Shown here in pieces: positions 1 to 64,000 of a stretch of 64,000 nucleotides of DNA; position 1 is the stretch's first letter, and the number at the start of each line of letters is the position of its first letter. The notes below the pieces were generated by a model, which had not been told where the DNA came from, ran no database searches, and saw only the letters and a list, made by a program, of their open reading frames with translations. This DNA is from Bacillota bacterium (GTDB taxonomy: Bacteria > Bacillota > Negativicutes > Sporomusales > Sporomusaceae), in the NCBI GenBank assembly GCA_023443285.1, contig JAEZVB010000128.1, positions 3,385 through 67,384 of the forward strand, in the 5' to 3' direction. The position numbers and the translations under genes are program-made.

Positions 1-171
1 AACGGCATGCTCGACATTGTTTTAGTCGCATTTCCTGAAATTACAGACACCGATGATATATTAGTCCAGGATGTTCCCGCTACCTATGAGTTAATTAAAA
101 ATTGGCTGGAATTCATTCTGGCCGGCAGGCTTACCGAACTCCCAAACGCAGAGACTCCGGCAGAGTCATAA
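1..171 (+). CDS. phage tail assembly chaperone (gpG-like), 5'-partial
   Basis: Frame-1 ORF is open from the window edge and stops at TAA 169-171. It lies directly upstream of the tape measure gene, the conserved gpG position. Call is by synteny only. Confidence 0.5.
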   Translation, partial: NGMLDIVLVAFPEITDTDDILVQDVPATYELIKNWLEFILAGRLTELPNAETPAES

Positions 172-353
172 ACACACTGTCGGAGTATGAACATTGCCTG
201 TATTGGTATGCATGTATGCATGAAAGCTATGGCTGGACGCGCGAGCAGATTGACGGTGAGGAATTTCAATACCTCATAGAACTCCTGGTAACTAAGGCAA
301 AATCCCAAGTGGAACCAGGCGAAAAAACAGCGTATGTTGATGAGGTGCTTTAG
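102..353 (+). CDS. -1 frame extension (gpT-like) of the tail assembly chaperone, probably made only as a G-T fusion
   Basis: ORF is in the -1 frame relative to 1..171 and overlaps its 3' end. It has no convincing RBS or ATG of its own (TTG in the ORF track). This is the classic G/GT layout before a tape measure gene. Confidence 0.5.
   Translation: MAGIHSGRQAYRTPKRRDSGRVINTLSEYEHCLYWYACMHESYGWTREQIDGEEFQYLIELLVTKAKSQVEPGEKTAYVDEVL
141..147 (+). promoter_or_regulatory. putative -1 programmed ribosomal frameshift site (slippery heptamer C CCA AAC)
   Basis: CCCAAAC is in X XXY YYZ phase of the frame-1 ORF. A -1 slip enters the frame of ORF 102..353, which ends 1 nt before the tape measure ATG. 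Confidence 0.5.
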
Positions 354-2864
354 ATGGCAAAAGGGACAAAAGTTGACGAGCTGTATTTGCAGTTATCCTT
401 GGATATGTCCGATTTGGAAAAAGGTGTGGCCGGTGCCGATAAAAAGGTTACTGACTTATCAAGAAAACTAAATACTGAGCTTAAATTTAATAAAATCAAA
501 GCTGATATTGAACTGGCCGGCATTGATAACGCTGAAAGAAGTATCAAAGGGCTTAAAGTGCAGTTTGAATCACTTACGCGTTCTGTTGAAATCCAGCAGA
601 AAAGAGTGGAAATCGCAGCCGCCCTACATTCCAAAGCCGTAAAAGAACTAGGTGAAAATGGTCAAGGTGTAAAGCTGTTAGAAAGCAGATACCTGCAAGA
701 GCAGAAAGCCCTCGCTTTACTGGAAAAGCAACTCAGACAGACCAATGAAGCCAGAAAAAACATAAATGTCAATGCAGGCAACAATGCTGGCACAGGAGTC
801 TTGGAACAATTAAAAACAGCAGCCTACGGCGCGCAGGCTAACCTCTCACTAGTTAATTCCAAGCTTCTGGTCTTGACGGCTCTGGCCGCAAGTGGCGGCG
901 GTTTGTTTAATTTAGTCAAAGGGGCAACCGAGGCTGGTGAATCGGTTTATCAATTGGCAACAAAGTTAAGTATTGGTGCGGCAGAAGCGGGAAGCCTCAA
1001 TAAAATTTTGCGCCTAACCGGCACAGACAGTCAGTCCTTTATAGCGACCATGCTTCGCATAGATAGAGCCGTAAGTACCGCAGGGAAAAACGGTAATGCC
1101 ACAACCCAAGCTCTCGAATATTTTGGTATATCCATCAAAGATACCTCCGGAAACCTGCTGCCGCTCAATCAGCAAATTGAGCAGTTAGCCAAAGGCTATA
1201 AGCTAGCAGCGGCTGCAGGCGAAGAAGAAGCCTTTGTTGCTGAAGTGTTGGGCGCGCGCGGAGCTGCTTTAATCCCTATGCTAAAAGAATATGAAGTAGC
1301 TGCCCAAGCTGCCAGCCGGATAAAAACCATCGGCATTGATCCAGCACAAGCGCATGAATTAGGCATTGAATTTAAAATCATTTCGGCAGAAGCCTCGCAA
1401 TTAAATAACGCTATGGGTAATGCCTTACTGCCAATTGCTAAAGAAATAGCGCCTGTCATAGCCGATGGATTTGGCGAGACTGTGCAATTCATAAAAGAGA
1501 ATAAAGACGCGATTGTCGATGTTACCGAGGTAGTTATTGAACTGGGTGGAACCGTCAAAGACGTATTGGTAACGGCTTTTGCACCTATGTTCGGCTTTGT
1601 TATTGACAATAAAGACAGTGTAATTGCTGCTTTGCAGCAAATCCGGGCAGAAATGCAGGTACTGCAAGAGAAGCCGTGGGCCATAGTATTGCCACCCATG
1701 TTGCAAGAAATCATTCTCGGCGATGAAGTTAAACAGAAAAAGATTCAGATGCAAGCGGCGGAAGCAGCAAAAAAGGCCGCTCGCGCCGCAGCAGAAGCCA
1801 CTGCCAAAGAAAATGAAAAAATACAAGCTGAGGAAGAAAAGCGCCTGCGTGAACAACTGCAAAACAGGCAAAGGGCTAATGCCGAAACCATAAAAGCGCA
1901 ACAAGAGCTTGACGCGGTATTGTATCGTTTAAATCATGATCGTGTACAAAATGAGCTCCATGACATCGACCTAAAGACCCAAGAAATGATTAAAGCTGGA
2001 GTGCAAGAACAGACTGCACTAGAACTAGCAGAAGCGAAAAAGGCGGAGATAACCAAGCGCTGTGCCGAAGAAATTCAAAAAGAGCGAGAAAGCTTAACTG
2101 ATAAAATCTTTGCGCAAAACGCATCAGCCTTGCAGATTCGCCTGCGGGAAATTGAACGCGAAAAACAAGCCTGGATTAAGAAAACCAATGATGAAGTTAG
2201 GGCCACGCAATGGGCCGAGCAAGAAAAAATACAGGCTGTAAAAAATGCTGCACTGGATGCCATTCGCAATCACCAGGAAGAACTCGAACTCATTAATAAA
2301 GTAATTGAGGCCAGAAAAAACCAAGCGGTCATTGAAGGAACAGACAAAAACGGCAACACGGTTGATTACTCTTCACAGTACCGGGCACGGGCAATTAAGT
2401 CTGCCATGGAAGAACTGCAGGCTTTTCAAAGAGAAGCGTTAAACCTGCCTAAATTATCCTTTGCAGTAACTCCGGAACACTTGGAACTATTGCAAAGTTC
2501 CATGCGCGCTGTAGAGGATTCGGTGTTACATGGTATGGTTACCGTAAATAACCAGGCCTTAAACGATATGACAGCCAATATGCCGCAAATCGGCCAAATA
2601 GCAGCTGATAATTATTTTTCGCCTTGGCAAAGTAAGGTTCAGCAATTATCAGGAGCGCTATCCAATATTGGTGGTGTTGGTATGGAAAGCACGCCAGGTG
2701 CGACCAACCCGGTCATAAAAAACTTTAGTATTTCCATTCCTGTTACAATCCAGGCAAACGTAAATTCCGATACGGACTTAAACCAACTGGCTGACAAGGT
2801 TGCTGCCAAGATCGAGAAACCGCTTGTGCAAGCCATACAGGGAGCGGATGAATATGGTGTTTAA
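354..2864 (+). CDS. phage tail tape measure protein
   Basis: 836-aa ORF with long A/E/K/Q-rich coiled-coil stretches and a hydrophobic central region. It follows the chaperone pair; size and position are typical of a tape measure protein. Confidence 0.9.
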   Translation: MAKGTKVDELYLQLSLDMSDLEKGVAGADKKVTDLSRKLNTELKFNKIKADIELAGIDNAERSIKGLKVQFESLTRSVEIQQKRVEIAAALHSKAVKELGENGQGVKLLESRYLQEQKALALLEKQLRQTNEARKNINVNAGNNAGTGVLEQLKTAAYGAQANLSLVNSKLLVLTALAASGGGLFNLVKGATEAGESVYQLATKLSIGAAEAGSLNKILRLTGTDSQSFIATMLRIDRAVSTAGKNGNATTQALEYFGISIKDTSGNLLPLNQQIEQLAKGYKLAAAAGEEEAFVAEVLGARGAALIPMLKEYEVAAQAASRIKTIGIDPAQAHELGIEFKIISAEASQLNNAMGNALLPIAKEIAPVIADGFGETVQFIKENKDAIVDVTEVVIELGGTVKDVLVTAFAPMFGFVIDNKDSVIAALQQIRAEMQVLQEKPWAIVLPPMLQEIILGDEVKQKKIQMQAAEAAKKAARAAAEATAKENEKIQAEEEKRLREQLQNRQRANAETIKAQQELDAVLYRLNHDRVQNELHDIDLKTQEMIKAGVQEQTALELAEAKKAEITKRCAEEIQKERESLTDKIFAQNASALQIRLREIEREKQAWIKKTNDEVRATQWAEQEKIQAVKNAALDAIRNHQEELELINKVIEARKNQAVIEGTDKNGNTVDYSSQYRARAIKSAMEELQAFQREALNLPKLSFAVTPEHLELLQSSMRAVEDSVLHGMVTVNNQALNDMTANMPQIGQIAADNYFSPWQSKVQQLSGALSNIGGVGMESTPGATNPVIKNFSISIPVTIQANVNSDTDLNQLADKVAAKIEKPLVQAIQGADEYGV

Positions 2865-3186
2865 AATTGGGACAGCAGTTGCCATGAAAACAGAATCCTT
2901 TGCAGTTGCCCCCGATGACCGACAAATCCTGATCAAAACCGTTGGCGGTGTAGTTGTGCAGGATAATGGCAGAATTCCGGATGGGGATGTAATCACAGTA
3001 ACGCTGAAATTCACGGCAGCGAATTGGGCGCTGGTTCAGGACTATTGGCATAAGAGAACCAAGGTAAAAGTAACTGATCATACGGGTGTGACATATTCAG
3101 ATTGCCGGATTCGTGTTACCGGCATCAAATACGTGGATAAGTTTCCTGGCAAATATGACATAACGTTAGAAATTTGGAGGGTATGA
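2848..3186 (+). CDS. hypothetical phage tail protein (about 112 aa)
   Basis: ATG at 2848/2854 overlaps the tape measure stop and is tightly packed in the late operon. No family recognised. Confidence 0.6.
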   Translation: MNMVFKIGTAVAMKTESFAVAPDDRQILIKTVGGVVVQDNGRIPDGDVITVTLKFTAANWALVQDYWHKRTKVKVTDHTGVTYSDCRIRVTGIKYVDKFPGKYDITLEIWRV

Positions 3187-3187
3187 C

Positions 3188-3574
3188 ATGGCATACATTC
3201 ATTTGTATAAAGGCACTGTAACTTCTGGCGGTACAGACGGCGCTTTATGCTCGGAAGGAGATATGAGTAGCCCTCTGTCAACCGCCAATATATTGAACAC
3301 CGGTGCTGAGTCGGGGGTAATTACGGCTGCACTCCGCTGCGACAGTGGCTATGCAACTAGCACAAGCACAGTACTAACGCCAAGCAGTGATAAATGGGCC
3401 TTATCTGCTGACGGAACAACGTGGGGTGCTTGGGGGGCAGCCCTTACAATCACGAGCATAATTACAGCCGTTAACACGCTTATCTATGTTAAAGCCAAAA
3501 GCGCTCCAGGCGAGTCGCCAATTGCAGATACTTCGGCAAAGATAACGATAACGACAACAACGGTGGCGGCATAA
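3188..3574 (+). CDS. hypothetical phage tail protein (128 aa, Thr/Ser/Ala rich)
   Basis: Start lies 2 nt after the previous stop, same strand and operon. No family recognised. Confidence 0.55.
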   Translation: MAYIHLYKGTVTSGGTDGALCSEGDMSSPLSTANILNTGAESGVITAALRCDSGYATSTSTVLTPSSDKWALSADGTTWGAWGAALTITSIITAVNTLIYVKAKSAPGESPIADTSAKITITTTTVAA

Positions 3575-3575
3575 C

Positions 3576-4205
3576 ATGGGCGCAGAAAGTATTAGCATTG
3601 ATACCCTAAGAAATGTTTTCTGCTCGGAAAACGTAAGTGTTGATACCGGCAGACATGTCATTTGTTCCGAAACAGTATCAGTTGATACAGCCAGAAAAAG
3701 AACCAGTAGTTTATTTGGCTGTACAACACTCTCCATTATCCTTGCGGCAAAATCACTCACTGACAAATTTGCGCTTACTACTTACCAGCCAGTTATTCTT
3801 GAACAACTCCTAATCGGTCATGTCAGGAGTTTTAATTTTGCTTTGAAAGTAAAGGAATTATTGATAACGGACGGATTATATTCTGTTACCGGGGTCTATG
3901 ATATTGATCATCTGCTAAGTAAGCCGCTGGCATATGATGCAAGTCTGAAAAAAGCAACAAGTACTGTTTACGCTATAGCAGCTGTACTGGGTAGTGCAGT
4001 AAACATAAGCATTGATGATTTTGCTGTTGATAACCAGAGTGGTGGCCGCCCAACCTGTAAGGAGGTTTTAAATAACCTATTTTCCTGGACAGACAAATTA
4101 CCACACAGGCAGATTAATGTGTTTGTGCGTAACGGAACGCTAACTATCTTACAGCGCGGCAAGGAAACAGGCACAGTTACAATTAAGCAGGAGCATCCGT
4201 ATTAA
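3576..4205 (+). pseudogene. N-terminal fragment of a phage tail/baseplate protein, truncated by the 4188..9097 inversion
   Basis: The native reading frame ends at 4187. The last 6 codons and the stop are read from the inverted endolysin sequence. The frame continues in phase with the minus-strand ORF open to 9097 once the block is re-inverted. Confidence 0.65.
3594..3700 (+). repeat. about 2.5 degenerate tandem copies of a 42-nt (14-aa) unit, S(I/V)DTxRxVxCSExV
   Basis: Units 3594-3635 and 3636-3677 align without gaps with roughly two thirds identity. A third partial unit starts at 3678. Confidence 0.6.
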
Positions 4206-4641
4206 CCAAAACATAAAAGCGGGATTCTTTATCTGGGTCACCATCGGAATAATCGGTTCTACCTGCTCTGTCTGGAAACTCGGCGGCAATTTGCCCATAG
4301 ATGCAGGTAGCCAGCCTGTCCCCTTCCGTCTGCCCCGGCGAGGTCCATATCTCATAACCTTCCGCACTCTCGTTTGCCGCGCTGTTGCAATGAAGAGAAA
4401 TAAAAATATCGGCACCCCAGTCATTTGCCAGAGTAGTCCGATAGATTAAATCATCTGTTTCTGCTTGTTCCCATTCGGTCCGGGTCAGTTTCACCTCATA
4501 CCCTATCGCAAGTAAATATTTTTCAACTAGCCGCGAAATCACCAGCGCAACATCCGCTTCCTGAAGGCCTGTTGTTCCATTTACTGCGCCAGGATCAATA
4601 TTTCGTCCCGCATGCCCCGGATCAATGCATACTTTTGTCAT
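4183..4641 (-). pseudogene. N-acetylmuramoyl-L-alanine amidase (Amidase_3) endolysin, N-terminal fragment
   Basis: Motifs CIDPGHAG..DPGA, EADVAL, TR and ADIFISLHCNS are present. The sequence stops at FYVLVNTDAP(A*), inside the conserved P-x-V-L/I-x-E strand. Confidence 0.85.
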
Positions 4642-5230
4642 CGCGTTTTTCCGCCTCTTGTGCTAGCGTCACTGAAAAATTAGAACCCGTAATTTTGAAT
4701 AAAAGCATGCAACAATACAGCTTTAACTGCGCTACTTTTGTATTACCCATTTCCTCGAAGTTTTCTAAAATACTAAATAACTCGGTCATAGCGATGTAGG
4801 CATATATTCCTCCGGCAATCGCCTTATTAAGTTGTGTCCCAGCAATCAGCATCTCCGGCAGTTTTCCTGTCAAACCAGCGAATATAATGAGGATTCCATA
4901 GATGAAAATCTTTTCTCCCCAACACTGTTTTAACGCTCTGCTCGACAAATATCCAGGCTTCCAGGCATAAAAAAAGCCGCATAGAAGTGCGGTTGCGGTT
5001 ATGGGCAGCAGGCCTTGGTCAAGCAAGTAACGTTTTGTAATACCAACCCATTTTGTGAGAGTGTCCAGGCAGACAAAAACCATAACAACTAACAGAATAA
5101 TTTCACTTCCCCCAAACAAAAAACAAATCAAAGAGGACATCCCTGCCACTGCTGTCTTGTAAGGCCAGCTGTCAGCAATTGTATCCCTGCTTCGCTCAAT
5201 CAAACTCCACAATTTGAGCATAATCTCCAA
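4622..5230 (-). CDS. phage holin (toxin-secretion/phage-lysis holin type)
   Basis: Multi-TM 202-aa protein with an ELFSILENFEEMG motif (E-x-x-S-I-x-EN). It overlaps the start of the amidase gene, forming a lysis cassette. Confidence 0.7.
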   Translation of the reverse strand: MEIMLKLWSLIERSRDTIADSWPYKTAVAGMSSLICFLFGGSEIILLVVMVFVCLDTLTKWVGITKRYLLDQGLLPITATALLCGFFYAWKPGYLSSRALKQCWGEKIFIYGILIIFAGLTGKLPEMLIAGTQLNKAIAGGIYAYIAMTELFSILENFEEMGNTKVAQLKLYCCMLLFKITGSNFSVTLAQEAEKRDDKSMH

Positions 5231-5262
5231 GCCCTCACCACCTTATTTATTTACCATTTCTT

Positions 5263-6336
5263 TCACAATGGCTCAGCACAACCGCGAAATCCGATTTCCC
5301 GACTCAGCATCATTGGGCTCGAACTCCAACTTGAATTTCGTGAACCACAACGAGAATTATCCACCCAAATACCACCCAGAACAACACGATTCGAATTCTT
5401 CCATGCTGTACCGCGTACACCGGTATCATTGCTATCATAAGCAGTTTCATAGGTTTCTGACGAATGATACGGACCACCCGCCTCTGCTCCCCATTGATAC
5501 TGTGCACCGCACATATCTTCACAACCAATATTAGATATCATTCTCCTTCCTGCAAAATCGCTATGCCCGCCGGTTGTGTTAGGGTCTGACTCGCTAGCAA
5601 TATTAGTACCCTGATTGCTGCCCAAACTAGCAGACATAAATTCACGTTGAGTAAGTAGATTCTTTTTAGACTTTGCCAGCCAATCCGTGCCTTTATACCA
5701 GTGAAAAGCAGGAGTAGAAGTGCCGTCAGCAATGACACCGTTGTAAATACTGACTAGTTGCGACTCGCTCACACTAGCCAAATAAACATCAATCCACTTA
5801 TTGGTGTTTGCATCATAAACCATACCCTCCGGTTGGCACACCGGTCTATGGATTAAGTCCCAGATACTAGCCGGCAGAATATCACCGGCGCTGTAATCAC
5901 TCAGCGTATGCCCAGAAATTATGCCAACAGCCGCACATAAACAATGAAAGCCTCCGATCTTGCGGCAATTACTAGCTTCATAGCCTATAGGAACTGTGCT
6001 ATTTGCAGACAATAAAAATAAAGGTGTTATCCCGGTTGCCGGCTGACAGGTATAGATATAAAAATCTTTGCCTGCCCGGTTTTCCGCTGCCGTAAAACTA
6101 GCCGTATCCCAGTTAGCTGCCTGAGAAATATCGATTTCTTGCTGTGTGGAAACTATATAGCCAGAAGAATTAACCTTTACGGTTAGCTGCTTGGGTGACA
6201 AAAGTTTGGTTTGCCCGCTTGCTTGCCAGGCTACGTCGCGCGCATAGTCAGCAGGCAGAGAAGCGATTACTGCCGCAATATCAATGCCGCCTGAATCACC
6301 ACCAGAGGTTTTTCCGATGAATCCACCAAACCCCAT
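5263..6336 (-). CDS. phage tail fibre / receptor-binding protein with a C-terminal C-type-lectin (FGE/sulfatase-modifying-factor-like) domain
   Basis: C-terminus is NRVVLGGIWVDNSRCGSRNSSWSSSPMMLSREIGFRGC, which resembles the R-GGSW...G.R...IGFR signature of CLec-fold tips. It is the last structural gene before the holin. Confidence 0.55.
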   Translation of the reverse strand: MGFGGFIGKTSGGDSGGIDIAAVIASLPADYARDVAWQASGQTKLLSPKQLTVKVNSSGYIVSTQQEIDISQAANWDTASFTAAENRAGKDFYIYTCQPATGITPLFLLSANSTVPIGYEASNCRKIGGFHCLCAAVGIISGHTLSDYSAGDILPASIWDLIHRPVCQPEGMVYDANTNKWIDVYLASVSESQLVSIYNGVIADGTSTPAFHWYKGTDWLAKSKKNLLTQREFMSASLGSNQGTNIASESDPNTTGGHSDFAGRRMISNIGCEDMCGAQYQWGAEAGGPYHSSETYETAYDSNDTGVRGTAWKNSNRVVLGGIWVDNSRCGSRNSSWSSSPMMLSREIGFRGCAEPL

Positions 6337-6602
6337 TATCTAACCACCACCTGTACTTCAGACGCCTGTGCGCCAATTATGCTGAGCATATTCCAAGGAG
6401 ACTTCGGCCTGAGTTCATAGGATTGACTCTCGGTAAGCTTCAAACAATTAACATCATTTAATAGAGCTGACTGGCGCCAACTAATAAAAATGTCCCCAGG
6501 GCCGTAGTTAACCAAATCGGCATGTTGCTGGGGACTGTCGTAACTAATGATGGTTTCGCTGTTTGGCACTAATACACATCGGGTAATTTCTTTCCCTTGC
6601 AC
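6336..6602 (-). CDS. hypothetical phage protein (88 aa)
   Basis: Start/stop overlap with the downstream gene at 6336; packed in the tail module. Confidence 0.5.
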   Translation of the reverse strand: MQGKEITRCVLVPNSETIISYDSPQQHADLVNYGPGDIFISWRQSALLNDVNCLKLTESQSYELRPKSPWNMLSIIGAQASEVQVVVR

Positions 6603-6615
6603 AGTTCTGACCTCC

Positions 6616-8025
6616 TTATCCCTTCCAATTATTAATCATAGAAGCAATTTGTTTTGCAAAACCAGGCCTAACAAATGTAACGCGCTTGTTGTAATGGCTT
6701 TCATTTTGGGTAAGAGCATACACTTCCTGGTACTCACCAGCTATTACTCTCCCTATACCGCGGCTATGCAAAAACCACAGTTCACCTTTTTGTTTAATAA
6801 TATCAAGCGGAACGTTATACCCTATTTCGCATAATGTACTGCCATCCGGGTTATGAACTACTCGTCCCACATTCTTTACTTCATTATAGTAATAGCCGCC
6901 AGGCAAATAATACGGGAAGTCTTGCTGATTGCTCGTCGATGTTGTTTGTATATTCGTAAACCGGTAGTAATAATTGGCGGCAGTCGAGCCATTTAGTTCT
7001 TCAAACGAATCGGCGGAAAACCAAGGACAGTTATCCTCAATAACCCAAGGATTTAAGCCATAGCCATGGCCATCTAGAGTATCTGACACCTCTGTATTTT
7101 GATTCATTCTTTTGGAAAAGCCGCCATTATACTGAAACTCTTCTTCATAGCCTTGTATCGCTCCGCCAGCAAGAAAACCATATTTTTTGCCCGTATCTGC
7201 CCGGTATGCATTTAGATATACGCTCGTTCTAACCTCGCCATCAGTATATCCGCTAAAAAACAGCTTCCCCTCAGGACTTACAGACAAACTTGATAACAAT
7301 ACAAGACTATCTAAGCTTGCTATCGCTTTATAGCCAATACCTGACTGAGTAATATAATTACCTTCAACGAGTCTAAGACCAGCGGAATACTTTCTTAATT
7401 CTAAAACCGCAGCATCTCTTGATATATCCAATAATCCTCCATACTCCTGCTGCAAGGACTCGTTTTTAAAAACTTGTATGGCTCCATTTGCACTGCTGCC
7501 AGACTGATTTGCTACAGGCGATTCAGAATAACTGCTTGCTTTCCCAAAAGCACTGATAAGATTGCCCTCTGCACTAACGCAAAAATCTATACTTTGTGCT
7601 GTTATTGGCAGGTTCAGCCACTTTCCCTTTACTATATCTAAGAATTTCATCTTGCCCTGCAAAGTTCGCATCATTAAATAGGCTGCATTTGACCCATACA
7701 CAAAAAACATCAAAATCACTTGTCCAGCACTCTGCATAATCTGGGTTAATTTTGTTTTATCAATGAGATAGCGGGCAGTTTTTCCTGTAGCATACACTTC
7801 TGTAACATACACATCTCCACCATATGTTCCAAACAGAATCATGCATTCATCTGCCTTCGGAATATAGGGTTGCACGTTTCTGACTGGTTCATGGCCAAAT
7901 ATTACCTTCGAATCAGTCCACACCCAGTCACCTACTTGGTGAGAAGCATTGCCGATTGCCCGCTTTCCGCCAGAAGAAGTATATATAATAGTGCCGGATA
8001 TACCAGTTATTTGTTCAAGCTTCAT
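6616..8025 (-). CDS. hypothetical phage tail/baseplate protein (469 aa)
   Basis: Long ORF in the tail module with a 4-nt overlap to the upstream gene. No family recognised. Confidence 0.6.
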   Translation of the reverse strand: MKLEQITGISGTIIYTSSGGKRAIGNASHQVGDWVWTDSKVIFGHEPVRNVQPYIPKADECMILFGTYGGDVYVTEVYATGKTARYLIDKTKLTQIMQSAGQVILMFFVYGSNAAYLMMRTLQGKMKFLDIVKGKWLNLPITAQSIDFCVSAEGNLISAFGKASSYSESPVANQSGSSANGAIQVFKNESLQQEYGGLLDISRDAAVLELRKYSAGLRLVEGNYITQSGIGYKAIASLDSLVLLSSLSVSPEGKLFFSGYTDGEVRTSVYLNAYRADTGKKYGFLAGGAIQGYEEEFQYNGGFSKRMNQNTEVSDTLDGHGYGLNPWVIEDNCPWFSADSFEELNGSTAANYYYRFTNIQTTSTSNQQDFPYYLPGGYYYNEVKNVGRVVHNPDGSTLCEIGYNVPLDIIKQKGELWFLHSRGIGRVIAGEYQEVYALTQNESHYNKRVTFVRPGFAKQIASMINNWKG

Positions 8026-8261
8026 CGGCCAACAATCACCGCTTTCGTGCCGGCATCATTCATGACTACATATACCCAATCACCTGTATTCATTGCCATA
8101 TCGATGGCTGCAGAATATGGATAACACCTACCGCCTATATGCACACCATCGTTGGTTATCTGTCCGCGTTTAACGCTATTTTGTGCCGCCTCGCGTTTCA
8201 ACCTGTCTTTTACAGCGCTCGTAACCGTACGACATAACTGTTCAACACTCACGCATACCAC
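8022..8261 (-). CDS. hypothetical phage protein (79 aa)
   Basis: Overlapping starts and stops with both neighbours in the tail module. Confidence 0.5.
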   Translation of the reverse strand: MVCVSVEQLCRTVTSAVKDRLKREAAQNSVKRGQITNDGVHIGGRCYPYSAAIDMAMNTGDWVYVVMNDAGTKAVIVGR

Positions 8262-9097
8262 CTCACTAATTCAACACGCTGGCTGAATTTCTCCGGTTCC
8301 TGAGTAATATTGTTGCTCTCCAAGTAGTATTCGTTGCCTCGCCAGATCACTCGCGACGTATAATCTAAAATTGTATCATCATACACTTCCATGCTGATGC
8401 GTTCCTCTATTTTGCCATCAAGCCAAACCAGTGCGTCGGCAATAGCTTGTAAGCTGGCAATATCAGTAACAGGGTATTCATCCATGAGACTTCGTAGGCG
8501 GGCAGGTATGGTATATATCACTACATTGCTTCCCGGAGTAGTAATAACAGGCGCATTTATAGAGTTTTCACGAATCGAATAAGGACTAGCTTTACTGGAA
8601 GGTGATCCTTGCCCGATTGTCGTGCTGACAGTTACACCATTTTCTTCAATGGTTGTCCCCCAATGTCCCTGGCCTAATGGATAATGGCGGGTGAGCCTTG
8701 TTCTTACAACGCTCTCGCTTTCGTATTCTTTTTCGGTTTCTGTCACAAGATCATTACCGGAAGTATCATAGGTCACTTCAATCTTACCGGTTTGGGTCAA
8801 AGTCGTTTTTTTCTTAATAAATGCCGGTGGCACTGATGCTGAGTATTCCCATGTTGTGACTTCGGTAAATCCATCAATATTATGAGTTTCTTGTGTAACT
8901 AAACCATTCGAATACGTCACGGACGAATCTCCAAACGTGAATATCCCGGACAGATAGGATTCGGAATCTCCCTCGCTATCATCTATGCCACTGGAACTAA
9001 TGATAGTACCTGGCACAGCATCGCCGTTTGTGTCCGTGGAGTCCTCTAATGTATTAATCCGCGCTAGGTGAATACTTGGCTCGCTATAATCCTTGTC
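8249..9097 (-). pseudogene. C-terminal part of the split tail/baseplate protein (partner of 3576..4187)
   Basis: The ORF track starts it at GTG 9016, but the frame stays open upstream to 9097 (..DKDYSEPSIHLARINTLEDSTDTNGDA-VPGT..). There is no RBS before 9016. Confidence 0.6.
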
Positions 9098-9225
9098 TCA
9101 TAGAGATGGCGTTTATTTCAAATGATGAGGAGGCTGCATTACTAGCAGACCCAATTTGGCAAGACCGATATGCAAGGGCGATTGCGCGAGGAGTGACTGA
9201 TTATTTTTTAGCGGTGGAGGGATGA
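9098..9225 (+). pseudogene. C-terminal fragment of the Amidase_3 endolysin
   Basis: Frame-1 translation (V)IEMAFISNDEEAALLADPIWQDRYARAIARGVTDYFLAVEG* matches the Amidase_3 C-terminal consensus (LvE.aFISNp.Ee.lL ... A.aia.Gi..Yf). It has no start codon of its own. Confidence 0.85.
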
Positions 9226-9228
9226 GGT

Positions 9229-9858
9229 ATGCTCCAGGTGTTCCAAACGTGGATAACTGCCTTTAAGCAAAACAAGTGGCTGATGGTGCTTGCTGTTTCC
9301 TTCCTATTAATATGCGCAATGCTTTTCTGGTTTTGGCAGCGTACACAGCAAGCGGAAGAAAAGTATCGGCAGGCGGTGGTGCTGCAGCAGGAACAATTGG
9401 AACAGGCGCAGGAACTTGGCAAAGTCCTTCATATCTCACAGATGAACGCTAGGGAACTGCAGGCGGCTTATGATGCACTGAAAGCTAAGCCGCCTGTTGC
9501 CAGTTTTTCCGTAAACGCGCCATCGCTAGTGGTTGCGGCTGAGCAGGTGGCGGAGAGAATTAATAAACAGGATACTACTCTGCCGACTGCCGCACTGGAA
9601 AAAACAGACCGGACGGCGGTGGTCAAAAACGATAACGAATATAAAGTGGATGTGCTGAAAATTAATCTGGACAAAACTTGGGAACTTTCCGCAGGGATAG
9701 GAAGTCACCGCGGTGATACCTATATTCCGGTTGGGGTGCAGAGAAACTATGCTGCGAATAAGGCCGTGGCAGCGGAAGTGCATCTGGTGCTGGAAGATTT
9801 GGCGAAGGGAAAAATAAAGACCTCCGGCTGGGAGATCAAGCATGTGTGGCGGTTTTGA
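9229..9858 (+). CDS. membrane-anchored coiled-coil protein downstream of the endolysin (possible spanin-like lysis accessory)
   Basis: RBS GGTGGAGGG, with the ATG 3 nt after the amidase stop. It has an N-terminal TM segment (WLMVLAVSFLLICAMLFWFW) followed by a Q/E-rich helix. Function is inferred from position only. Confidence 0.55.
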   Translation: MLQVFQTWITAFKQNKWLMVLAVSFLLICAMLFWFWQRTQQAEEKYRQAVVLQQEQLEQAQELGKVLHISQMNARELQAAYDALKAKPPVASFSVNAPSLVVAAEQVAERINKQDTTLPTAALEKTDRTAVVKNDNEYKVDVLKINLDKTWELSAGIGSHRGDTYIPVGVQRNYAANKAVAAEVHLVLEDLAKGKIKTSGWEIKHVWRF

Positions 9859-10130
9859 CCGGTTTATTTTTGTATATGAGGTTTTTAGAGAATTGACAAG
9901 CATGGTCGTACAATTATATTTGCTGAAGTATTTGTAGGGATTTAGTCACACTAGTTAAGCTGTCGTCTCGTGAGGTATCGACACAGATTGTGGTAAAGCG
10001 GACCATGATCCTTGTCAGCTTTTGCACCTTTGATGAAGATGTGCTATTCTGAGTTTGGGATATATTGTAAAGTGTGATTTTGAGTTGATATAATTCCAGA
10101 ACAGCAATTCCTGAGAGGTGAAGTAGTGAC

Positions 10131-11789
10131 ATGCTAACAGTTGAACAGTACATTTCCCAAATGAAGAAAAAGGAGAAACTTGACGAGTTTGACTTTAAGA
10201 ATCATGCGGAAAACATGGCCGCCGTGATGAAGTGTGTAGTGGAATACTTCAACACGTATCTAAACCCTGAGGAATATGATTACGAGGCGATAAAACTCGA
10301 GCAGTCGGCGGCAAAGGTCGAAAAAGAAATTGCTGATACGTTACCCCTTAGTAAAGACTTTATTATCGAGTACTATAAAAAGTATAAATCCCGAATTGAC
10401 AGAATGCTAAAATCGCATTTAAAAGGCTATGAATATATGGAACTGTTTTATAGTCGAGTTGACTTTGAAGATGTGGTAAACAGGTTTTGTGAAGACCGAA
10501 AAATGCAGGATACTGGGTTAGCCGAACACAAGGAAGAGCTTATCCTGTTAGCTCAAGAGCTAAAGGAACGTGCAACAGAGAAGCCGTCTCGCACCGGATA
10601 TAAGTATTTGGACGAAGCCTTGTTTTCTTGGATAAAGGATACATATGCGAATTTCAAGGTAAACCTGGTTGGCTTCGTCGGTGAAATTGCTTATGAGTAT
10701 TACGAAAAGTACGTAGAAGGCATCTACGATAGGAGCACCGAGCAGCATTACCATATTAATCGGTACAATCACCGATATAACAGCAATCCTTTCGGGATCG
10801 ATAGAATATATAAAGACAATTGCCATAGGCCGTTCATTGAAGGTTGCAAAGGTGAACTGGAAATGCTGATCATGTACGAATGGGTACACAGCTGGGTCGA
10901 AGATCCCGAGTATTGGCCGGAATATGTGAATCTTTGTGTCAACACTGGACGGGTTAACATCGTCCGCAATATGAACATTTTGCTTCCCGCAATCAATAAG
11001 GAGATTGGCTATCCGGAGGACATCAAGAGTTCGCTCGTGTATGTGGAAACGACTACCGGGGCTTTGAAGAGCGACCCTGACGGACCGTATATTTTACGTC
11101 TTACCTATGACAAGGAAAATGATCTTATCTGGAAAGACGACGGACAACTAGCCCACGTAATAGCCAACTTGCAGGAAACCTTTGCAGCGTACGGTCCACC
11201 ATGTGCTTTGGAACTGTACTCGCCTCTTCGATCCCCAACATATAACGAAAAAGAGTTTTTTGTTCGGTACAATCAGCTGGAGAAAAAACTAAAAAAATAC
11301 GCGAATATGGCTATTGCGCTAGTTAACGGACCGCAAAGACACAAAGCAAAACTGAGCTACTTGATGCAAACAACCGAGGATATAATCAAGATAAGGACGC
11401 TGGCCAAAGAAATGAAGTTTCGGCTTAAGATATCTCTAGACATCTCAAAGCTAATAACGAATAAAAACAATCACAGCCAATTTGAACAAGACTTCAATCA
11501 GCTAAGCGAGATGCGCCAATCGATCATTGGGGTGCACTTGGCCAACAGGTTCCCCAGTAGTAGTATCATTGATAGGATTTATAAGGACGACAAGGTGTAT
11601 CTGAATCAATACGAATACCCTAGATTATCGAATTATCTTGGGTCTATTTCGGCTCTTTTCAACGACAACCAGCGCCGCTATTTCGTACCAGAAGAAATTA
11701 AAAACCCAGAAGAACTCGAGGATTTGACAGACAACCTGCTAAGAGCCGGCTTTTCATTCATCGAATGGAAGGACGAACAACAACCATGA
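10131..11789 (+). CDS. hypothetical protein A (552 aa), no recognisable family
   Basis: Long ORF with RBS GAGAGGTGAAG. It carries an internal duplicated IDRIYKD heptapeptide (nt 10797-10817 and 11568-11588). No Walker A or nuclease motif is visible. Confidence 0.75.
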   Translation: MLTVEQYISQMKKKEKLDEFDFKNHAENMAAVMKCVVEYFNTYLNPEEYDYEAIKLEQSAAKVEKEIADTLPLSKDFIIEYYKKYKSRIDRMLKSHLKGYEYMELFYSRVDFEDVVNRFCEDRKMQDTGLAEHKEELILLAQELKERATEKPSRTGYKYLDEALFSWIKDTYANFKVNLVGFVGEIAYEYYEKYVEGIYDRSTEQHYHINRYNHRYNSNPFGIDRIYKDNCHRPFIEGCKGELEMLIMYEWVHSWVEDPEYWPEYVNLCVNTGRVNIVRNMNILLPAINKEIGYPEDIKSSLVYVETTTGALKSDPDGPYILRLTYDKENDLIWKDDGQLAHVIANLQETFAAYGPPCALELYSPLRSPTYNEKEFFVRYNQLEKKLKKYANMAIALVNGPQRHKAKLSYLMQTTEDIIKIRTLAKEMKFRLKISLDISKLITNKNNHSQFEQDFNQLSEMRQSIIGVHLANRFPSSSIIDRIYKDDKVYLNQYEYPRLSNYLGSISALFNDNQRRYFVPEEIKNPEELEDLTDNLLRAGFSFIEWKDEQQP

Positions 11790-13105
11790 ATACCGAAGAC
11801 GAAAGAACAAAGCTGTATAACGAAGTTTGGAGTGAGCCGGTGACTACCGTGGCAGAGCGTTACGGGATTTCCGACAACGGTCTGCGCAAACGCTGCATCA
11901 AGCTGCAGATTCCTCTGCCTCCGATCGGCTATTGGGCTAAATTGAAGGCCGGTGCCAAGGTGCCGAAGCCCAAATTGCCGGTACTGAAAGTTAAGGAGGA
12001 GACCATTGTTTTAAAGAATGTGAAAAACGAGCATGAAATGGAACTCATCGATTTTGGTGGGCAATCAACAGAAGAGTTGAAAAAGCTCGACGGACTCGAC
12101 GTGTTTACACCTCGTTCCCGAGAGGCATTCGCAAAGTGGTGCGGGAAGATCCATGTTTCCAAAAAAGGCGACTCATTTCATCCCCTGATCCTTGAATATC
12201 AAAAGGAGATTGAATACCGGAAGGTGCGTGACAAGGAACACCAGTTTCGTGATATGTTTCAGTTTAGGGATGTGACATACTTTCCTAAAGTAAAATACCG
12301 TGCTAATCAGGTGGTCTTGCCGATTAGTGTATCCGACAAGCAGAGCAATCGGGCCTGCCGGATCGTCGATACGCTGATAAAAGCTGTAGAAGAGCTAAAC
12401 GGTAAGGTTAAGCTCGGAAGTCCGCATTATAGCCAGCGAGAAGCGACAGACTGTGTTTTTATTACTTTATTTAAGGACTCTTTTTCCTTTCAGGTGAACG
12501 AAACGATGGCCAAACGGCGGGCTGTTATCGCCGCTATGCCGCCCGAAAACAGGACTCGCGAATTCAAGCCAATGTATGAGAAAGTGTTTACCGGCAAGCT
12601 GGAACTTGAACTCAAGCGAACTTCTGATTGCTGGGAAAAAGACAAGCTTGAGCAGGTCTTAACCCTTACTGATTCGGCTGAGAAATCTATAGAAGAGCAA
12701 TTGGGCGAGGCATTTCAATGGATGGTTAAAACTATCCAGGAGGCGAAAATCGCCTGGACCATACAGACCAGGGAAGAGGAAATAAGGGCGAGGGAACGAG
12801 AACGTCAGCGAACACTTGAGGAAGAAAAACAGAAAAAGTTGCAGGCGATCCTGGACATGGAGAAACGCCAGAAGCAGTTGGTCGAGAACATCGAGCAGCA
12901 GATGACCGGCTGGTTTAAAGCCCAGAAACTCCGACAATATGCCGATGAGATTGAGGCCTATGCAAAACAGGTTGTGGACCCCGATGAAAAAGAATCGCTG
13001 GACAGATATGTAAAATTGGTCAGAAGAAAGGCGGAAACAAGTGATCCGATTACCGAAATTGTCCAGGAGATTAAGGCAATAGGGGTAAAGACAGAGTTAT
13101 CTTAA
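11786..13105 (+). CDS. hypothetical protein B (439 aa): N-terminal HTH-like module plus long charged coiled coil
   Basis: ATGA start/stop overlap with gene A at 11786-11789. N-terminus is LYNEVWSEPVTTVAERYGISDNGLRKRCIKLQIPLPPIGYWAKLKAG. The C-terminal third is E/K/R/Q-rich (REEEIRARERERQRTLEEEKQKK..). Confidence 0.75.
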   Translation: MNTEDERTKLYNEVWSEPVTTVAERYGISDNGLRKRCIKLQIPLPPIGYWAKLKAGAKVPKPKLPVLKVKEETIVLKNVKNEHEMELIDFGGQSTEELKKLDGLDVFTPRSREAFAKWCGKIHVSKKGDSFHPLILEYQKEIEYRKVRDKEHQFRDMFQFRDVTYFPKVKYRANQVVLPISVSDKQSNRACRIVDTLIKAVEELNGKVKLGSPHYSQREATDCVFITLFKDSFSFQVNETMAKRRAVIAAMPPENRTREFKPMYEKVFTGKLELELKRTSDCWEKDKLEQVLTLTDSAEKSIEEQLGEAFQWMVKTIQEAKIAWTIQTREEEIRARERERQRTLEEEKQKKLQAILDMEKRQKQLVENIEQQMTGWFKAQKLRQYADEIEAYAKQVVDPDEKESLDRYVKLVRRKAETSDPITEIVQEIKAIGVKTELS

Positions 13106-13199
13106 GCAAGCAGAAATCCTCCGCCATGTATTTTTATAAATTAATTAAACGTATAATGCAAATTTATTCATGTATAAACTGTATAAATGAACCGAAAAA

Positions 13200-13240
13200 A
13201 GCCAGGAGGCCCGTAAGTCGCGCGGCTCCTGGCTTTTGTT
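13200..13240 (+). terminator. rho-independent terminator of the A-B operon
   Basis: 9-bp stem AGCCAGGAG / CTCCTGGCT followed by TTTTGTTG. Confidence 0.7.
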
Positions 13241-13426
13241 GTTTACACAATGGCTTTTATCGGACAGATATTGCTATTTTAGGATTAATATTAAATTTTT
13301 TCTATAATAATAGAGGAATTTGGAAGAGAAATGCGAATTAAATATTGTTTAAAATGGCAGTAAGAGTCAGATTTGAGCTAGTCTTACACGAGGAAACAAG
13401 AAAGATAACCTACTGTGAGGTGCATA

Positions 13427-14554
13427 ATGAACCCGTATTTCAGGCTAATATTACTGTATTTATTACCACCGATGGTTTTGTTATTAATAAACTTATATAT
13501 TTCTAATAGTCAATCAGAATGGCTTATTATTAAAGCTTTAAAGTATCATTTGTTTGAAACAAATGTTATAGTTGTCTTGACAATAGTATGGCTAGTTTTC
13601 GTTTGCTTTCAAGATTTTACAAAGTATTTACAAAATGAAGCGGAGAAAAAACAACAAGAACTGAAGGAGATTATAAAAGAAAAGAATGTCCTTCTAGCTT
13701 CGAAGGCCGGCGCATTAATCGAGAAATATAGCGATTTATACCAATATCAAGCTAAGGAAGCAATTGGGCAAGTACTAAAAAAGTTTACGTTAAATAATGA
13801 AATAATACATTCTGCTCAACTGTATAAATACTCAAAAAAACTTTTTGATGATTATGCAGTCGTTAAAGTTGACTATGTAAACGGCTATGTCTCGGAAGAT
13901 GTAGATATCAACGCGATGATCCAAAGTTACTATAAACTACCTACTGAAGTTTATAAAGAAGTTAATGAAATACTCGAGATTAAGAAGAAATTAGATACCC
14001 TTTTACTTGGTAATGCCAAAAGTGTAGACGGTTTGATGACGGAAGCTTTAATTGAAGCACAAATTCAACAAGAACTACAAAATAAGACGCTAGCGTTTAT
14101 TCGGAAATATAAGAGCTCTATTGATAATAAATCGTTAGACGGATTAACAGAGCTCGATGCAATTATGTTATCGCTGTTTGAGTTGGTTTCAGAAATTTTG
14201 CTCATCAATCCTCAGCAAAGCGTGGATATGTGGGAACTTGAAATTTTTGACCATAGTAGAACTGAGGTCTTAAGAGGGTTCAAACGGGTTGGGATTCTGG
14301 CTGGAATTCTCAAAATTAACGAATATATTTTTCGGAATGAAGGGAAGAGTAACAAGAGAGGTCGAATATATATTACAAGATGCTTTGAGATTAACAATCA
14401 GAAATACATCGTCCTTCTTTCAATATTACCAACGGTTGTTACTTATCCTAAGTGGCAAGCCCATATTACGGGCCTTACTGGGGAACTTATTAGTAGCTTG
14501 CTTGACGATTCCAACATAGTATATAATAAAGAAGAGGAGGATGTGGAACTATGA
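13427..14554 (+). CDS. hypothetical 2-TM membrane protein C (375 aa)
   Basis: RBS GTGAGG 6 nt before the ATG. It has two N-terminal hydrophobic helices (FRLILLYLLPPMVLLLINLYI; VIVVLTIVWLVFVCF), then a K/E-rich helix and a soluble domain of about 270 aa. Codon usage is markedly AT-rich compared with its neighbours. Confidence 0.7.
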   Translation: MNPYFRLILLYLLPPMVLLLINLYISNSQSEWLIIKALKYHLFETNVIVVLTIVWLVFVCFQDFTKYLQNEAEKKQQELKEIIKEKNVLLASKAGALIEKYSDLYQYQAKEAIGQVLKKFTLNNEIIHSAQLYKYSKKLFDDYAVVKVDYVNGYVSEDVDINAMIQSYYKLPTEVYKEVNEILEIKKKLDTLLLGNAKSVDGLMTEALIEAQIQQELQNKTLAFIRKYKSSIDNKSLDGLTELDAIMLSLFELVSEILLINPQQSVDMWELEIFDHSRTEVLRGFKRVGILAGILKINEYIFRNEGKSNKRGRIYITRCFEINNQKYIVLLSILPTVVTYPKWQAHITGLTGELISSLLDDSNIVYNKEEEDVEL

Positions 14555-14721
14555 CGAGTACAGCTGTATGTGTTGCTAAAAAAACCGATGTAATCGAACT
14601 GCTAAAGAGTGTTGGTATTACCGCTAGAAAGCTAGACCCATCTGAAGCACTATCTAAGAGTTGGGTTATCCCATCTAATGATAGAAGGGGTATGATTAAG
14701 ATAAAATTCAAAGAGAAATAA
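14551..14721 (+). CDS. small hypothetical protein D (56 aa), translationally coupled to C
   Basis: ATGA overlap at 14551-14554. The ORF (MTSTAVCVAKKTDVIELLKSVGITARKLDPSEALSKSWVIPSNDRRGMIKIKFKEK) ends 6 nt before a terminator. It falls below the ORF-track size cutoff. Confidence 0.5.
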   Translation: MTSTAVCVAKKTDVIELLKSVGITARKLDPSEALSKSWVIPSNDRRGMIKIKFKEK

Positions 14722-14727
14722 TAATTG

Positions 14728-14752
14728 GGCTGCCAGATATGGCAGTTTTTTC
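14728..14752 (+). terminator. rho-independent terminator of the C-D operon
   Basis: Stem CTGCCA / TGGCAG with loop GATA, followed by TTTTTTC. Confidence 0.7.
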
Positions 14753-15351
14753 TTTATCACACGTGATGAATTACGCGATACCCTTTTCTCAAAGGGGCTA
14801 AAATTTTTCGCAAAATCCTATTTCGCGTATTAGTATCGTCTTTCTATCCAAACACAGTGCGTTTAGGCGAACATAACAACCGCTGGTTTCTTTCCACCGA
14901 ATATCCGCCCCACATGCGTATGGTAAATGTGACAATATAAAAAATTAGGGCAATCTGGGGGACGGCTACAATTCAATCGTATTCCGGGCGGCTATCGTGA
15001 TGATGAATGTTAGAATTATAAAGCAGACATCATGTTGTGGTCTGCAGTGATTTTTTGCATGAATAGCTGTCTTTTAGCGATTTGCCGATAGGGGTTTCAA
15101 TTTTAACGATTTCTAGTGGTGCAATGCACCGAGAGGTGCAAGGTGGTGCATTCTATCCATAAGTAGTTACTGTGCCAGAAGGAAATGTTGAGTTTTCGCA
15201 GGTTTGCGGGAACTCTTTTTGTTGTTTGAAAAGCTGGAAGGCAATCTAAAATGATTTATTTATTAATTTTTGCGTAATTTAAAAGGATTTATCATATTGG
15301 TACGGTAAATATATATATATAAATATTGTTATTTTTTGGAGGAACATATAC

Positions 15352-16128
15352 ATGACATTATTGTTAGAGCAAACACGGGAAATAAATCAGCTATTACAAA
15401 AATCTGAAAAGGTGGATTACGGTAAGGTTGCTGATCTTCTCAGCAGGTGCATAGAAGCTAATGTTTATCTGATTGGTAAAGATGGAGCCATTCTCGGATA
15501 TGCCTTGAAAGCTGGCTTTGAATGCGAAAGCCTGCTAGAAGGCGTATTAGAGAAAGGACGTTTCCCGGAAGAGTACATGAAAACGTTGAAAAGTGTTCGT
15601 GAGACTGCTTGTAATATTCATCTTAATAACAAGTGCTGTGTATTTGATGAAAATTTAAAAATATGTCCTATTGGTGAGAAATACAGCATTATAGTTCCTG
15701 TTGTTGGGGTTGGTAAACGTCTGGGGTCTTTATTGATTGCCAAATTTCATGTAGAATTTACTGAAGATGAGTTAGTATTGGCTGAATATGGTGCTACCAT
15801 GCTAGGCATGGATATGCTGCGAGGTAGGATGGATAGGCTAGAAGATGATACTCGCAAAAGAACTACAGTACGGGTCGCTTTAAGTACGCTTTCTTATTCT
15901 GAGTTTGAAGCGGCAACACATATTTTGAATGAACTTGACGGCGACGAGGGTTTGCTTGTGGCCAGCAAAATTGCTGATCGTGTAGGAATAACCAGGTCGG
16001 TTATTGTCAATGCTTTGAGAAAACTTGAGAGTGCTGGCGTGATTGAGTCTAAATCGCTTGGTATGAAAGGCACATATATAAGAATTATCAATGAGTATCT
16101 GCTTGAAGAGTTTAATAAGAAAAAGTAG
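15352..16128 (+). CDS. codY: GTP-sensing pleiotropic transcriptional repressor CodY
   Basis: 258 aa with an N-terminal GAF-like region and the diagnostic C-terminal wHTH ASKIADRVGITRSVIVNALRKLESAGVIESKSLGMKGTYI. Confidence 0.95.
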   Translation: MTLLLEQTREINQLLQKSEKVDYGKVADLLSRCIEANVYLIGKDGAILGYALKAGFECESLLEGVLEKGRFPEEYMKTLKSVRETACNIHLNNKCCVFDENLKICPIGEKYSIIVPVVGVGKRLGSLLIAKFHVEFTEDELVLAEYGATMLGMDMLRGRMDRLEDDTRKRTTVRVALSTLSYSEFEAATHILNELDGDEGLLVASKIADRVGITRSVIVNALRKLESAGVIESKSLGMKGTYIRIINEYLLEEFNKKK

Positions 16129-16145
16129 TAATGGTGAAATATAAT

Positions 16146-16202
16146 AAAAAGTACCGTCCAATATGGTCATCATAATAATGACCATATTGGGCGGTACTTT
16201 TT
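16146..16202. terminator. bidirectional terminator between codY and the convergent STAS gene
   Basis: Stem of about 24 bp (AAAAGTACCGTCCAATATGGTCAT / ATGACCATATTGGGCGGTACTTTT, one G-U) with A/T runs on both sides. Confidence 0.8.
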
Positions 16203-16241
16203 ATGGAGGGTTATTTTTGTACAAGGATTTTAGTTTAAAAT

Positions 16242-17213
16242 TTACAATGTATTATCATGAATAATATCAAAATACTTATTGCGCGCGCGCATGATGTCGG
16301 TGTCGGAAAGTTCATGATCCTTAAGCTGGCAGACAAATCTTCCGACTACAGTATTGCTGGGATCTAGCAGGATAATAATATTTTTCATGGTTTCTCCAGC
16401 ATAACCGGAGTACGGATAATTTTCAATAATGGCAAATATAGCTATTTTTTGGTTGTGCAGGTTTCTTAGATAATTTGCTGCCTCTGAATCGACAGAAACC
16501 CGGTCTACCCATAATACAACAGAAATTAAATCATAATGATCCTCAGGCGAAGCGTGTTTAATGGCGATACAGGGAACGTCCTCCTGCGTTGTTTGCCTAA
16601 TAGCCTGGGCAAGTTGCTCTACAACGGCAGGCTTGCTTGAATAAACAAGCTGCATTTTGGGCGGGACTGGCTGGGAGATAACCGTTTCATCAAGCTGGGT
16701 GCTTGGAATAATAAGTACCCGCGCATCTTTAATGTCTTGTTCCAGATTTTGGCGAATGAGATTAACTGTTTGTTGTACTTCTTTCATTGATTTGTTGGCG
16801 TCAAAATCAAGAAATATTTCGACATTGGCAATGTCGTTTTCCAGATAAACCTTGAGATCAAGTACGTCTTCGTAATATTCAAAATAAGTAACCAAATGCC
16901 TCAGGACAACTACCGCAACCGATTCTTCCACACTGTAGAACTTAAATAAATGCAGCTGCTGCATAGAGGCTTTAACTTCAGGCTTTATCCGGCAAATTCC
17001 GAGCTGGCCGTCTTTTTTGCCAAGGAATCGGGCTACATTGACTAGCTCTTCTGCTCCCTCTTGTGAGAGAAATTCAGTAGCAGAGAAATCGCAGATAATT
17101 TTCCGGGCGCCGTCGTTGATAAGTTTAATCAAATTGGCTTTTAGGACAACAGTAGCTTCCTCATCAATTCGGGGAGATAGCGTGATAGTTTTAACTGTTT
17201 TACTGTCTGCCAT
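16242..17213 (-). CDS. STAS-domain protein (anti-sigma-antagonist-like N-terminus) with an uncharacterised C-terminal domain
   Basis: N-terminal 110 aa follow the SpoIIAA/STAS pattern (..ICDFSATEFLSQEGAEELV..). The remaining 210 aa are unassigned. Confidence 0.6.
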   Translation of the reverse strand: MADSKTVKTITLSPRIDEEATVVLKANLIKLINDGARKIICDFSATEFLSQEGAEELVNVARFLGKKDGQLGICRIKPEVKASMQQLHLFKFYSVEESVAVVVLRHLVTYFEYYEDVLDLKVYLENDIANVEIFLDFDANKSMKEVQQTVNLIRQNLEQDIKDARVLIIPSTQLDETVISQPVPPKMQLVYSSKPAVVEQLAQAIRQTTQEDVPCIAIKHASPEDHYDLISVVLWVDRVSVDSEAANYLRNLHNQKIAIFAIIENYPYSGYAGETMKNIIILLDPSNTVVGRFVCQLKDHELSDTDIMRARNKYFDIIHDNTL

Positions 17214-17609
17214 AATGGTTCTCCTTTTATGGAAAATTGTGTATGATTAATTATAACAGGAGTATGTTTTAGCTGCAATCATATAAGACATAGACAATTA
17301 GTGTAGATATAGAATATTTTTAGAAAATGTTTATTGACAAGTATCTGCAGTTACTATATTATAATAACAAGATTGGCAGTAATGCCATACTCTCTTCTCC
17401 TTTTTTTAAAAACATATATTCCGTTTTTACTCCTGCCGTTGATGCGGGGGTTTTTTCTTTTATTTTTGAAAGCTCGTTTTTCAAGCAATCTGGCAATCTG
17501 ACATTGACAAAAAAGTCCAAGGAAGAGTACAATGAAGGAGTAATTGTTTCTACCAGCATGCTGATAGCGTGCTTTTTTATTTACCATCAAACAGGAATAG
17601 GATAGGTAT

Positions 17610-18014
17610 ATGATTACTGTAAGAGAAAAAGTAAGATTTGTTGAAACCGATATGATGGGAGTGGTGCATCACTCCAATTATTTCCGCTGGTTTGAGATTG
17701 CCAGGGTTGAGTATTTGCGGCAAGTTGGCATTTTGCTGACTGATATGATGGCTGAAGATATTGTTTTTCCAATTACCAATGTAGATTGCAAATATGTAGC
17801 ATCAGCTAAATTTGATGACTATATTCTGATTGAAGCTGTTTTGGCGAATGTATCTAAAGTTAAAATGGTCTTTACTTACCGCGTGCTGAGAGAACAGGAT
17901 GGGGCACTGCTGGCTACTGGCAGTACGCAAAATGCATTTACCAACAAACAAGGGAAAATAATTCGTCTGCCGGATAAGTATTACGAAAAATTACATAAAC
18001 CTTCTCAAAATTAA
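17610..18014 (+). CDS. acyl-CoA thioesterase, 4HBT/YbgC family
   Basis: 134 aa hotdog-fold signature VRFVETDMMGVVHHSNYFRWFEIARVEYL. Confidence 0.85.
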   Translation: MITVREKVRFVETDMMGVVHHSNYFRWFEIARVEYLRQVGILLTDMMAEDIVFPITNVDCKYVASAKFDDYILIEAVLANVSKVKMVFTYRVLREQDGALLATGSTQNAFTNKQGKIIRLPDKYYEKLHKPSQN

Positions 18015-18063
18015 GGCTGTTTGGCGCCGATAATGTTCACAGCTTTGCTGCTGCATATTATAT

Positions 18064-18683
18064 ATGGCGTCAAGAGAGACTAATTTGATAGGAGGTGGCG
18101 TCGTGGGAAATAATTCGCCAATTGGGATATTTGATTCCGGCCTAGGTGGGCTTACCGTTGTCAGAGAAGTTCTTAAGCTACTGCCGGGAGAAGATATTAT
18201 ATATTTTGGCGATACTGCCCGTACACCGTATGGTTCGCGACCACCAGCCGAAATTTTAGGGTTTATGCATGAAATACTTACTTTTTTCTCCGTCCAGAAT
18301 GTTAAGATGGCGATTACCGCTTGTAATACTATGACAGCGCTTGGCCTTGAACAGGCAAGAAGCAAATTTTCATTTTTATTGATACAATAATACTGGGATG
18401 TACCCATTACCCGTTCATCAGTACCCTAATTACAGAAATTATGGGATCTGAGGTTGTCCTTGTTGACCCGGCCAGAGAAATAGCTGCCCAGGCGCGTGTT
18501 GATCTGGCGCAGCATAATAAGCTTGCTACCCGGGTGCAAGGACGGGTGAGATTATGTTTTTCGGCTGATTTGCCGCGAGCCGAGCGGTTTACCAAGTGTG
18601 CTATTGATTTTTCCCGGGAAATGGGGTCAGTAGCTTCGTTTGAATTGATTAACTTACAAGACTATTGTTTTACCAAAGTCTAA
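18064..18683 (+). pseudogene. murI: glutamate racemase with an internal deletion of about 80 aa plus a frameshift
   Basis: Frame 1 gives IGIFDSGLGGLTV..YFGDTARTPYG..ITACNT, then stops at 18390. Frame 3 resumes from 18351 with IDTIILGCTHYPFI..VLVDPA. The segment normally lying between the ACNT and GCTHYP motifs is missing. Confidence 0.85.
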
Positions 18684-18725
18684 TTACAGGGTTTCTTGTT
18701 GATTCCCGGATACGGAGGCTGCATT

Positions 18726-19286
18726 GTGGAATTTTTAATTGTTTTACTTATCGTTGTGTTGGGCGCAGTTATTGGTGTGTGGCTGTATATTGTCAACCAG
18801 GGGGATGCCAATTTTAAGTTTATTGTTGATCAACGAACTGATTTTTCTCTTAAAGCAATAACGAAAGATACTGCGACTTTTTCAGCTACGGTGCCTTTTG
18901 TTAACAATGGAACGCAAGATGGTACACTAATGGATGTTTTTCCTCGTTATTTGTTGCCTTATGAGCAATTTGATGCTGTAGATACTGATGCGCGGTTAAC
19001 GCTTGATAAAGCTAACCGAAGTGATGGATATTGGGAAGCTTATATTGTTCCGGTGTCTACTGGCGGGTCGATTATTCTGACAGTAAAGTTTACTGCTAAG
19101 GCAGGAGACATCAAAGCAGCACTTAACGATATGGTCGATATGCCAATCGATATTATCTATCAGGTTGTTGCCCGTGGCCTCTGGTATCTTGCGAAGGAGC
19201 GGCTGGTTATGACAGCTGACGAAATACATAGGGCTCTTGCTGCTAGTGAAGTGGCTGCAGTCAGATCGGAGGAAAAACAGATATGA
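18726..19286 (+). CDS. hypothetical membrane-anchored protein
   Basis: GTG preceded by GGAGG. It has an N-terminal TM segment ([21 protein letters not shown]) and overlaps the next gene by 4 nt. Confidence 0.6.
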
Positions 19287-19954
19287 CAGAGCAGGTATTA
19301 GAACTGAAACCAGTACCTACCCGGATACTTACGGATAAAGATAATATCGTTGATGTGATTGAGAAGTATGCCAAAGCTGATATTGGACCGCATGATGTGG
19401 TATCGGTTGCAGAAAGTGTTGTGGCGATTACGCAAGGACGTTTTACCCGACCAGAAGAGTTGCAGCCATCGCTGTTAGCACGGATACTTTGCCGGTTTAT
19501 CCCTAAGGAAGGAAGCTTGGCAAGTGCTTATGGCATGCAGTCTGCTATGAATGCCGAAGGCAGTTGGCGGGTAGCCTGGGCATTGTTTGTTGGTATGTTA
19601 GGCAAATTAGTAGGGAGAAGGGGTCTGTTCTATGAACTGGCTGGTGAACAGGCAGCATTGATTGACGACGTTACCGGCACGATGCCTCCCTTCGATAAGT
19701 GTCTAGTATATGGACCGGCTGACCCGAATGGCGTAGCCGAAGCCATCAAACAGCGTTTAGGTTGTTATGGAGCGGTTGTAGCCGATGTCAATGACCTTAA
19801 GCGGGCGGCCGTGTTAGGGGCAACCCAAGGCTTGGTTCCTAAGGAAGTCGCGCAAATTCTTATCAATAACCCCTTTGGGAACGCCAGTCAAAAGACGCCT
19901 ATCGTTATTATTAAAAATTACGGATTAGCTGTACAAAAAGCGGTCGCGCAATAA
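19283..19954 (+). CDS. F420-0:gamma-glutamyl ligase-like (CofE-fold) family protein
   Basis: 223 aa. The pattern ..[17 protein letters not shown].. plus a Gly-rich C-terminal half resembles the CofE/F420_ligase domain. Assignment is tentative. Confidence 0.45.
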
Positions 19955-20119
19955 TCAATTTTCCCCTAACAGAAAGTATAACTTTCTTAAGAACAGGATA
20001 AGGGCAACAGCGGCTCCCGCTGTCGCCAAAGGCTCGGCGCAAGCCGTGTTTTCTATATCAAAAAGACAGAGGGTAGGACTTGCTATCCTCTGTTTTAAAT
20101 ATCTAGGAGGCTGATTGCT

Positions 20120-21115
20120 ATGGCCCGCATCGGCATAACGACTACTGTGCCGGTAGAGATCATTTTAGCGGCAGGACATGTTCCTGTAGATCTTAACAAT
20201 ATATTTATTACCAGTCCCGAAGCCAGTCGCATGGTGGAAACTGCTGAGGAAGCCGGATATCCGCGAAATATTTGCGGCTGGATAAAGGGATTATATGCAG
20301 TAATGGTAAATAAGGAACTTAATGACAGCTTTGGCGGTATTGATAAGGTTATTGCGGTTACCCAAGGTGATTGCAGTAATACCCATGCTCTGATGGAGAC
20401 CTATCAACTGGCGGGCATAGAAACCATTCCGTTTGCGTATCCTTTTGATCGCGATTATGACCTTTTGAAATTACAAATGGAAAAATTGATGACCACGTTA
20501 GGAACGAAATGGGAAGCCGTATATAGCGTTAAGCGTAAGCTTGATAAACTGCGTCTGCGCGTGGCTGAAATTGACCGGCGTACTTGGCAGGACAATACGG
20601 TAAGCGGCTTTCATAATCATTTATACCAAGTAAGCTGTAGCGATTTTAATGGTGATACAGAGCTTTATGCCGCTGATGTTGAACAGTTTTTGCAAGAGAC
20701 GGCAGATGCTTCTGAATATGCCGATGAACTTCGGCTCGGTTTTATCGGTGTACCGCCGATTTTCACCGATTTATATCCTTATTTGGAAACCATGGGTGCG
20801 CGCAGCGTATATAATGAGGTGCAGCGGCAGTTTGCCATGCCGTATTTCACAGAAGATATTGTGGAGCAATACCAATTGTATACCTATCCGTATGGGGTGT
20901 TTGGCCGCATAAAGGATATTGAGGCTGAAATTGAGCGGCGCAATCTGGATGGACTGATCCACTATGTACAGAGTTTTTGTTTCCGGCAGATTGAGGATAT
21001 GATTCTGCGGGAGAAGCTTGATATACCTATTTTGACAATTGAAGGAGACAAACCGGGGAAAGTAGACGCCAGGACCAAATTGCGGATAGAAGGCTTTTTG
21101 GAAATGCTGCGCTGA
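20120..21115 (+). CDS. 2-hydroxyacyl-CoA dehydratase / benzoyl-CoA reductase-type (HgdB/BcrB-like) family protein
   Basis: N-terminus IGITTTVPVEIILAAGHVPVDL and C-terminal ..YVQSFCFRQIED..PILTIEGD are typical of the HGD-D family. It is followed by its activase. Confidence 0.75.
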   Translation: MARIGITTTVPVEIILAAGHVPVDLNNIFITSPEASRMVETAEEAGYPRNICGWIKGLYAVMVNKELNDSFGGIDKVIAVTQGDCSNTHALMETYQLAGIETIPFAYPFDRDYDLLKLQMEKLMTTLGTKWEAVYSVKRKLDKLRLRVAEIDRRTWQDNTVSGFHNHLYQVSCSDFNGDTELYAADVEQFLQETADASEYADELRLGFIGVPPIFTDLYPYLETMGARSVYNEVQRQFAMPYFTEDIVEQYQLYTYPYGVFGRIKDIEAEIERRNLDGLIHYVQSFCFRQIEDMILREKLDIPILTIEGDKPGKVDARTKLRIEGFLEMLR

Positions 21116-21130
21116 GTGAGGAGGATGACC

Positions 21131-21889
21131 ATGCGCTGTGGCATAGATTTGGGTAGTCGTAGTGTGAAACTGGTCATGCTGGATGACGCCAAACAACTTA
21201 ATACGGCAAACATCTACGAGACAGCTAAATTTTACCGGGATTACGGCCAACGTTCTGAGACCGGACTGGTAGTGAACTTTGCTGCGCTCGGATTTCCTGA
21301 GGCTGCCAAACTGACAGCCACCGGCTATGGGCGTAATACGATTGATATTGTTGGTGCTACTGTAATTCCTGAGCTAAAGGCTCACATGCTGGGCGCTATA
21401 GCGCAGACGGGACTGACTGACTTTACGCTGCTGGATTTAGGCGGTCAGGATAGCAAGGTAATCAAAGTTCGTAAAGGCAGAATGGTAGATTTCCAGACAA
21501 ATGACAAGTGCGCTGCAAGCACTGGCAGGTATCTGGAAAATATGGCTGGAGTGCTTGATATTAGTTTAGAGGAGCTGGCTGGCTATAGCGAGAGTCCGGT
21601 GGAACTTAGCGCCACCTGTGCAATCTTTGGTGAATCAGAGCTGATTGGGCGGATTGTCGAGGGATACAGTACGGCTGAACTAGCTGCCGGCGTTAACTAT
21701 ACCATTTATAAACGCATAAGACCTATGCTTGGTGCGCTAAAGAGTGACAAACTTGTTTTTACAGGTGGCGTTGCACTTGGTGGGGCTATCCAGAAATTTA
21801 TTACCCGGGAAATGGGGATAGAGGTTATTATACCTAAGCATCCCCAACTGAACGGTGCCATTGGTTGCGCGGTATATGAGGGGAAATAG
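21131..21889 (+). CDS. acyl-CoA dehydratase activase (BcrAD/BadFG/HgdC-type ATPase)
   Basis: Motifs CGIDLGSRSVK, ATGYGR, DLGGQDSKVI, NDKCAASTGRYLE, CAIFGESE and FTGGVA..P..PQLNGAIGCA are present. Confidence 0.85.
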   Translation: MRCGIDLGSRSVKLVMLDDAKQLNTANIYETAKFYRDYGQRSETGLVVNFAALGFPEAAKLTATGYGRNTIDIVGATVIPELKAHMLGAIAQTGLTDFTLLDLGGQDSKVIKVRKGRMVDFQTNDKCAASTGRYLENMAGVLDISLEELAGYSESPVELSATCAIFGESELIGRIVEGYSTAELAAGVNYTIYKRIRPMLGALKSDKLVFTGGVALGGAIQKFITREMGIEVIIPKHPQLNGAIGCAVYEGK

Positions 21890-21919
21890 CTGACCCAAGA
21901 TGATTTGGAGGCGAACAAT

Positions 21920-23599
21920 ATGCTGCTGGGAATTGATGTGGGTGGAACCTTTACTGATGCTGTAGTCATTAAGGAAGGTAAGGTTTTGGCAGCGGCCAAG
22001 ACACCGACGACACATGGAGAATTGTTGCGTGGCATTATAACGGTTATTGATAAGGTGCTTGGGAGTCTGAGTCGGGCTGCTATTAAGCGGGTAGATTTGT
22101 CGACAACCATTGTGACTAATGCACTAATCGAAGGTAAAATTGCCAAAGTCGCTTTGTTATTACTTCCTGGGCCAGGACTTAACCTGGAAGGGATGACGCC
22201 AGGCCAGCCGCACCTCTTAACTGGCTATACCGACCACCGTGGGCGGGAGAAGGCGGCGCCGATCAAGGAAGAGGTAATCGCTTCTTGCCGCAAGCTTGCA
22301 GGTACTGAAGTAGCGGCTGTTGTTGGCAAGTTTGCGGTACGCAATCCGGAGCAGGAACAGCAGGTAGCCGGCTGGGTACAGGAATATCTGCAGCCAGCCC
22401 ATATAACGGTAGGTGCTGAACTGTCAGGTTCACTAAATTACCTCAGACGGATTAATTCAGCCTACTATAATTCGGCTGTATGGCACATCTTTTCTGATTT
22501 TGCGGCAGCTATGGAAGCTGCAATTGCTGAACGCGGTATTATTGCGCCAGTATATATATTAAAAGCGGATGGCGGCACCTTGCCCCTAGCAGCAGCCAAA
22601 GCAAGGCCGGTAGAGGCTGTTTTTACCGGTCCGGCAGCTAGCGTGCTGGGGATAATGGCACTGACCAACCTGGACGAACCTGCAGTTTCCTTAGATATCG
22701 GCGGCACCAGCACCGATATAGCTCTGTGGCAAAACGGTGTGCCGCTAGTGGCTGCAGGCGGAGCCAGTGTTAACGGCTATCCCACGGCAGTGCGCTCGTT
22801 TTGGCTAAGCTCGGTTGGTATAGGTGGTGACAGCTATGTCCGGCGTCAAGATGGCTCCTTGCTTGTCGGGCCTATGCGCCGCGGGTCGGCCATGGCCTGT
22901 GGTGGTGTAGAACCTACGGTAACCGATGCGCTTAGGGTTGCCGGGTTGATTGATTATGGCGACGAGGTACTCGCAAGACGCGCTATGTCTATTGTGGCTG
23001 CTGATGATCAAACTCCTGAGGATGCAGCGTGGGAGACCTTGCGTGTGGCAAGTGATACTGTGTGCCAGGCAATCACTGCGATGTTGAAGGAGCAGGCTAC
23101 AAGACCAGTGTACAAAGTGGAAGATATTGTTCATGGTACAGCGTTTAGTCCTGAACTGGTTATTGGTGTTGGTGGTGCGGCGATGGGGCTGGTGCCAATG
23201 ATTGCAGAAGAGCTCAGTCTACCCTGGCAAGTGCCTACTGGTCACATGGTGGCTAATGCTATTGGGGCAGCCTCTGCCCGGTCAACAACCGAGATTACGC
23301 TCAGAGCAGATAGCGCAGAGGGGTATTATACTGTACCGGAACTAGGCATCAAGCGGGCTATAGACAAACGCCGGTTTAGTTTGGTTGAAGCTTGGGCGGC
23401 AGCCGAAACCCATCTGGCTGAGCGTGCGGTTACTGGCGGCATAACCGAAGCGGCGACTGTTAGTGAAAGAGTATATGAAGAAGAATTTAATGTCATTCGT
23501 GGCTTTAATACTATTGGCAAAATCATGACCTGCAAACTGCAGCTAAAACCAGGTGTGCTAACAGCAGTACAGGCGGGGAGGCTTGGCGATGAACAATAA
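21920..23599 (+). CDS. hydantoinase/oxoprolinase (HyuA-like) family protein
   Basis: N-terminus LLGIDVGGTFTDAVV plus the second ATPase-fold motif SLDIGGTSTDIAL. RBS TTGGAGG before ATG 21920. Confidence 0.8.
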   Translation: MLLGIDVGGTFTDAVVIKEGKVLAAAKTPTTHGELLRGIITVIDKVLGSLSRAAIKRVDLSTTIVTNALIEGKIAKVALLLLPGPGLNLEGMTPGQPHLLTGYTDHRGREKAAPIKEEVIASCRKLAGTEVAAVVGKFAVRNPEQEQQVAGWVQEYLQPAHITVGAELSGSLNYLRRINSAYYNSAVWHIFSDFAAAMEAAIAERGIIAPVYILKADGGTLPLAAAKARPVEAVFTGPAASVLGIMALTNLDEPAVSLDIGGTSTDIALWQNGVPLVAAGGASVNGYPTAVRSFWLSSVGIGGDSYVRRQDGSLLVGPMRRGSAMACGGVEPTVTDALRVAGLIDYGDEVLARRAMSIVAADDQTPEDAAWETLRVASDTVCQAITAMLKEQATRPVYKVEDIVHGTAFSPELVIGVGGAAMGLVPMIAEELSLPWQVPTGHMVANAIGAASARSTTEITLRADSAEGYYTVPELGIKRAIDKRRFSLVEAWAAAETHLAERAVTGGITEAATVSERVYEEEFNVIRGFNTIGKIMTCKLQLKPGVLTAVQAGRLGDEQ

Positions 23600-24908
23600 A
23601 TTACTGGGGCTGGTTTTCTTTCCGGCCTTTGACTGGGCCATTACTCCATCACACCCGGAACGGGAAGAACGCCTGCTTTATACCCGGGATCAGATTGTAG
23701 AAGAGGGTTTGCTGGATTTGCCGACTATCAAAGAATATCGTCCTGGGCTGGCTAAGATCGAGGATGCACAGCGCGTTCATATTGGTGTACCTGATATTGC
23801 TTCCCTTATTACCGATGCTCATCTGGTGTCGGCAGGCGGGGCAATAACTGCTGCCGAAGCCGTGATGCGCAGGGCGGTCACCAATGCGTTTGCATTAGTG
23901 CGACCGCCCGGACATCATGCTATGCGGGTAGTGCATGGTACAAGGGGCTTTTGCACCATCAATATCGAAGCTATCATGGTAGAATATCTGCGGCGGCATT
24001 ACGGACTCAACAAGATTGCGATTGTTGATACCGACGTGCATCATGGGGATGGAACCCAGGATATTTTTTATCATGATCCGAATACGTTATTTATCTCTTT
24101 TCATCAGGATGGACGGACACTTTACCCGGGAACGGGAGCCATTACGGAACTTGGCAGTCCTGCTGCCTTGTGCTCAACCGTCAATATTCCGTTGCCGCCG
24201 GGTACTACGGATGTCGGGCTACATTATGTGCTGGATAATCTGGTGTTGCCGGTGCTGGAAGATTTCCGGCCGGACATTATTATTAACTCTGCCGGGCAGG
24301 ATAATCATTATAGTGATCCACTGGCAAATATGGCAATTACGGCACAAGGCTATGCGCGGCTTGCTGAAAAACTAAATGCCGATATCGCCGTGCTTGAGGG
24401 CGGTTACTCGATTGAAGATGCGCTGCCTTATGTTAATACTGGCATTATTCTGGCTATGGCTGGCCTTGATTATAGTCGGGTGATCGAACCTGATATTGCC
24501 CGTTGCCCGCGGCAATCTGAGGATAATACCAGGTATATTGCCCAATTAGTCGGCAAGTGGCAGGATATTTGGAGTAAGCGGGATGCGCTTCGGCGTGAAG
24601 CCATAGCGCAAGCCGGAGACTATTGGCAGCGTCGCCGGAGCATTTATTACGATGACAGCGGTATTCGAGAACAGCAAAATGAGACGGTAAGAATTTGCCG
24701 GCATTGCCAGGGATATCAGACTGTTTCGACCCAGGCGGAAGGCTATTCATTTGGAGTAAAATCAGCATTTGCCGCCATTATTCCCAGACATAGTTGCAGT
24801 ACCTGCCAAAGTCACGCCAAAGATGCTGTACATAAGGCCAAGAAAGAAGGCCGACACGACCATTATTTCCTACAGGATAAAGAACAAGATGCACTACAAC
24901 AAATCTAA
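23589..24908 (+). CDS. histone deacetylase / acetoin-utilisation (arginase-deacetylase superfamily) protein with a C-terminal Cys-rich extension
   Basis: Motifs RPPGHHA, DTDVHHGDGTQDIFY and LEGGYS are present. The tail carries CRHC...CSTC. Confidence 0.85.
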   Translation: MNNKLLGLVFFPAFDWAITPSHPEREERLLYTRDQIVEEGLLDLPTIKEYRPGLAKIEDAQRVHIGVPDIASLITDAHLVSAGGAITAAEAVMRRAVTNAFALVRPPGHHAMRVVHGTRGFCTINIEAIMVEYLRRHYGLNKIAIVDTDVHHGDGTQDIFYHDPNTLFISFHQDGRTLYPGTGAITELGSPAALCSTVNIPLPPGTTDVGLHYVLDNLVLPVLEDFRPDIIINSAGQDNHYSDPLANMAITAQGYARLAEKLNADIAVLEGGYSIEDALPYVNTGIILAMAGLDYSRVIEPDIARCPRQSEDNTRYIAQLVGKWQDIWSKRDALRREAIAQAGDYWQRRRSIYYDDSGIREQQNETVRICRHCQGYQTVSTQAEGYSFGVKSAFAAIIPRHSCSTCQSHAKDAVHKAKKEGRHDHYFLQDKEQDALQQI

Positions 24909-24938
24909 ATATAATAGCGAAAAACTAAGGAGGTCATT

Positions 24939-25682
24939 ATGACCAGAGCAGATGGACGTTCAGCCAATGAAATGCGAAAAGTAAAAATTACTCGTAATTA
25001 TCTAAAATATGCCGAAGGGTCTGTGCTTGTTGAATTTGGTGATACGAAGGTTATTTGTGCCGCCACGGTTGAAGAAAGAGTGCCCCCGTTTTTAAAAGGA
25101 TCAGGCGAAGGCTGGGTAAGCGCCGAGTATTCACTCTTGCCTCGTTCAACCCAAAGCCGTAATATCAGAGAATCAGCCAAAGGCAAACAGACTGGCCGCA
25201 CCCATGAAATTCAACGCTTAATCGGTCGGGCGTTGCGAAGTGTTATTGATCTTAAAGCACTCGGAGAAAAAACGATCTGGCTGGACTGTGATGTTATTCA
25301 AGCTGATGGCGGTACACGGACTGCGGCAATTACTGGATCGTTTGTTGCGCTGGTTGATGCTATTGATAGCATATGGGGAGATAGTACCAAGCCGTTTCCA
25401 GTGAAAGACTTTTTAGCTGCAGTTAGTGTAGGAGTCCTACCGGACGGTGTTTATCTTGACTTATGCTATAGCGAAGATTCGACGGCCATTGTTGACATGA
25501 ACCTGGTTATGACCGGAAGTGGTCAGTTTGTGGAAGTGCAAGGAACCGGAGAAAAGGGAACCTTTGCGCAGCAACAGTTAATTGAGATGTTGGCAGTAGG
25601 CAGTCAAGGTATTAATGAGTTACTTGATATTCAAAAAGAGACACTTGGGCCACTTTCGTGGAAAGTTGGCCGGGAGGGGTAG
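24939..25682 (+). CDS. rph: ribonuclease PH
   Basis: 247 aa with RADGR near the N-terminus, [32 protein letters not shown] and [14 protein letters not shown]. Confidence 0.95.
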
Positions 25683-25684
25683 AC

Positions 25685-26293
25685 GTGGCAAAAGCGATAC
25701 AAGAGATTATTGTTGCCACTAAAAATGCCGGAAAAGTGGCTGAGTTTAAGGAGGCGCTAAACGGACTGCCGTTTAACGTGCTATCGCTAGCTGATTTGGG
25801 AGACTTTCCGGAAGCACCGGAAGATGGTCAAACCTTTGCGGAAAATGCTTGCTTTAAAGCTAAATTTTATGCGCAGATGACAGGCAAATTGTGTTTGGCT
25901 GATGACTCGGGCTTGGAGGTTGATTTTCTCAATGGTGCACCTGGGGTTTATTCTGCCAGGTATGCTGGTGAAGATGCCAGCGATGAGGAAAATAACCAAA
26001 AACTCCTGCACCAGTTGGACGGGGTAGCGGCAAAGCAACGTACAGGTCGTTTTCGCTGTGTGTTGGTACTTGCGGATAATGAGAAAGTATGGTGTACCGC
26101 TGATGGTACGGTAGAAGGCATTCTTCTGACTGAGCCGCGCGGAGCTAATGGTTTTGGCTATGATCCGTTACTGTTTTACCCTGCATTGAACTGCACCTTA
26201 GCGGAAATGTCGGGGACAGAAAAAAATAAGATTAGTCACCGAGGGCGGGCGATACAGGAATTAGTAAAACAATTGGTGGTGCTGGAAAAATGA
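25685..26293 (+). CDS. rdgB: dITP/XTP pyrophosphatase (RdgB/HAM1 family)
   Basis: Motifs IVATKNAGKVAEF, DDSGLEVD.LNGAPGVYSARY, GFGYDP and ISHRGRA are present. GTG start after GGGAGGGG. It immediately follows rph, as in Bacillus. Confidence 0.9.
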   Translation: MAKAIQEIIVATKNAGKVAEFKEALNGLPFNVLSLADLGDFPEAPEDGQTFAENACFKAKFYAQMTGKLCLADDSGLEVDFLNGAPGVYSARYAGEDASDEENNQKLLHQLDGVAAKQRTGRFRCVLVLADNEKVWCTADGTVEGILLTEPRGANGFGYDPLLFYPALNCTLAEMSGTEKNKISHRGRAIQELVKQLVVLEK

Positions 26294-26766
26294 GAATTGG
26301 TGTTGTCAGTGATACACATGGCGACATTTATATGCTGAAAAAAGTCATTGCCGCTGCTGGAACGGTTGAGCAATGGTTTCATGCCGGGGACTACTACCAA
26401 GATGGCTGGCGGCTAAGAGAATTAACAGGCTTACCAGTAACTGTTGTTGCCGGTAATTGTGACCGCACGAAAGCGGTGCCGCCTGATGAATATGTGGAAA
26501 TTGCCGGCAAACTCATCTGGATAACACATGGACACTCTTATACTGTAAAACACGGTGTGGAGCAGCTACGATGTTGGAGTGTTGAGTATGAGGCCGATGT
26601 GGTGGTCTTTGGTCATACCCATATGCCGTACAACAGCTGCCACGAAGGAGTCTTAATCTTCAATCCCGGCAGTCCCGCCTCGCCGCGGGGCGGGACGCAG
26701 CCAAGTTTTGGCATTCTGGAAATAGACGAAAATGGAAAGATAGACGGACACATAATAGAAATGTAA
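26290..26766 (+). CDS. YfcE/MJ0936-family metallophosphoesterase
   Basis: Motifs MRIGVVSDTHG, GDY, GNCD, THGH and GHTH are present. 4-nt overlap with rdgB. Confidence 0.85.
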   Translation: MRIGVVSDTHGDIYMLKKVIAAAGTVEQWFHAGDYYQDGWRLRELTGLPVTVVAGNCDRTKAVPPDEYVEIAGKLIWITHGHSYTVKHGVEQLRCWSVEYEADVVVFGHTHMPYNSCHEGVLIFNPGSPASPRGGTQPSFGILEIDENGKIDGHIIEM

Positions 26767-26797
26767 CCTCGCTGTTTTTTTGCGAGGTACTTTTTTT
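26766..26797 (+). terminator. rho-independent terminator after the rph-rdgB-yfcE unit
   Basis: Stem ACCTCGC / GCGAGGT followed by ACTTTTTTT. Confidence 0.7.
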
Positions 26798-26941
26798 ACT
26801 GAAGCATAGTGCATATATAGTGATAAAACAGTGTATTTTTTAGGTAAGAATATTTTTTGATTTTTAGCTGTTTAACGAGAAAACTGGTAACTTTTTGCGT
26901 GGTAGCTCTTTCCTGTTGCCGGTAAGAGGCAGGATGCTTTC

Positions 26942-26971
26942 TTGACTTGTTTAAATCATAAACGCTACAAT
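26942..26971 (+). promoter_or_regulatory. sigma-70-type promoter of nrdJ (TTGACT-18 nt-TACAAT)
   Basis: -35 TTGACT at 26942-26947 and -10 TACAAT at 26966-26971. The -10 lies inside NrdR box 1. Confidence 0.5.
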
Positions 26972-26980
26972 ATATTGTAT
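26965..26980 (+). promoter_or_regulatory. NrdR box 1
   Basis: CTACAATATATTGTAT versus the consensus acaCwAtATaTwGtgt. It is palindromic around ATAT. Confidence 0.7.
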
Positions 26981-26995
26981 AGATAAAAAACAAAC

Positions 26996-27011
26996 ATACT
27001 AAATATTGTGT
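26996..27011 (+). promoter_or_regulatory. NrdR box 2
   Basis: ATACTAAATATTGTGT. Centre-to-centre spacing to box 1 is 31 bp, the usual tandem NrdR arrangement. Confidence 0.65.
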
Positions 27012-27027
27012 TTCGCGGGGGTGCTGT

Positions 27028-29250
27028 ATGAATATATCGGATAATGCTGTTAAGGTTTTGGAAAAGCGTTATTTATCAAAAGATGAAACTGGCCGGTTTT
27101 TAGAAGATGTTGACGGGATGTTCCGCAGAGTTGCCAAAGCTGTCGCCAGTGCAGATGCTTCCTATGTTTCGATGGTAGAGGTGCAAAGCATTGAGCAGGA
27201 ATTCTATGAAATGATGACAAGTCTGGAGTTTCTGCCGAATTCACCGACCCTTATGAATGCCGGCAGGCCTTTGGGACAATTAAGCGCATGCTTTGTACTG
27301 CCAATTGAAGACACTATGGAAGGCATCTTCGAAGCACTAAAAAATGCTGCTATGATTCACAAAAGCGGTGGCGGAACCGGTTTTAGTTTTTCGCGGCTGC
27401 GTCAAAAGGGTGCAGCAGTAAATTCCACTGGGGGAGTTGCCAGCGGTCCGATTAGCTTTATGAAGGTATTTAATGCTGCCACCGAAGCGGTAAAACAGGG
27501 TGGAACGCGCAGAGGCGCCAATATGGGCATTCTTAGGGTTGACCATCCTGATATTATGGAATTCATCACCTGCAAAAAGGACAATGCCGATATTACCAAT
27601 TTTAATATTAGTGTAGGCATTACCGAAGCCTTTATGAAAGCTGCAGCAGAAAACCAGGAATATGAGCTGATAGACCCGCATAAAAAAACGGTAGTAGGGA
27701 AATTGAATGCCAGCGAAGTATTTGATGTTATTGTGGATATGGCCTGGAGCAATGGCGAGCCGGGAATCATTTTTTTGGATCGCCTCAACCAGGATAATGT
27801 GACCCCCGAGCTGGGTGCGATTGAAAGCACCAACCCTTGTGGCGAACAGCCACTGCTGCCTTACGAGTCGTGCAATCTCGGTTCGATAAACCTAAGCTTG
27901 ATGATAAAGAACACCGGCAGCCAGCTTGCTGTTGATTTTGATAGAATTGGTGCAGTTGTCAAAAAAGCCGTGCACTTCCTGGATAATGTCATTGATATTA
28001 ATAAATATCCGTTGCCCGAAATCGAATTGATGACAAAAGGCAACCGGAAGATCGGTCTCGGCATTATGGGCTGGGCAGATCTGCTGTGTCGGCTGCGTAT
28101 TCCCTATAATTCGCAGCAGGCATTACACCTGGCCGATGAGCTCATGCGCTTTATCCAGGAACAAGCCAGAAAAGCGTCAATGGAGTTGGCTGAGCAAAGA
28201 GGGGTATTTCCTAATTTTGAAAAAAGCATCTATCACCAGCAAGGTATTAAAATACGCAATGCAACAACTACTACCATTGCCCCAACAGGCACATTAAGTA
28301 TCATTGCCGGTGTTTCAAGCGGTATTGAACCCGTATTTGCTTTGTCTTACATAAGAAATGTCATGGATAATGACGAATTAATCGAAACTAATCCCTTTTT
28401 CAAGCAAGCGGCAATCGACGGTCAATTCTATAGTGACAAGTTAATGCGGACAATTGCCACTAAAGGCTCAATAAAAGGGCTTGCTGAGATACCACAAGGG
28501 CTCCAGGAGGTCTTTGTTACCGCTCATGATATTTCGCCGGAGTGGCATGTAAAAATGCAGGCCACCTTCCAGAAATATACCGATAATGCTGTCTCGAAGA
28601 CCGTTAATCTCTGCAGCAAAGCAACCAGGGAAGATGTCAAAGAAGTTTTTAACCTGGCCAACGAGACCGGTTGCAAAGGGGTAACCATTTACCGGGACGG
28701 CAGCCGGGATTCGCAGGTGCTTAATATCGGCAAAGTCAATGTAAAAGAAACAACCGAGCCAAACCATGACGAAGCTAAGCAAGGCTTTTTGGCACCAAGA
28801 CCCAGGCCGGAAATAACTACAGGTTTCACCGAAAAAGTCAAAATTGGCTGCGGTACTATATTTATCACAGTAAACTATGATAAATACGGAATCTGCGAGG
28901 TCTTCACCAACACCGGCCGGGCAGGCGGCTGTCCTTCCCAATCTGAGGCTACGGCCAGGCTGGTATCGATTGCCCTGCGTTCTGGAGTCGGTGCCGGTTC
29001 GATCATCGATCAGCTAAAAGGCATACGCTGTCATTCGACAATCAGGCAGCAAGACTTAAAAGTGTTATCTTGTCCGGATGCGATTGGCAAGGTTATCGAG
29101 AAGGTGATGAAATTGCAAAATGGTGATAAGGGGGAAGCTGATAATCATTGTTCTGTAAATGGAAACGCCTGCCCCGAATGCGGCAAGATGGTTGAATATG
29201 AGGGTGGCTGCGTAATTTGCCGGAATTGCGGGTTTAGTAAGTGCGGGTGA
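27028..29250 (+). CDS. nrdJ: adenosylcobalamin-dependent (class II) ribonucleotide reductase
   Basis: 740 aa with LPNSPTLMNAG, SACFVL, GGGTGFSFS.LR, NPCGEQPL and TIAPTG. It ends in a C-terminal Zn-ribbon CPECG..C..CG. Confidence 0.95.
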   Translation: MNISDNAVKVLEKRYLSKDETGRFLEDVDGMFRRVAKAVASADASYVSMVEVQSIEQEFYEMMTSLEFLPNSPTLMNAGRPLGQLSACFVLPIEDTMEGIFEALKNAAMIHKSGGGTGFSFSRLRQKGAAVNSTGGVASGPISFMKVFNAATEAVKQGGTRRGANMGILRVDHPDIMEFITCKKDNADITNFNISVGITEAFMKAAAENQEYELIDPHKKTVVGKLNASEVFDVIVDMAWSNGEPGIIFLDRLNQDNVTPELGAIESTNPCGEQPLLPYESCNLGSINLSLMIKNTGSQLAVDFDRIGAVVKKAVHFLDNVIDINKYPLPEIELMTKGNRKIGLGIMGWADLLCRLRIPYNSQQALHLADELMRFIQEQARKASMELAEQRGVFPNFEKSIYHQQGIKIRNATTTTIAPTGTLSIIAGVSSGIEPVFALSYIRNVMDNDELIETNPFFKQAAIDGQFYSDKLMRTIATKGSIKGLAEIPQGLQEVFVTAHDISPEWHVKMQATFQKYTDNAVSKTVNLCSKATREDVKEVFNLANETGCKGVTIYRDGSRDSQVLNIGKVNVKETTEPNHDEAKQGFLAPRPRPEITTGFTEKVKIGCGTIFITVNYDKYGICEVFTNTGRAGGCPSQSEATARLVSIALRSGVGAGSIIDQLKGIRCHSTIRQQDLKVLSCPDAIGKVIEKVMKLQNGDKGEADNHCSVNGNACPECGKMVEYEGGCVICRNCGFSKCG

Positions 29251-29279
29251 GTAAGTAAATAAATAAGGTATTGTTACAT

Positions 29280-29320
29280 GGTAAGGAGACTTAGCGATAA
29301 GTTTTCCTTACCGTTTTTTT
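29280..29320 (+). terminator. rho-independent terminator of nrdJ
   Basis: Stem GGTAAGGA / TCCTTACC followed by GTTTTTTT. Confidence 0.75.
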
Positions 29321-29494
29321 ATTTATTGGGAAATTCATCATATGGTGTAGGTTTTATAACTGAAAACGAAATAACTAAGTGAAATAGAAATATTTGCAGG
29401 ATTTTTGCTTTTTATGGTAAAGAATAGAGGTAAATGTTTGTTGTGTATGGCGTGTTTACAAGCAATAACCATTCCGCTTAAGAAAGGAGCTCCT

Positions 29495-29731
29495 ATGATT
29501 ACATGCACTTATTGCGGCTATGAATGCCCGGATGATGCTCAAATATGCCCGAATTGTGGCAAGCCGATTATTAGGCTTATTGTGGATGATGAACCTGACT
29601 ATAACAAAATGGCTATGGATTTTCTTCAGAAAAGTGAACAAAAAGAGCCCCTGTCACAAAAAACTGTTATTAACATCGCTTGCGTGGTTCTGGTATTGGG
29701 TTTGGTAGCTTACACTGCTTTTGCAAGGTAA
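29495..29731 (+). CDS. zinc-ribbon protein with a C-terminal TM anchor (78 aa)
   Basis: RBS AAAGGAG. MITCTYCGYECPDDAQICPNCG gives a CxxC...CxxC motif, and the C-terminus has the hydrophobic segment VINIACVVLVLGLVAYTAF. Confidence 0.6.
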   Translation: MITCTYCGYECPDDAQICPNCGKPIIRLIVDDEPDYNKMAMDFLQKSEQKEPLSQKTVINIACVVLVLGLVAYTAFAR

Positions 29732-30251
29732 GTTAACATGGCTGTCTTTTAGTTCTCGCGCTGGTATGCCTGGAAGCTAAGACGGTTCGGTTCTTTTGCA
29801 TCTCGGGTGTTGAAGGGTGACCATATTGTTTGTAAATGTAGAGCAATTTTCAAGTAGATACCAGTGCTCAATTTGCTTTCTCCCTGAGCATAAGTGTGGG
29901 GAGTAAAAGGGGTCAAGCTTGACTTGTTTTAATGGATGACTTTTATATAAGATTACAAATTATTAATAAGTCAACGTATCAAAAGTCAAGCATGAACCCC
30001 GAGACATTAATCTGGTTCAGCATATTTTAAAATAACATGTTGATATCAAAATAGTAATGCCTCGTTTTCTGGACGAAAACGAGGCACTTTCTATAAGCAC
30101 AGTTAATGGGATGAGAATATATAACTACTGCTAACTTTATATGTGGATCTGTAAGGAACGCCAGCATTTGTACGAGACGTTCGATCATGCGTTAGCCGAC
30201 CGGCTGTATGAGGTCTGTTCTAATTACCTTGATACACCGATCTCTTGATTA

Positions 30252-30911
30252 TTAATTGGGCTTAATACAAGGGATAGAACCAATTTCACCACGGATAAAC
30301 TGACCTAGTAGGGTGCCCGTCTTTGTGGCTTCTTCCCATACTGGCTGATTCTCAACAGCGACACAATGCTCTGTGGAGGCTTTTATTTTGTTAGTAAACA
30401 CATGGGGAATCCCGCTGTTTTTGCAGTCATCCCCAAAACCACATGTGAGACAAGGCACATTTCCTTCGATAGCAAACTCAGCTACATGATGCATTTGTTC
30501 CATGTAAAGTTCCATCGCTATGGCACCTAGGGCTGCTTGTCTTGTTTCCTTAAATAACCCTGAAATGATAGAGATAACGTATTTGTTTGCATTCAGGCTA
30601 TGTAAATGCCGCATTGACCAGAGTCTTTCCAGAAAAGCTTTAGTGAAACCATCTAAAACACTATATGGTGTGTACCCGCCGATTACGAGAGCCTGAGCTT
30701 CCCGTACTTTATTTGCCAGTACTGGAAAATCATCATTGACTTTGCAGATATTATCTTCCACGCAGGCTTTACAGGCTAGGCAGGGCCGCACATTAAGATT
30801 ACTCAGCTTTATAAATTCGAAGTCTAATCCACTTGATTTCAGTACCTGCATTACTAAGCGATCAGTGTTGCTTTCGGGTACGGGGCTGCCAGAAATGCCT
30901 AATATTTTCAT
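30252..30911 (-). CDS. NAD(P)H-dependent FMN reductase / iron-sulfur flavoprotein (Isf-like)
   Basis: MKILGISGSPVPESNTDRL flavodoxin-like N-terminus and a CLACKAC...C Cys cluster. RBS GGAGGA before the ATG at 30911. Confidence 0.75.
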   Translation of the reverse strand: MKILGISGSPVPESNTDRLVMQVLKSSGLDFEFIKLSNLNVRPCLACKACVEDNICKVNDDFPVLANKVREAQALVIGGYTPYSVLDGFTKAFLERLWSMRHLHSLNANKYVISIISGLFKETRQAALGAIAMELYMEQMHHVAEFAIEGNVPCLTCGFGDDCKNSGIPHVFTNKIKASTEHCVAVENQPVWEEATKTGTLLGQFIRGEIGSIPCIKPN

Positions 30912-31008
30912 CAGTTCATCCTCCATATCATAGGGTTACTAAGTCGATTGGCACCAAAACCAGTATCAAGTAAGAGAGGAGTTTGCTGTTTTTTGGCTAC
31001 CCATCTGC

Positions 31009-31404
31009 TTAAACAGCCAATATTTTCTTTTCGCCTGACATTGTTTGGCATACTGCCTGGGTATTGTCCAAACAGAATATCTCAAACTTACCATCGCCCA
31101 CGGCGAACATTTTACCGAGAGCAGGCATTACTTCCAGAGCCTTCAGTTGTGTTTCCTCCGTAGTGCAGAACACCGCCTTGCCACAAATCCGAAGGGTATC
31201 ATAGTTGGCAGCAACACAGCAGATTTCCACATTAGGGTTGGCCGCAAGCTGCTTGCACATGTCTTTTTGATTTGAAGTACAAAAAGTCAGTTTTCCGTCA
31301 TATTCCATTACAAACCCCATTGGCCGAACATGTGGCAGATCTCCGTTTGTTGTTGCCAAATAAAACACCTTGTTTTCTTTTAAAAAGTCCAGAACCTCTT
31401 TCAT
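31009..31404 (-). CDS. pyridoxamine 5'-phosphate oxidase-family (split-barrel FMN-binding) protein
   Basis: 131 aa. The pattern FLKENKVFYLATTNGDLPHVRPMG is typical of small PNPOx-like proteins. Confidence 0.7.
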   Translation of the reverse strand: MKEVLDFLKENKVFYLATTNGDLPHVRPMGFVMEYDGKLTFCTSNQKDMCKQLAANPNVEICCVAANYDTLRICGKAVFCTTEETQLKALEVMPALGKMFAVGDGKFEIFCLDNTQAVCQTMSGEKKILAV

Positions 31405-31539
31405 TCTAAATCGCTCCTTTACATTCTTTTTTTGTTCTTTGATTAGCTTTATGATATTATTTTATTATAAAATCATTTCAAAACAAGTACGCAGTTTTTA
31501 TTGATAAAGTATGAAATACCATACTAAAGGAGAATATAC

Positions 31540-31929
31540 ATGAGCAAGAAGGCTATGGATGAAACATATACTGGAGAGAATCTACTTTGCCCGATTCGCT
31601 ATACTCTCAATGTTGTAGGGGGTAAGTGGAAGTTGCCAATAATCTGTATGCTCGCCAGCGGTCTGCCGACAAGGTACAGCAGTATTAAGCGTAAGTTGAC
31701 CGGTGTAACAAACATGATGTTGGCACAGTCACTAAAAGAATTAGAAGCGTCCGGAATTGTCCATCGTGAACAGTACAATGAAGTTCCGCCCAGAGTTGAA
31801 TACACGCTGACTGACAAGGGTAAAAGCATTATCCCACCCTTAGTGAACTTGGCGGAATGGGGTGCAGGCCATATGCAGGAGGATGAGACGTGCACGGCAT
31901 TCTGCGCTACATGTCAATCGATGAAATAG
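31540..31929 (+). CDS. HxlR-family transcriptional regulator
   Basis: CPIRYTLNVVGGKWKLPIICML....RYSSIKRKL.GVTNMMLAQSLKELEASGIVHR......PPRVEYTLTDKG. Confidence 0.9.
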   Translation: MSKKAMDETYTGENLLCPIRYTLNVVGGKWKLPIICMLASGLPTRYSSIKRKLTGVTNMMLAQSLKELEASGIVHREQYNEVPPRVEYTLTDKGKSIIPPLVNLAEWGAGHMQEDETCTAFCATCQSMK

Positions 31930-32059
31930 TAGTTTGTTTGGTAATGTGTCATGGGACGTTCTTCTGATCTCAAAATGGAATGAACTCACGAGTGCACAAT
32001 AATATGAGGGGCAAAAGCCGGCAAAAGGAAGCGAGGGGACGGTTCTTTGCTCCCTTGAT

Positions 32060-32582
32060 TATTGGCTTCAGCCAGTGGAGCGCGTGCCTTTTGCGCTCCA
32101 CAATAAACCACCCGCTATGCGGGTGCGGAAACAGAAGTTATACAAAAAATCACCTTATTCGGTATAATGTAGGTATGCTGGTGAGTATACCACCAAAGAT
32201 TAGCGTATCGGCATTTATGGGCTACCTGAAAGGGAAAAGTGCATTAATGATGTTTGATAAGCATGCAAATCTGAAGTACAAGTTTGGGAATAGGCATTTT
32301 TGGTCAGAAGGCTATTATGTAAGTACGGTAGGTCTTAATGAAGCAACAATAAAAAAGTATATTGAAGAGCAAAAAAAACATGACATAGTACTAGATAAAT
32401 TGAGTGTCAAAGAGTATGAGGACCCCTTTAAGGGGTAGCAGGTAATACAAAAACCCTTTTAAGGGTAGCAACGAGTCAAAGGTATTAAGGCTTGAACGAA
32501 GTGAAAGCCAGCGTCTTTAGGCGCTGGCCGGTAATTGCCCCTTATAGGGGCGAGCAAGCCACCCGTTTTACGGGTGATCCTG
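32060..32582 (+). mobile_element. decayed IS200/IS605-family element (truncated tnpA flanked by hairpins)
   Basis: Hairpins TGGAGCGC..GCGCTCCA and CACCCGC-TAT-GCGGGTG lie upstream (about 32084-32127). Hairpins CCCTTTTAAGGG, GCCAGCGTCTTTAGGCGCTGGC and CACCCGTTTTACGGGTG lie downstream. Boundaries are approximate. Confidence 0.55.
32175..32438 (+). pseudogene. tnpA: IS200-type Y1 transposase, C-terminal half only (HUH motif region missing)
   Basis: MLVSIPPKISVSAFMGYLKGKSALMMFDKHANLKYKFGNRHFWSEGYYVSTVG matches the C-terminal half of IS200 TnpA. The upstream 65 codons in the ORF track are unrelated sequence. Confidence 0.8.
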
Positions 32583-32583
32583 A

Positions 32584-33768
32584 CTATTGAACTGGATCAC
32601 CTAGCGTAAGGGTGTGTTTTTTGTTTCTGTAGGCGACGATGGCGGTTACTACGGCTACCGCGGCTATGAGTAAGGCACCGACGGCCAGTACGACTTCGTA
32701 ATCGAAGTATTTCTTAAGGGAACTGGACAAGAGGACGGAAAATATGATACCAGCCGAGCCGGAGGCGAGGAAGAAGGAGGTCGTGCGGGGAGAGGGCTTG
32801 GGGGTCTGGAAGGTGCCAAAGGAAATAAGGGTGGGGTAAAGGCTCGAATACGCGAAGCCCTTTATACCGATCAGCACCATCGCCTGTACGTAGGTCGCTG
32901 CGCCCAACAGGCCGAGATAGGCAATACTGGCGATAGTTGCGCTGACGATGATGTATTTGGCTAGCGATATCCTGGACAGGATGAAGCTGCCGGCCAGACG
33001 CCCGGTCGTAATACAGGTCCACCAAAGCGAAAGGGCGGCGCTTGCCATGACTACGCCGACCGCCAGGCGGTCCATCAGGTACTGTATAATCCAGTAGCCG
33101 AAGATGAATTCAGATATCATGAAGCAGAATACCGACAGGCCTGCCAGAAAAACATTGATGCTCCAGACGACTTCTGCTTCGTTGCGGCTGGCTTTTTTTG
33201 GCGCGAAGTTTTTCAACTGGGGGAGGAAGGTGCCGGCAATAACGGCCAGCAACATAACTGTGAGCGCATAGTATACTCCCTGCCAAGTGACGCCCCGGTC
33301 CAGCGCCAGGCCGGCTAACATCGGTCCGGCAATCGAGCCGACGGCATAGAAAAAGGTGACGGCGATAGATTTTGCCGCCCTGACTTTGGCGTCATAAAGA
33401 AGCAGGGTGACGTGAAAGGCTGACGGCAGCAGGATGCCCATGCCACAGCCGAAGAAGAACAGGAAGACCGTAAAGACGACCAGAGAGGGCGCGTTGGCGA
33501 AACAGATTATCGCCAACGCGGCAAGTGAGCAGTAAGCCCGCAGCAGGTTGCGGACACTGAACTTCTCCAGCATCCACCCGACGCTGAAAACGGAGATGGC
33601 GTAGGCTATCGAGTATACAGTGAAGCAATAGCCGATGACATAGTTTTCTACGGAAAATCCGTCCGCGATGTACTTGTTTACTAGGCCGGCGATACTGGCG
33701 GCGATGCCGAGGGTCAGTATCATGAAGTACAGGAAACCGTTAAGGACCATGTGATTGCTTCTGAGCAT
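32584..33768 (-). CDS. MFS transporter, substrate unknown
   Basis: 394 aa with about 12 hydrophobic segments. RBS GGAGGA 5 nt before the ATG at 33768; the longer start in the ORF track lacks an RBS. Confidence 0.8.
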   Translation of the reverse strand: MLRSNHMVLNGFLYFMILTLGIAASIAGLVNKYIADGFSVENYVIGYCFTVYSIAYAISVFSVGWMLEKFSVRNLLRAYCSLAALAIICFANAPSLVVFTVFLFFFGCGMGILLPSAFHVTLLLYDAKVRAAKSIAVTFFYAVGSIAGPMLAGLALDRGVTWQGVYYALTVMLLAVIAGTFLPQLKNFAPKKASRNEAEVVWSINVFLAGLSVFCFMISEFIFGYWIIQYLMDRLAVGVVMASAALSLWWTCITTGRLAGSFILSRISLAKYIIVSATIASIAYLGLLGAATYVQAMVLIGIKGFAYSSLYPTLISFGTFQTPKPSPRTTSFFLASGSAGIIFSVLLSSSLKKYFDYEVVLAVGALLIAAVAVVTAIVAYRNKKHTLTLGDPVQ

Positions 33769-33893
33769 ACAAATCCTCCGAATCTTTATTTGCTGCCCTG
33801 GTAACAGACAGCACAATTTCACGTTTTGCGAATTGTTAATATTTTCCGTTGCTTTTTACTCCCTGATCTGAAGAAGATATAAGTGATTAGTAA

Positions 33894-33945
33894 AGAAGAA
33901 ACAAAGATTGCAAATTAATTCTAACTTGCAATCTTTGTTTCTTCT
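33894..33945. repeat. perfect 20-bp inverted repeat with a 12-nt loop
   Basis: AGAAGAAACAAAGATTGCAA (33894-33913) and TTGCAATCTTTGTTTCTTCT (33926-33945). There is no flanking U-tract. Confidence 0.8.
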
Positions 33946-34002
33946 ATTATATAATAGCAATATAATAGAAGAAGCAAGGAAATAATGTGAAATACATTTA
34001 GT

Positions 34003-34262
34003 ATACAGTCCTTCCGAAGACGCATGTGAGTTTGCACTGCAAACGGGAACAAAGGAAGAATGGGATAAGCTTATTATCGAACACCTTAAGCTTGTCGGAC
34101 TTGATAGTTTTAAAAAAGGATATTCGGGGCAGTTAGCAGGTGGTATGCCTCAAAGAGTTGCGGTTGCCCGTGCATTAGTAACCGACCGGATATTTTACTT
34201 TTGGACGAACCGCTTGGTGCTTTAGACGCGCTAACTCGATTAAAGCTACAGCAAGATCATAA
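34003..34262 (+). pseudogene. ABC transporter ATP-binding protein fragment (signature motif/Walker B region only, frameshifted)
   Basis: ..[32 protein letters not shown] is followed after a 1-nt frame change by [24 protein letters not shown]. The Walker A region is absent and no start codon is present. Confidence 0.75.
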
Positions 34263-34378
34263 AGGAAGTTGGTCTTAAAATGGGAAAAATCCCAAAATAA
34301 ATCAACTGTTCTAAGAAAGCAACCACAACATTTAGGGTGTTACTTGTTTGTATATCCCAATATACTGTGTTTTGGCTT

Positions 34379-34394
34379 TGGCATGTTTTATGCA
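34379..34394 (+). promoter_or_regulatory. sigma-54 (-24/-12) promoter
   Basis: TGGCAT-GTTTT-ATGCA with GG-N10-GC spacing, about 50 nt upstream of the DUF2064 gene. Confidence 0.6.
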
Positions 34395-34446
34395 TATCTT
34401 AAAAGAATTATAGATAATGAGAATAGCAAATTGGGGGGATATTTCT

Positions 34447-35283
34447 TTGAAAAACGCAATTATTATATTTACGAAGGTGCCAAAGGTTGGGGAAAATAAG
34501 ACTCGGCTTACAACAGAACGCGGTGGCATTTTTACAGTGGAAGAAGCAGCGCAATTTTATGAAGCTTCCTTATTAGATGTGATCGAAAGCTGCATTGCTG
34601 CAAATTGCTGTGATGTTTATATTTGTATAAACCGGAATGGTAATAAGGACTATTTTAACAAAAGGATCGAGGCAGAATTTGGCAAAAACACGGTAAAAGA
34701 AATTTTTGCCGATAAAGGGCAATCGTTTGATCAAGGAATGCAATATGCAATCGATTACATATTTAAGGACAGAGCTGACCAAAGGTTAGCGGATAGTGCA
34801 TTTATCGTGGGTGGAGATACTCCGGCGCTTCAGCCTTCTACCATTCGTAAAGCAGTAAAGACGCTTGAGTTAATAGCAACTAGTGATGAAGCTTTCCAGT
34901 GTGCAAAACAGACCAAAATAGTAAATCCAACTATTGGCGCAGGAATAATAGAGTCTGTTGACCAAGAAGGCGGATTTAATCTAATTGGGTATACTTATTC
35001 CACGCCCTTTTCCTTTAATGGGGTTTTCTACAATTTAGACGGTGTGACTGCTTTGGATATGATTGCACGAAAAGCTGTGGAACGTGATATTCCAATGAAC
35101 TTGGTTGAAATGATTCCTGATATTGATTTGCCAGTAGATCTTGCCAGTTTGTTGCCTGTACTGAGCACTCTGCAGGTTGTAGGAAAATATGATTCTGATG
35201 TTAAGTTACCCACGCGGACAATAGAGTTTTTGGAAGAGATGGGCTTGCAAACATCTGCCCCGGTAACCGCAATTATTGATTAG
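34447..35283 (+). CDS. DUF2064 (TIGR04282-like, MobA-like GT-A fold) protein, paralogue 1
   Basis: Motifs AIIIFTKVPKVGENKTRL, GQSFDQGMQYA, VGGDTPALQ, EGGFNLIGY and DIDLPVDL are present. TTG start after GGGGGG aligns with paralogue 2; an alternative ATG at 34417 lacks an RBS. Confidence 0.7.
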   Translation: MKNAIIIFTKVPKVGENKTRLTTERGGIFTVEEAAQFYEASLLDVIESCIAANCCDVYICINRNGNKDYFNKRIEAEFGKNTVKEIFADKGQSFDQGMQYAIDYIFKDRADQRLADSAFIVGGDTPALQPSTIRKAVKTLELIATSDEAFQCAKQTKIVNPTIGAGIIESVDQEGGFNLIGYTYSTPFSFNGVFYNLDGVTALDMIARKAVERDIPMNLVEMIPDIDLPVDLASLLPVLSTLQVVGKYDSDVKLPTRTIEFLEEMGLQTSAPVTAIID

Positions 35284-35305
35284 TTTAGTGCTGTCAGTCC
35301 AATTT

Positions 35306-35512
35306 TTAAGCTATTATTCTATTCAGATTTTTATTTAATTCTTTTACTTCTCGTTTAATATCAGCAATAGTCTGAATTAATGCCTCCCGTTGCCGGCCAG
35401 GCGGCGTTTGGGCGAGGAGTCGCTGTTTGCGATGAAGTTGTTGATTAAGAGCTAGATATGTATTGATATCGCTGGAATAGTCCTTTGCTGTGGATTTACT
35501 TAAGAAGACCAT
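35306..35512 (-). CDS. small helical protein (68 aa), unknown function
   Basis: ORF lies downstream of a minus-strand sigma-54 promoter and has a K/R/Q-rich helical sequence. Confidence 0.45.
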   Translation of the reverse strand: MVFLSKSTAKDYSSDINTYLALNQQLHRKQRLLAQTPPGRQREALIQTIADIKREVKELNKNLNRIIA

Positions 35513-35609
35513 GAAATTACCCCCCCCATATTCAAAATGATACGTATAGTATCATTTTTTTTATTTTGCGACGTATAAGCAGAAAATTATGTGTTTATAT
35601 GTATATTAA

Positions 35610-35625
35610 GCAATATTCGTGCCAA
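35610..35625 (-). promoter_or_regulatory. sigma-54 (-24/-12) promoter
   Basis: The minus strand reads TTGGCAC-GAATA-TTGC, about 95 nt upstream of ATG 35512. Confidence 0.7.
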
Positions 35626-36266
35626 ATGTTTATAATGAGCAAATTTTAAACTTCTAGTTGCTGCGATTGCAAAAAAAAGAGTGTGATTTGCAATCGTAGC
35701 CTATTTAATATAGTAATTTGAGGTGTAAAGGTGTGGAAGAAAATATGAATTTGGATCTTAATCGATTGGTAGCAGAGACACTTTATCCAGGGGGACAGGA
35801 AACAAAAGCCAATCAGATTACGTTGTTAGATAATGAAATACAAATAGTTAAGGGGTTACGATATAAAAATTAGCGGTGAAGAGCTAGTAGGAAAATCTAT
35901 CAAACAGGGCATCATTGTTTTGCTTGTGTAGCGGGGGCTGGTAGCAGCTGCCAGGGAAGTTTAGACAACAAGGCAGTCTAAAATAAGGATTTGGTATACA
36001 GCGTAAATAGGAGCGATACTTATCACTGCAACGGCGACGGATGCTACTGATAGGTAGTGTGATTGAAATGTCTTAATTTGAGACAGAGCATATTAGCAAT
36101 AGTCAGAACAAAGATGTGTGATTATTCTGGAATTTTAGACATGCAATCTTTTTGTGAAAAAAAGCAGTCTCAAAATGAGACAGCGGTGCATTGGTTGTCT
36201 TCTTTTGATTCTTGACGCTATGCTACATCAATGTAATACTCATATTAGTAAAGGAGTGTGTATATA

Positions 36267-36533
36267 ATGGCTTTTACACTTATTGATGCAACGGCATTAT
36301 GGGATAAATTGAAAAAGGGTGGTCGGACTAGTTCGGTTAGCAAACTGGCAATGGATTTAGAGACCTACCAGTCTCACGAAGAACTAAAAGGTAAACTGCA
36401 AGACATTTTTAAGATGGCGGATGCTTCTTATCCTGAAACCTCTCATGTCATACATTTAAGAACTACTCTTTTATCGGCTCTGAGTCACATGGAGGCACAA
36501 GCTGGCCGAGGGCAAGGCTGCAGTAACTGTTAA
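36267..36533 (+). CDS. hypothetical protein (88 aa)
   Basis: RBS AAGGAG before the ATG; a TTGACG-16 nt-TAATAC promoter lies upstream. Confidence 0.5.
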   Translation: MAFTLIDATALWDKLKKGGRTSSVSKLAMDLETYQSHEELKGKLQDIFKMADASYPETSHVIHLRTTLLSALSHMEAQAGRGQGCSNC

Positions 36534-36610
36534 TATTTCAAATGTAAGAAAACGGTAAAGGCGTTATTAAGCTAGTTGTTGTTTAGCGAGTTCAGGGGGG
36601 GCGTGTAGTT

Positions 36611-36889
36611 GTGTGTTGGTCCTGCAATCCGTACTGCGGAGGATGCAAGCCGCCTAAAGAAAAACCGGTTAAATGCGGTGAATGCGGGCACTATACCTTT
36701 CCAGAACTTAAGTACTGCAAAAAATGCGGTGCTACGTTACCGCCACCCAAGGAGCGGCCAACCGTAATGTGCTTATATATTGAAGCGATGTGTGCAAATC
36801 CTTGCAACAAACACAAAAAGCCTTCGCAAGATGGGCAGACAAAAACGTGCAAATGGCATACAGCGCCTAAAAGTGAACCAATTATTTAA
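36611..36889 (+). CDS. Cys-rich small protein (multiple CxxC zinc-ribbon-like motifs)
   Basis: CWSCNPYCGGC, CGECG and CKKCG motifs are present. GTG start after a GGGGGG run. Confidence 0.5.
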   Translation: MCWSCNPYCGGCKPPKEKPVKCGECGHYTFPELKYCKKCGATLPPPKERPTVMCLYIEAMCANPCNKHKKPSQDGQTKTCKWHTAPKSEPII

Positions 36890-36921
36890 ACGACACTAGA
36901 GTAAAGGGTGCGGAGGTTACT

Positions 36922-37107
36922 ATGGATTATCCTTCTTTTACAAGTTCAGGTTTTGGTGAAGAAACAATTATATTTTCAAAAGGTGAATACGTATTATTGG
37001 ACATGGTAAGTAAGGGCAGTCGTTGTCTGGGAAAGACGGCTGAAGAAGCAAAGCAAAAGCTTAAGGAAATAAAAAAAGAGCATTTGGCCTATCAAATACC
37101 AGGGTGA
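36922..37107 (+). CDS. hypothetical small protein (61 aa)
   Basis: RBS GGAGG 7 nt before the ATG. Confidence 0.45.
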   Translation: MDYPSFTSSGFGEETIIFSKGEYVLLDMVSKGSRCLGKTAEEAKQKLKEIKKEHLAYQIPG

Positions 37108-37386
37108 TAAGTTAATAGCATAATAGACGATAGTATTTGAAATATTGCTTGCAATTTCTTAAAAAAAATAAATATATTAAAACTGCTTTTTATGAAGGAT
37201 ATTGTCGCTTTATGCAAGAATTATTACAAAAGACGAATCCGAGTCTGCATTTCCCATGCGGAAGTGATGACCTAGAGGTATGAAAAGCAATTTTTATGCC
37301 TGCCCAATTGTGCGAAGGAGAGTCTAGTAACCTAGACTGCTCTTTTTTTATATTGCTAGGACAAAATTTTGCTGGAGGGATTGTAA

Positions 37387-39543
37387 GTGGCAGTTACACA
37401 TTACACGAATGCTAGTTCACCTTCAACAACGGAACAATCAGCTTTTAAAAAGGAACTATTATTTCAAGAGCGGTGGCAAGCTATCCTTAGGTGTAAGGAG
37501 GAGTTTTTACAGAATCAATTGGAGGATCCACACCAACATCCTTATATGGATCAGGATGTTGCTGCCTCTTGGATTAGGTCGCGTAATAGGGGGGTTAATC
37601 CTTATTCGGTTGCAACCGGAAGCCATGTAGACTTGCAACAATTATCGGGAATTTTTGAAAAAAACCATATGCTTATCGAGATCACTAGATCATTATCTCA
37701 GTCTTTTAAAGAAATGATTCTTGCATGCGGCTACATATTTTATTTGCTAGACAATAATGGTGTTATATTACTTCATGAGGGAAGTTTTGAGAATTTTAGC
37801 ACACTTCCTGAATACTATTCAAGGACAGGCGTTATTGCCAATGAAGAAGCGGAAGGCACAACTGCTCATGAATTGTGTCTGCGGCTTAAACGACCGGTAC
37901 AATTATTGGGGCCGGAACATTATTGTGTAGCATTTCAAAATAGTATTGCCACGGCTGCACCGATAAAAGACGACAGCGGTGACATCCAGGCGGCGTTAGT
38001 GTTAGTGAGCCAGCCGTTGCTTAACACTCCTGATGAAGATACCCTTAGAAGGATGGGAATGTATAGTTTGGGTTTGGTGACTTCTTTGGCAACCGCTGTA
38101 GAAACTCAGATTGAATTAAATAAAACAACAAAGAGCTTGGAGAGCGCAAAAAGAACGGCAGAAATGGCCAATAAAGAACTGCAAACCACCCGGGATAAGC
38201 TCATAGCTGTTCACAGCACGCTAAATGCAACTTCCGCGTTTATTGATGAGGGAATAATAATAGTGGACAAACATGGCTTTATTATGCATATTAATCCGGC
38301 CGGAATGCATATGCTGAAGTTAAGTCCGAAACAAACGCTTGACAGGAATATAAGTGAGTTTCTTGATCGTAATTCAAATGTAATGTCCATAGCTGAAAAG
38401 GGCGAGAATTTTACTCTTGAAGAAAAGTTATATGTTGGTGCCGATAAGTGGTTGTATCATCTGTCGGTTCGGCCGGTAATAAATCAGGATACCCAAGAAT
38501 TAGATTCAATTGTTTTGAAAATTAGTCCCAATGAAAAAGGTGCTGCTCAACAGAATAAAAAAATAAGCAATCCGGATGTATATACGTTTGAAGATATTGT
38601 AAGCGAAGATAAGGAGTTCAAAAAGAGTTTAGTATTGGCTCAGCGATTTGCCAGTTCACCGGAAAATATTTTAATAATAGGGGAAAGTGGTACAGGAAAA
38701 GAATTGTATGCGCAGGCTATTCATAATGTAAATCGACCGCAAGGACCATTTATGGCAGTGAATTGCGCGGCAATGCCCAAGGAGTTAATCGGCAGTGAAT
38801 TATTTGGTTATGAAGGTGGCAGTTTTACCGGAGCAGAACGGAACGGCAGACCTGGTAAAATTGAACTTGCTCACGGTGGTACACTTTTTCTTGATGAAAT
38901 TGGTGATATGCCGCTAGAACTTCAAGCTGTATTACTTCGTGCACTGGAAGATAAACAAATAATGCGTGTAGGCGGCAGTCGTTATAAAAAAGTAGACTTT
39001 AGATTAGTTGCTGCCACAAACAAAAACCTCTATAAAATGGTAAAGGAAAACTTATTTCGAGAAGATCTCTATTTTCGACTGTCTGTCCTAACCATTGATG
39101 TTCCTCCACTTAGGAATCGGGGTAATGATGTTTTGGTACTTAGTCAATATTTTATTGAAAAGTATTGCCAGAAATATGGTTGGAAGACACCGCAAATAAG
39201 TTCTGCCGCTCAGAAAAAAATTAGTGAATATGGCTGGCCAGGTAATGTGCGGCAACTCCAAAACGCGATAATCTATGCAGTCAATACTACCCAAGATGGC
39301 CTAATTAAGCCTGAAAATTTACCGAACTATATCATTCTCGAAACTTGTCCGGTAAAACTTGATGATAGTATTAATAATAAAGGTAATATCGGCGAGATGC
39401 TATGTTTGGAAAACCTTGAGAAAGCTGCCATAGAGACTGCCCTTGCGCATTCAAACAACTATGTACCCCAAGCAGCGGAAATTTTGGGGATTAGTCGGTC
39501 GACGCTATATCGAAAACTTAAGGATTATAATATCGAATATTAA
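37387..39543 (+). CDS. sigma-54-dependent transcriptional activator, AcoR-like (GAF-PAS-AAA+-HTH)
   Basis: GAF-like sensor (..EGTTAHELCL..GPEHYC..AAPIKDDSG), a PAS segment, an AAA+ core (GESGTGKE, GSFTGA (GAFTGA variant), LFLDEIGDMP) and a Fis-type HTH (AAEILGISRSTLYRKLK). Confidence 0.9.
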   Translation: MAVTHYTNASSPSTTEQSAFKKELLFQERWQAILRCKEEFLQNQLEDPHQHPYMDQDVAASWIRSRNRGVNPYSVATGSHVDLQQLSGIFEKNHMLIEITRSLSQSFKEMILACGYIFYLLDNNGVILLHEGSFENFSTLPEYYSRTGVIANEEAEGTTAHELCLRLKRPVQLLGPEHYCVAFQNSIATAAPIKDDSGDIQAALVLVSQPLLNTPDEDTLRRMGMYSLGLVTSLATAVETQIELNKTTKSLESAKRTAEMANKELQTTRDKLIAVHSTLNATSAFIDEGIIIVDKHGFIMHINPAGMHMLKLSPKQTLDRNISEFLDRNSNVMSIAEKGENFTLEEKLYVGADKWLYHLSVRPVINQDTQELDSIVLKISPNEKGAAQQNKKISNPDVYTFEDIVSEDKEFKKSLVLAQRFASSPENILIIGESGTGKELYAQAIHNVNRPQGPFMAVNCAAMPKELIGSELFGYEGGSFTGAERNGRPGKIELAHGGTLFLDEIGDMPLELQAVLLRALEDKQIMRVGGSRYKKVDFRLVAATNKNLYKMVKENLFREDLYFRLSVLTIDVPPLRNRGNDVLVLSQYFIEKYCQKYGWKTPQISSAAQKKISEYGWPGNVRQLQNAIIYAVNTTQDGLIKPENLPNYIILETCPVKLDDSINNKGNIGEMLCLENLEKAAIETALAHSNNYVPQAAEILGISRSTLYRKLKDYNIEY

Positions 39544-39562
39544 TTTGTAACGTTAACAGAGA

Positions 39563-39592
39563 AGTCTCCACATAAGGTGGGGACTTTTTTTT
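39563..39592 (+). terminator. rho-independent terminator of the activator gene
   Basis: Stem AGTCTCCAC / GTGGGGACT followed by TTTTTTTT. Confidence 0.75.
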
Positions 39593-39825
39593 ATATAAAT
39601 ATTGGGCTTGATATCCACTAAAACAGGTTAGTAGGATTATTAATAATCCTAAATTGATATTACACTCTCAAAAATGGATAGCAGAATTTTTGTTAAACTC
39701 TAAGACTGTAAGGCGATTTCAATGATTTCAATTTCCTAAAAATAGATTATCGTTCAGTTATTTTATTTTCACAAAAAACTCTGAAAACCTAGAAAAATGC
39801 AGGGTTTCTAAGACTTAAAATGAAT

Positions 39826-39841
39826 TGGCACGTTTGTTGCA
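39826..39841 (+). promoter_or_regulatory. sigma-54 (-24/-12) promoter
   Basis: TGGCAC-GTTTG-TTGCA, a perfect match to the TGGCAC-N5-TTGCA consensus. Confidence 0.75.
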
Positions 39842-39871
39842 TAACAAAACTTGTGTAAAGGAGGTGATGTT

Positions 39872-40003
39872 ATGTCAGAAAACAAAACTACTGAAGAAAA
39901 ATCTCAACAGGCTCCAAAGGAGCAAACTGAAAAACCAAAAATCCCAGCATCAGCTCGTAAACCAGGACAGAACTATTCCAGTCCCAAATTTACGAAAAAC
40001 TAG
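39872..40003 (+). CDS. small hydrophilic peptide (43 aa)
   Basis: AAGGAGG RBS 7 nt before the ATG. Sequence is MSENKTTEEKSQQAPKEQTEKPKIPASARKPGQNYSSPKFTKN. The ORF-track entry 39825..40010 is in another frame without an RBS. Confidence 0.5.
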   Translation: MSENKTTEEKSQQAPKEQTEKPKIPASARKPGQNYSSPKFTKN

Positions 40004-40047
40004 TAATTAACATTTAATTGGAAGGTATGGTGCTCCGCAAGATCATA

Positions 40048-40133
40048 GGTTGATTGCGATCGGGGAAGCCAAAGATAGAAAGATGTTTGTTTCTGTGCCT
40101 AAGAGGCAGCTGTCTTTCTGATCGCAATTAACC
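40048..40133 (+). other. multi-tier stem-loop between the small ORF and the next sigma-54 promoter
   Basis: GGTTGATTGCGATC (40048-61) pairs with GATCGCAATTAACC (40120-33). AGAAAGA (40077-83) pairs with TCTTTCT (40113-19). There is an apical GCCT/AGGC stem. Confidence 0.45.
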
Positions 40134-40375
40134 ACAGGCCATGTTTTCTTAGTTAAATTTACTTAGCGTACTATTGTGATCGTACAAAAGAAAAGATTAA
40201 TATGATCCCATAATGACACTATGTCGCAAAAACGGATTGCACAGCTAATATATGCTTCATCCGTATTATGTACGCGTAAGTAAAGAGTTCTTGTTCTCAA
40301 AAGAAGATTACGAACACTTTAACTGGTAATAGAACAATCCAGCTAATTAGCCGTTTTATTGAGTTTTTAGTAAAT

Positions 40376-40391
40376 TGGCATGCTTTATGCA
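40376..40391 (+). promoter_or_regulatory. sigma-54 (-24/-12) promoter
   Basis: TGGCAT-GCTTT-ATGCA with GG-N10-GC spacing, 190 nt upstream of the alpha-1 ATG. Confidence 0.6.
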
Positions 40392-40580
40392 CTACTAGTA
40401 ACCGGACGACACAGGCAAACCATTTCAACAGGCTACACTCAGTACGCGTAAGTACAGGAGTAATGATACATTCAGCCAAGGGAATATTTTGGTACGCCAA
40501 ACGTCTGGGGAGGTGTCTCGTAAAGCTGATAGTGGGATTGTTTCTAACGTTAAGAAGTTTCTGAAAGGGTTGGTGAGGTA

Positions 40581-42821
40581 ATGAAAAAAGAATGGATGGA
40601 AAAACACGCAGACGGTAGTTATACGGTTCGTACTTGTGGTTGGTCACCTCCTGGAGACCATCCGGTAGGCTGCGGTATGAAGCTTCATGTAAAAGATGGC
40701 AAACTTGTGAAAGTTGAGGGTGATCCTGAGCATCCAATCAGTCAAGGGCGTCTATGCGTACGCTGCTTGACTTTGCCGGAATTTGTGCATCATCCTGACC
40801 GTATTATTTACCCAATGAAGCGTGCGCCGGAAAATCGCGGCAAAGATAAGTGGGAGAAAATTACCTGGGATGAAGCCTATGATATCATCGTTGAGAAGGT
40901 AAATGGCTTTAAAAAGAATTACGGTGCTGAGTCTATCGTCGTATTCGGCGGAACTGGCCGGGAAGCATGCCTGTATTACTATCCGCTAGGTTTTTCCACA
41001 CTGCAAACTCCAAATGTATGCTATCCGCTGAGCGGCTGGTCCTGCTATGGCCCTCGCTGCGCTATCACTGACTATATCCTTGGTGCGGGCTATCCAGAGA
41101 TTGACTTTGCTGGCCATTACCCTGATCGGTATGATCATCCTGGATATACAGTTCCTAAATACCTGGTACTCTGGGGCAAAATGCCATTATGGTCGAATCC
41201 AGATGGATTCTATGGTCACTCCATCATTGATATGATGAAACGTGGCACTAAAATTATTTCCATCGACCCACGACTCAATTTCCTTTCTGCCCGGGCTGCT
41301 TACTGGATGCAATTACGTCCAGGAACTGACACTGCACTTGCACTTGGTTTCCTGAATGTAATCATCAATGAAGATCTCTATGATCATAAGTTTGTTGAAG
41401 ACTGGTGCTATGGCTTTGATGAGCTTAAAGAACGTGTTCAACAATATCCTGTAGAAAAAGTTGCTGAGATTACCGGCATACCGGCTGCAAAAATTATTGA
41501 ATGTGCGAGAGCTATGGCTACTGCCAAACCTACCGCTATTCAATGGGGTCTGGCTGTCGATGAAAATCCGAACGGTGTACAATTAGGTCATGCTATCCTT
41601 TCGCTCTCCGCCATTACCGGCAACCTCGACGTGCCTGGCGGCATTACCTTAGGGCCACCCGCTGCTCTTCTTGGCAAATGGCGTGTGGAAACTCGTTCGC
41701 AGATTTCCGAAGAGCTTTGGGACAAACGTATCGGCGCCAAAGAATGGCCTGCGCTTAGCACTGCCTTGGCGACTACCCACCCGGATGAGACTTTGGACAC
41801 CCTGGAATCAGGCAAGCCATACAAACTCAGAATGGGTTGGTTTAATAGTAGTAACTTTATTACTGCTACCAATTCGGCTGCGCCGCAAAGATGGTATGAG
41901 GCTCTTAAAACCTTGGAATTTAACGTTGTTCAAGATTGCTTCATGACCCCGACTGCAATGGCATTTGCTGATGTATTCCTGCCACTTCCGACGTTTGCTG
42001 AGCATGACGGTGTTGTACTGACTCACTTTGGTCGAAATGCTATCTTTGCAGGCGCAATGAATGAAGCATTCCGCGTTGGTGACACCAGGTCAGATATTGA
42101 AGTTTGTATCGAATTGGGCAAACGCCTCAATCCGGAAAACTGGCCGTGGGAAAATGTTCCCGACTTCTTCACTGATCAACTTAAACCAGAACTGGGTATT
42201 GATTTTGACGGCTTAAGAGAAGCCGGTGTATTCCAGCCTGGCTATGAGTACAGAAAACATGAGACTGGCAAATTGAGATTTGACGGTGAGCCTGGCTTTA
42301 ATACAGTAACAGGTAAAGTTGAACTTTATTCAACACTCTTTGAAGAATGGGGCGAAGATCCGCTTCCTTACTATAAAGAGCCACCATACAGCCCAGTAAG
42401 TACTCCTGAAATTGCGAAGGAATATCCATTGGTACTCACTACCGGTGCCAGAAAAACCACCTCTTTCCATTCAGAGCATAGACAAATTAAATCCTTGCGC
42501 GATATTGATCCAGATCCGATTTTGGAAATTAATCCAGAAACGGCTGCTAGCCTAGGCATTAAAGAAGGCGATTGGGTATATATTGAAAACCAATTTGGTA
42601 AGTGCAAAGAAAAAGCTCATTTAATGCCTGCTATGAAACCTGGTGTTGTTCATGCTACTCATGGCATGTGGTACCCAGAAGAAGAAGCCGAAGAACCAAG
42701 CCTGTATGGTGTATGGAAATCCAATATTAATACCTTGATCCCTCATAAGCACATTGGTAAACTTGGTTTCGGTGCGCCGTTCAAAGCTATTCTCTGCAAA
42801 GTATATAAGGCAGAAGACTAA
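40581..42821 (+). CDS. bis-PGD (DMSO reductase family) Mo/W oxidoreductase catalytic subunit, Tat-less (alpha-1)
   Basis: 746 aa. It has molybdopterin-oxidoreductase blocks (GDPEHPISQGRLC, IISIDPR, LRPGTD) and a C-terminal dinucleotide-binding barrel (TGKVELYS..EYPLVLTTG..SFHSEH). No twin-arginine signal is present, and the N-terminal Cys spacing is atypical. Confidence 0.85.
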   Translation: MKKEWMEKHADGSYTVRTCGWSPPGDHPVGCGMKLHVKDGKLVKVEGDPEHPISQGRLCVRCLTLPEFVHHPDRIIYPMKRAPENRGKDKWEKITWDEAYDIIVEKVNGFKKNYGAESIVVFGGTGREACLYYYPLGFSTLQTPNVCYPLSGWSCYGPRCAITDYILGAGYPEIDFAGHYPDRYDHPGYTVPKYLVLWGKMPLWSNPDGFYGHSIIDMMKRGTKIISIDPRLNFLSARAAYWMQLRPGTDTALALGFLNVIINEDLYDHKFVEDWCYGFDELKERVQQYPVEKVAEITGIPAAKIIECARAMATAKPTAIQWGLAVDENPNGVQLGHAILSLSAITGNLDVPGGITLGPPAALLGKWRVETRSQISEELWDKRIGAKEWPALSTALATTHPDETLDTLESGKPYKLRMGWFNSSNFITATNSAAPQRWYEALKTLEFNVVQDCFMTPTAMAFADVFLPLPTFAEHDGVVLTHFGRNAIFAGAMNEAFRVGDTRSDIEVCIELGKRLNPENWPWENVPDFFTDQLKPELGIDFDGLREAGVFQPGYEYRKHETGKLRFDGEPGFNTVTGKVELYSTLFEEWGEDPLPYYKEPPYSPVSTPEIAKEYPLVLTTGARKTTSFHSEHRQIKSLRDIDPDPILEINPETAASLGIKEGDWVYIENQFGKCKEKAHLMPAMKPGVVHATHGMWYPEEEAEEPSLYGVWKSNINTLIPHKHIGKLGFGAPFKAILCKVYKAED

Positions 42822-42849
42822 TACTAAAAATTCGAATGGAGGGATAAGG

Positions 42850-43185
42850 ATGTCTCGTAACGGTTTATTGATTGATTATGAATATTGTACAGGCTGCCAT
42901 AGCTGTGAAGTTTCTTGCAGAAATGAGAAAAACCTCCCTAAAGACAAATGGGGAATCAAAATGACTGAAGTAGGCCCGTTTAATGTAGAAGGCGATAAAT
43001 GGGAGTGGAACTTTGTTCCGGTTCCTACTCAACTTTGTGATTTGTGCGAAGACCGCGTGGCTAAAGGACAAAAACCAGCGTGTGCTCTTCATTGCTTGGG
43101 TCAATGTATGGAAGTTGGTCCTATTGAAGAACTGGCAAAGAAAGCTGAAGCAAAAGGTAAAAGCGTAGCTATATTTGTGCCTTAA
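42850..43185 (+). CDS. small 4Fe-4S ferredoxin-type subunit (beta-1, 111 aa)
   Basis: CTGCHSCEVSC and CDLCEDRVAKGQKPACALHC motifs are present. RBS GGAGGG. It is much shorter than DmsB-type four-cluster subunits. Confidence 0.8.
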   Translation: MSRNGLLIDYEYCTGCHSCEVSCRNEKNLPKDKWGIKMTEVGPFNVEGDKWEWNFVPVPTQLCDLCEDRVAKGQKPACALHCLGQCMEVGPIEELAKKAEAKGKSVAIFVP

Positions 43186-43260
43186 GCTAAGTTTTTTAGC
43201 AAAACTCTATCCTTAATGAGTATAGTGAATGCCATGATGGGCTCTTTCGAGGGCCTATTT

Positions 43261-43312
43261 GGCATTACTCTTATAAGCTGCAAAGGTGACGCTAGCTTAT
43301 AAGAGTAATGCC
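43261..43312 (+). terminator. 18-bp perfect hairpin after beta-1 (probable terminator/attenuator)
   Basis: GGCATTACTCTTATAAGC / GCTTATAAGAGTAATGCC followed by TTT. Confidence 0.6.
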
Positions 43313-43423
43313 TTTAGCGTAGCGTCATCAATCCCTTACAATATGGAGCGAATACAGGTACAAAGATAATTATCAGTTATTTCAAAATATTCATTAGCAT
43401 AGGTCTGATGGAAGGAGAATAAA

Positions 43424-44818
43424 ATGGCGAGAAATTTTACCATTTCAGAAGTAATTGATTCTTTCGGGGTTAATAAATTTACTTGGTCTATCTTTTTCTT
43501 TCTTGGTATGGCGATGGTTTTTGATGGTTATGACTATATGGTTGTCTCTTATACGATGCCGCAAATTTCGGCGGAATGGGCGTTAAATAAAGTGCAAACC
43601 GGGAGTTTGTCTTCCTGGAGTCTCTTTGGTTTAATCCTGGGTGGAGGAATAGCTGGCATCATTTCCGACAAAATTGGCAGAAAAAAAACCTTGGTTTATT
43701 CGATTACCGCGTATTCGTTATTAACAATTCCCATCTACTTTGTCCATAGTTTTGAATGGTATGCATTTTTTCGGGTATTGACAGGAGTGGGGCTAGGTGC
43801 CTGCATTCCGGTTGTTACAACGATGTTTTCGGAGACCACGCCAACAAACCGTCGTGCTTTATTTATAACCTTTGGTATGGCCTGGATGATTGTTGGCTGG
43901 GTGTTAGGCGGTCTTATACCCACATTTGTTGTTCCTTTATACGGGTGGAGACTGTGTTATCTAATAGGCGGAATCCCTTTTTTATATGCTGTTTTCCTAC
44001 ATTTCCAAATGCGCGAATCGGCGCATTGGTTGGCCAATAAAGGCCGTAAGGAAGAAGCTGTAAAGGTTCTTCAAGATATTGAAAGAATCGCCACTGGAAA
44101 AACTACTGAGTGGGATCCTAATGCCTTAATTGTCCCGCAAAAATCTAAGGTCGTTGGTCCTAAAGCCATCTTTTCTAAAGACTACAGGCTGGCAACTGCC
44201 GGTATTTGGCTTACCTATTTTTGCGGGTGCTTTATAGTATATGGTATCAATGCATGGCTGCCTTCTCTGATGTTGGAAAAGGGGTTAAAATTATCATCTG
44301 CTTATGGACTCGCAATAGCCAATAATGCTGCCGCAATACTTGCCAATGCTTCGACTGGTTTTGCTGCTGAAATCATTGGGCGCAGGAAAAACCTTATTGG
44401 CAGTTTTTTTATTGCTGGAGCTGCTATTTTGATTATGGCTTATGTTCCAAGTAATTTTGCAGCCATTTTGGCGGCCAATATCTTTATGGGGTTTGCAATT
44501 AACTATGCAATTACTGCTGTACAACCGTTAATGGCCGAGAGTTATCCAACAGAGTTTAGAAATACAGGGGTAGCCTGGTGTCAGGCCTTCGGACGCTTGG
44601 GCGGGGCGCTAGCGCCGATTGTGGCCGGAATGATAATGGCCATGAATCTTGGCCCGCAGATGTCTTTTTTGTTTTATATCATACCGGCCCTGGTAGGCGG
44701 GTTAGCCGCTTATCTATTTGTTAAAAAAGAGACTAAGGGAAAATCCTTGGATCAACTTGCCGCCGAACAACAAACTGCAAAAATTAGTATGAAACGCGTT
44801 TGCGGCGAGGGTGAATGA
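43424..44818 (+). CDS. MFS transporter, aromatic acid:H+ symporter (AAHS)-like
   Basis: 464 aa. It has DGYD near TM1 and GRKK after TM2/3, 12 TM segments and a long central loop, as in PcaK/BenK-type carriers. Confidence 0.7.
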   Translation: MARNFTISEVIDSFGVNKFTWSIFFFLGMAMVFDGYDYMVVSYTMPQISAEWALNKVQTGSLSSWSLFGLILGGGIAGIISDKIGRKKTLVYSITAYSLLTIPIYFVHSFEWYAFFRVLTGVGLGACIPVVTTMFSETTPTNRRALFITFGMAWMIVGWVLGGLIPTFVVPLYGWRLCYLIGGIPFLYAVFLHFQMRESAHWLANKGRKEEAVKVLQDIERIATGKTTEWDPNALIVPQKSKVVGPKAIFSKDYRLATAGIWLTYFCGCFIVYGINAWLPSLMLEKGLKLSSAYGLAIANNAAAILANASTGFAAEIIGRRKNLIGSFFIAGAAILIMAYVPSNFAAILAANIFMGFAINYAITAVQPLMAESYPTEFRNTGVAWCQAFGRLGGALAPIVAGMIMAMNLGPQMSFLFYIIPALVGGLAAYLFVKKETKGKSLDQLAAEQQTAKISMKRVCGEGE

Positions 44819-45309
44819 ATGTAATTAATTGATTTATTGCTACAAGCAAATGTCATGACTGCCTGCCTTGCGGGACTGTCATGGCATTTGCCTTTTGCCA
44901 GTCTGCATTGAAAAGTGAATGAAGTGGCAAAATGCCGTTTATCTGCAAAAGTGCACATGCTAATGAACTGGTTGTCTGGTCAATGGTTTTGGTGCCAATA
45001 TTAATGATTTGTGTGCAATTGCCGGACATTTTATATCGCTTTACGTTGGAATTGGTAGTATAGTCTAGTCATTTTCCTGGAAAGAATTATTTTTGCTTAT
45101 GTATGGGGGCGTTTGAATTTTAGTTGAATCCTAAAATGATACTGTGATTGTAAAAAGGGAGCATCTACTAGCGCTTGTTTTTTCTGAATTACGGGCTTTT
45201 AAGTAGCCATCTGGAATCCTAAAAAGAGATTAGTCGATTGCTATATAGTTGTAGTAAAAATCGAAAAAAATCCTTATATTACGCAGGTTTAGGCGTATTT
45301 CCGATAAAT

Positions 45310-45325
45310 TGGCATAATTAATGCA
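45310..45325 (+). promoter_or_regulatory. sigma-54 (-24/-12) promoter
   Basis: TGGCAT-AATTA-ATGCA with GG-N10-GC spacing. Confidence 0.6.
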
Positions 45326-45391
45326 TAATAGGTAAAAAGAATGATTGTGACAGTAGTAATCATTACTAAACAATAAAGGAGGTACAACATA

Positions 45392-45532
45392 ATGTGTTTT
45401 AGACCAGCATCCTTATCTAAGCCAGTAGTTTGCCCAAACTGTGGCAAAAAGGTCGCAGCAATGGCAGGTATTAAACAAAAAGCTTGTCCTTTTTGTAAAA
45501 CCGAATTACCAAAAGATGAAGAAAAGAAATAA
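45392..45532 (+). CDS. small zinc-ribbon peptide (46 aa)
   Basis: AAGGAGG RBS. Sequence is MCFRPASLSKPVVCPNCGKKVAAMAGIKQKACPFCKTELPKDEEKK (CxxC-N16-CxxC). Confidence 0.55.
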   Translation: MCFRPASLSKPVVCPNCGKKVAAMAGIKQKACPFCKTELPKDEEKK

Positions 45533-45740
45533 AATTGTCAAATTCAGTATGTCATATTTTTACAGAACTGCAGAGTTAATAAGGCAGGCCAAGTAACTAA
45601 ACAGGCCTGCCTTTAAAAAACTGATAAGTCACAGAATTTTTAATTAATAAATTTTGTGTATTTTGCAGGCTGTTTTAGTGGTAGTAGAAGGTAAACAAAC
45701 TCTTAGGTAAGCAAACTAAAAAAAGGAAGGGGTAAGAAGC

Positions 45741-46985
45741 GTGTCAGAACAAAAATATAATCGTTGGCTGATTCTTGTTGCTGCGGTCTTAATTAACATT
45801 TGTATCGGTACCTTATATGCATGGAGTGTATTTGCTTTGCCGCTGGGAAAAACATTTGGCTGGGCTGCAACCTCCATTGCGTTGGCGTTTACAATCAACC
45901 ATGCCTTAAGTCCGGTCGCTATGATTGGCGGGGGTTACATACAAGACCGTTTAGGGGCAAAAGCGAATATAATTATTGGTGGAACTATGTTTGGCGTGGG
46001 GTTGTTTTTAACTGGGTTTGTATCCAGTGTAGAAATGCTTTACATTACCTACAGTGTACTTGCCGGAATTGGCGGTGGGTGTGTATATTCAGGAACACTT
46101 GGCAATACTGTAAAGTTTTTTCCTGATAAGCGAGGTCTAGCTGCAGGAATTGTTGCAGCTGGCTATGGTTCTGGTGCTACCATTGTCGCTCCAATTGCTA
46201 GCAAACTAATTGTTAGTTATGGTGTTTTAACTACTTTTCAGATACTTGGTGGAGTATTTTTAGTTGTTATCATGTTATGTTCATTAATAATTAAGAGAGC
46301 ACCGGCTGATTTCAAACCCGAAGGTTGGAATCCGCCTGTTGCAGTTAACGCTCCTAAGCCGGTAGCTTGTGATGTGGTCTGGACTCAAATGCTCAGGGAT
46401 ACTACCTGGTGGGTTGTGCTGGTTATGCTTACCTGTGGTGCTTTATCAGGTCTGATGATTACTGCCTTTGCCTCCCCAATTGGGCAGCAGATGTTTAAAT
46501 TGAGTCCTATGGATGCAGCGCTTTTTGTCAGTTTAGTTGCCGTATCTAATTCGTTGGGACGGATTATTTTTGGGGCCATATCAGATAAAATTGGTCGCTC
46601 AAATACAATTATGATTATGTATGTCATTTCGGCCTTAGGTATGTTAAACCTTACGTTTACAACCTCTGTAGCTGGTTTTGCTGTTTCTGGCGTTTGTGTT
46701 GGCGCAGTTTTTGGCGGTTTCATGAGTACAATGCCATCCATTATCAGTGAACGGTATGGGCTGAAAAATTTTGGAGTAAATTATGGAATTACCTTTGTCG
46801 GGTTTAGTTTAGCCGCGATCTTTGGCCCAATGACGGCTGCTACTGTAAGGCAGTCTACCGGAAATTTTGAACAGGCGTTTTGGATTGCGCTGGGAATAAA
46901 TATAGTAGGACTTGTTTTCGCCTTTGTGTTTAGAACACTGGATAAGCGGAGCAAAATGACAGTTAAAGCAAATATTACGCAATAA
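45741..46985 (+). CDS. MFS transporter, oxalate/formate antiporter (OFA) family-like
   Basis: N-terminus NRWLILVAAVLINICIGTLYAWSVF is characteristic of OFA-family carriers. It has 12 TM segments and a GTG start after AAGGAAGGGG. Confidence 0.75.
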   Translation: MSEQKYNRWLILVAAVLINICIGTLYAWSVFALPLGKTFGWAATSIALAFTINHALSPVAMIGGGYIQDRLGAKANIIIGGTMFGVGLFLTGFVSSVEMLYITYSVLAGIGGGCVYSGTLGNTVKFFPDKRGLAAGIVAAGYGSGATIVAPIASKLIVSYGVLTTFQILGGVFLVVIMLCSLIIKRAPADFKPEGWNPPVAVNAPKPVACDVVWTQMLRDTTWWVVLVMLTCGALSGLMITAFASPIGQQMFKLSPMDAALFVSLVAVSNSLGRIIFGAISDKIGRSNTIMIMYVISALGMLNLTFTTSVAGFAVSGVCVGAVFGGFMSTMPSIISERYGLKNFGVNYGITFVGFSLAAIFGPMTAATVRQSTGNFEQAFWIALGINIVGLVFAFVFRTLDKRSKMTVKANITQ

Positions 46986-47196
46986 AAGCTAATTACATTC
47001 AGGATAGAGCCGGCTATTTACAGAAAAAAACTATGATCTGAGTAGGGGGAACATTCCCCTTAACTTGTAATTTCATTGTTGCTTGTGTATCTCGCCGGGT
47101 CTACCCAGCTTTTTTAGTGAATTTTTAAATGGTATTGAAGGATTACTTGATACGGTTATATATTTTGTAGTCCTAGTGATCTCAAGGAGAATAGTG

Positions 47197-49170
47197 ATGA
47201 AGAGCATAAAACTGAAACTGGGTGTAATGGTTACAACCCTACTTGTAGTTGCATTAGGCCTTTTGTCAGGTCTAAACTTTTGGCAAGCTGAAAAAATCAT
47301 AATCCAAGATGTTGAAACAGAACTTGCCGGTAAATCGCAAAGTAGTGCCGCTCAGATTGGCGGGTGGTTGGATAGTAATAAACGCGATATTGCTACACTT
47401 GCCCGTTCGCCAGTTATTACTAAAGGAACACGCGAAACGATTGTTCCTTATTTGAATGCAGAATTAAAGAATGCCAAGATTTATGAAAGTCTGCTTGTTC
47501 TTGATGGCAACGGTAACTATTTTGATTATAACGGTGAGACTGGGAATTTAGTGGAACGTGAATATTTTAAACGTTCAATTAAGGGAGAGACTTTTGTTTC
47601 TGATCCTGTTGTATCTAAAAAAACCAACAAGCTAGTAGTTGCCGTTTCGACTCCTATTCGTACGGAAAATCGGATAGTTGGTGTACTTGTAGCACTGATT
47701 AATATTGAAGAAATTGAAAAAATGATCCTAGAAATAAAAGCAGGAGCAACCGGTTATGCCTATGTTATTAGGGGAGACGGGATAATTATCGTACATCCTA
47801 ATAAAGAATTGGTTAACAAAGTCAGTAGTATGAATGATCCCAATGCGCCACAAGAATTAAAATCAGCTACTGATATGATGACAAAAGGCGAGCAGGGGAT
47901 TGTTAGCTATAGCTATCTTGGAACAAATAAATATCTAGCGTATGCTCCGATTCCAGGTTATAACTGGGCGATAGGAGTAAATGTACCAAGTAGTGAAGTT
48001 AAGGAAAAATTAAATACGTTTACCTGGACAGCAATTAGCACAAGTTTTGTTGTGTTAATCATTGCTGTTATTGTTGTTTTAATCGTAGCCACGCGTATTG
48101 CTAAGCCGTTAAAACAATTAAAGGATGCAGCCGTGTGTATTGCGGATGGGGATCTTTCTTTGACCAATATCAATATTTCTTCTAAGGATGAAATAGGACA
48201 GTTGGCTCATGCCTTCGAAACTATGGTAAGTAATTTACGTGGTCTGGCACAACATATCAACGGCTCATCCGAGCAGGTAGCTGCATCTTCACAGGAACTT
48301 ACTGCGAATGCCGAACAGTTAGCACAAGTAGCCGGGCAGGTAAGTACATCAATTACTAGTACGGCTCAGGGAGTCGGTGAGCAGGTAGTTATTGTAGATA
48401 AAGCACTGCTGCTTGTAGAAAAAATTGCGGACGGAGCCCGGCAAGAGGCAACTAAAACTGGTGATGTAATCAATATTACTACACAGGCTGTTAAAGCTGC
48501 AGAAGTCGGCAATAAGGCTGTTGAAAGTGCAATAAGCCAAATGAACAGTATCCGCCAGACTGTGGATAATTCAGCTCAAGTTGTTGCCGAGCTTGGGGAA
48601 CAATCTAAAGAAATCGGACAAATTGTCGAGACAATTTCCGGGATTGCTGGGCAAACTAATTTGCTGGCATTAAATGCTGCGATTGAAGCCGCGCGCGCAG
48701 GCGAACAAGGTCGTGGCTTTGCCGTCGTAGCGGAAGAAGTCAGAAAGCTGGCTGAGCAATCTCAGGAAGCTGCTAAGCAAATTGCAACACTTATTGGTGA
48801 CATACAGAGTAAAACAGATAAGGCTGTAACCGCAATGGCTAATGGAACTCAGGAAGTTAAACGAGGTTCTGAGGTGGTTGACCAGGCTGGCAAATCGTTT
48901 AGTGACATTGATTTGCAGATAAAAAAGGCCGCAGCTATTGCGCAGGAAGCCGCTAAAGGCATGCAACAGCTTGCCGGTTCCAGTCAGCAGGTTTTTGACT
49001 CAATGAAAGAGGTTGAGTGTGTTAGTCGTGAGATTTCCAGTCAGACACAAAGTATTTCTGCCGCCACAGAGGAACAACTGGCATCAATGGAGGAGATATC
49101 TGCTTCCAGCCAGTACTTAGCCCAATTGGCAGAACAACTGCAAGGTGCGGTAAATAAGTTTAAACTGTAA
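47197..49170 (+). CDS. methyl-accepting chemotaxis protein with a Cache-type extracytoplasmic sensor
   Basis: Architecture is TM - periplasmic domain of about 280 aa - TM - HAMP - signalling domain with [44 protein letters not shown] before ATG 47197. Confidence 0.9.
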
Positions 49171-49225
49171 CAGCAATATGTTTTTACGGTAATTAATCTA
49201 GTAGCTAAATAAGAATAAAATGTAG

Positions 49226-49271
49226 GGCTGTAGGTACTTAGTTTCTAAGTTTCCGTACAGCCTTGTTTTTT
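49226..49271 (+). terminator. rho-independent terminator of the MCP gene
   Basis: Stem GGCTGTA.. / ..TACAGCC followed by TTGTTTTTT. Confidence 0.65.
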
Positions 49272-49438
49272 GAAAAGTGGTATTTCTATTAAGAAAAACG
49301 GTGTTGGTCATTTCTAAAATGAGACAAAACGAGCAATGTTTCTCAAAATGAAAAAACGAAAAAAGCATGACAAAAATTGGGATAACAGCAAGTGCTTTAT
49401 CTATAAGGAATGGTAATGCTCAATACTGAAAGGTTTTT

Positions 49439-49454
49439 TGGCACGAATTTTGCA
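49439..49454 (+). promoter_or_regulatory. sigma-54 (-24/-12) promoter
   Basis: TGGCAC-GAATT-TTGCA. The 15-nt core TGGCACGAATTTTGC is identical to the one at 58354. Confidence 0.75.
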
Positions 49455-49564
49455 ATAGTTAGTAAGCAACAGAATAAGGCATAACGAGAATTGAGCTGGC
49501 AAATTGATGATTAGTCGGAAAAATTTGCTTAGTATTGATTATTAGATTATAGGGGGAGTAACAA

Positions 49565-50392
49565 ATGCGCAATGCAATAGTCGTATTTACTAAAGTACCT
49601 AAGGCTGGGGAAACCAAAACCCGGCTTACTACAGATCGGGACGGAATCTTAACTCCGGAAGAAGCTATGGCTTTTTATGAAGGCTGCCTGCTTGACGTGA
49701 TTAATGTTTGCATCGAAGCAAACTGTGGCGATATCCGGATTTGTTACAATCATGACGGCGACCGTGAATGCCTGGAAAAACTGCTTTCTAGGGTGTGTGA
49801 CCGCGCACAGATTAAGGAAGTTTACCCAGACCAAGGCGGCAATTTTGACCAATGTATGCAGTATGCTGCTGATTATATTTTGAAAAACGGAGCTTCTGAC
49901 CGCTTGGCAGATAGCGTTATTATTGTCGGTGGTGATCTGCCAAGTTTACAGCCGAATATTATACAAGATGCTGTTTGTAAGCTGGAGCTGCTGGCAGCAA
50001 GTGAAAATGGTCTAAAAATTGCTAAGAAGCTGTCAGGTGTACCCAAGGATTTGGGCGCAGCCTTAGTGGAAGGTGCCTGTCAGGAAGGTGGGTTTTCAGT
50101 AGTTGGCTTTACCTGTACTACGCCTTTTGATTTCAACCGGGTATTTTATAATTCTGACGGGATAACCGCGCTGGATATGTTGGTAACTAAAGCAGTACAG
50201 GAAGATATACCGTTTGGTGTCGTTGAAGCTGCGTCTGACGTAGATATTCCAGTTGACTTAGCGAGTATGATACCGATTGTCAGGGCATTGGAATTAGCGG
50301 CGCGTTGCGACAAAAGCATTAAGATACCGGTAAACACCATTGCGGTTTTAAATGAACTTGGATTGGAATCCACGGCAGTTAAACACCGTTAA
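49565..50392 (+). CDS. DUF2064 (TIGR04282-like, MobA-like GT-A fold) protein, paralogue 2
   Basis: Motifs AIVVFTKVPKAGETKTRL, GGNFDQCMQYA, VGGDLPSLQ, EGGFSVVGF and DVDIPVDL are present. By eye it is roughly half identical to 34447..35283. Confidence 0.75.
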   Translation: MRNAIVVFTKVPKAGETKTRLTTDRDGILTPEEAMAFYEGCLLDVINVCIEANCGDIRICYNHDGDRECLEKLLSRVCDRAQIKEVYPDQGGNFDQCMQYAADYILKNGASDRLADSVIIVGGDLPSLQPNIIQDAVCKLELLAASENGLKIAKKLSGVPKDLGAALVEGACQEGGFSVVGFTCTTPFDFNRVFYNSDGITALDMLVTKAVQEDIPFGVVEAASDVDIPVDLASMIPIVRALELAARCDKSIKIPVNTIAVLNELGLESTAVKHR

Positions 50393-50414
50393 TCAATAAA
50401 GTAGTTGAGGAATT

Positions 50415-51536
50415 GTGGTGACTATTATGGGTAGAACGTGTATGGATACGCTAGCGGAAAACTGCATTGAATGTGGAAAATGTATAGAAATTTGCCAATT
50501 TTTAAAGAAAAATGGCAAAAGCCCGGCGGCTATTGCTAAACAAGGGGTTGAGGTTAGCGAAGCCTTTAGTTGTTCCTTATGTGGTGCGTGTGAGGCCGTT
50601 TGTCCTATAGGGCTAAGCCCAAAAGAAATGTTTGCCAGCCGAAGGAATGATGCAGTAGCTAATGGTGAATTGGATATTGATGAATATCGTTATCTATTTC
50701 CTGATAGAAAAAACAATGTTATGAATGTATACCGCAGCTATTACGGTATTGACTATCATGATATAGAAAATGTAGGCAGTGGCGGAACTTGGTTTTTTCC
50801 TGGCTGTACCTTGCTGACTTATTCGCCGGAACTAACGCGTGAGGTTTACCGCAGGTTGCAGACAGACTGTAATTGCCAGGGCATATGGACAGAGTGTTGC
50901 AGCAAACCTTTGATTCAAATGGGTTTGCTGCAAAGAGCCGAAGCTATGCAGGCAGAGTTAAAGGAATTTGTTCAAAAACATAACATTACAACGCTAATTA
51001 CGGCATGTCCGGGTTGTTATTATCAATTGAAAAAAGTTTTTGAATCCTGTGAAGTTGCTGTTCAGACTGTGTATGAAGTATTAAAAATAGAGCCGCTTAA
51101 ACGGACAGATAAAATCAAGTGCACCATCCATGATGCCTGTCCTGATCGTTTTGAACTTAAGTTTGCCAGTCAAGTGCGCCAAGCGTTAGAGAAAAGTGGC
51201 TTTTCTATAATAGAAATGAAACATAGCAAAAAGCAAGCGATTTGTTGTGGAAGCGGTGGAATGATTTCTCATTTTAATCCTGAATTAACGGAAGAACTCG
51301 TAGAACAAAGAATGAATGAAGTTAAGCAGTCCGGTGCCGATATTCTGGTAGGGTATTGCCTAAGTTGTGTATTGAAATTTGATGTTTTTAGTTCGCCTAT
51401 TTCTGTAACTCACGCGTTACACTTGTTGCTGGATCAAAAAAAAGAATTTTCTGGGGCGAAAGCACGGGTGGCTAAAATGCTCACCGGTGCAGATGGGGAA
51501 AAAGTATGGGAACAAATTATGGCAGAGGAAAGGTAA
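50415..51536 (+). CDS. Fe-S oxidoreductase with 2x[4Fe-4S] and two CCG domains (HdrD/GlpC/DsrK-like)
   Basis: Motifs CIECGKC..C, CSLCGACEAVCP, FFPGCT, CCSKP, ACPGC, HDACP and CCGSGG are present. Exact start is uncertain (GTG 50415/50418 or ATG 50427). Confidence 0.8.
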   Translation: MVTIMGRTCMDTLAENCIECGKCIEICQFLKKNGKSPAAIAKQGVEVSEAFSCSLCGACEAVCPIGLSPKEMFASRRNDAVANGELDIDEYRYLFPDRKNNVMNVYRSYYGIDYHDIENVGSGGTWFFPGCTLLTYSPELTREVYRRLQTDCNCQGIWTECCSKPLIQMGLLQRAEAMQAELKEFVQKHNITTLITACPGCYYQLKKVFESCEVAVQTVYEVLKIEPLKRTDKIKCTIHDACPDRFELKFASQVRQALEKSGFSIIEMKHSKKQAICCGSGGMISHFNPELTEELVEQRMNEVKQSGADILVGYCLSCVLKFDVFSSPISVTHALHLLLDQKKEFSGAKARVAKMLTGADGEKVWEQIMAEER

Positions 51537-51555
51537 GAAAAGGAGACAAAGCAAC

Positions 51556-52506
51556 GTGAACAATCATGAACTTGCCACAGCACTTACAAAAATGTTGACA
51601 CTCCGGTGGTCGCCGGTTGCTGTAAAACTATTAAAGCCGGGTGAGGAAATTCCAAAAAATGTAACTCAGCCTTCGGTTCCGCTAAGACACTGTCAGGCTA
51701 TTACTCTTGCTAGACGAGGCAATAGTTTGTATATGCCGCCAAGCAAACATGCCTGTCCGGATGGTGCTGCAATTATGGGGCTGATTCCGATGTCTCCTAA
51801 GCTGCGTTCTGGCGAATTATATCTACTGTTTAAAAAATTACCATCCATTGAATGTGCACAAAAGATGATCAGTACACGCCAGGAGTTTGAGGCCGGCAGT
51901 TATGCTGCGACTGTGCTTGCGCCGCTTGAAGACGCTACTTTTGAACCGGATGTCGTAATTTTTACCATTTATCCTGAGCAAATGATGTGGTTAATGTGCG
52001 CATCTAGCTATAGCACCGGAGAACGGCATAATTTTCATACCTCTGGTTACAACTCGACTTGTGCTGATTTGACGGTACAGGTTATGAAAACTCAGCAAAT
52101 GAATATTTCTTTTGGTTGTTATGGGGCCAGAGCCATTAGTGATATAAGTGATTTTGAAGCCTATGTTTCTATACCATATCAACAGCTGCCTACACTGGTA
52201 GGGGCGCTGGAAAAGTTGTCAGTTAAAAGTATACCGGAAGCTCGACGGCGGATTTATATGCCGCCGGTTATTGATAAAGTTGCTTGTCCCGAACAAGAGG
52301 GAAGTAATTCGGTCGAGCTTCGTATTGACAGCGACCGGTGCACCGGCTGTAGCTTATGTGAAGCCTTTTGTCCGGAAGCCGTAATTGAGATGGTCACTAT
52401 CGATGGGCAGCAAAAAGCAAGTGCACCGGCTGCCGAGAAATGCTGTGCCTGTTATACCTGTGTCGGGCAGTGTCCGCAGAAAGCCATACAGCTGACACTG
52501 CGGTAA
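51556..52506 (+). CDS. DUF169-domain protein fused to a C-terminal 2x[4Fe-4S] ferredoxin
   Basis: GTG after AAAAGGAGA. The DUF169-like body has WSPVAVKLL, RHCQAI, CPDGA and FGCYGAR. The C-terminus carries CTGCSLCEAFCP and CCACYTCVGQCP. Confidence 0.65.
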   Translation: MNNHELATALTKMLTLRWSPVAVKLLKPGEEIPKNVTQPSVPLRHCQAITLARRGNSLYMPPSKHACPDGAAIMGLIPMSPKLRSGELYLLFKKLPSIECAQKMISTRQEFEAGSYAATVLAPLEDATFEPDVVIFTIYPEQMMWLMCASSYSTGERHNFHTSGYNSTCADLTVQVMKTQQMNISFGCYGARAISDISDFEAYVSIPYQQLPTLVGALEKLSVKSIPEARRRIYMPPVIDKVACPEQEGSNSVELRIDSDRCTGCSLCEAFCPEAVIEMVTIDGQQKASAPAAEKCCACYTCVGQCPQKAIQLTLR

Positions 52507-52541
52507 ACAAACTAAAATTGCGTAAAATTGGGGGATAAAGG

Positions 52542-54740
52542 ATGAGTGAAGAAGTAAAAAAGGCGGCATGTCACTTCTGTCATATGAACTGTGGCATGCT
52601 GGCAACAGTCGAAAATGGAGTGGTAACAAAGGTTGTGGGAGACCCGGAACATCCCTTTAATATGGGGGCGCAATGTCCGAGGGGTGCTTCGGCCTTAGAT
52701 CACCTCAACCACCCTAACCGGATTAACTATCCGCTTAAACGGGTAGGCGAACGCGGATCAGGTGAATTTAAACGCGTATCGTGGGAAGAAGCATTGGATG
52801 ATATTGCAGCACGGTTAACTGCGTTAAAAGAACAATATGGTGCTGAAACCATTGCTACTACCGGTGGAACGAACCGGACTGACGATTTTGCCCGGAGACG
52901 TTTCTTTAACCTTTTGGGTAGTCCTAATGTTATTCACACAGCTCCTGTGTGCTGGATTCCTACCTTTCTCACTGAGGCAGCTTCCTACGGTTGGGTTGCT
53001 TCTGAACCTGAACTTGCTGGAGCAAAATGTGTCGTCCTTTGGGGACACAACGCGGGGTCTTCTTATTTGCCGGAAATGCGCGGAGTGTTAGCAGCTAAAG
53101 CCAACGGAACCAAAATTATCGCTGTTGATCCTAACTTTACAGAGACGGCTTCGAAAGCTGATGTTTGGTTATCATTAAAACCAGGTTCAGACAACGCTCT
53201 GGCGCTTGCCTGGTTGAACGTTATTATTAGCGAAGGTTTATACGACTTTAATTTCGTTGACGAATGGACAGTAGGCTTTGAAGAATTAGCGGAAAGGGTA
53301 GAGGAGTATACTCCTGAGTGGGCAGCTGAAAAAACCGGCCTGTCTCCGGAATTAATTGCTGAGACTGCCAGAATGTACGCAATGAGCAAGCCGGCTTGTA
53401 TCGTCTGGGGTGTTGCAGCTGATCAATTAGGCAGAGGTAGTGCTGCTTCCGCTCAAGCACGTGCAGCACTGCGGATTATCTGTGGTAACTTAGATGTTCC
53501 GGGCGGCGATGTTATGCCAGGACCTCACCCGACCTTTGTTACAGACTGGGAAATGGAATTAAACGATATGCTGCCGGAAGAGCAGCGGGCGAAACAAATC
53601 GGGTCAGATCGGTTTAAACTGAATTCTTGGCCAGGCTATAAAATACTAACCGAAAATATGTTGAAGGTTTGGGGGAAAAGTATCCCGGCAGAATGGTTCT
53701 GTGAAGCCAATCCTTCGATGTTGTTCAGAGCCATGGCAACAGGTGATCCGTATCCAATAAAAGCTTGTATTACCTTGGCGAATAATCCGCTCGTATCGTA
53801 TGCTAACTCCAAAATGGTTTATGAAGGACTAAAAAATCTTGATTTATATGTTGCAATGGAATATTGGATGACACCATCGGCACTCTTGGCTGACTATGTT
53901 TTACCAGCTGCCGGCTGGTTGGAAAGACCAGTTATGACAACTACGTATGGGGTTTCTGATTGGCTAATTGCCTCCGAGAAAGCAATTGAACCATTATTTG
54001 AGCGTAAGACTGACATAGAGTTATGGTCTGAGCTTGGGCATAGAATGGGGCAAGCGGAACATTGGCCATGGAAAACAGATGAAGAGATATTTAAAGAACG
54101 CCTTGATCCGATCGGTTTAGAAACTGACAGCTATGAAGAATTTGTGCAGCTTTATAGAATGCATTTTGCTGATCGTGATTATCGTAAATTCGAGACTCGC
54201 GGGGTGGCTACACCTTCAGGCAAAATCGAATTAAAAATTTCTACCTTTGAACAACTTGGTTATGATCCATTGCCTCATTATGTTGAACCGCCGTTTAGTG
54301 CCGAAACCAAGCCGGATTTAGCCGAACAATATCCGTTAAGTCTTGTTGCCGGTGGCGGATTTATGCCGTTCTTCCATTCGGAACATCGGGAAATAACAAG
54401 AATCAGGCTGCTAAGGCCGTATCCCCGGGTTGCCATTAATCCGGAGCTTGCCAAAAAGATGGATATCAAGGAAGGTGAATGGCTTTGGATTGAAACGCCA
54501 ACCGGCAAGGTTAAGCAGACAGCCTTTATTACTCCGGCCGTAGCTCCTGATGTAATTCAGGCAGAACGTGGCTGGTGGTTCCCTGAAAAAGAAATGAAGG
54601 CTCCGAGCTTAATGGGCGTATTTGAATCTAATATTAATGTTTGCATAGATGATGATCCGGATACTTTGGATGAGCTTTGCGGCAGCTTTTGCGCTCGAGG
54701 CGTTATGTGCCGGATTTCGAAAGTGGAGGGGAACGACTAA
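52542..54740 (+). CDS. bis-PGD (DMSO reductase family) Mo/W oxidoreductase catalytic subunit, Tat-less (alpha-2)
   Basis: 732 aa with the canonical N-terminal CHFCHMNCG...C [4Fe-4S] motif, GDPEHPFNMG, IIAVDPN and LKPGSD. The C-terminal barrel has SGKIELK..QYPLSLVAG..FFHSEH. No RR signal is present. It is a paralogue of alpha-1. Confidence 0.9.
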   Translation: MSEEVKKAACHFCHMNCGMLATVENGVVTKVVGDPEHPFNMGAQCPRGASALDHLNHPNRINYPLKRVGERGSGEFKRVSWEEALDDIAARLTALKEQYGAETIATTGGTNRTDDFARRRFFNLLGSPNVIHTAPVCWIPTFLTEAASYGWVASEPELAGAKCVVLWGHNAGSSYLPEMRGVLAAKANGTKIIAVDPNFTETASKADVWLSLKPGSDNALALAWLNVIISEGLYDFNFVDEWTVGFEELAERVEEYTPEWAAEKTGLSPELIAETARMYAMSKPACIVWGVAADQLGRGSAASAQARAALRIICGNLDVPGGDVMPGPHPTFVTDWEMELNDMLPEEQRAKQIGSDRFKLNSWPGYKILTENMLKVWGKSIPAEWFCEANPSMLFRAMATGDPYPIKACITLANNPLVSYANSKMVYEGLKNLDLYVAMEYWMTPSALLADYVLPAAGWLERPVMTTTYGVSDWLIASEKAIEPLFERKTDIELWSELGHRMGQAEHWPWKTDEEIFKERLDPIGLETDSYEEFVQLYRMHFADRDYRKFETRGVATPSGKIELKISTFEQLGYDPLPHYVEPPFSAETKPDLAEQYPLSLVAGGGFMPFFHSEHREITRIRLLRPYPRVAINPELAKKMDIKEGEWLWIETPTGKVKQTAFITPAVAPDVIQAERGWWFPEKEMKAPSLMGVFESNINVCIDDDPDTLDELCGSFCARGVMCRISKVEGND

Positions 54741-55282
54741 TGCACTGGGGAATGCTGATTGACTTAAGAAAATGTGCCGGCTGTTATGCCTGCACGATTG
54801 CATGCCAAAATGAAAACGAATTACCTTTTGATATGAAATACTGCAAAGTTGCCAAAGTGGGGCCAATTGGGGAGTTCCCGAATTTAACTTCCTATAATAT
54901 TACGCTAGGGTGTATGCATTGCCAAGATGCTCCCTGTGTTGACGGCTGTCCTACTGGGGCAAGTTACCACCGGGAAGACGGTATTGTGACAATTGATCCG
55001 GAGAAATGCGTAGGTTGTCAATTCTGTATGGTAGTTTGCCCATATGGTGTGCGGCAAATGAATAAAGAAAATGGAGTCGTTGAAAAATGCTCGATGTGCT
55101 TCAATCGCTTAGAAGAGGGTATGGTTACACGGTGTGTAGAAACCTGCCAGTTAAAGGCAAGGCATGTCGGTGATCTGGATGATCCTGACAGTGAGATTGT
55201 TAAACTGATACGGAAGCATAATGCACAGCCATTGTACCCGCATTTAGGAACAAAACCATCAGTTTACTATATCATGCCTTAG
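54740..55282 (+). CDS. four-cluster 4Fe-4S ferredoxin subunit (DmsB/PsrB-like, beta-2)
   Basis: TAATG overlap with alpha-2. Motifs CAGCYACTIAC, CMHCQDAPCVDGCP, CVGCQFCMVVCP and CSMC...C are present. Confidence 0.9.
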   Translation: MHWGMLIDLRKCAGCYACTIACQNENELPFDMKYCKVAKVGPIGEFPNLTSYNITLGCMHCQDAPCVDGCPTGASYHREDGIVTIDPEKCVGCQFCMVVCPYGVRQMNKENGVVEKCSMCFNRLEEGMVTRCVETCQLKARHVGDLDDPDSEIVKLIRKHNAQPLYPHLGTKPSVYYIMP

Positions 55283-55293
55283 GAGGGATTAGA

Positions 55294-56262
55294 ATGGAAA
55301 AACAGCAAGAATATTGGGGAAGTCAACCGGCGTGGTATTTCTTTCTAGCCGCAATGGGAGCAATGATGTTTGTTATTGCTGCGGTAGCAGATTTGCTAGG
55401 AAACCCAATAGCCGGACAAATTAATGGCTGGGTTAGTATTGTGGCCTTGGCTGCAGCCGGAATCGGCGCGTTGTTACTGTTAGAAGAATTAACACATAAA
55501 AGCAAGGGGCATTTGGTGAATGCGCGTCCTTTTGCTTCGGTTATGAGTTTTGGTTCTCTCGTACAGAGTTTGTATATGCCGTTGGTTTTTGTATATGGTA
55601 CGTTTTTCTTTGATTTTATTCCTTGGGCTGGATTGGGCTGGCTCAAGATGATTGTCGCGGTTCTGGCTATCATTGCGGCGCTGCTCTATGTTACCTACCC
55701 GGGCGTAGAGTTGGGCGAAGCAAGAGGCAGAGGTTTCTGGAACGGTGGCGGTCTGATTGGCGTTTTCTTAATTAACGGGGCTGTAACCGGAGCTGCCGCA
55801 TTAACTCTTATCTTGTGTGTACTTGGTTATAGTGAAAGTGCTTATACGATTACGATTAAGAATATAGCGGCCGCTTTGTTAGTAGCGCAGCTCTTCGCTA
55901 TACCTGGCTATGTATTAGGAATGAAGCTGTCACCAGCCGAAGAAGCACGTCGGGGAGCCAATAAATTGTGGAGTGGCGAGTTTAGTTCCTCTTTTTGGGC
56001 TGGAACCGTTATCTTCGGAACGTTAGTACCAATGATTATTACCTTGTTATTTACTTCTATTTATTGGCTGGTTATAGCAGCCGTACTGGTTCTTGTTGGC
56101 GGGGTCTGCTTCAGAATTGATTTCTTAAGAGCTGCCGTAAGAGTGACTTTGCCTGGTGAAGAAAAGGCTGAAATGAGCAGAAAAGAAATTGCTAGTCTAG
56201 CTGCCGTATTGGAAAATCGCTGGCAGGAAAAGGCTAGAGTATTAAACCCACAAAATAAGTAG
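55294..56262 (+). CDS. NrfD/PsrC-like integral membrane quinone-interacting subunit (gamma-2)
   Basis: 322 aa with about 8 TM helices. It directly follows the alpha-beta pair, as in PsrABC/DmsABC-type operons. Confidence 0.75.
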   Translation: MEKQQEYWGSQPAWYFFLAAMGAMMFVIAAVADLLGNPIAGQINGWVSIVALAAAGIGALLLLEELTHKSKGHLVNARPFASVMSFGSLVQSLYMPLVFVYGTFFFDFIPWAGLGWLKMIVAVLAIIAALLYVTYPGVELGEARGRGFWNGGGLIGVFLINGAVTGAAALTLILCVLGYSESAYTITIKNIAAALLVAQLFAIPGYVLGMKLSPAEEARRGANKLWSGEFSSSFWAGTVIFGTLVPMIITLLFTSIYWLVIAAVLVLVGGVCFRIDFLRAAVRVTLPGEEKAEMSRKEIASLAAVLENRWQEKARVLNPQNK

Positions 56263-56271
56263 AGGTACACG

Positions 56272-56736
56272 ATGAACGAGATAACCTTTGCTACTAGTGA
56301 AGATGAAGAAGAATTACAGGATTTATTTACAACTTACGGCATGGGTCTTGCCGGCGATATTGAGGAACATGTACTAGTAAAGGCAGATAATAAGGTGTTG
56401 GCTGGGGCGATGTTATCTCAAATTGATTCGAACTTCTTTCATTTGTTAGTATTTGCCGTGAGAGAAGACGAGCGTAACAGCGGGAGTGGCAGTCAATTGC
56501 TGCAAGAACTGCTTAGAGAACCTGAAAAGTATTGTCGAACTCCATTTGACCACACGGACAGCTCTTATAAGGTTACAACAGTTGCCAAAGGTGATGCTGC
56601 CCGTTTTTATGAAAAAAATGGATTTATCGCCTGTGCTTTTACTGAACTAGTTGAGCCTTATGATGAACAATGTGTGGAATGTCCTGATAAAGCAGATTGT
56701 AAACCTGTCGCCATGATGATTACTTGTCATAAATAA
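56272..56736 (+). CDS. GNAT-family N-acetyltransferase
   Basis: 154 aa with ..R..G.GS.LL.. (ERNSGSGSQLLQELL) and the FYEKNGF motif. Confidence 0.7.
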   Translation: MNEITFATSEDEEELQDLFTTYGMGLAGDIEEHVLVKADNKVLAGAMLSQIDSNFFHLLVFAVREDERNSGSGSQLLQELLREPEKYCRTPFDHTDSSYKVTTVAKGDAARFYEKNGFIACAFTELVEPYDEQCVECPDKADCKPVAMMITCHK

Positions 56737-56772
56737 CCTGATAGGAATAGGTACAAAGAGGAGAGAACTGAC

Positions 56773-57561
56773 GTGGAAGCAACTTTTTTATTACTAGGGA
56801 CTGGTGCAGGTCCTGGCTTACCTTCCTTCTTCTGTGATTGCGTGGGATGCCAGGAAGCCAGAAGTAATCCTGAGTTAGCCAGAACACGCAGTGGAGCATT
56901 CATCGACACGGGTAATAGCAAGATTCTTATTGATGCTTCTCCTGATTTACGCCGTCAGCTTATCAGAGAAAACATTACCCAAGTTGACAGTATATTTATG
57001 ACTCATTGGCATTATGATCATTTTGGCGGACTGGGAGAACTTGAATATTATATTAAATTATCAAGAAATGTATCAATCAATCTATTTTTACCGCCAAGTG
57101 CCGTACCGCAGTTTAGCGATGCTTTTCCTAACCTGAGGGAAGTTTTTGTGGTTAAAGCATGGGAATTTGGCGAGAAATATTGTTTGGATGAAGTACAGTT
57201 GACTCCTTTGCCGGCAAATCATGGGATAGAAACGGCGGGATTTTTGTTGGAAACACCGGGTAATAAGCTGGCTTATTACCCGGATACCGCCGGACTTCCT
57301 GAAGCTAGCGCGGCGATGGTGCGCGGGGTTGATTGGTTAATCTGTGATGCGACTTTCCACGGCGAAAACTGGTTTCCGCACGCTCATATGTCCCTTGAAC
57401 AGGCAATTGAGCTTGGCAGGCAAATCGGAGCTAAAAAAACAGTGTTGACTCATTTGGCTATTCATTATAGTCAACCCGTAACTACCTCTCAGCTTGCTGA
57501 AGAAGTAGCCCGACATGAGAACGCTTGTGTCGCTTATGACGGAATGCGTATTAAGCTGTAA
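56773..57561 (+). CDS. MBL-fold metallohydrolase, PhnP/PqqB-like
   Basis: LLLGTGAGPGLPSFFCDCVGCQEAR N-terminal Cys motif and THWHYDHFGG (HxHxDH). Confidence 0.75.
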   Translation: MEATFLLLGTGAGPGLPSFFCDCVGCQEARSNPELARTRSGAFIDTGNSKILIDASPDLRRQLIRENITQVDSIFMTHWHYDHFGGLGELEYYIKLSRNVSINLFLPPSAVPQFSDAFPNLREVFVVKAWEFGEKYCLDEVQLTPLPANHGIETAGFLLETPGNKLAYYPDTAGLPEASAAMVRGVDWLICDATFHGENWFPHAHMSLEQAIELGRQIGAKKTVLTHLAIHYSQPVTTSQLAEEVARHENACVAYDGMRIKL

Positions 57562-57589
57562 AACGGTTTGCGGATAAGAGGTGGAAGTA

Positions 57590-58183
57590 ATGAAAAGGTC
57601 ACTTGGAACTAAATTATTTGCAATGCCTTCACCGGTATGGGTTGTTGGAAGCTATGATGCTGACGAGCATCCTAATATTATGACGATTGCATGGGGCGGA
57701 ATATGTTGTTCAGCTCCCCCGTGCATAGCGATTTCGTTGCGAAAGTCACGTTTGACGTATACTAATATTTTGCAGCAGAAAGCGTTTACGATTAATATAC
57801 CGTCAGTAAAACATATAGCGGAAACAGACTATATTGGCCTTGTTTCAGGAAAAGACACAAACAAATTTGCCGTGACTGGTCTTACTCCCGTGCGAAGTGA
57901 TAATGTGAATGCGCCTTATGTAAAAGAGTTTCCTTTAGCCTTTGAGTGCAAATTGCTTCATGCACTTGAAATGGGAGCGCATACGCAGTTTATCGGGCAA
58001 ATTCTTGGCGTCAAAGCAGATGAAGATGTTCTTGACCATAATGGAATGCCGATCGCCAGCCTGGTGAATCCGTTAATTAGCTGCACTTCAGACCGTGCTT
58101 ATTATGCGTTTGGCGAATATTTGGGTCAGGCATATTCTACCGGGCTAGCACTTGTGGATAAGCAAGAAGGCGGATTAAACTAG
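57590..58183 (+). CDS. flavin reductase-like (split-barrel FMN-binding) domain protein
   Basis: RBS GAGGTGG. PVWVVGSYD....PNIMTIAWGG is typical of Flavin_Reduct domains. Confidence 0.7.
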   Translation: MKRSLGTKLFAMPSPVWVVGSYDADEHPNIMTIAWGGICCSAPPCIAISLRKSRLTYTNILQQKAFTINIPSVKHIAETDYIGLVSGKDTNKFAVTGLTPVRSDNVNAPYVKEFPLAFECKLLHALEMGAHTQFIGQILGVKADEDVLDHNGMPIASLVNPLISCTSDRAYYAFGEYLGQAYSTGLALVDKQEGGLN

Positions 58184-58353
58184 GATATCATTTTGGCGGT
58201 TCCTAAAAGGAAACAGTTAGTTTCAAAATGACACAAAAATAATACAAATAAAACAAGGCTTTTCATAATAACTAAAGCAGCATTAGCGCTAGGATGACGG
58301 TAAAGAGTGTAGTTATAAGGATTTTTGTGGGTATAGGGTATTAAAAAAACTAT

Positions 58354-58369
58354 TGGCACGAATTTTGCG
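58354..58369 (+). promoter_or_regulatory. sigma-54 (-24/-12) promoter
   Basis: TGGCAC-GAATT-TTGCG, lying upstream of the moaA leader. Confidence 0.75.
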
Positions 58370-58389
58370 ATAAAAATATAATAACTGGA

Positions 58390-58508
58390 AACTGGCACTC
58401 CGGAACTGCAAGACCTAAAGTTATCCATGGTCTGGCAGTCTGAACTAGTGGTTCACGGGGTAGCGAAAGAAATTTTGCTATCTCCCAATCTTGGGAAGGA
58501 GGCGCTTC
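58390..58508 (+). ncRNA. probable Moco (molybdenum/tungsten cofactor) riboswitch aptamer
   Basis: Structured leader before moaA with CACUCCGG near the 5' end, internal hairpins (GGUCUGGCAG.., UAGCGAAAG..GCUA) and a 3' UCUCCCAAUCUUGGGAAGGAGG element. It was recognised from memory of the Moco motif and not scored with a covariance model. Confidence 0.5.
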
Positions 58509-58523
58509 ATGAGTTTGAACAAT

Positions 58524-58562
58524 AAACTTCTGTGCGCATCTGTACAGAAGTTTAATTTTTTT
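58524..58562 (+). terminator. intrinsic terminator (riboswitch expression platform) upstream of moaA
   Basis: Stem AAACTTCTGT / ACAGAAGTTT followed by AATTTTTTT, 50 nt before the moaA ATG. Confidence 0.7.
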
Positions 58563-58612
58563 GATTATTGAGACTAAATATCCGCTATATAGAGGAAGGA
58601 AGTGAATAAGCC

Positions 58613-59593
58613 ATGTTTGACAGTTATGCTCGAAATATTGATTATTTGCGTGTCTCTGTTACCAATAGGTGTAATTTACGATGCAAGTACTGTATGCCGG
58701 AAGAGGGTGTCGAAGATCTTGGTCATGGCAATATACTAAGCCTGGAAGAGATTGTTCGTCTTGTTAAGGTTGCTGCAAGGATTGGAATTCAAAAGGTAAG
58801 ACTAACAGGCGGCGAGCCGCTTGTTCGCAGAAATATTACCAAGCTTATTGCCGATATTGCCTGTATTCCGAAGATAAATGATATAGCGATTACGACAAAT
58901 GGTATGTTATTTGCCGACATGGCCGAGGAACTGAAGGCAGCTGGTTTGACAAGGGTGAATTTCAGTGTGGACAGCCTTGAAGAAGATAAGTTTCAATATA
59001 TAACCAGCCGGGGAAGCTTGCATGAAGTGGTGCGTTCTATTTCCAAGGCTTTGGAACTCGGGATGGCTCCGGTAAAAATTAATACTGTAGTAATGAAAGG
59101 CATTAATGATAATGAGATACTGGATTTTGTTGAATTAACCAGAAAATTGCCACTGCATGTACGGTTTATTGAGTTTATGCCTGTAGGCGATTTACCCTTC
59201 TATAAAACAGACCGGGTTGTATCAGTAAGTGAAATTAGAGAAATCATTGAACAAAAATATGAATTGTATAAAGAGGCTAATGTGCAAGGCAATGGTCCGG
59301 CCAAGTCCCATCGGGTGCGCGGTGGTCTGGGGACAGTTGGTTTTATCAGTGCCATGAGCAATCATTTTTGCAGTGAATGCAACCGGATTCGTATGACAGC
59401 TGACGGTAAACTCCGGGGATGTTTGTTTGGTAAAGAAGAGTTTAATTTAAGATTGGCTCTGCAAAATAATGCCAGTGATGAGATACTGACAGATATCTTT
59501 AGCAGGGCAATCAGGGAAAAGCCACAGCGCCATCATATGGATGAAGGCTGGGGAGAAGACAATAAACGCAAAATGTACCAAATAGGGGGATAA
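58613..59593 (+). CDS. moaA: GTP 3',8-cyclase (radical SAM) MoaA
   Basis: YLRVSVTNRCNLRCKYCMP radical-SAM motif, RLTGGEPL, and a C-terminal CSECNRIRMTADGKLRGCLF auxiliary cluster. Confidence 0.95.
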   Translation: MFDSYARNIDYLRVSVTNRCNLRCKYCMPEEGVEDLGHGNILSLEEIVRLVKVAARIGIQKVRLTGGEPLVRRNITKLIADIACIPKINDIAITTNGMLFADMAEELKAAGLTRVNFSVDSLEEDKFQYITSRGSLHEVVRSISKALELGMAPVKINTVVMKGINDNEILDFVELTRKLPLHVRFIEFMPVGDLPFYKTDRVVSVSEIREIIEQKYELYKEANVQGNGPAKSHRVRGGLGTVGFISAMSNHFCSECNRIRMTADGKLRGCLFGKEEFNLRLALQNNASDEILTDIFSRAIREKPQRHHMDEGWGEDNKRKMYQIGG

Positions 59594-59594
59594 A

Positions 59595-60074
59595 ATGGAA
59601 TTTACACATTTCAATAAGGCCGGTTATGCTTGCATGGTGGATGTCAGTGAAAAAAATGATACAGTACGCACTGCAATAGCCCAGGCGGTTATTCATATGC
59701 AACCAGCAACCTTGCAGGCGATAAAGAGTGGCGGTATAAAAAAAGGTGATGTTTTGGGAGTAGCACAGGTAGCCGGTATTATGGGAGCAAAACAAACGTC
59801 CGGTCTTATTCCCATGTGTCATCCCCTAATGTTGACTTCTGTAGATATTGAGTTTGAACTAGACGAAACGAATTCTAAGATAATTATCCGTTGTCAGGTT
59901 AAAACGACAGGGAAAACCGGCGTGGAAATGGAGGCTGTCAGTGGTGTTAGTGTAGCCGCTATGACAATTTACGATATGAGCAAAGCTGTTGATCGCTGGA
60001 TGAAAATCACAGATATTCAGCTAATGGAAAAAATGGGCGGCAAAAGCGGTCATGTTAAGCGACCGGCAGAGTGA
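59595..60074 (+). CDS. moaC: cyclic pyranopterin monophosphate synthase MoaC
   Basis: 159 aa with MVDVSEK, KGDVLGVAQVAGIMGAK.T..LIPMCHPL, TGKTGVEMEA and TIYDM.KA. Confidence 0.95.
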   Translation: MEFTHFNKAGYACMVDVSEKNDTVRTAIAQAVIHMQPATLQAIKSGGIKKGDVLGVAQVAGIMGAKQTSGLIPMCHPLMLTSVDIEFELDETNSKIIIRCQVKTTGKTGVEMEAVSGVSVAAMTIYDMSKAVDRWMKITDIQLMEKMGGKSGHVKRPAE

Positions 60075-60097
60075 GGCTAAAATATGGAGATGATACG

Positions 60098-60586
60098 ATG
60101 TATAAAACGGCTATCCTGATTCTCAGTGACAAAGGCTCCAGAGGTGAGCGGCAGGATCTAAGCGGTAAGCAGATTCAGCAATCCCTGGGGACTGAGTATA
60201 GTACCGAATATTACAAAATAATACCTGATGAAAAAGAACTGATTATAAAGGAACTTTGTTATATTTGCGATGAATTAGCGCCGGCGCTACTCATTACTTC
60301 CGGTGGGACTGGTTTTTCCAACCGTGATGTAACTCCTGATGCTACCAGAGAAGTAATTGAAAAAGCAGTTCCGGGAATACCGGAGGCTATGCGTTATTAC
60401 GGTTTGCAGAAAACACCTAAGGCAATGTTGTCAAGAGCGACAGCCGGAATCCGAGGCAAGACGCTGATTATCAATCTACCCGGCAGTGTCAAGGGAGTAC
60501 GCGAGTCGCTGGAAGCGATTGTTCCGGCTCTTGATCATGCACTAGATATTCTGCAGGGGACGGCTTCTGAATGTGGGCAGGGTTAG
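60098..60586 (+). CDS. MoaB/Mog-family molybdopterin adenylyltransferase-type protein
   Basis: ILILSDKGSRGERQDLSG, ITSGGTGFSNRDVTPDAT and LPGS.KGV motifs of the MoCF_biosynth domain. Confidence 0.85.
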   Translation: MYKTAILILSDKGSRGERQDLSGKQIQQSLGTEYSTEYYKIIPDEKELIIKELCYICDELAPALLITSGGTGFSNRDVTPDATREVIEKAVPGIPEAMRYYGLQKTPKAMLSRATAGIRGKTLIINLPGSVKGVRESLEAIVPALDHALDILQGTASECGQG

Positions 60587-60626
60587 CTAAAAATGAGTGT
60601 GCTTTACCAAATAGGAGGAATTGAGT

Positions 60627-61061
60627 ATGGCAAAAGTATTGGCTGTAAATATAAGTGAAAAAACGGGAGAAATAAAGCGCCCCATTGAAAAAGGATATTT
60701 TGAAGTAAATTCCGGTTTGCAGGGGGACGCCCATGCAGGTGACTGGCATAGACAGGTAAGTTTGCTGGGAAATGAAAGTATTGATAAGATTAGAAACCAG
60801 GGATTTAATCAGCTCGAACCAGGCAATTTTGCTGAGAATATTACCACGGAAGGCATTGTCTTATTTGAACTGCCGATAGGCACTAAGATTAAGATAGGTG
60901 AAACCCTGATGGAGGTGACACAGATAGGCAAGGAATGCCACAAGGGATGTGCCATACGGGAACAGACGGGTGACTGTGTTATGCCCAGAGAAGGCATATT
61001 TACTAAAGTACTTACGCCGGGCTGGATAAAAGCCGGTGACAGAATAGAAATAGCTAATTGA
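60627..61061 (+). CDS. MOSC-domain protein
   Basis: 144 aa with GLQGDAHAG.WHRQVSLL and GNFAENITTEGI beta-barrel motifs. RBS AGGAGG. Confidence 0.75.
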   Translation: MAKVLAVNISEKTGEIKRPIEKGYFEVNSGLQGDAHAGDWHRQVSLLGNESIDKIRNQGFNQLEPGNFAENITTEGIVLFELPIGTKIKIGETLMEVTQIGKECHKGCAIREQTGDCVMPREGIFTKVLTPGWIKAGDRIEIAN

Positions 61062-61093
61062 CTTTCGAAGGATAAATCGGGAGGGGAAAATCC

Positions 61094-62116
61094 ATGCAGA
61101 TTGTTAGAGTGGAAGAAGCTATTGGCAATGTGTTGTGCCATGATATAACCAGAATAGTACCAGGCGAGTTTAAAGGACAGGCCTTTAAAAAAGGGCATAT
61201 CATTACCGAAGAAGATATACCTGATCTTCTGAAGCTAGGGAAGGAACATCTCTATGTATGGGAGATGAAAAAAGGATTCTTGCATGAAAATGATGCCGGC
61301 TTGCGTCTTGCCCAGGCTGTAACAGGGCAAGGACTTAGCATGACAGAACCGGCAGAAGGCAAGGTTAATCTTATTGCCGAACATGATGGAATGTTTGCCG
61401 TTAATGAAGAGTTTTTAACGCAGATTAATATGATTGAAGAAATCGTTGTTGCCACCCGCAATAACAACAGGCCTGTGAAAAAGGGAGATAAAGTAGCGGC
61501 AGTCAGGGTTGTTCCGTTGCTTGTTGATGAAGGAAAAATCGAGATGATTGAGAGTCTGGCTAAGCATATCGAAGTGGTAGCCGTTAAACCGTTTCACCCT
61601 TATAAAGTCGGGATTATTACAACAGGTAGCGAAGTTTATCATGGACGGATAGAAGATAAGTTTGGGCCGGTTGTAAAAGCAAAGGTAGAAGGTTTTAACT
61701 GTCAGGTAATTGATCATATTCTTGTTCCAGATGATGCCGAGAAAATCGCACAGGCGGTTAAAGATTTACTGGCTAAAGGCGCTGAAATGATATTAACAAC
61801 CGGGGGTATGTCGGTTGACCCAGATGATGTCACTCCCAGTGGCATTAGAAAAGCCGGTGCCCGACTTGTAACCTATGGTGCGCCGGTACTGCCGGGAGCG
61901 ATGCTTATGGTGGCCTATTTGGGAAAAGTGCCTATTTTAGGGTTACCGGGCTGTGTAATGTACCATAAAACAACGGTGTTTGATCTTGTTTTACCATTGG
62001 TACTGACAGGACAGACAGTCACACGACCAATGATTGTAAAGCTGGGAATGGGTGGATTATGTCTGGAATGTGACGTTTGTCAGTATCCTGCCTGTTCATT
62101 TGGCACTGGGGCATGA
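61094..62116 (+). CDS. MoeA-related molybdopterin-binding (MoCF_biosynth domain) protein with a C-terminal CxxCxxC tail
   Basis: Central ..VGIITTGSEV...G...D..GP and ILTTGGMSVDPDDVTP motifs are present. It lacks the full MoeA domain set and ends CLECDVCQYPAC. Confidence 0.6.
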   Translation: MQIVRVEEAIGNVLCHDITRIVPGEFKGQAFKKGHIITEEDIPDLLKLGKEHLYVWEMKKGFLHENDAGLRLAQAVTGQGLSMTEPAEGKVNLIAEHDGMFAVNEEFLTQINMIEEIVVATRNNNRPVKKGDKVAAVRVVPLLVDEGKIEMIESLAKHIEVVAVKPFHPYKVGIITTGSEVYHGRIEDKFGPVVKAKVEGFNCQVIDHILVPDDAEKIAQAVKDLLAKGAEMILTTGGMSVDPDDVTPSGIRKAGARLVTYGAPVLPGAMLMVAYLGKVPILGLPGCVMYHKTTVFDLVLPLVLTGQTVTRPMIVKLGMGGLCLECDVCQYPACSFGTGA

Positions 62117-62138
62117 AGAAAATGCAGGAGGTGGAGAC

Positions 62139-63377
62139 ATGAGGATAGGTATTCCCTTGGAAGAAGCACAGAAATTATTACTTGATTTAATTCCGCCAGC
62201 CAAAGAGTGCCAAGTAACCTTAGAGAATGCTGTCGGCAGGGTTCTTAGCCAGGATATCCAGACAGCCATAAATTTGCCGCCCTTTGATAAGTCGCCGCTG
62301 GACGGCTATGCGCTGCAGGCAAAGGATACGCAAGCTGCGACTGCGGCCAAGCCTGTAATATTGGAGGTTATCGAAGAAGTGCGGGCTGGGTACATGCCGG
62401 CAAAGCAAGTAATTTCAGGAACCGCCATTAAAGTTATGACCGGGGCTCCTTTGCCTAAGGGCGCTGATGTAGTTATTAAATTTGAAGATGTAAACAGAAC
62501 CGGGAATGAGGTTGAAGTAGGTTACCCCCTTAAATCAGGCTGCAATATTATTCGGGCCGGTGAGGATGTCTGCCAGGGAGAAGTAGTTGCAACCAAGGGG
62601 ACAGTGTTAACTCCGCCGCTGGTGGGATTGCTGGCGGGAATTGGAGTAGCTGCGGTACCGGTGGTTAGCAAAACAAAAGTGGCTATTCTCAGTACTGGTG
62701 ATGAAGTAATCGATCCTACCGAAGAGCTAAAGCCAGGGAAGATTTATAATTCCAACTTGCACAGTCTTAGTGCTTATTGTTCGCAACTGGGGGCCGCGCC
62801 ACTGACCATCGGCATTGTGCCTGATGAAGAAAGCGCTATTGTGGAACGCATTACGCAGGCACTGGAGTTGTCCGACATAGTCATTACTACCGGCGGTGTA
62901 TCTGTTGGGGATTATGACATTGTACCGGTCGCTCTAAAAAAAATCGGCGCAGACATTATTTTTTGGAAAGTAGATATGAAACCAGGTTCACCGGTTATAG
63001 CAGCGCAATACAAGAATAAATTAATTATTGGTCTTTCTGGAAATCCGGCAGCCGCATTCATAACTTTTGATTTAATTGTTGTACCGTTAATCAAAAAAAT
63101 GATGGGGTTTGAAAAAGAGTTACCGCATAAATTTTCGGCTATTTTAGGAGACGATTTTAATAAATCGAGTGAACAGCGGCGGTTTTTGCGAGCAAAAGTG
63201 CAAAAACTGAATGATATTAATTATGTAAAACTTACGGGAGAACAAAGTAATGGAGTTCTCAAATCCATGGTTGCCTGCAATGTACTTATTGACGTGCCGG
63301 CAGGCAGTGGCCCGTTACAGGTTGGACAAGAAGTCTCGGCCGTAATGGTGGGCAGCGGCAGTGATTTCTTGCTGTAA
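62139..63377 (+). CDS. moeA: molybdopterin molybdenum/tungsten transferase MoeA
   Basis: 412 aa with PPFDKSPLDGYA, G.AIKVMTGAPLP.GAD, ILSTGDEV...E.L.PGKIYNSN, ITTGGVSVGDYD and GLSGNPAA. Confidence 0.9.
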   Translation: MRIGIPLEEAQKLLLDLIPPAKECQVTLENAVGRVLSQDIQTAINLPPFDKSPLDGYALQAKDTQAATAAKPVILEVIEEVRAGYMPAKQVISGTAIKVMTGAPLPKGADVVIKFEDVNRTGNEVEVGYPLKSGCNIIRAGEDVCQGEVVATKGTVLTPPLVGLLAGIGVAAVPVVSKTKVAILSTGDEVIDPTEELKPGKIYNSNLHSLSAYCSQLGAAPLTIGIVPDEESAIVERITQALELSDIVITTGGVSVGDYDIVPVALKKIGADIIFWKVDMKPGSPVIAAQYKNKLIIGLSGNPAAAFITFDLIVVPLIKKMMGFEKELPHKFSAILGDDFNKSSEQRRFLRAKVQKLNDINYVKLTGEQSNGVLKSMVACNVLIDVPAGSGPLQVGQEVSAVMVGSGSDFLL

Positions 63378-63422
63378 GAGCGACAAAGGTAATGGATAAC
63401 GCTGGGTTAAAATAGTTTTTTT

Positions 63423-63457
63423 AGTAAATCAGAAAGGCAAATGCTTTCTGATTTACT
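63423..63457 (+). terminator. 14-bp hairpin after moeA (possible terminator, no 3' U-tract)
   Basis: AGTAAATCAGAAAG / CTTTCTGATTTACT with loop GCAAATG. The T-run lies on the 5' side only. Confidence 0.35.
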
Positions 63458-63535
63458 AAGTTAACTTAGCTCCTTTAAGCAGGTAAGCTTGGATTATGAG
63501 CAAGTTATCTTAAATCTTATGAGGGAGGTATAATC

Positions 63536-64000
63536 TTGAAAGGATTTCAGAAACAGGAGTTAACCGGCGTTATTGAAATTGACCGCAAGACATGTAAGGG
63601 CTGTGATTCGTGTAAGGCATTCTGTCCCACAGACGCAATTGAGGGCAAGTATGGTGCCATTCACAAAATCAACAGCGAAAAATGTATTTCTTGTGGTCAA
63701 TGCCTTGTCAACTGTCCGTTTGGCGCTCCCAAAGACACAGTTGACGTTGTGGATAAGGTTATTGATAAACTAAAGAACAAGCAGTTGACTGTTGTCGCTA
63801 CCATTGCTCCGGCTGTTCGCGTTGCGATTGGTGAGGAGTTCGGAATGGAACCAGGCAGCCTAGTCACGGAAAAAATGTATGGAGCCATGAAGCAGGCAGG
63901 CTTTAAAGTTCTTGATACCAACTTTACCGCCGACCAAACCATTATGGAAGAAGGCATGGAGCTTATTGGCAAGATCCGTCACTATGCATTAGGTGAGCCT
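63536..64000 (+). CDS. [FeFe]-hydrogenase catalytic subunit, 3'-partial (runs off the window)
   Basis: TTG start 7 nt after GAGGGAGG. The N-terminal 2x[4Fe-4S] motifs CKGCDSCKAFCP / CISCGQCLVNCP are followed by the H-domain start VATIAPAVRVAIGEEFG...TNFTADQTIMEEG. Confidence 0.8.
   Translation, partial: MKGFQKQELTGVIEIDRKTCKGCDSCKAFCPTDAIEGKYGAIHKINSEKCISCGQCLVNCPFGAPKDTVDVVDKVIDKLKNKQLTVVATIAPAVRVAIGEEFGMEPGSLVTEKMYGAMKQAGFKVLDTNFTADQTIMEEGMELIGKIRHYALGEP

Follow-up and report, generated by a model that had tools for sequence, protein, structure and literature searches.

A block of 4,904 bp (positions 4188..9091) in the late region of a Sporomusaceae prophage remnant has very probably been inverted in a single, non-programmed event. 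The block lies within the 64,000-nt stretch of DNA analysed here (the window), and its inversion divides two phage genes, an Amidase_3 endolysin gene and a tail hub gene, between opposite strands. The inversion exemplifies the ordinary decay of prophages and is no genetic switch. That a single inversion separates the parts of an Amidase_3 endolysin and a tail gene had been proposed in a sequence-only reading of this DNA, and it is supported both by gene pieces that match consecutive parts of their profiles and by a flip in GC skew, which is negative within about 4.0-9.0 kb and positive outside. The features are listed in Table 1.

Table 1. Features of the late region, in window coordinates
Feature	Position	Strand	Basis
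Tape measure protein, 836 aa, intact, upstream of inversion	354..2864	+	phrog_18863 (E 3e-120), tape-measure PHROGs 8462 and 4704; syntenic in 70+ related loci
Small tail protein, 110 aa as in public assemblies (mechanical ORF start 2800)	2854..3186	+	phrog_17796, E 1.6e-31
Small tail protein, 128 aa	3188..3574	+	phrog_23562; syntenic in relatives
Hub/Tal-like gene N-part, codons 1-204	3576..4187	+	phrog_24491 positions 221-378/668
Left crossover AAG, one arm of 3-bp inverted microhomology	4185..4187		Best-scoring reconstruction common to pairs 4185/9094 to 4188/9091
Inverted segment, 4,904 bp	4188..9091 (equivalently 4185..9094)		Breakpoint scoring, DNA alignment, GC skew
Amidase N-part, codons 1-152	4186..4641	-	Pfam Amidase_3 positions 1-138/174, E 2.7e-29
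Holin, 202 aa, intact, within inverted block	4622..5230	-	Pfam Phage_holin_4_1, E 5.8e-9; phrog_199
Mtd-like tail fibre/receptor-binding protein, 357 aa, intact	5263..6336	-	Pfam mtd_2nd (PF21916), E 4e-20; phrog_11262 'tail protein', E 9e-59
Small conserved late protein p88, 88 aa, intact	6336..6602	-	88-aa counterpart in same place in L001, 43% identity
Late/tail protein p469, 469 aa, intact	6616..8025	-	Same-position homologues in L001 (48%), L002, L079
p79, small protein after hub, 76-79 aa, intact	8022..8261	-	phrog_18588; directly 3' of hub in nearly all related loci
Hub/Tal-like gene C-part, codons 205-484 + stop	8249..9091	-	phrog_24491 positions 445-668/668; phrog_35371
Right crossover CTT, other microhomology arm	9092..9094		Breakpoint scoring and DNA alignment
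Amidase C-part, codons 153-195 + stop	9094..9225	+	Pfam Amidase_3 positions 139-173/174; bears conserved LIEMAF motif
p209, intact, outside inversion	9229..9858	+	phrog_10797, E 2.5e-67

The two divided genes

As the sequence-only reading had noticed, the amidase is in two pieces on opposite strands. The minus-strand ORF 4183..4641 encodes 152 amino acids with the C-terminus ...NTDAPA* and is terminated by a foreign TAA stop at 4183-4185, and the C-terminal part is read in a plus-strand frame from about 9094 (CLIEMAFISNDEEAALLADP...GVTDYFLAVEG*). On the Pfam Amidase_3 profile the pieces abut (1-138 and 139-173) with neither overlap nor gap. Re-inverting 4188..9091 yields a 195-aa amidase that reads ...NTDAPACLIEMAFISN... 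across the junction and matches profile positions 1-173 of 174 in a single stretch, with a score of 149.7 bits vs 136.8 bits for the 193-aa version proposed earlier. Moreover, DAPACL[V/L]EMAF spans the junction in all 120 of the 120 close full-length homologues (84-91% identical), against which the earlier version, DAP--VIEMAF, requires a 2-aa gap. At the DNA level, the alignment over the junction is gap-free with two related loci, L096 (84.4% nucleotide identity) and L100 (78.6%), and the homology of the N-part as it stands to both loci stops at ...GCTCCTGCTT.

Aligned with the solved amidases 8c2o, 3ne8, and 8c0j, the repaired amidase is likewise gap-free across the junction. In particular, LIEMAF, which is found in the C-terminal piece only, is aligned with LVETSF of AmiA (8c2o) and LIEIGY of 3ne8; the Glu of this LxE motif is presumably catalytic, a role described for PlyPSA, CD27L, and CwlV. 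The endolysins most like the repaired protein, with 84-91% amino acid identity over its whole length, are Amidase_3 endolysins of Sporomusaceae prophages (P0139-P0258; L096, L100). These are encoded in one piece, whereas in the window copy the cut follows codon 152 and the parts lie 4.9 kb apart on opposite strands. As it stands, the amidase is thus a disrupted member of the Amidase_3 family (PF01520), with no single polypeptide carrying the complete catalytic domain. With the conserved LxE motif, aligned to LVE in solved amidases, confined to the C-terminal piece, the element can reasonably be taken to be lysis-defective.

The tail ORF starting at 3576 loses its native frame past AAG 4185-4187, as stated in the sequence-only reading, and continues through five foreign codons (QEHPY) to a stop at 4205. 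On the minus strand, the hub frame is open from 9091 into the ORF starting at 8249. The two pieces match consecutive parts of phrog_24491, full-length homologues read uninterrupted through the breakpoint, and the repaired hub comprises 484 aa, 89-99% of which is covered by 14 full-length homologues. The hub-side relatives available for the reconstruction are at most 46% identical. The hub alone does not fix the breakpoint, because phrog_24491 slightly favours the 486-aa version of the earlier reconstruction (178.5 bits vs 173.3 bits for the 484-aa version). The AlphaFold model of a hub homologue that is 45% identical to the window hub (P0004; pLDDT 81.5) matches structures of baseplate hubs and Tal proteins, namely the phiCD508 needle, MuSo2 3cdd, Listeria gp18 3gs9, and NF5 Tal, with E-values of approx. 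1e-7 to 9e-5, a probability of 1.00, and TM-scores of 0.5-0.58 normalised to the target. From this predicted fold and from its position after the tape measure gene in approx. 80 loci, the split tail gene is predicted to encode a gp27/Tal-type baseplate hub. The hub protein is probably broken; with such a hub and an endolysin N-fragment devoid of the conserved LxE motif, the element would be able neither to build tails nor to lyse the cell.

Breakpoints, gene order, and assembly support

The breakpoints were chosen by scoring all frame-restoring pairs with HMMs built from homologues, and the top pair, 4188..9091, fixes them at the nucleotide level. The sequence-only reading had inverted 4188..9097, which does give in-frame products (486 aa and 193 aa), but its right end is 6 nt off: the junction lies at 9091/9092 rather than 9097/9098. 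Its restoration of both frames thus holds, whereas the sizes of the repaired products become 484 aa and 195 aa on the evidence of the HMM scoring, the 120 homologues, and the gap-free DNA alignment. The junction homology that it had put forward, GACAAGGA/GACAGGAG, is wrong; the actual shared sequence is AAG (4185-4187)/CTT (9092-9094). The reconstructed collinear junctions read ...ACAATTAAGGATTATAGCGAG... and ...GATGCTCCTGCTTGTCTCATAGAG.... No inverted repeat of at least 10 nt was found between the two junctions, and no dyad symmetry was seen around them on inspection, the ancestral sites having only AAG/CTT in common. At least 3 bp are shared at a random breakpoint pair with a chance of 0.055, and the 3 bp seen here exceed chance expectation only marginally. 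The junctions form a complete reciprocal pair, every nucleotide is accounted for, and zero bases were lost on the amidase side of the exchange.

Re-inversion makes the late region collinear, as had been claimed, in the order tape measure, small tail proteins, hub, p79, p469, p88, Mtd-like fibre, holin, amidase, and p209, which matches the gene order of relatives. In particular, 80 IMG/VR loci together with L001 and L002 (n=82) carry tape measure, p128a, p128b, hub-N, hub-C, and p79 contiguously on one strand, and in five of these loci amidase-N and amidase-C, followed by p209, are present as well. In relatives, too, the product of 2854..3186 is encoded between the genes for the tape measure and the hub. 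In L096-L101, holin is followed by amidase and p209, and in amidase-bearing relatives the amidase is in one piece, with p209 next. The L096/L100 cassette, including a 3-nt gap between amidase and p209, is the same in the window, where p209 is 83-86% identical to the gene directly 3' of the amidase in these two loci. Had related phages shared the split arrangement, the sequence-only reading would have been in doubt; the flipped or split state occurs in 0 of the 82 related loci. In the collections searched, the window phage has no near-identical collinear counterpart, and neither repaired protein occurs in a set of about 15 billion proteins.

Identical inverted junctions are present in two ENA contigs from differently named assemblies, scaffold_34 (201,687 bp) and NODE_212 (64,310 bp), and Logan 31-mer contigs run 458 nt across the left junction (L007) and 41 nt across the right one (L004). 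The public copies differ from the window by one base. All of them probably derive from one low-coverage sample (SAMN17279157/SRR13400994), and the assemblies show the inverted orientation only. Because the public copies appear to share this sample, they amount to a single biological observation of the inversion, and a minority of the population may be collinear. The shared origin and the low coverage (5.8 for NODE_212) would suit an artefact in which the genome is truly collinear and the inversion stems from misassembly or chimeric reads. In a study of spontaneous rearrangements in Salmonella, single-read junctions with microhomology below about 7-9 bp were indistinguishable from chimeric reads (PMC3411829). 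Nevertheless, misassembly is very unlikely, because both ENA assemblies and the Logan contigs agree on both junctions. Against an artefact also stand the presence of both reciprocal junctions with each nucleotide accounted for, a balanced pair that random chimeras are not expected to produce, and the lack at the junctions of any repeat of at least 10 nt able to mislead a de Bruijn graph.

Mechanism of the inversion

The order obtained by re-inversion is that of the ancestral late operon on one strand, with two small tail proteins after the tape measure, a 484-aa hub, and a 195-aa amidase. One reciprocal, conservative exchange would have joined hub codon 204/205 to endolysin codon 152/153 at points having only AAG/CTT in common, thereby flipping the whole interval. 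No stop codon or frameshift has arisen in either split gene or in the five genes that the block contains, which suggests that the event is recent. In its non-programmed nature and the short inverted homology at its endpoints, it resembles the spontaneous inversions verified in a Salmonella chemostat study, although those have 12-18 bp of junction homology, compared with 3 bp in the window (PMC3411829). Homology of just 3 bp therefore points to an illegitimate (homology-independent) exchange, for instance of the topoisomerase/gyrase type or by the rejoining of two breaks, rather than to short-homology recombination.

A tail-fibre gene inside the segment, as in the invertible segments of Mu and P1, and the exact restoration of frames upon re-inversion would fit a programmed segment like those of Gin/Cin/Hin or shufflon systems, reversibly switching the late/lysis region on and off. 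The Mu G/Gin, P1 C/Cin, and e14 P/Pin systems have inverted crossover sites of about 26-34 bp, an adjacent invertase of approx. 190 aa, and complete fibres in both orientations. The window shares with them a few-kb inverted segment in the tail-fibre region of a prophage but none of these three features: inverted-repeat crossover sites are replaced by AAG/CTT only, no invertase gene lies in or beside the segment, and instead of swapping alternative C-termini, one orientation destroys two genes by truncation. No recombinase was detected in Pfam scans of the tested ORFs at positions 1-21,115, and tblastn gave no match in the window to any of three queries, a large serine recombinase, a tyrosine integrase, and Hin. 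With a single orientation in every assembly, repaired proteins missing from the 15 billion, and no flipped state among the related loci, programmed inversion is extremely improbable. A diversity-generating retroelement at the Mtd-like gene was likewise rejected: the 3' end of ORF 5263..6336 is not repeated (as a template repeat would be) in the window or within 6.4 kb upstream, and no RVT_1 (reverse transcriptase) match occurs among the neighbouring ORFs.

The earlier statement that no invertase gene is nearby is true of the window, but outside it, starting approx. 5.3 kb upstream of position 1 and approx. 9.5 kb from the left junction, lies the nearest recombinase gene, which encodes a large serine recombinase of 531 aa (Resolvase + Recombinase + Zn_ribbon). 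This enzyme is 38-51% identical to integrases of the prophages with the closest amidase module. Its proximity and kinship, together with a conservative exchange whose 3-bp overlap could accommodate the 2-bp crossover that serine recombinases make, would be in keeping with a recombinase-catalysed inversion at pseudo-sites, by this enzyme or another acting in trans, as a one-off accident and not a switch. However, large serine integrases act with high site specificity and in one direction, the sites show on inspection neither dyad symmetry nor anything in common beyond AAG/CTT, and about 5% of random breakpoint pairs have a 3-bp overlap by chance alone; such an event is considered very unlikely. 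There is only the faintest prospect that a trans-acting enzyme, e.g., this recombinase, flips 4188..9091 at minimal sites as a reversible lock. If it did, endolysin and hub would be broken and restored together, giving the host on/off control of a domesticated phage-tail/lysis module. A perfectly conservative exchange is also the expected trace of a site-specific recombinase.

A cryptic prophage with a balanced inversion

The host of the non-programmed inversion is a Sporomusaceae bacterium (Sporomusa-like), in which phage head, tail, and lysis genes adjoin codY. All that is left of the portal gene is its C-terminal end, a 133-aa ORF immediately 5' of the window that matches only positions 273-321 of 321 of Pfam Phage_portal. 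This ORF lies 85 bp from the start of the large serine recombinase gene, which is divergent, and these 85 bp contain neither terminase nor early genes. The prophage is thus independently damaged, having lost most of the portal gene and everything normally upstream of it. With late genes in a bacterial chromosome and lesions in essential genes (hub, endolysin, portal), the element is a defective (cryptic) prophage. Being 'locked in', which the sequence-only reading had ascribed to the inversion, does not follow from it; it is the independent portal lesion that makes the element a remnant. The downstream 'cargo' genes are intact as ORFs, as had been said, but they have no recognisable function.

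The cryptic prophages of E. coli K-12 are examples of prophage decay by rearrangement. This kind of decay is reviewed in PMC3714127. As in such decay, chromosomal phage structural and lysis genes of the window element bear essential-gene lesions (split hub, split endolysin, truncated portal), and the accessory neighbours are intact. Described prophage decay consists mostly of deletions, IS insertions, and point mutations; unlike these, the lesion reported here is a clean balanced inversion at nucleotide resolution, with the halves of both genes free of secondary mutations. The anatomy of the inversion is tidy and its novelty is low, and a new biological question arises only if read data show the segment flipping back. 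It provides a nucleotide-resolved example of how a balanced inversion that has hardly any homology at its crossover can disable a prophage. Such lesions are invisible to prophage 'completeness' scoring based on gene content, because every domain is still present. In annotation, the 152-aa 'amidase', the 209-aa protein, and the 223/255-aa 'hypothetical' are fragments of two genes and should be flagged as such.

Split genes and their collinear relatives

Two late genes of the prophage remnant near the left end of the window are divided by an inverted segment of 4,904 bp: one encodes an Amidase_3 endolysin (195 aa after re-inversion, i.e., repaired) and the other a tail protein (484 aa repaired). 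The sequence-only reading had described the pieces of both as lying on opposite strands and as rejoined in frame by re-inversion; ORF table and raw sequence bear it out in every mechanical point. On the Pfam Amidase_3 profile, the 152-aa piece covers positions 1-138 and the short plus-strand piece positions 139-173 of 174, with neither gap nor overlap between them, and the two tail pieces cover successive stretches of phrog_24491 (positions 221-378 and 445-668). Judged by these alignments, the amidase and tail pieces are genuine halves of two genes. GC skew is negative across ~4.0-9.0 kb and positive on either side. The lack of any stop codon or frameshift in either split gene or in the five genes within the inverted block argues that the inversion is recent.

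Features of the late region and its surroundings (window coordinates unless stated otherwise)
Feature	Position	Strand	Remarks
Large serine recombinase, 531 aa	start ~5.3 kb upstream of window position 1		divergent from portal ORF; sole recombinase in the neighbourhood
Portal fragment, 133 aa, C-terminal	within 1-1597 of L006, upstream of window		Pfam portal profile positions 273-321 of 321 (last 49)
Hub N-part ORF	from 3576	+	...GTVTIK (AAG 4185-4187), then five unrelated codons, stop at 4205
Amidase N-part ORF, 152 aa	4183..4641	-	ends ...FYVLVNTDAPA*
Inverted segment	4188..9091		4,904 bp
Tail-fibre protein	5263-6336	-	Mtd second domain (PF21916)
Hub C-part frame	open between right junction and ORF 8249..	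-	from ORF table and raw sequence
Amidase C-part frame	just right of ~9094	+	reads ...CLIEMAFISNDEEAALLADPIWQDRYARAIARGVTDYFLAVEG*
Amidase and p209 cassette	9094-9858		p209, gene after the endolysin
Three cargo ORFs, 552, 446 and 379 aa	10131-14554	+	between lysis module and host codY; first two overlap

The split tail gene has no match in Pfam, nor did the hub alignment match any PDB sequence. AlphaFold was used to model a homologue, P0004, with 45% identity to the repaired protein (mean pLDDT of the model, 81.5). In a fold search, this model matched baseplate hubs and tail-associated lysins (E about 1e-7 down to 9e-5, probability 1.00), including the phiCD508 needle, the MuSo2 43-kDa protein (3cdd), the NF5 Tal, and Listeria gp18 (3gs9), as well as the Mu and P1 baseplates and VgrG/gp27. 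Together with the conserved place of the gene after the tape measure gene, these modelled matches point to a tail-tip hub. Tail-tip hubs are normally essential structural proteins.

Full-length homologues cover 89-99% of the repaired hub protein. In the related loci L001 and L002 and in related IMG/VR loci with these genes, the order on one strand is tape measure, two small tail proteins, hub-N, hub-C, and the small protein p79, with the two hub parts contiguous; in five of the related loci, the two amidase parts likewise adjoin, with p209 next. Holin, amidase, and p209 follow one another on one strand in L096-L101, the prophages whose amidases are closest, a set that includes a complete Sporomusa carbonis genome. 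Related intact phages with the same split, which would have spoken against the inversion proposed from the sequence alone, were looked for, and the split arrangement was found in none of the relatives compared; the collinear order is ancestral. Single-protein locus searches of IMG/VR and GTDB genomes returned no relatives, an alignment-based search alone being productive, and GenBank phages gave no match by megablast with 12 kb or by tblastn with the repaired hub.

The amidase and p209 cassette shares 83-91% protein identity with the cassettes of L096 and L100, prophages that have an unrelated tail module (TMP_3 and a 1,459-aa BNR-like protein), and the hub gene of the window has no relative above 46%. 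Modular mosaicism is clearly at work here. Holin and amidase are separated in Sporomusa carbonis by an inserted zf_CopZ/Fer2_BFD gene.

Placement and reality of the junctions

For placement of the breakpoints, every frame-restoring pair around both junctions was enumerated, and the products were scored against HMMs built only from homologues. The best class (777 bits in total) comprises the pairs 4185/9094, 4186/9093, 4187/9092, and 4188/9091, which are one single reconstruction, AAG (4185-4187) and CTT (9092-9094) being reverse complements of each other; the collinear junctions then read ...GGCACAGTTACAATTAAGGATTATAGCGAGCCAAG... and ...AATACGGATGCTCCTGCTTGTCTCATAGAGATGGCG.... The sequence-only reading had placed the inversion at exactly 4188..9097, with a 193-aa amidase and a 486-aa hub. 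This version scores 762 bits, and homologue HMMs, Pfam, solved amidases, 120 homologues, and DNA alignment agree on breakpoints 6 nt away. In particular, Pfam gives the 195-aa amidase 149.7 bits versus 136.8 for the 193-aa version, and solved amidases align without gaps through ...TDAPACLIEMAFISN.... All 120 full-length amidases (84-91% identical) read DAPACL[V/L]EMAF, against which the 193-aa version requires a two-residue gap. At the DNA level, the re-inverted amidase gene aligns without gaps to both L096 (84.4% nucleotide identity) and L100 of Sporomusa carbonis (78.6%), the homology of the minus-strand copy running up to ...GCTCCTGCTT and that of the plus-strand copy resuming at CTTGTCTC....

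On the hub side, the homologue HMM favours 484 aa by 4 bits, whereas phrog_24491 favours 486 aa by 5 bits; this profile was set aside as a means of fixing the breakpoint, and the hub-side evidence is treated as neutral. The hub breakpoint follows from the amidase side, where every base is accounted for. The imperfect microhomology first noticed (GACAAGGA / GACAGGAG) is rejected, as AAG/CTT accounts for every base. A 6-bp GACAAG model was also discarded: the left junction lacks GACAAG, and the model thus requires an additional deletion. The two sites were thus exchanged reciprocally and conservatively, with 3 bp of overlap. Breakpoint pairs picked at random in the window share at least 3 bp in 5.5% of cases; as a signal, the microhomology is therefore suggestive at most.

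The inverted arrangement is also present in ENA assemblies ERZ28599204 (scaffold_34, 201,687 bp) and ERZ24910853 (NODE_212, 64,310 bp, coverage 5.8), and Logan contigs of SRR13400994 read through both junctions, reaching 458 nt past the left one (L007) and 41 nt past the right (L004). Save at position 2386, every copy matches the window sequence. Errors in the assembly graph and chimeric reads are unlikely sources, since no repeat flanks the junctions and the two reciprocal junctions account for every base. However, all public copies seem to be drawn from one low-coverage sample (SAMN17279157), for whose identifiers a literature search gave no match, and in a study of spontaneous rearrangements in Salmonella (PMC3411829), single-read junctions with this little homology were indistinguishable from chimeras. 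As far as assemblies can show, the balanced inversion is real. Position 2386 is C in the window versus A in all public assemblies (scaffold_34, NODE_212, and L007); it is a second codon position in the tape measure gene, and the difference is nonsynonymous. Because of it, the tape measure protein exactly as encoded in the window has no record in the collection.

Origin of the inversion and state of the prophage

A programmed switch would call for recombination sites and an enzyme. No inverted repeat of at least 10 nt pairs the two ends, and inspection of the junction sequences revealed no resemblance between the two ancestral sites that would indicate a shared recombination site. No recombinase was found among the tested ORFs of the window's first 21 kb, and tblastn queries of three recombinase types likewise found none across all 64 kb of the window. 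The earlier statement that no invertase gene is nearby therefore holds inside the window; upstream of it, a large serine recombinase is encoded. Its family is very widespread, with proteins 69-94% identical over many lineages; the homologue search returned no identical copy, the closest being 94% identical, and the protein is 38-51% identical to the integrases of the prophages with the closest amidase cassette. Relatives are annotated in Oscillospiraceae, Clostridium, Dehalococcoides, and Lentisphaerae.

The observed orientation wrecks two genes. Given this destruction, the missing inverted repeats and shared site, and the lack of a recombinase in the window, a one-off illegitimate exchange is favoured. 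A conservative exchange overlapping by 3 bp would be compatible with the action of a topoisomerase or gyrase, with clean rejoining of two breaks, or with an accidental recombinase reaction at pseudo-sites. Nothing found here supports a reversible lock on lysis and tail assembly, which alone among the readings would make the inversion more interesting if true. L001, a JGI contig and the closest tail-module relative, encodes a Ku-domain protein just past its lysis/accessory region (21642-21929), a point of note given that end-joining is among the routes by which such inversions might arise.

The host is a Sporomusaceae bacterium whose CodY shares 78% identity with the Sporomusa aerivorans and S. 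rhizae proteins. Except for the portal, the head module upstream of the window is intact. Between the portal ORF and the divergent serine recombinase gene there are 85 bp, with no terminase or early genes. The portal truncation, either a deletion or an insertion, is a second, independent lesion, and the element is thus a remnant irrespective of the inversion, to which its being "locked in" can no longer be attributed. The locus is best described as a decaying Sporomusaceae prophage with an apparent balanced inversion of 4188..9091 and an AAG/CTT crossover, a neat yet ordinary case of prophage inactivation. In scans for promoters and terminators, matches were no more numerous than in shuffled controls.

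The C-terminus of the Mtd-like tail-fibre protein (...GGIWVDNSRCGSRNSSW...IGFRG...) resembles the variable region of a DGR. A DGR acting on this gene was considered and dismissed, as searches of the window and 6.4 kb upstream revealed neither template repeat nor reverse transcriptase; the fibre may be an orphan DGR-type target. The cargo ORFs match nothing in Pfam, PHROGs, or PADLOC. Their region has a lower GC content (0.407), and they may form a novel cassette with an accessory or defence role, placed where morons usually lie.

Follow-up and report, generated by a model that had tools for sequence, protein, structure and literature searches.

Endonuclease IV and its relatives in AP endonuclease family 2 (E. 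coli Nfo, the ASFV AP endonuclease) give the best fold match, in PDB and viral libraries, to residues ~283–545 of protein A, the first product of a two-gene locus (A–B) that we analysed in a bacterium of the Sporomusaceae. E. coli Nfo has a trinuclear metal site, which we take to comprise nine residues (H69, H109, E145, D179, H182, H216, D229, H231 and E261). Stand-alone barrel relatives of A share H, E and D residues with endonuclease IV in register, whereas A itself has no sequence-level match to it, and the positions of H69, H109 and E145 are taken in A by R, a hydrophobic residue and V/I. A further differs from endonuclease IV in carrying an extra helical N-terminal domain of 270 aa and in needing a partner gene. 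A TIM-barrel domain of phosphodiesterase type has likewise been recruited into a multi-gene anti-phage system in the case of QatD of QatABCD (PMC13434339). QatD, however, belongs to the TatD barrel superfamily, has an HxH motif, is catalytically active and shares no homology with A or B; its system comprises four genes, which include those for a QueC-like protein and an ATPase.

For protein B, the closest likeness is to Lamassu LmuB and SMC/Rad50-like proteins, with which it shares a long antiparallel coiled-coil hairpin and a defence-island setting. These matches are weak (PADLOC LmuB, E 0.11; Rad50, Foldseek probability 0.14) and represent coiled-coil noise. We rejected B as an ATPase of the SMC/Rad50/LmuB type, since it has neither Walker A nor Walker B, no ABC head in the model, lacks both hinge and zinc hook, and is a much shorter protein. 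As a cassette, A–B resembles the morons and hotspots of prophage ends (P2/P4, mycobacteriophage defence genes) in running autonomously from promoter to terminator after lysis genes and an integrase; it differs from them in that its protein families are new and in that it is also found on plasmids, Tn7-like elements and chromosomal islands.

The transcription unit and its host prophage

Within the window, by which we mean the whole stretch of 64,000 nucleotides that was analysed, gene A occupies 10131..11789 on the plus strand (552 aa, cytosolic, outside every described family) and gene B 11786..13105 on the same strand (439 aa), amounting to 991 aa on 3 kb. Both reading frames are present where the first-pass annotation had placed them, as is the ATGA overlap by which translation of B is predicted to be coupled to that of A: the TGA stop of A lies at 11787–11789 and the ATG of B at 11786–11788 on inspection of the ORFs. 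A longer B frame from an ATG at 11765 is an alternative; 11786 is the start in homologues and in public gene calls. Upstream of A, we located a promoter-like site on the plus strand at 10065..10094, 37 nt from the gene (TTGTAA-18-TGnTATAAT; 10 of 12 consensus positions matched, extended −10; a consensus match only), and a ribosome-binding site, GAGAGGTGAAG, at ~10114–10124 (plus strand). Strong ribosome-binding sites and −10-like boxes are present in the upstream regions of A homologues as well. The unit ends in an intrinsic terminator at 13193..13245 (plus strand), called from its fold and U-run; the hairpin at 13193–13241 has a folding energy of −27.2 kcal/mol (z −3.5) that was equalled by 1 of 200 shuffles, and the U-run follows it, which bears out the earlier claim that the pair has a terminator of its own. 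Read together, the ORFs, their overlap, the promoter-like site and the terminator show A and B as one predicted transcription unit with coupled translation. A 379-aa ORF of the window was rejected as a third gene of this unit because it sits past the terminator.

The pair had been described as lying directly after the lysis cassette of a prophage, which is correct for the ancestral arrangement. Today, a 4.9-kb segment (4188–9091) is inverted, breaking the endolysin and a tail gene, and the holin and the first 158 endolysin codons now lie on the minus strand at 4186–5230. As a result of this inversion, only the C-terminal endolysin fragment (~9092–9225) and the membrane protein (9229–9858) directly precede A, and the prophage is defective. 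No inverted repeats were found at the breakpoints, the joints of which share at most 2–3 nt. A diversity-generating retroelement at the Mtd-like tail gene was also considered and rejected, as window positions 1–16000 contain no TR/VR pair and only direct repeats of ≤33 nt; the ORFs scanned near A–B in the window include no RT domain. Neither the phage collection nor IMG/VR contains a match to the tape measure, the membrane protein or the fibre of the prophage.

Domain structure of A and B

Searches of A against Pfam, PHROGs, NCBIfam and PADLOC returned no match over any curated threshold, and every one of its 156 homologues is annotated 'hypothetical'; B had none over threshold in these four collections or among PDB sequences either, its C-terminal hairpin giving only coiled-coil noise. 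The stand-alone relatives of the domains, run against the same collections and PDB sequences, likewise gave nothing over threshold. The initial statement that neither gene is assignable to a family is thus upheld, and a motif check confirmed that A is without a Walker A motif, which is absent from B too. Neither protein has a TM segment.

The AlphaFold (AF2) model of A (pLDDT 88, pTM 0.79) consists of a helical N-terminal domain and a TIM barrel. The helical domain (aa 1–270; 10131..10940, plus strand) is seen in the model and carries the family motifs NxYxxRY...NPF (aa 210–221), GELEM (aa 241–245) and DxEYWPEY (aa 258–265). It also exists alone, in proteins of ~278 aa from mobile-element or defence-island settings, where it adjoins Gabija and GmrSD in one genome and Lamassu in another; a further such gene lies beside RecT and RadC, and two adjoin HTH_17 genes. 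The heptapeptide IDRIYKD does occur twice in A (aa 223 and aa 480), as had been noted, but it is not a feature of the family: the first copy is part of the conserved NPFxI(D/E)xIYxxN motif of the family, the second maps to a variable loop modelled at pLDDT <50, and we rejected the exact duplication as a functional repeat because it is private to the A protein of the window and not conserved.

The C-terminal TIM barrel (aa 283–545; 10977..11765, plus strand) was assigned by Foldseek against PDB and BFVD. Its nearest folds are endonuclease IV (E 1e-4 to 1e-3) and xylose-isomerase-like barrels, at a TM on target of only ~0.45–0.5 and an identity of ~13%, and xylose and rhamnose isomerases as well as tagatose and allulose epimerases are returned with scores similar to those of endonuclease IV. 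In the AF2 model and by Foldseek, A therefore has the (beta/alpha)8 fold of xylose-isomerase-like TIM barrels; by sequence profile, it has no Pfam or NCBIfam match to AP_endonuc_2 (PF01261), and profiles of A and of the stand-alone barrels found nothing among PDB sequences at E up to 10. The barrel of A aligns with the stand-alone barrel family at an hhalign probability of 99.9 (E 8e-32). These stand-alone barrels (~300 aa) have no Pfam or NCBIfam match either and keep an endonuclease IV-like metal-ligand pattern in the motif register xHP, IEN, D, GxHL, H; the underlying local alignment to Nfo is in register and not significant alone. Barrels with this pattern occur on 11 phage contigs and on plasmids.

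Within A, hhalign and column counts over 38 members place R323, L/M/F363, V/I398, D437 and S/P439 at positions of Nfo ligands, with only D437 kept among these five; H469 is found in 31/38 members, a variable loop takes the place of the D229/H231 region, and E521, the equivalent of E261, is present in 20/38 and replaced by K in 11/38. The nine-residue trinuclear site of endonuclease IV is absent from A, most of the presumed ligands being replaced and those of two of the three metal sites lost. Invariant in A is a polar pocket of E361, N399, D437, D512 and R516, joined in most members by H469.

The AlphaFold model of B (pLDDT 82) comprises an HTH-like N-terminus, an alpha/beta core and a coiled-coil hairpin. 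The small HTH-like module (aa 1–55; 11786..11950, plus strand; helices 3–16, 19–26 and 30–39) carries an IPxPPxGYW motif and weakly matches the C-terminus of a PHROG HNH family. In the conserved core (12068..12670, plus strand), helices at aa 95–151 are followed by an alpha/beta domain at aa 184–295 with the motif VSxxxxNRAxRIxDTLIKA, and the C-terminal antiparallel hairpin (aa 302–432; 12689..13081, plus strand) is built of helices 302–367, 369–395, 399–419 and 422–432. Foldseek found no PDB match to the fold of B (best E 0.37). The architecture first proposed for B, an HTH-like start and a long coiled coil, is seen in the model, but the HTH is an optional accessory that roughly half of the orthologues lack, among them those of Paenibacillus, Tissierella, Clostridium, Oceanobacillus and Enterococcus.

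Linkage, spread and neighbourhoods of the pair

We found A–B at 51 genome loci and on 10 viral contigs, essentially all from Bacillota; examples are WP_169284724.1 with WP_169284723.1 (Paenibacillus or Cohnella) and WP_164958356.1 with WP_164958355.1 (Clostridium estertheticum). Whether A and B co-occur in homologues had been named as a check, and at all loci found they are linked, invariably in the order A then B; in 42 of 44 loci, the junction measures between −20 and +10 nt. A and B diverge in parallel (Mantel r 0.93, a value reached by 0 of 2000 permutations), B evolving faster than A (mean identity 32% vs 46%). A–B is a conserved, co-inherited two-gene unit that belongs to no described family. 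Because the two proteins are always co-inherited and co-diverge, A and B very probably act as a complex. The pair is rare in viruses (1 of 50,697 phage records; 10 of 2.9 million viral contigs). Copies within one genome are 82–97% identical, the similarity being restricted to the cassette, and in two Paenibacillus copies the DNA is similar only over a stretch that starts 55 nt before A and finishes where B does. Despite these cassette-bounded copies, terminal repeats and a transposase were not found, and we rejected A–B as a transposon. Across loci, only A and B are conserved and the flanking genes are not. A conserved third gene was also rejected, as the sole recurring one, c3 (234–383 aa), is restricted to the short-B clade and other downstream genes are unrelated.

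The pair resides in prophages, plasmids, integrative elements, Tn7-like cargo and chromosomal islands. The earlier proposal was to look for homologues in prophage ends or defence islands; they occur at both, the prophage-end position recurring on viral contigs, and on plasmids and integrative elements besides. The flanks contain serine or tyrosine recombinases, Wadjet, Gabija, Lamassu, R-M, PARIS-like, Abi, DarT and Schlafen-like genes. Within the four genes closest to the pair at each locus, Pfam identifies large serine recombinases (9), JetD, TnsD/TniQ, SacI, N6_Mtase, DNA_methylase, ResIII, SLFN_AlbA_2, OLD TOPRIM, AAA_15/21, DarT, Abi_2, PIN_8 and TcpC, and PADLOC identifies JetC/JetD, MTase_I, LmuB, GajA, mad3/8, AriA, AbiLi and PDC-M22B, the defence genes being given as raw occurrences. 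In the RefSeq annotation of a Cohnella plasmid, for example, one island holds Wadjet, RES, an AAA ATPase with a helicase, A–B and a tyrosine-recombinase trio. We rejected A–B as an accessory of Wadjet (JetABCD): jet genes are found no more than 10 kb away in 6 genomes and on the Cohnella plasmid and are absent from the large majority of loci, including the window. Compared with described defence systems (PADLOC-DB v2.0, 2023 HMMs), A has no match and B matches only LmuB at E 0.11, a result that agrees with novelty and lends no support to a defence role. Judged by gene content, the variable neighbourhoods would fit the pattern by which defence or exclusion modules are classically picked out through guilt by association.

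Proposed function and rival explanations

We tentatively propose that A–B is a self-contained mobile-element conflict module with a degenerate AP-endonuclease-like barrel, and that its likeliest role, to which we give somewhat less than an even chance, is defence or exclusion directed against incoming phage or plasmid DNA. The first-pass annotation had singled out the pair as a candidate for such a module; what stands of this is an undescribed, co-inherited pair carried as mobile cargo among defence systems, and what had to be corrected are the details on the HTH, the heptapeptide and the position. In the proposed mechanism, A would be the recognition part. Its barrel may descend from a family of endonuclease IV-like metallo-phosphodiesterases whose members are still encoded as separate genes on phages and plasmids, and would have been joined to a helical domain that is likewise found on its own in defence islands. 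Because two of three metal sites are lost and the polar pocket is invariant, we do not read the barrel as an AP endonuclease but as a putative sensor that binds DNA or a ligand, or else as an enzyme re-tooled to a single metal. B could serve as an oligomerising coiled-coil scaffold or as the effector, and the added HTH may tether it to DNA in some lineages. Against a defence role, we recognised no effector in A or B, be it a nuclease, an NTPase, an NADase or a membrane effector, and the sole enzyme-like domain looks degenerate; the rarity of the pair among phage records and viral contigs also counts against it, and proximity to integrases would be expected just as much of any cargo or of genes that maintain the mobile element.

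A more specific version, which we regard as doubtful, is a new anti-phage or anti-plasmid immunity in which a catalytically retired endonuclease IV-type barrel senses infection-time lesions, abasic sites or modified bases and signals via its coiled-coil partner, both stand-alone families being further conflict-gene families. If this were true, the stand-alone N-domain (~278 aa) and the stand-alone barrel (~300 aa) would be two more undescribed families of Bacillota mobile-element or phage conflict. If A–B does act in defence, it would be a system made of three protein modules without a Pfam family and, in the literature searched, the first with an endonuclease IV-like barrel, and a degenerate one at that, suggesting that damaged or modified DNA would be sensed rather than cleaved.

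Alternatively, A–B could serve the mobile element itself, by processing DNA in integration, excision, replication or repair, either as an accessory or directionality factor of a serine recombinase or as a complex that handles DNA ends or lesions; we consider this unlikely. Prophage gene order runs from the lysis cassette through the integrase(s) to A–B, and on 8 of 10 viral contigs 1–3 serine recombinases immediately precede A (with an amidase just before in 4), a layout repeated in the single A–B phage record. Serine recombinases are linked to the pair at only ~6–9 of 47 genome loci, however, and about three quarters of the loci have none within 10 kb, nor is there one in window region 1–16 kb; A–B instead has Wadjet, Gabija or R-M as neighbours, forms part of Tn7-like cargo or accompanies tyrosine-recombinase trios. 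With 8/10 viral contigs but ~9/47 genome loci at most, we rejected an obligate link to serine recombinases, and the directionality factors of serine integrases known so far are small single proteins, which counts further against this role. The DNA-repair fold of the barrel would suit element processing, but the endonuclease IV ligand set of A is mostly gone; so would the HTH found on B in many members, but it is dispensable. The stand-alone N-domain gene that adjoins RecT and RadC also agrees with such a role. Early regions with RecT/RadC-like genes are also where anti-defence and DNA-handling genes lie.

The stand-alone gene beside RecT and RadC, whose setting resembles a mobile-element early region, and the two beside HTH_17 would also agree with a function in counter-defence or damage tolerance. 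A–B could then bind or shield abasic or modified sites that glycosylase-type restriction by the host produces, or it could counteract restriction, a possibility that we rate as quite unlikely. AP-site repair would make sense on the 11 phage contigs with endonuclease IV-patterned stand-alone barrels, but the barrel of A has lost its catalytic metal sites. Anti-defence genes are usually small, early-expressed phage genes for which siting in defence islands is atypical, whereas A–B is large (991 aa), has its own promoter and terminator as predicted, and lies in chromosomal and plasmid defence islands beside host systems such as Wadjet. The phage barrels themselves suggest an unstudied phage AP endonuclease, which bears on newly described glycosylase-based defences.

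Stabilisation of the element by a toxin–antitoxin pair of the addiction or abortive-infection type, in which one protein neutralises its partner, would account for the tight operon, the coupled translation, the strict co-inheritance, the carriage on mobile elements and the faster evolution of B (32% vs 46%). We nevertheless hold this to be decidedly improbable: A and B are far bigger than classical type II partners, profiles and Foldseek found no known toxin fold or antitoxin DNA-binding architecture, and no common operator is visible upstream of A across 47 loci. Least probable is that A is a metabolic or lysogenic-conversion enzyme with a one-metal sugar(-phosphate) isomerase/epimerase-like barrel and B its regulator or scaffold: despite isomerase and epimerase matches scoring like endonuclease IV and a partly kept E-D-H-(E)-like subset (E361, D437, H469 in 31/38, E521 in 20/38), the fourth ligand is K in 11/38 members, the direct relatives follow the endonuclease IV register and not the isomerase pattern, and the neighbourhood analysis argues against it, with a conserved link to transporters or sugar genes seen at no locus.

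Should the defence reading fail, A–B would still be a conserved, co-evolving Bacillota cargo pair that is currently annotated only as hypothetical. As the cassette is small (3 kb) and autonomous and exists in Paenibacillus and Clostridium versions, testing in Bacillus subtilis is straightforward.

Coupled genes A and B and their co-inheritance

Genes A (10131–11789, + strand, 552 aa) and B (11786–13105, + strand, 439 aa) are joined by the TGA stop of A, which overlaps the ATG of B. The pair is preceded by a promoter-like site with a consensus-type extended −10 element (10065–10094, +) and followed by a terminator, a strong hairpin with a U-run (13193–13245, +; −27.2 kcal/mol, z −3.5). Both reading frames with their overlap, as well as the terminator, had been called in the first-pass annotation and are recovered here. 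The same annotation could place neither protein in a family, and indeed nothing reaches any threshold for A or B in Pfam, PHROGs, PADLOC or NCBIfam. It had seen no Walker A motif in A; neither protein contains one, nor a membrane segment.

Protein searches returned 156 proteins related to A and 115 related to B, none of them named, and relatives of the two carry adjacent locus tags in five NCBI genomes. Scanning a single genome for each species gave 51 A-B loci and an IMG/VR scan gave 10 more, with hosts almost entirely from Bacillota (Negativicutes, Clostridia, Paenibacillus, Cohnella, Oceanobacillus, Virgibacillus, Enterococcus). ORF clustering identifies A and B alone as conserved across loci. 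The linkage seen in the window holds throughout: the genes always lie on the same strand in the order A then B, with −20 to +10 nt between A stop and B start in 42 of 44 loci, and their pairwise identities rise and fall together (Mantel r 0.93, a value reached in 0 of 2000 permutations). B is the faster-evolving of the two, at a mean identity of 32% versus 46% in A. Where one genome holds two copies, DNA similarity of 88–90% begins only ~55 nt before A and stops where B ends, and therefore the cassette itself is the unit of exchange.

Pairs at 56–59% identity also occur in two metagenome-assembled genomes labelled 'Ignavibacteriales bacterium' and 'uncultured archaeon' (loci L006 and L017), which reflects either mis-binned Bacillota DNA or transfer beyond the phylum.

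Domain architecture and active-site conservation

The predicted model of A is confident (pLDDT 88, pTM 0.79) and comprises a helical N-domain (aa 1–270) and a (beta/alpha)8 barrel (aa ~283–545), whose best fold matches in the PDB and a viral library are endonuclease IV (Endo IV), AP endonuclease family 2 and other xylose-isomerase-like barrels. An exhaustive profile search yielded 388 relatives, and each half of A also exists as a protein on its own. Stand-alone N-domain proteins (~278 aa; homologues of the A N-domain at L081 9001–9840, L083 9001–9831, L057 4114–4947 and L072 8001–8846) are common across Bacillota, have no Pfam family and adjoin (i) Gabija and GmrSD in Clostridium sporogenes, (ii) Lamassu in Priestia megaterium, (iii) RecT and RadC in one contig and (iv) excisionase-like HTH_17 genes in others.

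Stand-alone barrels (~285–310 aa; L061–L071 from IMG/VR, L058 4216–5136, L056 5776–6702) match nothing in Pfam or among PDB sequences. They occur alone on 11 phage contigs. In one contig a stand-alone barrel adjoins a Schlafen-like helicase, and plasmid pTBMP1 of Thermococcus barophilus encodes one next to a DUF2357 protein. The A barrel is clearly homologous to them (hhalign probability 99.9, E 8e-32). Invariant or near-invariant in the stand-alone family are H43, E103/H105, E141, D180, H218, H233 and E270. We aligned the family to what we take to be the sequence of E. coli Endo IV (Nfo), whose metal-ligand numbering is consistent; five of the positions fall in register with the Nfo ligands H109, E145, D179, H216 and H231, in a local alignment that is not significant alone (E 0.37). 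With this Endo IV-like ligand pattern, the stand-alone barrel could represent an AP-endonuclease of phages or plasmids that has yet to be studied.

In 38 sequences of the A family, H43 is replaced by R323, H105 by a hydrophobic residue at 363, E141 by V/I398 and R143 by G400, H233 falls in a variable loop, and E270 corresponds to E521, which is kept in only 20 of the 38 and is K in 11. E361, N399, D437, D512 and R516 are invariant in the A family, and H469 persists in 31 of the 38. Judged from sequence, the changed ligand positions mark the A barrel as descended, in degenerate form, from an Endo IV-like enzyme; its pocket is still strongly conserved. Neither sequence nor active site places A-B in the Endo IV family itself.

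The heptapeptide IDRIYKD, reported initially as a duplication in A, does occur at aa 223 and again at aa 480, although as an exact duplicate in this protein alone: the first copy belongs to the conserved A-family motif NPFxI(D/E)xIYxxN, and the second lies within a variable loop of low model confidence.

In the model of B (pLDDT 82), a small HTH-like module of three helices (aa 1–55) is followed by a helical segment (aa 95–151), an alpha/beta domain (aa 184–295) and a long coiled-coil hairpin (aa 302–432). B matches nothing in the PDB by structure or sequence. The HTH-like N-terminus and coiled coil noted at first reading are thus both in the model, but the former is missing from orthologues in Paenibacillus (~352 aa) and in Tissierella, Clostridium, Oceanobacillus and Enterococcus (312–342 aa), and is therefore accessory and outside the core. 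In the short-B, HTH-less clade the 3' end of B is overlapped or abutted by a gene of a third family, c3 (234–383 aa, motif S.I.P.LSGF). In L085 the c3 gene is instead found upstream of A. Clostridium cellulovorans has a c3-like gene ahead of a distant B-like gene, adjoining TerB, BrxC/BrxD-like and helicase genes, and further distant B-like genes occupy defence-like neighbourhoods with different partners. The c3 and c3-like genes are at L038 5265–6416, L039 6875–7969, L053 2781–3884, L089–L093 and L077 6222–6971. The c3 protein could be a third component that is optional, or a module that another system also uses.

Genomic neighbourhoods and readings of function

Flanks of A-B vary by locus and are of mobile-element and defence-island type. 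Among the two nearest genes on each side, Pfam identified large serine recombinases (9), JetD, TnsD/TniQ, SacI, N6_Mtase, DNA_methylase, ResIII, Schlafen AlbA_2, OLD-TOPRIM with AAA_15/21, DarT, Abi_2, PIN_8, TcpC and T4SS proteins, and PADLOC identified JetC/JetD, type I MTase, LmuB, GajA, MADS mad3/8, AriA, AbiLi and PDC-M22B. On a Cohnella herbarum plasmid, the RefSeq annotation gives Wadjet, a RES protein, an AAA ATPase with helicase, a transposase, A-B and a tyrosine-recombinase trio. In 8 of 10 viral contigs and the sole phage record with the pair, lysis genes are followed by 1–3 serine integrases and then A-B, at times with c3, and 1–10 kb separate A-B from the contig end in viral contigs. 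The first reading asked whether homologues sit at prophage ends or in defence islands, and loci of both kinds occur.

We tentatively read A-B as a mobile-element-borne conflict module. This reading best accommodates the observations: the cassette is autonomous and moves horizontally, A and B probably form a complex, the pair resides at prophage ends as well as in defence islands, and one domain has a degenerate nuclease fold. The retired Endo IV-type pocket and the helical domain would make A the sensor or binder, and B would provide either an oligomerising scaffold or the effector. The main weakness is that neither protein contains a recognisable effector. Alternatively, A-B could serve the element itself, for instance as an integrase accessory or in DNA processing, as the integrase-adjacent prophage layout might suggest; this is unlikely, since a serine recombinase is missing from most loci. 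A role in counter-defence or lesion tolerance is improbable, and an addiction module quite improbable. That A-B is a metabolic conversion enzyme is hard to credit.

With the conflict module as the preferred reading, A-B is a candidate two-gene defence-island system of undescribed families, well defined and easy to test, and one among many candidates. By the membership tests applied, it is not a PADLOC v2 system, a Wadjet component or an SMC-like ATPase. A literature search returned no paper naming the accessions and no Endo IV-like barrel within a defence system; the nearest analogy is QatD, the TatD-like barrel of the QatABCD defence system.

In both Paenibacillus mellifer and P. provencensis, two A-B copies that have diverged from each other lie ~20 kb apart, close to a Wadjet locus. 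A tyrosine-recombinase trio follows the downstream copy in both, and jetC is situated between the copies in P. provencensis. The C. herbarum plasmid, whose island resembles these, matches A in two places; the Paenibacillus and C. herbarum loci are L007/L009, L010/L031 and L095.

The prophage of the window and its inversion

Downstream of the tape-measure gene (354–2864, +; PHROGs), a tail gene of the phrog_24491 family is divided between a plus-strand ORF (3576–4202) and a minus-strand ORF (8252–9016), the parts separated by the rearrangement being 3576–4187 (+) and 8252–9091 (−), and an Amidase_3 endolysin gene is divided between 4186–4641 (−, codons 1–158) and ~9092–9225 (+, C-terminal part, CLIEMAFISNDEE...). 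Re-inverting 4188–9091 restores a 492-codon tail frame and a 202-codon endolysin frame together; the prophage therefore has a 4.9-kb inversion that breaks its lysis and tail genes. The restored amidase aligns without a break to amidases of other loci, the same split arrangement is present in two other public assemblies, and the joints carry no inverted repeats. Ancestrally, the genes ran from tail fibre through holin and endolysin to the membrane protein (9229–9858, directly before A), A and B. A-B accordingly lay just past the lysis cassette, as first proposed, but only in this ancestral order, the lysis genes now being split.

Within the inverted segment, a tail protein (5263–6336, −) matches PF21916 ('Mtd second domain', E 4e-20), whose fold is that of the DGR target in Bordetella phage. 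Neither a TR/VR repeat nor a reverse transcriptase occurs within 16 kb, so the protein seems to be an ordinary receptor-binding one.

A 379-aa membrane-anchored ORF (13415–14554, +) with two N-terminal membrane helices separates the A-B terminator from host codY (15352); it matches nothing in Pfam, PHROG or PADLOC and is not a conserved neighbour of A-B at other loci. GC content is 32% in this stretch versus 41–47% for A-B. The ORF might be cargo in its own right.

Follow-up and report, generated by a model that had tools for sequence, protein, structure and literature searches.

The 64-kb stretch of DNA analysed here (the window) comes from a Sporomusaceae (Negativicutes) bacterium, a Sporomusa-like anaerobe, and carries a real and unusually large local sigma-54 regulon, in which one activator is apparently responsible for seven sigma-54 promoters serving two W/Mo enzymes, transporters and cofactor synthesis. 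The whole model, i.e. a local regulon, a DhaR/AcoR-type activator acting on dyads and two RNA switches on top, is in our judgement probable; the riboswitch layer over the activator is undescribed.

We searched both strands of the window for exact matches to TGGCAYNNNNNWTGC (TGGCAY-N5-WTGC) and found eight, whereas shuffled sequence gave a mean of 0.65 and a maximum of three, and none of 100 shuffles reached eight. Seven of the matches, at 34379(+), 35610(-), 39826(+), 40376(+), 45310(+), 49439(+) and 58354(+), are the sites which an earlier note on this DNA had put forward as seven near-consensus -24/-12 promoters in 24 kb, each preceding a transcription unit; all seven are intergenic and face a downstream ORF. 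The eighth, 63645(-), is antisense within a + strand ferredoxin-like coding region and so fits the 0.65 expected by chance. A weighted GG-N10-GC matrix scan of the window, a check which the note had suggested, gives the best scores to the seven promoters together with the coding-region match. No exact match is found on either strand in the first 34 kb, and no rpoN gene is found in the 64-kb window. The exact search also reproduces the division into TGGCAC-N5-TTGC (35610, 39826, 49439 and 58354) and TGGCAT-N5-ATGC (34379, 40376 and 45310), as well as the identity of the cores at 49439 and 58354 (both TGGCACGAATTTTGC). The C/T and TTGC/ATGC forms interconvert among orthologues of one and the same promoter, so these 'classes' are not functional ones.

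In fifteen related Sporomusaceae loci the -24/-12 motifs stand at matching positions. Of the loci compared, 12 have orthologous activators (61–92% identity) and two more come from other Sporomusa genomes; in L001–L014 the motifs precede the same gene families, despite changed gene order and strand. Concerning the single units, promoter 34379..34393(+) precedes DUF2064 paralogue 1 (34447–35283, +), the start of which was corrected from ATG 34417 to TTG 34447. Promoter 35610..35624(-) is followed by a leader of ~65 nt, ending in a hairpin plus T-run (35533–35558, minus strand), and by a 68-aa ORF (35306–35512, -). Promoter 39826..39840(+), conserved in seven genomes, precedes a 43-aa ORF (39872–40003, +). 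Promoter 40376..40390(+), conserved in nine genomes, with minus-strand copies in L009 and L010, precedes the bis-MGD subunit MoA1 (40581–42821, +), the small Fe–S subunit MoB1 (42850–43185, +; start ATG 42850) and an AAHS-family MFS transporter (43424–44818, +). Promoter 45310..45324(+), conserved in 10 genomes, precedes a Zn-ribbon peptide (45392–45532, +), an OFA/SfMCT-type monocarboxylate transporter (45741–46985, +) and a dCache chemoreceptor (47083–49170, +), after which there is a terminator (49225–49271, +). Promoter 49439..49453(+) precedes the long operon (49565..58183, +) of DUF2064-2, a CCG/HdrD-like Fe–S protein, DUF169-ferredoxin, MoA2 (52542–54740, +), MoB2, an NrfD-type membrane anchor, GNAT, an MBL-fold hydrolase and a flavin reductase, with the same gene order in S. 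ovata and strain KB1. Promoter 58354..58368(+) precedes the Moco operon (58613..63377, +) of moaA, moaC, a moaB/mog-like gene, MOSC, a 340-aa MoCF_biosynth protein and moeA. The gene calls hold for both DUF2064 proteins, the two Mo/W bis-MGD alpha subunits, the two MFS transporters, the Zn-ribbon peptide, the flavin reductase and the series from moaA to moeA.

The activator gene (37387..39543, +) encodes a sigma-54 enhancer-binding protein with GAF-like and PAS domains, an AAA+ domain whose Walker A lies at 432 and whose GSFTGA loop lies at 478, and an HTH of the Fis type (HTH_8), and is followed by a terminator (39566–39592, +). It had been called the sole enhancer-binding protein of the window, and tblastn finds just this one; exactly one activator is also present in each of the 12 loci. 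Its description as 'AcoR-like' is likewise sound, as residues 1–385 have E. coli DhaR(N) as their best fold match (E 1e-18; model pLDDT 84). The recognition helix LGISRSTLYRKLK is invariant, but it is so widely shared in the family as a whole that it is not diagnostic.

Upstream of the gene lie a perfect dyad, GTCTCAAAATGAGAC (36167–36181, +; 16.6 bits with the box-1 matrix described below; conserved in six genomes), and a sigma-A-type promoter, TTGACG-N17-(TG)TAATACT (36212–36240, +; sigma-70 scan, extended -10), which is predicted to drive an operon of three small conserved ORFs and the activator. These ORFs, of 88 aa (36267–36533, +), with a Cys-rich double Zn-ribbon (36611–36889, +; weak Zn-ribbon Pfam match) and of 61 aa (36922–37107, +), were found by tblastn in L001–L004, L007 and L012 and are predicted to be co-transcribed with the activator. 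The position of the dyad just upstream of the promoter would suit autoregulation.

The activator leader contains a P3-less RF01055 (Moco/Tuco-type) aptamer (37224–37334, +; E 9.5e-5) and an overlapping intrinsic terminator (37317–37349, +; terminator scan). The aptamer has the core helices typical of P3-less members, P1/P2/P4/P5, with eight compensatory pairs and a folding z-score of -4.0. Its score is 31.9 bits, below the Rfam cut-off of 36, and three orthologues exceed that cut-off (47.8, 44.7 and 43.4 bits). We know of no biochemical demonstration of a ligand for P3-less aptamers. Such variants correlate with tungsten-cofactor use (PMC2408646, PMC11725836). In six of six orthologues the 3' strand of P1 lies within the 5' arm of the terminator, so that P1 and terminator are mutually exclusive; from this we infer an ON design, in which binding of the cofactor (proposed to be the tungsten cofactor) should allow read-through and hence activator synthesis. 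A somewhat unlikely reading, still to be taken seriously, is that the aptamer works as an OFF switch or is a relic in decay, the cofactor repressing activator synthesis or leaving it unaffected. Known RF01055 members with terminators act as OFF switches (PMC2408646, PMC11725836), unlike the ON platform predicted here, the window copy scores below the cut-off, and the more distant activator orthologues (L005–L011) have no RF01055 aptamer upstream of the gene; the placement of P1 inside the terminator arm is, however, the topology of ON switches, and the compensatory stem changes argue against decay. In the literature searched, the genes downstream of RF01055 are transporters, biosynthesis genes and cofactor-using enzymes (PMC2408646, PMC11725836), and a transcription activator in this position was not found.

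Phylogenetic footprinting revealed 13-bp imperfect dyads, TCyy-AAAAn-rrGA, shared 90–180 bp upstream of the promoters, besides that of the activator's own operon; they are predicted to be the likely activator sites. The invariant columns come from alignments of three promoter groups (7–9 genomes) plus a variant group, and the matrices were trained on other genomes only, with the window left out. All six box-1 matches of at least 13 bits on both strands of the 64-kb window are upstream of sigma-54 promoters or the activator operon, whereas shuffled sequence gives about four matches at the far lower threshold of 9 bits. Counted from the -24 element, promoters 39826, 40376 and 45310 each have three boxes, at about -180, -161 and -92: 39647–39662, 39666–39681 and 39734–39749 (+; conserved in seven genomes) for the first, 40206–40221, 40224–40239 and 40295–40310 (+; nine genomes) for the second, and box 1 45129–45144 (26.6 bits; conserved in most genomes), a degenerate box 2 45148–45163 and box 3 45217–45232 (+) for the third. 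Promoters 49439 and 58354 have box pairs 20–30 bp apart, between -153 and -98. These are the variant boxes 49312–49327 and 49341–49356 (+), which recur at about -130 and -99 in L002, L004, L013 and L014, and 58201–58216 and 58221–58236 (17.7 bits), with a weak 58261–58276 (+), conserved in L013 and L014. At 34379 there are only weak box-like words (34273–34288 and 34290–34305, +; 10–11.6 bits), and at 35610(-) neither the footprint nor the matrix search found a box. The proposal of a single local regulon under this activator is thus upheld by the conserved motifs, the shared boxes and the one activator per locus, with convincing boxes at five of the seven promoters, weak ones at 34379 and none at 35610(-).

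The variant promoters share a distinct near-identical core, TGGCACGAAT[T/A]TTGC, and a two-box layout which differs from -180/-161/-92, features that are compatible with a second activator gene in another place as well. In that case the adjacent activator would serve only 39826, 40376 and 45310, and another, with its gene beyond the window, would act at 49439, 58354, 35610(-), which has no recognisable box, and perhaps 34379. We regard this division into two regulons as unlikely: the variant box TTTCAAAATGACACAA is of the same word family (17.7 bits with the box-1 matrix) and closely resembles the box 1 that canonical promoters carry in L009 and L010 (TTCCAAAATGACACTG), the MoA2-type operons of L005 and L008–L011 adjoin the activator and carry canonical box 1 and box 2, and a second activator is found in none of the 12 loci.

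Looking at the promoters separately, some of the seven motifs may not work as sigma-54 promoters and may be chance matches, or sigma-70 promoters overlapping a TGGCA word, the candidates being 58354, 34379 and 35610(-). Positions 58353–58382 also match TTGGCA-N18-TATAAT at 11 of 12 positions, a window of this size should hold about 0.65 matches by chance, and 63645 does fall in a coding region. Of the relatives, only the closest, L001, shares promoters 34379 and 35610(-): at the former the box-like words recur at -106 and -89, and at the latter the leader is kept but the 68-aa ORF with its RBS is exactly absent. Such a reading is nevertheless quite improbable, since S. ovata and KB1 have kept the -24/-12 element and not the sigma-70 pattern, a sigma-70 start at 58354 would clip the aptamer described next, and seven intergenic co-oriented matches are, as a set, not due to chance.

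This aptamer, in the moaA leader, is a Moco riboswitch with P3 (58386–58517, +; 65.1 bits vs the cut-off of 36; orthologues 69–74 bits), a standard RF01055 member before moaA (Regulski et al. 2008, PMC2408646). It starts 18 nt past the -12 GC of 58354, and 23 nt past it in S. ovata and KB1, which is compatible with sigma-54 transcription beginning about 12 nt beyond the GC. Aptamer and a separate terminator (58523–58562, +; terminator scan) coexist in the minimum-energy fold; this compatibility suggests an OFF design, so the sigma-54 transcript, starting a few bases before the aptamer, would be subject to feedback. Promoter, boxes and riboswitch are all conserved in S. ovata and strain KB1, and more distantly related genomes carry the Moco genes as part of a fused DUF2064-CCG-DUF169-GNAT-MBL operon, in agreement with the suggestion that the regulon includes dedicated cofactor synthesis. 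The earlier reading had overlooked this riboswitch, the activator-leader aptamer and the three small ORFs.

That the A-rich dyads belong to a different DNA-binding or bending protein (a global regulator or nucleoid protein), the activator sites being elsewhere, is highly improbable: the boxes resemble bending-protein sites in their A/T-richness and A-tract, are assigned to the activator from sequence, and are accompanied by more conserved blocks in the stretch from box 3 to the -24 element (GAACAATCCAG and TATCTATAAGG, in separate alignments), but in the 64-kb window they are confined to the regions preceding sigma-54 promoters and the activator operon, have dyad symmetry and typical UAS distances (PMC6615313), and co-move with the activator gene through rearranged loci.

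Under a single local activator, the 37387–39543 protein would bind the dyads as dimers, assemble an AAA+ ring and open the sigma-54 holoenzyme at TGGCAY-N5-WTGC. Its targets would be the conserved 43-aa peptide; a soluble Mo/W enzyme that is acetylene-hydratase-like, together with an importer of the aromatic-acid type; the Zn-ribbon peptide with the monocarboxylate transporter and the chemoreceptor; the long operon, with a second such enzyme, NrfD-anchored and facing the cytoplasm, and putative maturation or electron-transfer proteins; and the pterin-cofactor biosynthesis operon.

Among known systems, E. coli FhlA is the GAF-AAA+-HTH activator of the formate regulon, in which several sigma-54 promoters serve FDH-H (a Mo/Se enzyme), hydrogenase 3 and the hyp maturation genes. 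The two regulons share one local activator, several sigma-54 promoters, a bis-MGD enzyme with maturation genes and upstream dyad sites. They differ in that the window has seven promoters, a DhaR-type sensor (GAF-like plus PAS) in place of the double GAF of FhlA, the box motif TCyy-AAAAn-rrGA instead of TGT-N10-ACA, pterin-cofactor biosynthesis inside the regulon and an activator gene behind a cofactor aptamer. E. coli DhaR works at a sigma-70 promoter under the control of its protein partners DhaK and DhaL. The activator is related to the DhaR/AcoR family (COG3284) by the fold match of residues 1–385 to DhaR(N) (structure 4lrx), by DhaR as its best full-length NCBIfam alignment and by the JGI annotation of its homologues ('regulator of acetoin/glycerol metabolism'); however, it scores far below the equivalog cut-offs of DhaR, AcoR and PrdR and is therefore not an orthologue of any named member, and its targets are unrelated to dihydroxyacetone or acetoin.

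In the Clostridiales, sigma-54 activators typically have UAS 100–250 bp upstream, and the reconstructed regulons of AorR (aor-moaD) and PrdR resemble the present one in their Fis-type HTH activators beside the targets, multiple UAS and the consensus TTGGCAT-N5-TTGCT (PMC6615313). In that survey, which mentions the FhlA UAS and neither riboswitches nor molybdenum, 65% of the activators have a single operon as their target and no activator has more than six (PMC6615313); the window has five to seven promoters, and the Negativicutes are outside the surveyed order.

Both the inducing signal and the substrate of the enzymes are inferred. The substrate is probably an aromatic acid or another carboxylic acid, and may undergo dehydroxylation chemistry. 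Like the Eggerthella dehydroxylases (PMC7028382), compared by description, MoA2 is accompanied by a 4-cluster ferredoxin and a membrane anchor; unlike Dadh, Cadh and Hcdh, each with a Tat signal (PMC7028382), MoA1 and MoA2 have none. Judged by sequence comparison, both catalytic subunits are acetylene-hydratase-like, the closest known group being the bis-MGD clade of acetylene hydratase and catechol dehydroxylases. Acetylene hydratase (2e7z) is the best solved relative of both (MoA2: E 1.6e-135, full length; MoA1: E 2.3e-93), and its Cys metal ligand aligns in the two proteins, whereas its Asp13 is His in MoA2.

The pattern TGGCAY-N5-WTGC is matched eight times in the window, where dinucleotide-preserving shuffles (n=100) lead one to expect 0.65 and never reach eight. 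Seven of the eight coincide exactly with the -24/-12 promoters proposed in the earlier note, at 34379(+), 35610(-), 39826(+), 40376(+), 45310(+), 49439(+) and 58354(+), and are named here by coordinate. The eighth, at 63645(-), lies antisense within a ferredoxin-like coding sequence of the plus strand and is in line with the chance expectation. Weighted GG-N10-GC scoring, the sigma-54 scan which had been suggested as a check, ranks the same seven sites top in the window and finds no comparable -24/-12 site in its first 34 kb. The promoters keep exactly 10 nt between their GG and GC doublets, in a TGGCAC-N5-TTGC-like context, and all seven are intergenic and oriented as the downstream ORF. The rpoN gene is absent from the window. 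The gene content reported previously is reproduced with Pfam and NCBIfam, but some starts had to be corrected (DUF2064-1, the first DUF2064 gene: TTG at 34447; MoB1: ATG at 42850; the 43-aa ORF: 39872-40003). A sigma-70-like TTGGCA-N18-TATAAT (11/12) at 58353-58382 overlaps the -24/-12 element of 58354 in the window, and this sigma-70-like sequence is not conserved in Sporomusa ovata or Sporomusa sp. KB1. Also, 49439 and 58354, whose cores are identical, share, some 35-45 nt before the -24 element (49390-49410 and 58305-58320), the word TATAAGGA, which appears as TATCTATAAGG in S. malonica (locus L002) and L004; it could be the site of a further factor or be left over from a duplication of the promoter.

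By its CodY and by the relatives recovered, the window belongs to the Sporomusaceae (Negativicutes). Scanning genomes with the activator retrieved 12 loci (L001-L012) with orthologues of 61-92% identity, including those of S. malonica, S. aerivorans (L003), S. acidovorans and several MAGs; S. ovata, KB1 and S. silvacetica were added through a moaA search and look-ups. The gene families of the island recur in all the relatives' loci in different order and strand, and the -24/-12 motif precedes the same families in every arrangement. Five of the promoters are conserved in 4-10 genomes. The promoter before the 43-aa ORF (39826) is found in 7 genomes, the one before MoA1, the alpha subunit of the first Mo/W enzyme (40376), in 9 (in L009 and L010 as copies on the minus strand, some 8 kb away from the activator), the one before the Zn-ribbon/transporter unit (45310) in 10, and the one before DUF2064-2 (49439) in 5. 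The promoter before moaA (58354) is present in S. ovata and KB1. Loci L005 and L008-L011 have a promoter before MoA2-type operons divergent from the activator. Conservation of 34379 and 35610(-) is limited to the closest relative, L001. The two promoter types distinguished previously, TGGCAC/TTGC and TGGCAT/ATGC, cannot be upheld as functional classes, because position 6 (C or T) and the -12 element (TTGC or ATGC) vary among the orthologues of a single promoter and the types thus interconvert. Concerning the proteins, MoA1 (40581-42821) is 92-98% identical across L001-L004 and L012, whereas the activators are only 67-92% and other island proteins 75-90% identical; the sequences point to very strong constraint on MoA1 or recent exchange.

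Upstream alignments of three promoter groups show sharp footprints amid otherwise diverged DNA. These are box 1 (TCCTAAAATGAYACTG), box 2 (TCGCAAAAnnGGATTG), located 19 bp downstream of box 1, and box 3 (TCYCAAAAAGAGATTG), about 70 bp beyond box 2; counted from the T of TGGCA, their positions in some 25 promoters are close to -180, -161 and -92. The boxes are imperfect dyads of 13 bp (TCyy-AAAAn-rrGA); one long palindrome across boxes 1 and 2 was considered and, on inspection, each box proved to be a short dyad of its own. Box pairs from this word family precede 49439 (-127/-98) and 58354 (-153/-133) in the window; the corresponding layout in S. malonica, L004, S. ovata and KB1 is about -130/-99. 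Box matrices trained solely on loci outside the window were then run over it. The box-1 matches of at least 13 bits (45128, 40205, 39646, 58220, 36167 and 58200) each precede a sigma-54 promoter or the activator operon, with none elsewhere in the window. The raw word TCCTAAAATGA with 2 mismatches is not enriched overall (32 observed vs 28 expected); the informative results are those of the matrix scans and the word matches with one mismatch or fewer. The boxes of 34379 are weak (10-11.6 bits) and the matrix scan finds none at 35610(-). The boxes therefore support the proposal of a single-activator regulon for five of the seven promoters, judged from sequence, and leave out these two. The three-dyad element is a newly defined candidate enhancer, and three dimer sites per promoter would suit ATPases of this kind, which work as hexamers.

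The activator gene (37387-39543, plus strand) is, as had been stated, the only one of its kind in the window: tblastn with its product yields no second sigma-54 activator there, and each of the 12 loci contains exactly one activator gene. The protein comprises PAS, AAA+, lid and HTH_8 domains (PF00158, 1.8e-63; PF02954, 1.4e-14), with the Walker A motif GESGTGKE at 432 and the GSFTGA loop at 478, and belongs to the enhancer-binding proteins of the NtrC/Fis family. Residues 1-280 have no Pfam match. An AlphaFold model of residues 1-385 has a pLDDT of 84 and was built on 19 homologues. A protein-homologue search with the sensor region did not recover the close Sporomusa orthologues. The best PDB match of the model is the GAF-like and PAS N-terminal region of Escherichia coli DhaR (E 1e-18), and the top Foldseek matches (4lrx, 4lry, 4lrz) are all DhaR(N). 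The predicted GAF-like domain, linker helix and PAS are those of the DhaR/AcoR subfamily, so that the name ‘AcoR-like’ used previously is correct at the family level. All named NCBIfam equivalogs, DhaR, AcoR and PrdR among them, score well below their cut-offs (DhaR 332 vs 551; PrdR 392 vs 795), and by these scores the activator is not an orthologue of any named regulator. The activator and the MBL hydrolase (56773-57561) also have weak matches, far under the cut-offs, to the NCBIfam ‘GPMC system’ models NF038230 and NF038231; a literature search for this system found nothing.

The earlier note overlooked a leader aptamer before the activator gene and small co-transcribed ORFs. Three small conserved ORFs, all on the plus strand, precede the activator gene, which ends their operon: 36267-36533 (88 aa), 36611-36889 (a 92-aa Cys-rich Zn-ribbon protein) and 36922-37107 (61 aa). 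All three recur before the activator gene in 6-7 genomes. As the sensor is DhaR-like and DhaR itself is under the control of partner proteins, the three small proteins could, by analogy, be partners of the DhaK/DhaL kind. A conserved promoter of the sigma-A type, TTGACG-N17-TGTAATACT, stands before this operon, with a perfect dyad (GTCTCAAAATGAGAC) just upstream of its -35 element, and the weighted GG-N10-GC scan finds no -24/-12 element upstream of the operon. A minus-strand terminator is a possible but unlikely reading of the palindrome at 36167, since no gene of that strand lies upstream and the T-run is missing in S. aerivorans.

The stretch from the last small ORF to the activator gene contains an aptamer of the Rfam Moco/Tuco riboswitch family RF01055 which lacks P3 (37224-37334, plus strand). 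The window copy scores 31.9 bits (E 9.5e-5), below the Rfam cut-off of 36, with P3 deleted in the alignment; the orthologous leaders of S. malonica, S. aerivorans and L012 exceed it (47.8, 44.7 and 43.4 bits, respectively). RNAalifold finds 8 pairs with compensatory changes, P2 and P4 covary, and the fold of the window sequence is more favourable than that of shuffles by 4 standard deviations. The leader aptamer is absent from the more distant activator orthologues (L005-L011). A strong terminator (37317-37349, plus strand) follows, and its 5' arm includes the 3' strand of P1 (GGAGAG or GGAAGUC) in all six orthologues, so that P1 and terminator are mutually exclusive, which is the predicted topology of an ON switch. 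The activator is probably placed under a cofactor riboswitch. RNAs of RF01055 without P3 have been proposed to sense the tungsten cofactor, an assignment of ligand by correlation (PMC2408646, PMC11725836). Our literature search, of incomplete coverage, found no paper describing an RF01055 aptamer before a transcription activator.

A second riboswitch of this family is found in the moaA leader (58386-58517, plus strand). It scores 65.1 bits against the cut-off of 36 with all of P1-P5 aligned, and, containing P3 and located upstream of a Moco gene, it is a regular member of RF01055. The aptamer starts 18-23 nt past the GC of the promoter (18 nt in the window), which indirectly favours the predicted transcription start some 12 nt beyond the GC, and is followed by a separate terminator (58523-58562, plus strand). 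Aptamer and terminator coexist in the minimum-energy structure, a predicted OFF design. The 58354 promoter, its boxes and the riboswitch are all conserved in S. ovata and KB1. In L005 (1725-1858) and L006 (2939-3069) the Moco riboswitch is found about 10 nt after the MBL stop codon without a promoter, and in L008-L010 the Moco genes are co-directional with, and continue, the DUF2064-CCG-DUF169-GNAT-MBL string. These arrangements indicate that the link of this operon to cofactor synthesis is old; the separate promoter of the Moco operon appears to be a feature of the window's lineage. Given this placement of the riboswitch and the Moco genes, the genes of the string may serve cofactor maturation rather than substrate catabolism. 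That DUF2064 replaces MobA is a weakened proposal, since S. ovata and KB1 have a MobA-like gene just downstream. The sole PDB match of DUF2064 is weak (3cgx, E 0.013), and a literature search for DUF2064 with molybdopterin gave nothing.

Concerning the enzymes, acetylene hydratase, which is a tungsten enzyme, is the best match of both catalytic subunits, MoA2 (E 1.6e-135) and MoA1 (E 2.3e-93), and their closest solved relative. The metal-ligand Cys is aligned in both, while the catalytic Asp13 by the [4Fe-4S] motif is replaced by His in MoA2 (CHFCHMNC vs CQSCDINC), and the N-terminal motif of MoA1 also differs (C-x6-D-H-x3-C). On these residues, MoA1 and MoA2 are not acetylene hydratases. Catechol dehydroxylases fall in the same branch of the family (PMC7028382); they carry Tat signals, whereas MoA1 and MoA2 start directly with the Fe-S domain and have no Tat leader. 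The transporters are of the aromatic-acid/H+ symporter type and the SfMCT monocarboxylate carrier type, the latter above the NCBIfam cut-off, and a dCache chemoreceptor closes the transporter unit. Substrate and inducer would most likely be an aromatic or other carboxylic acid. The MoA1 leader of about 190 nt (40391-40580) contains conserved blocks, e.g. GGAGGTGT, and matches no Rfam family.

The sigma-54 regulons of Proteobacteria have been mapped well and those of Clostridia in part; to our knowledge, those of Negativicutes have hardly been mapped at all. In a reconstruction for Clostridiales, 65% of the activators have a single operon under their control and the largest regulons have six, with UAS sites 100-250 bp upstream (PMC6615313). 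With five to seven promoters assigned to it, the local activator thus reaches or exceeds the known maximum: as read from the sequence, the system is a sigma-54/enhancer-binding-protein regulon of familiar type which is unusually large for a local activator, with a defined candidate motif and a fixed architecture. It would place acetylene-hydratase/catechol-dehydroxylase-like enzymes of acetogens (Sporomusa) under one inducible switch, so the inducer could be found with a single reporter.

We tentatively propose, with slightly more doubt than confidence, a two-tier circuit which couples cofactor supply to the sigma-54 regulon, with the P3-less ON riboswitch above the activator. The riboswitch, of the tungsten-cofactor type, would license synthesis of the enhancer-binding protein. 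The activator, with its own signal, would then fire the five to seven sigma-54 promoters of the acetylene-hydratase-like W/Mo enzymes, transporters and chemoreceptor, as well as the pterin-cofactor biosynthesis operon, whose transcript the OFF Moco riboswitch would throttle. If true, this would be the first riboswitch before a bacterial enhancer-binding protein and a member of RF01055 working as an ON switch. Should the riboswitch layer work, costly apo-enzymes would be avoided when the tungsten/molybdenum cofactor is unavailable, through gating of the activator and not operon by operon, and the disputed ligand of the P3-less class would gain a clean genetic read-out.

Several features neighbouring the regulon were also recorded. 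Within the minus-strand stretch 35306-35624, the 35610(-) promoter and its leader of about 65 nt are conserved in L001 (5300-5720), and the leader ends in a hairpin and T-run (35533-35558). The 68-aa ORF and its RBS are exactly absent in L001. A short RNA or an attenuated leader may be the main product, and the 68-aa ORF looks accessory. The 43-aa ORF (MSENKTTEEKSQQAPKEQTEKPKIPASARKPGQNYSSPKFTKN) encodes a hydrophilic peptide, is conserved in 7 genomes at 55-89% identity and stands alone behind the best of the promoters and a complete three-box enhancer. A truncated remnant of a 272-aa ORF, intact in L001 (within 5551-8461), lies at 35700-35850. Between DUF2064-1 and the activator operon, L001 also contains a radical-SAM/Cys-rich protein and a SAM methyltransferase, a neighbourhood which recalls the rSAM association of the TIGR04282 DUF2064 family. 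A phage-like stretch at 4622-6336 (minus strand) contains a holin and an ORF bearing the second domain of Mtd; a search over 1-15 kb gave no template/variable repeat pair, so nothing suggests a diversity-generating retroelement. A c-di-GMP-I riboswitch in the S. aerivorans locus (L003, 338-423, minus strand) and a cobalamin riboswitch in that of S. ovata (L013, 19956-20156) are unrelated to the regulon. Close to the left border of the island there is a fragment of an IS200-like Y1 transposase (31980-32438).
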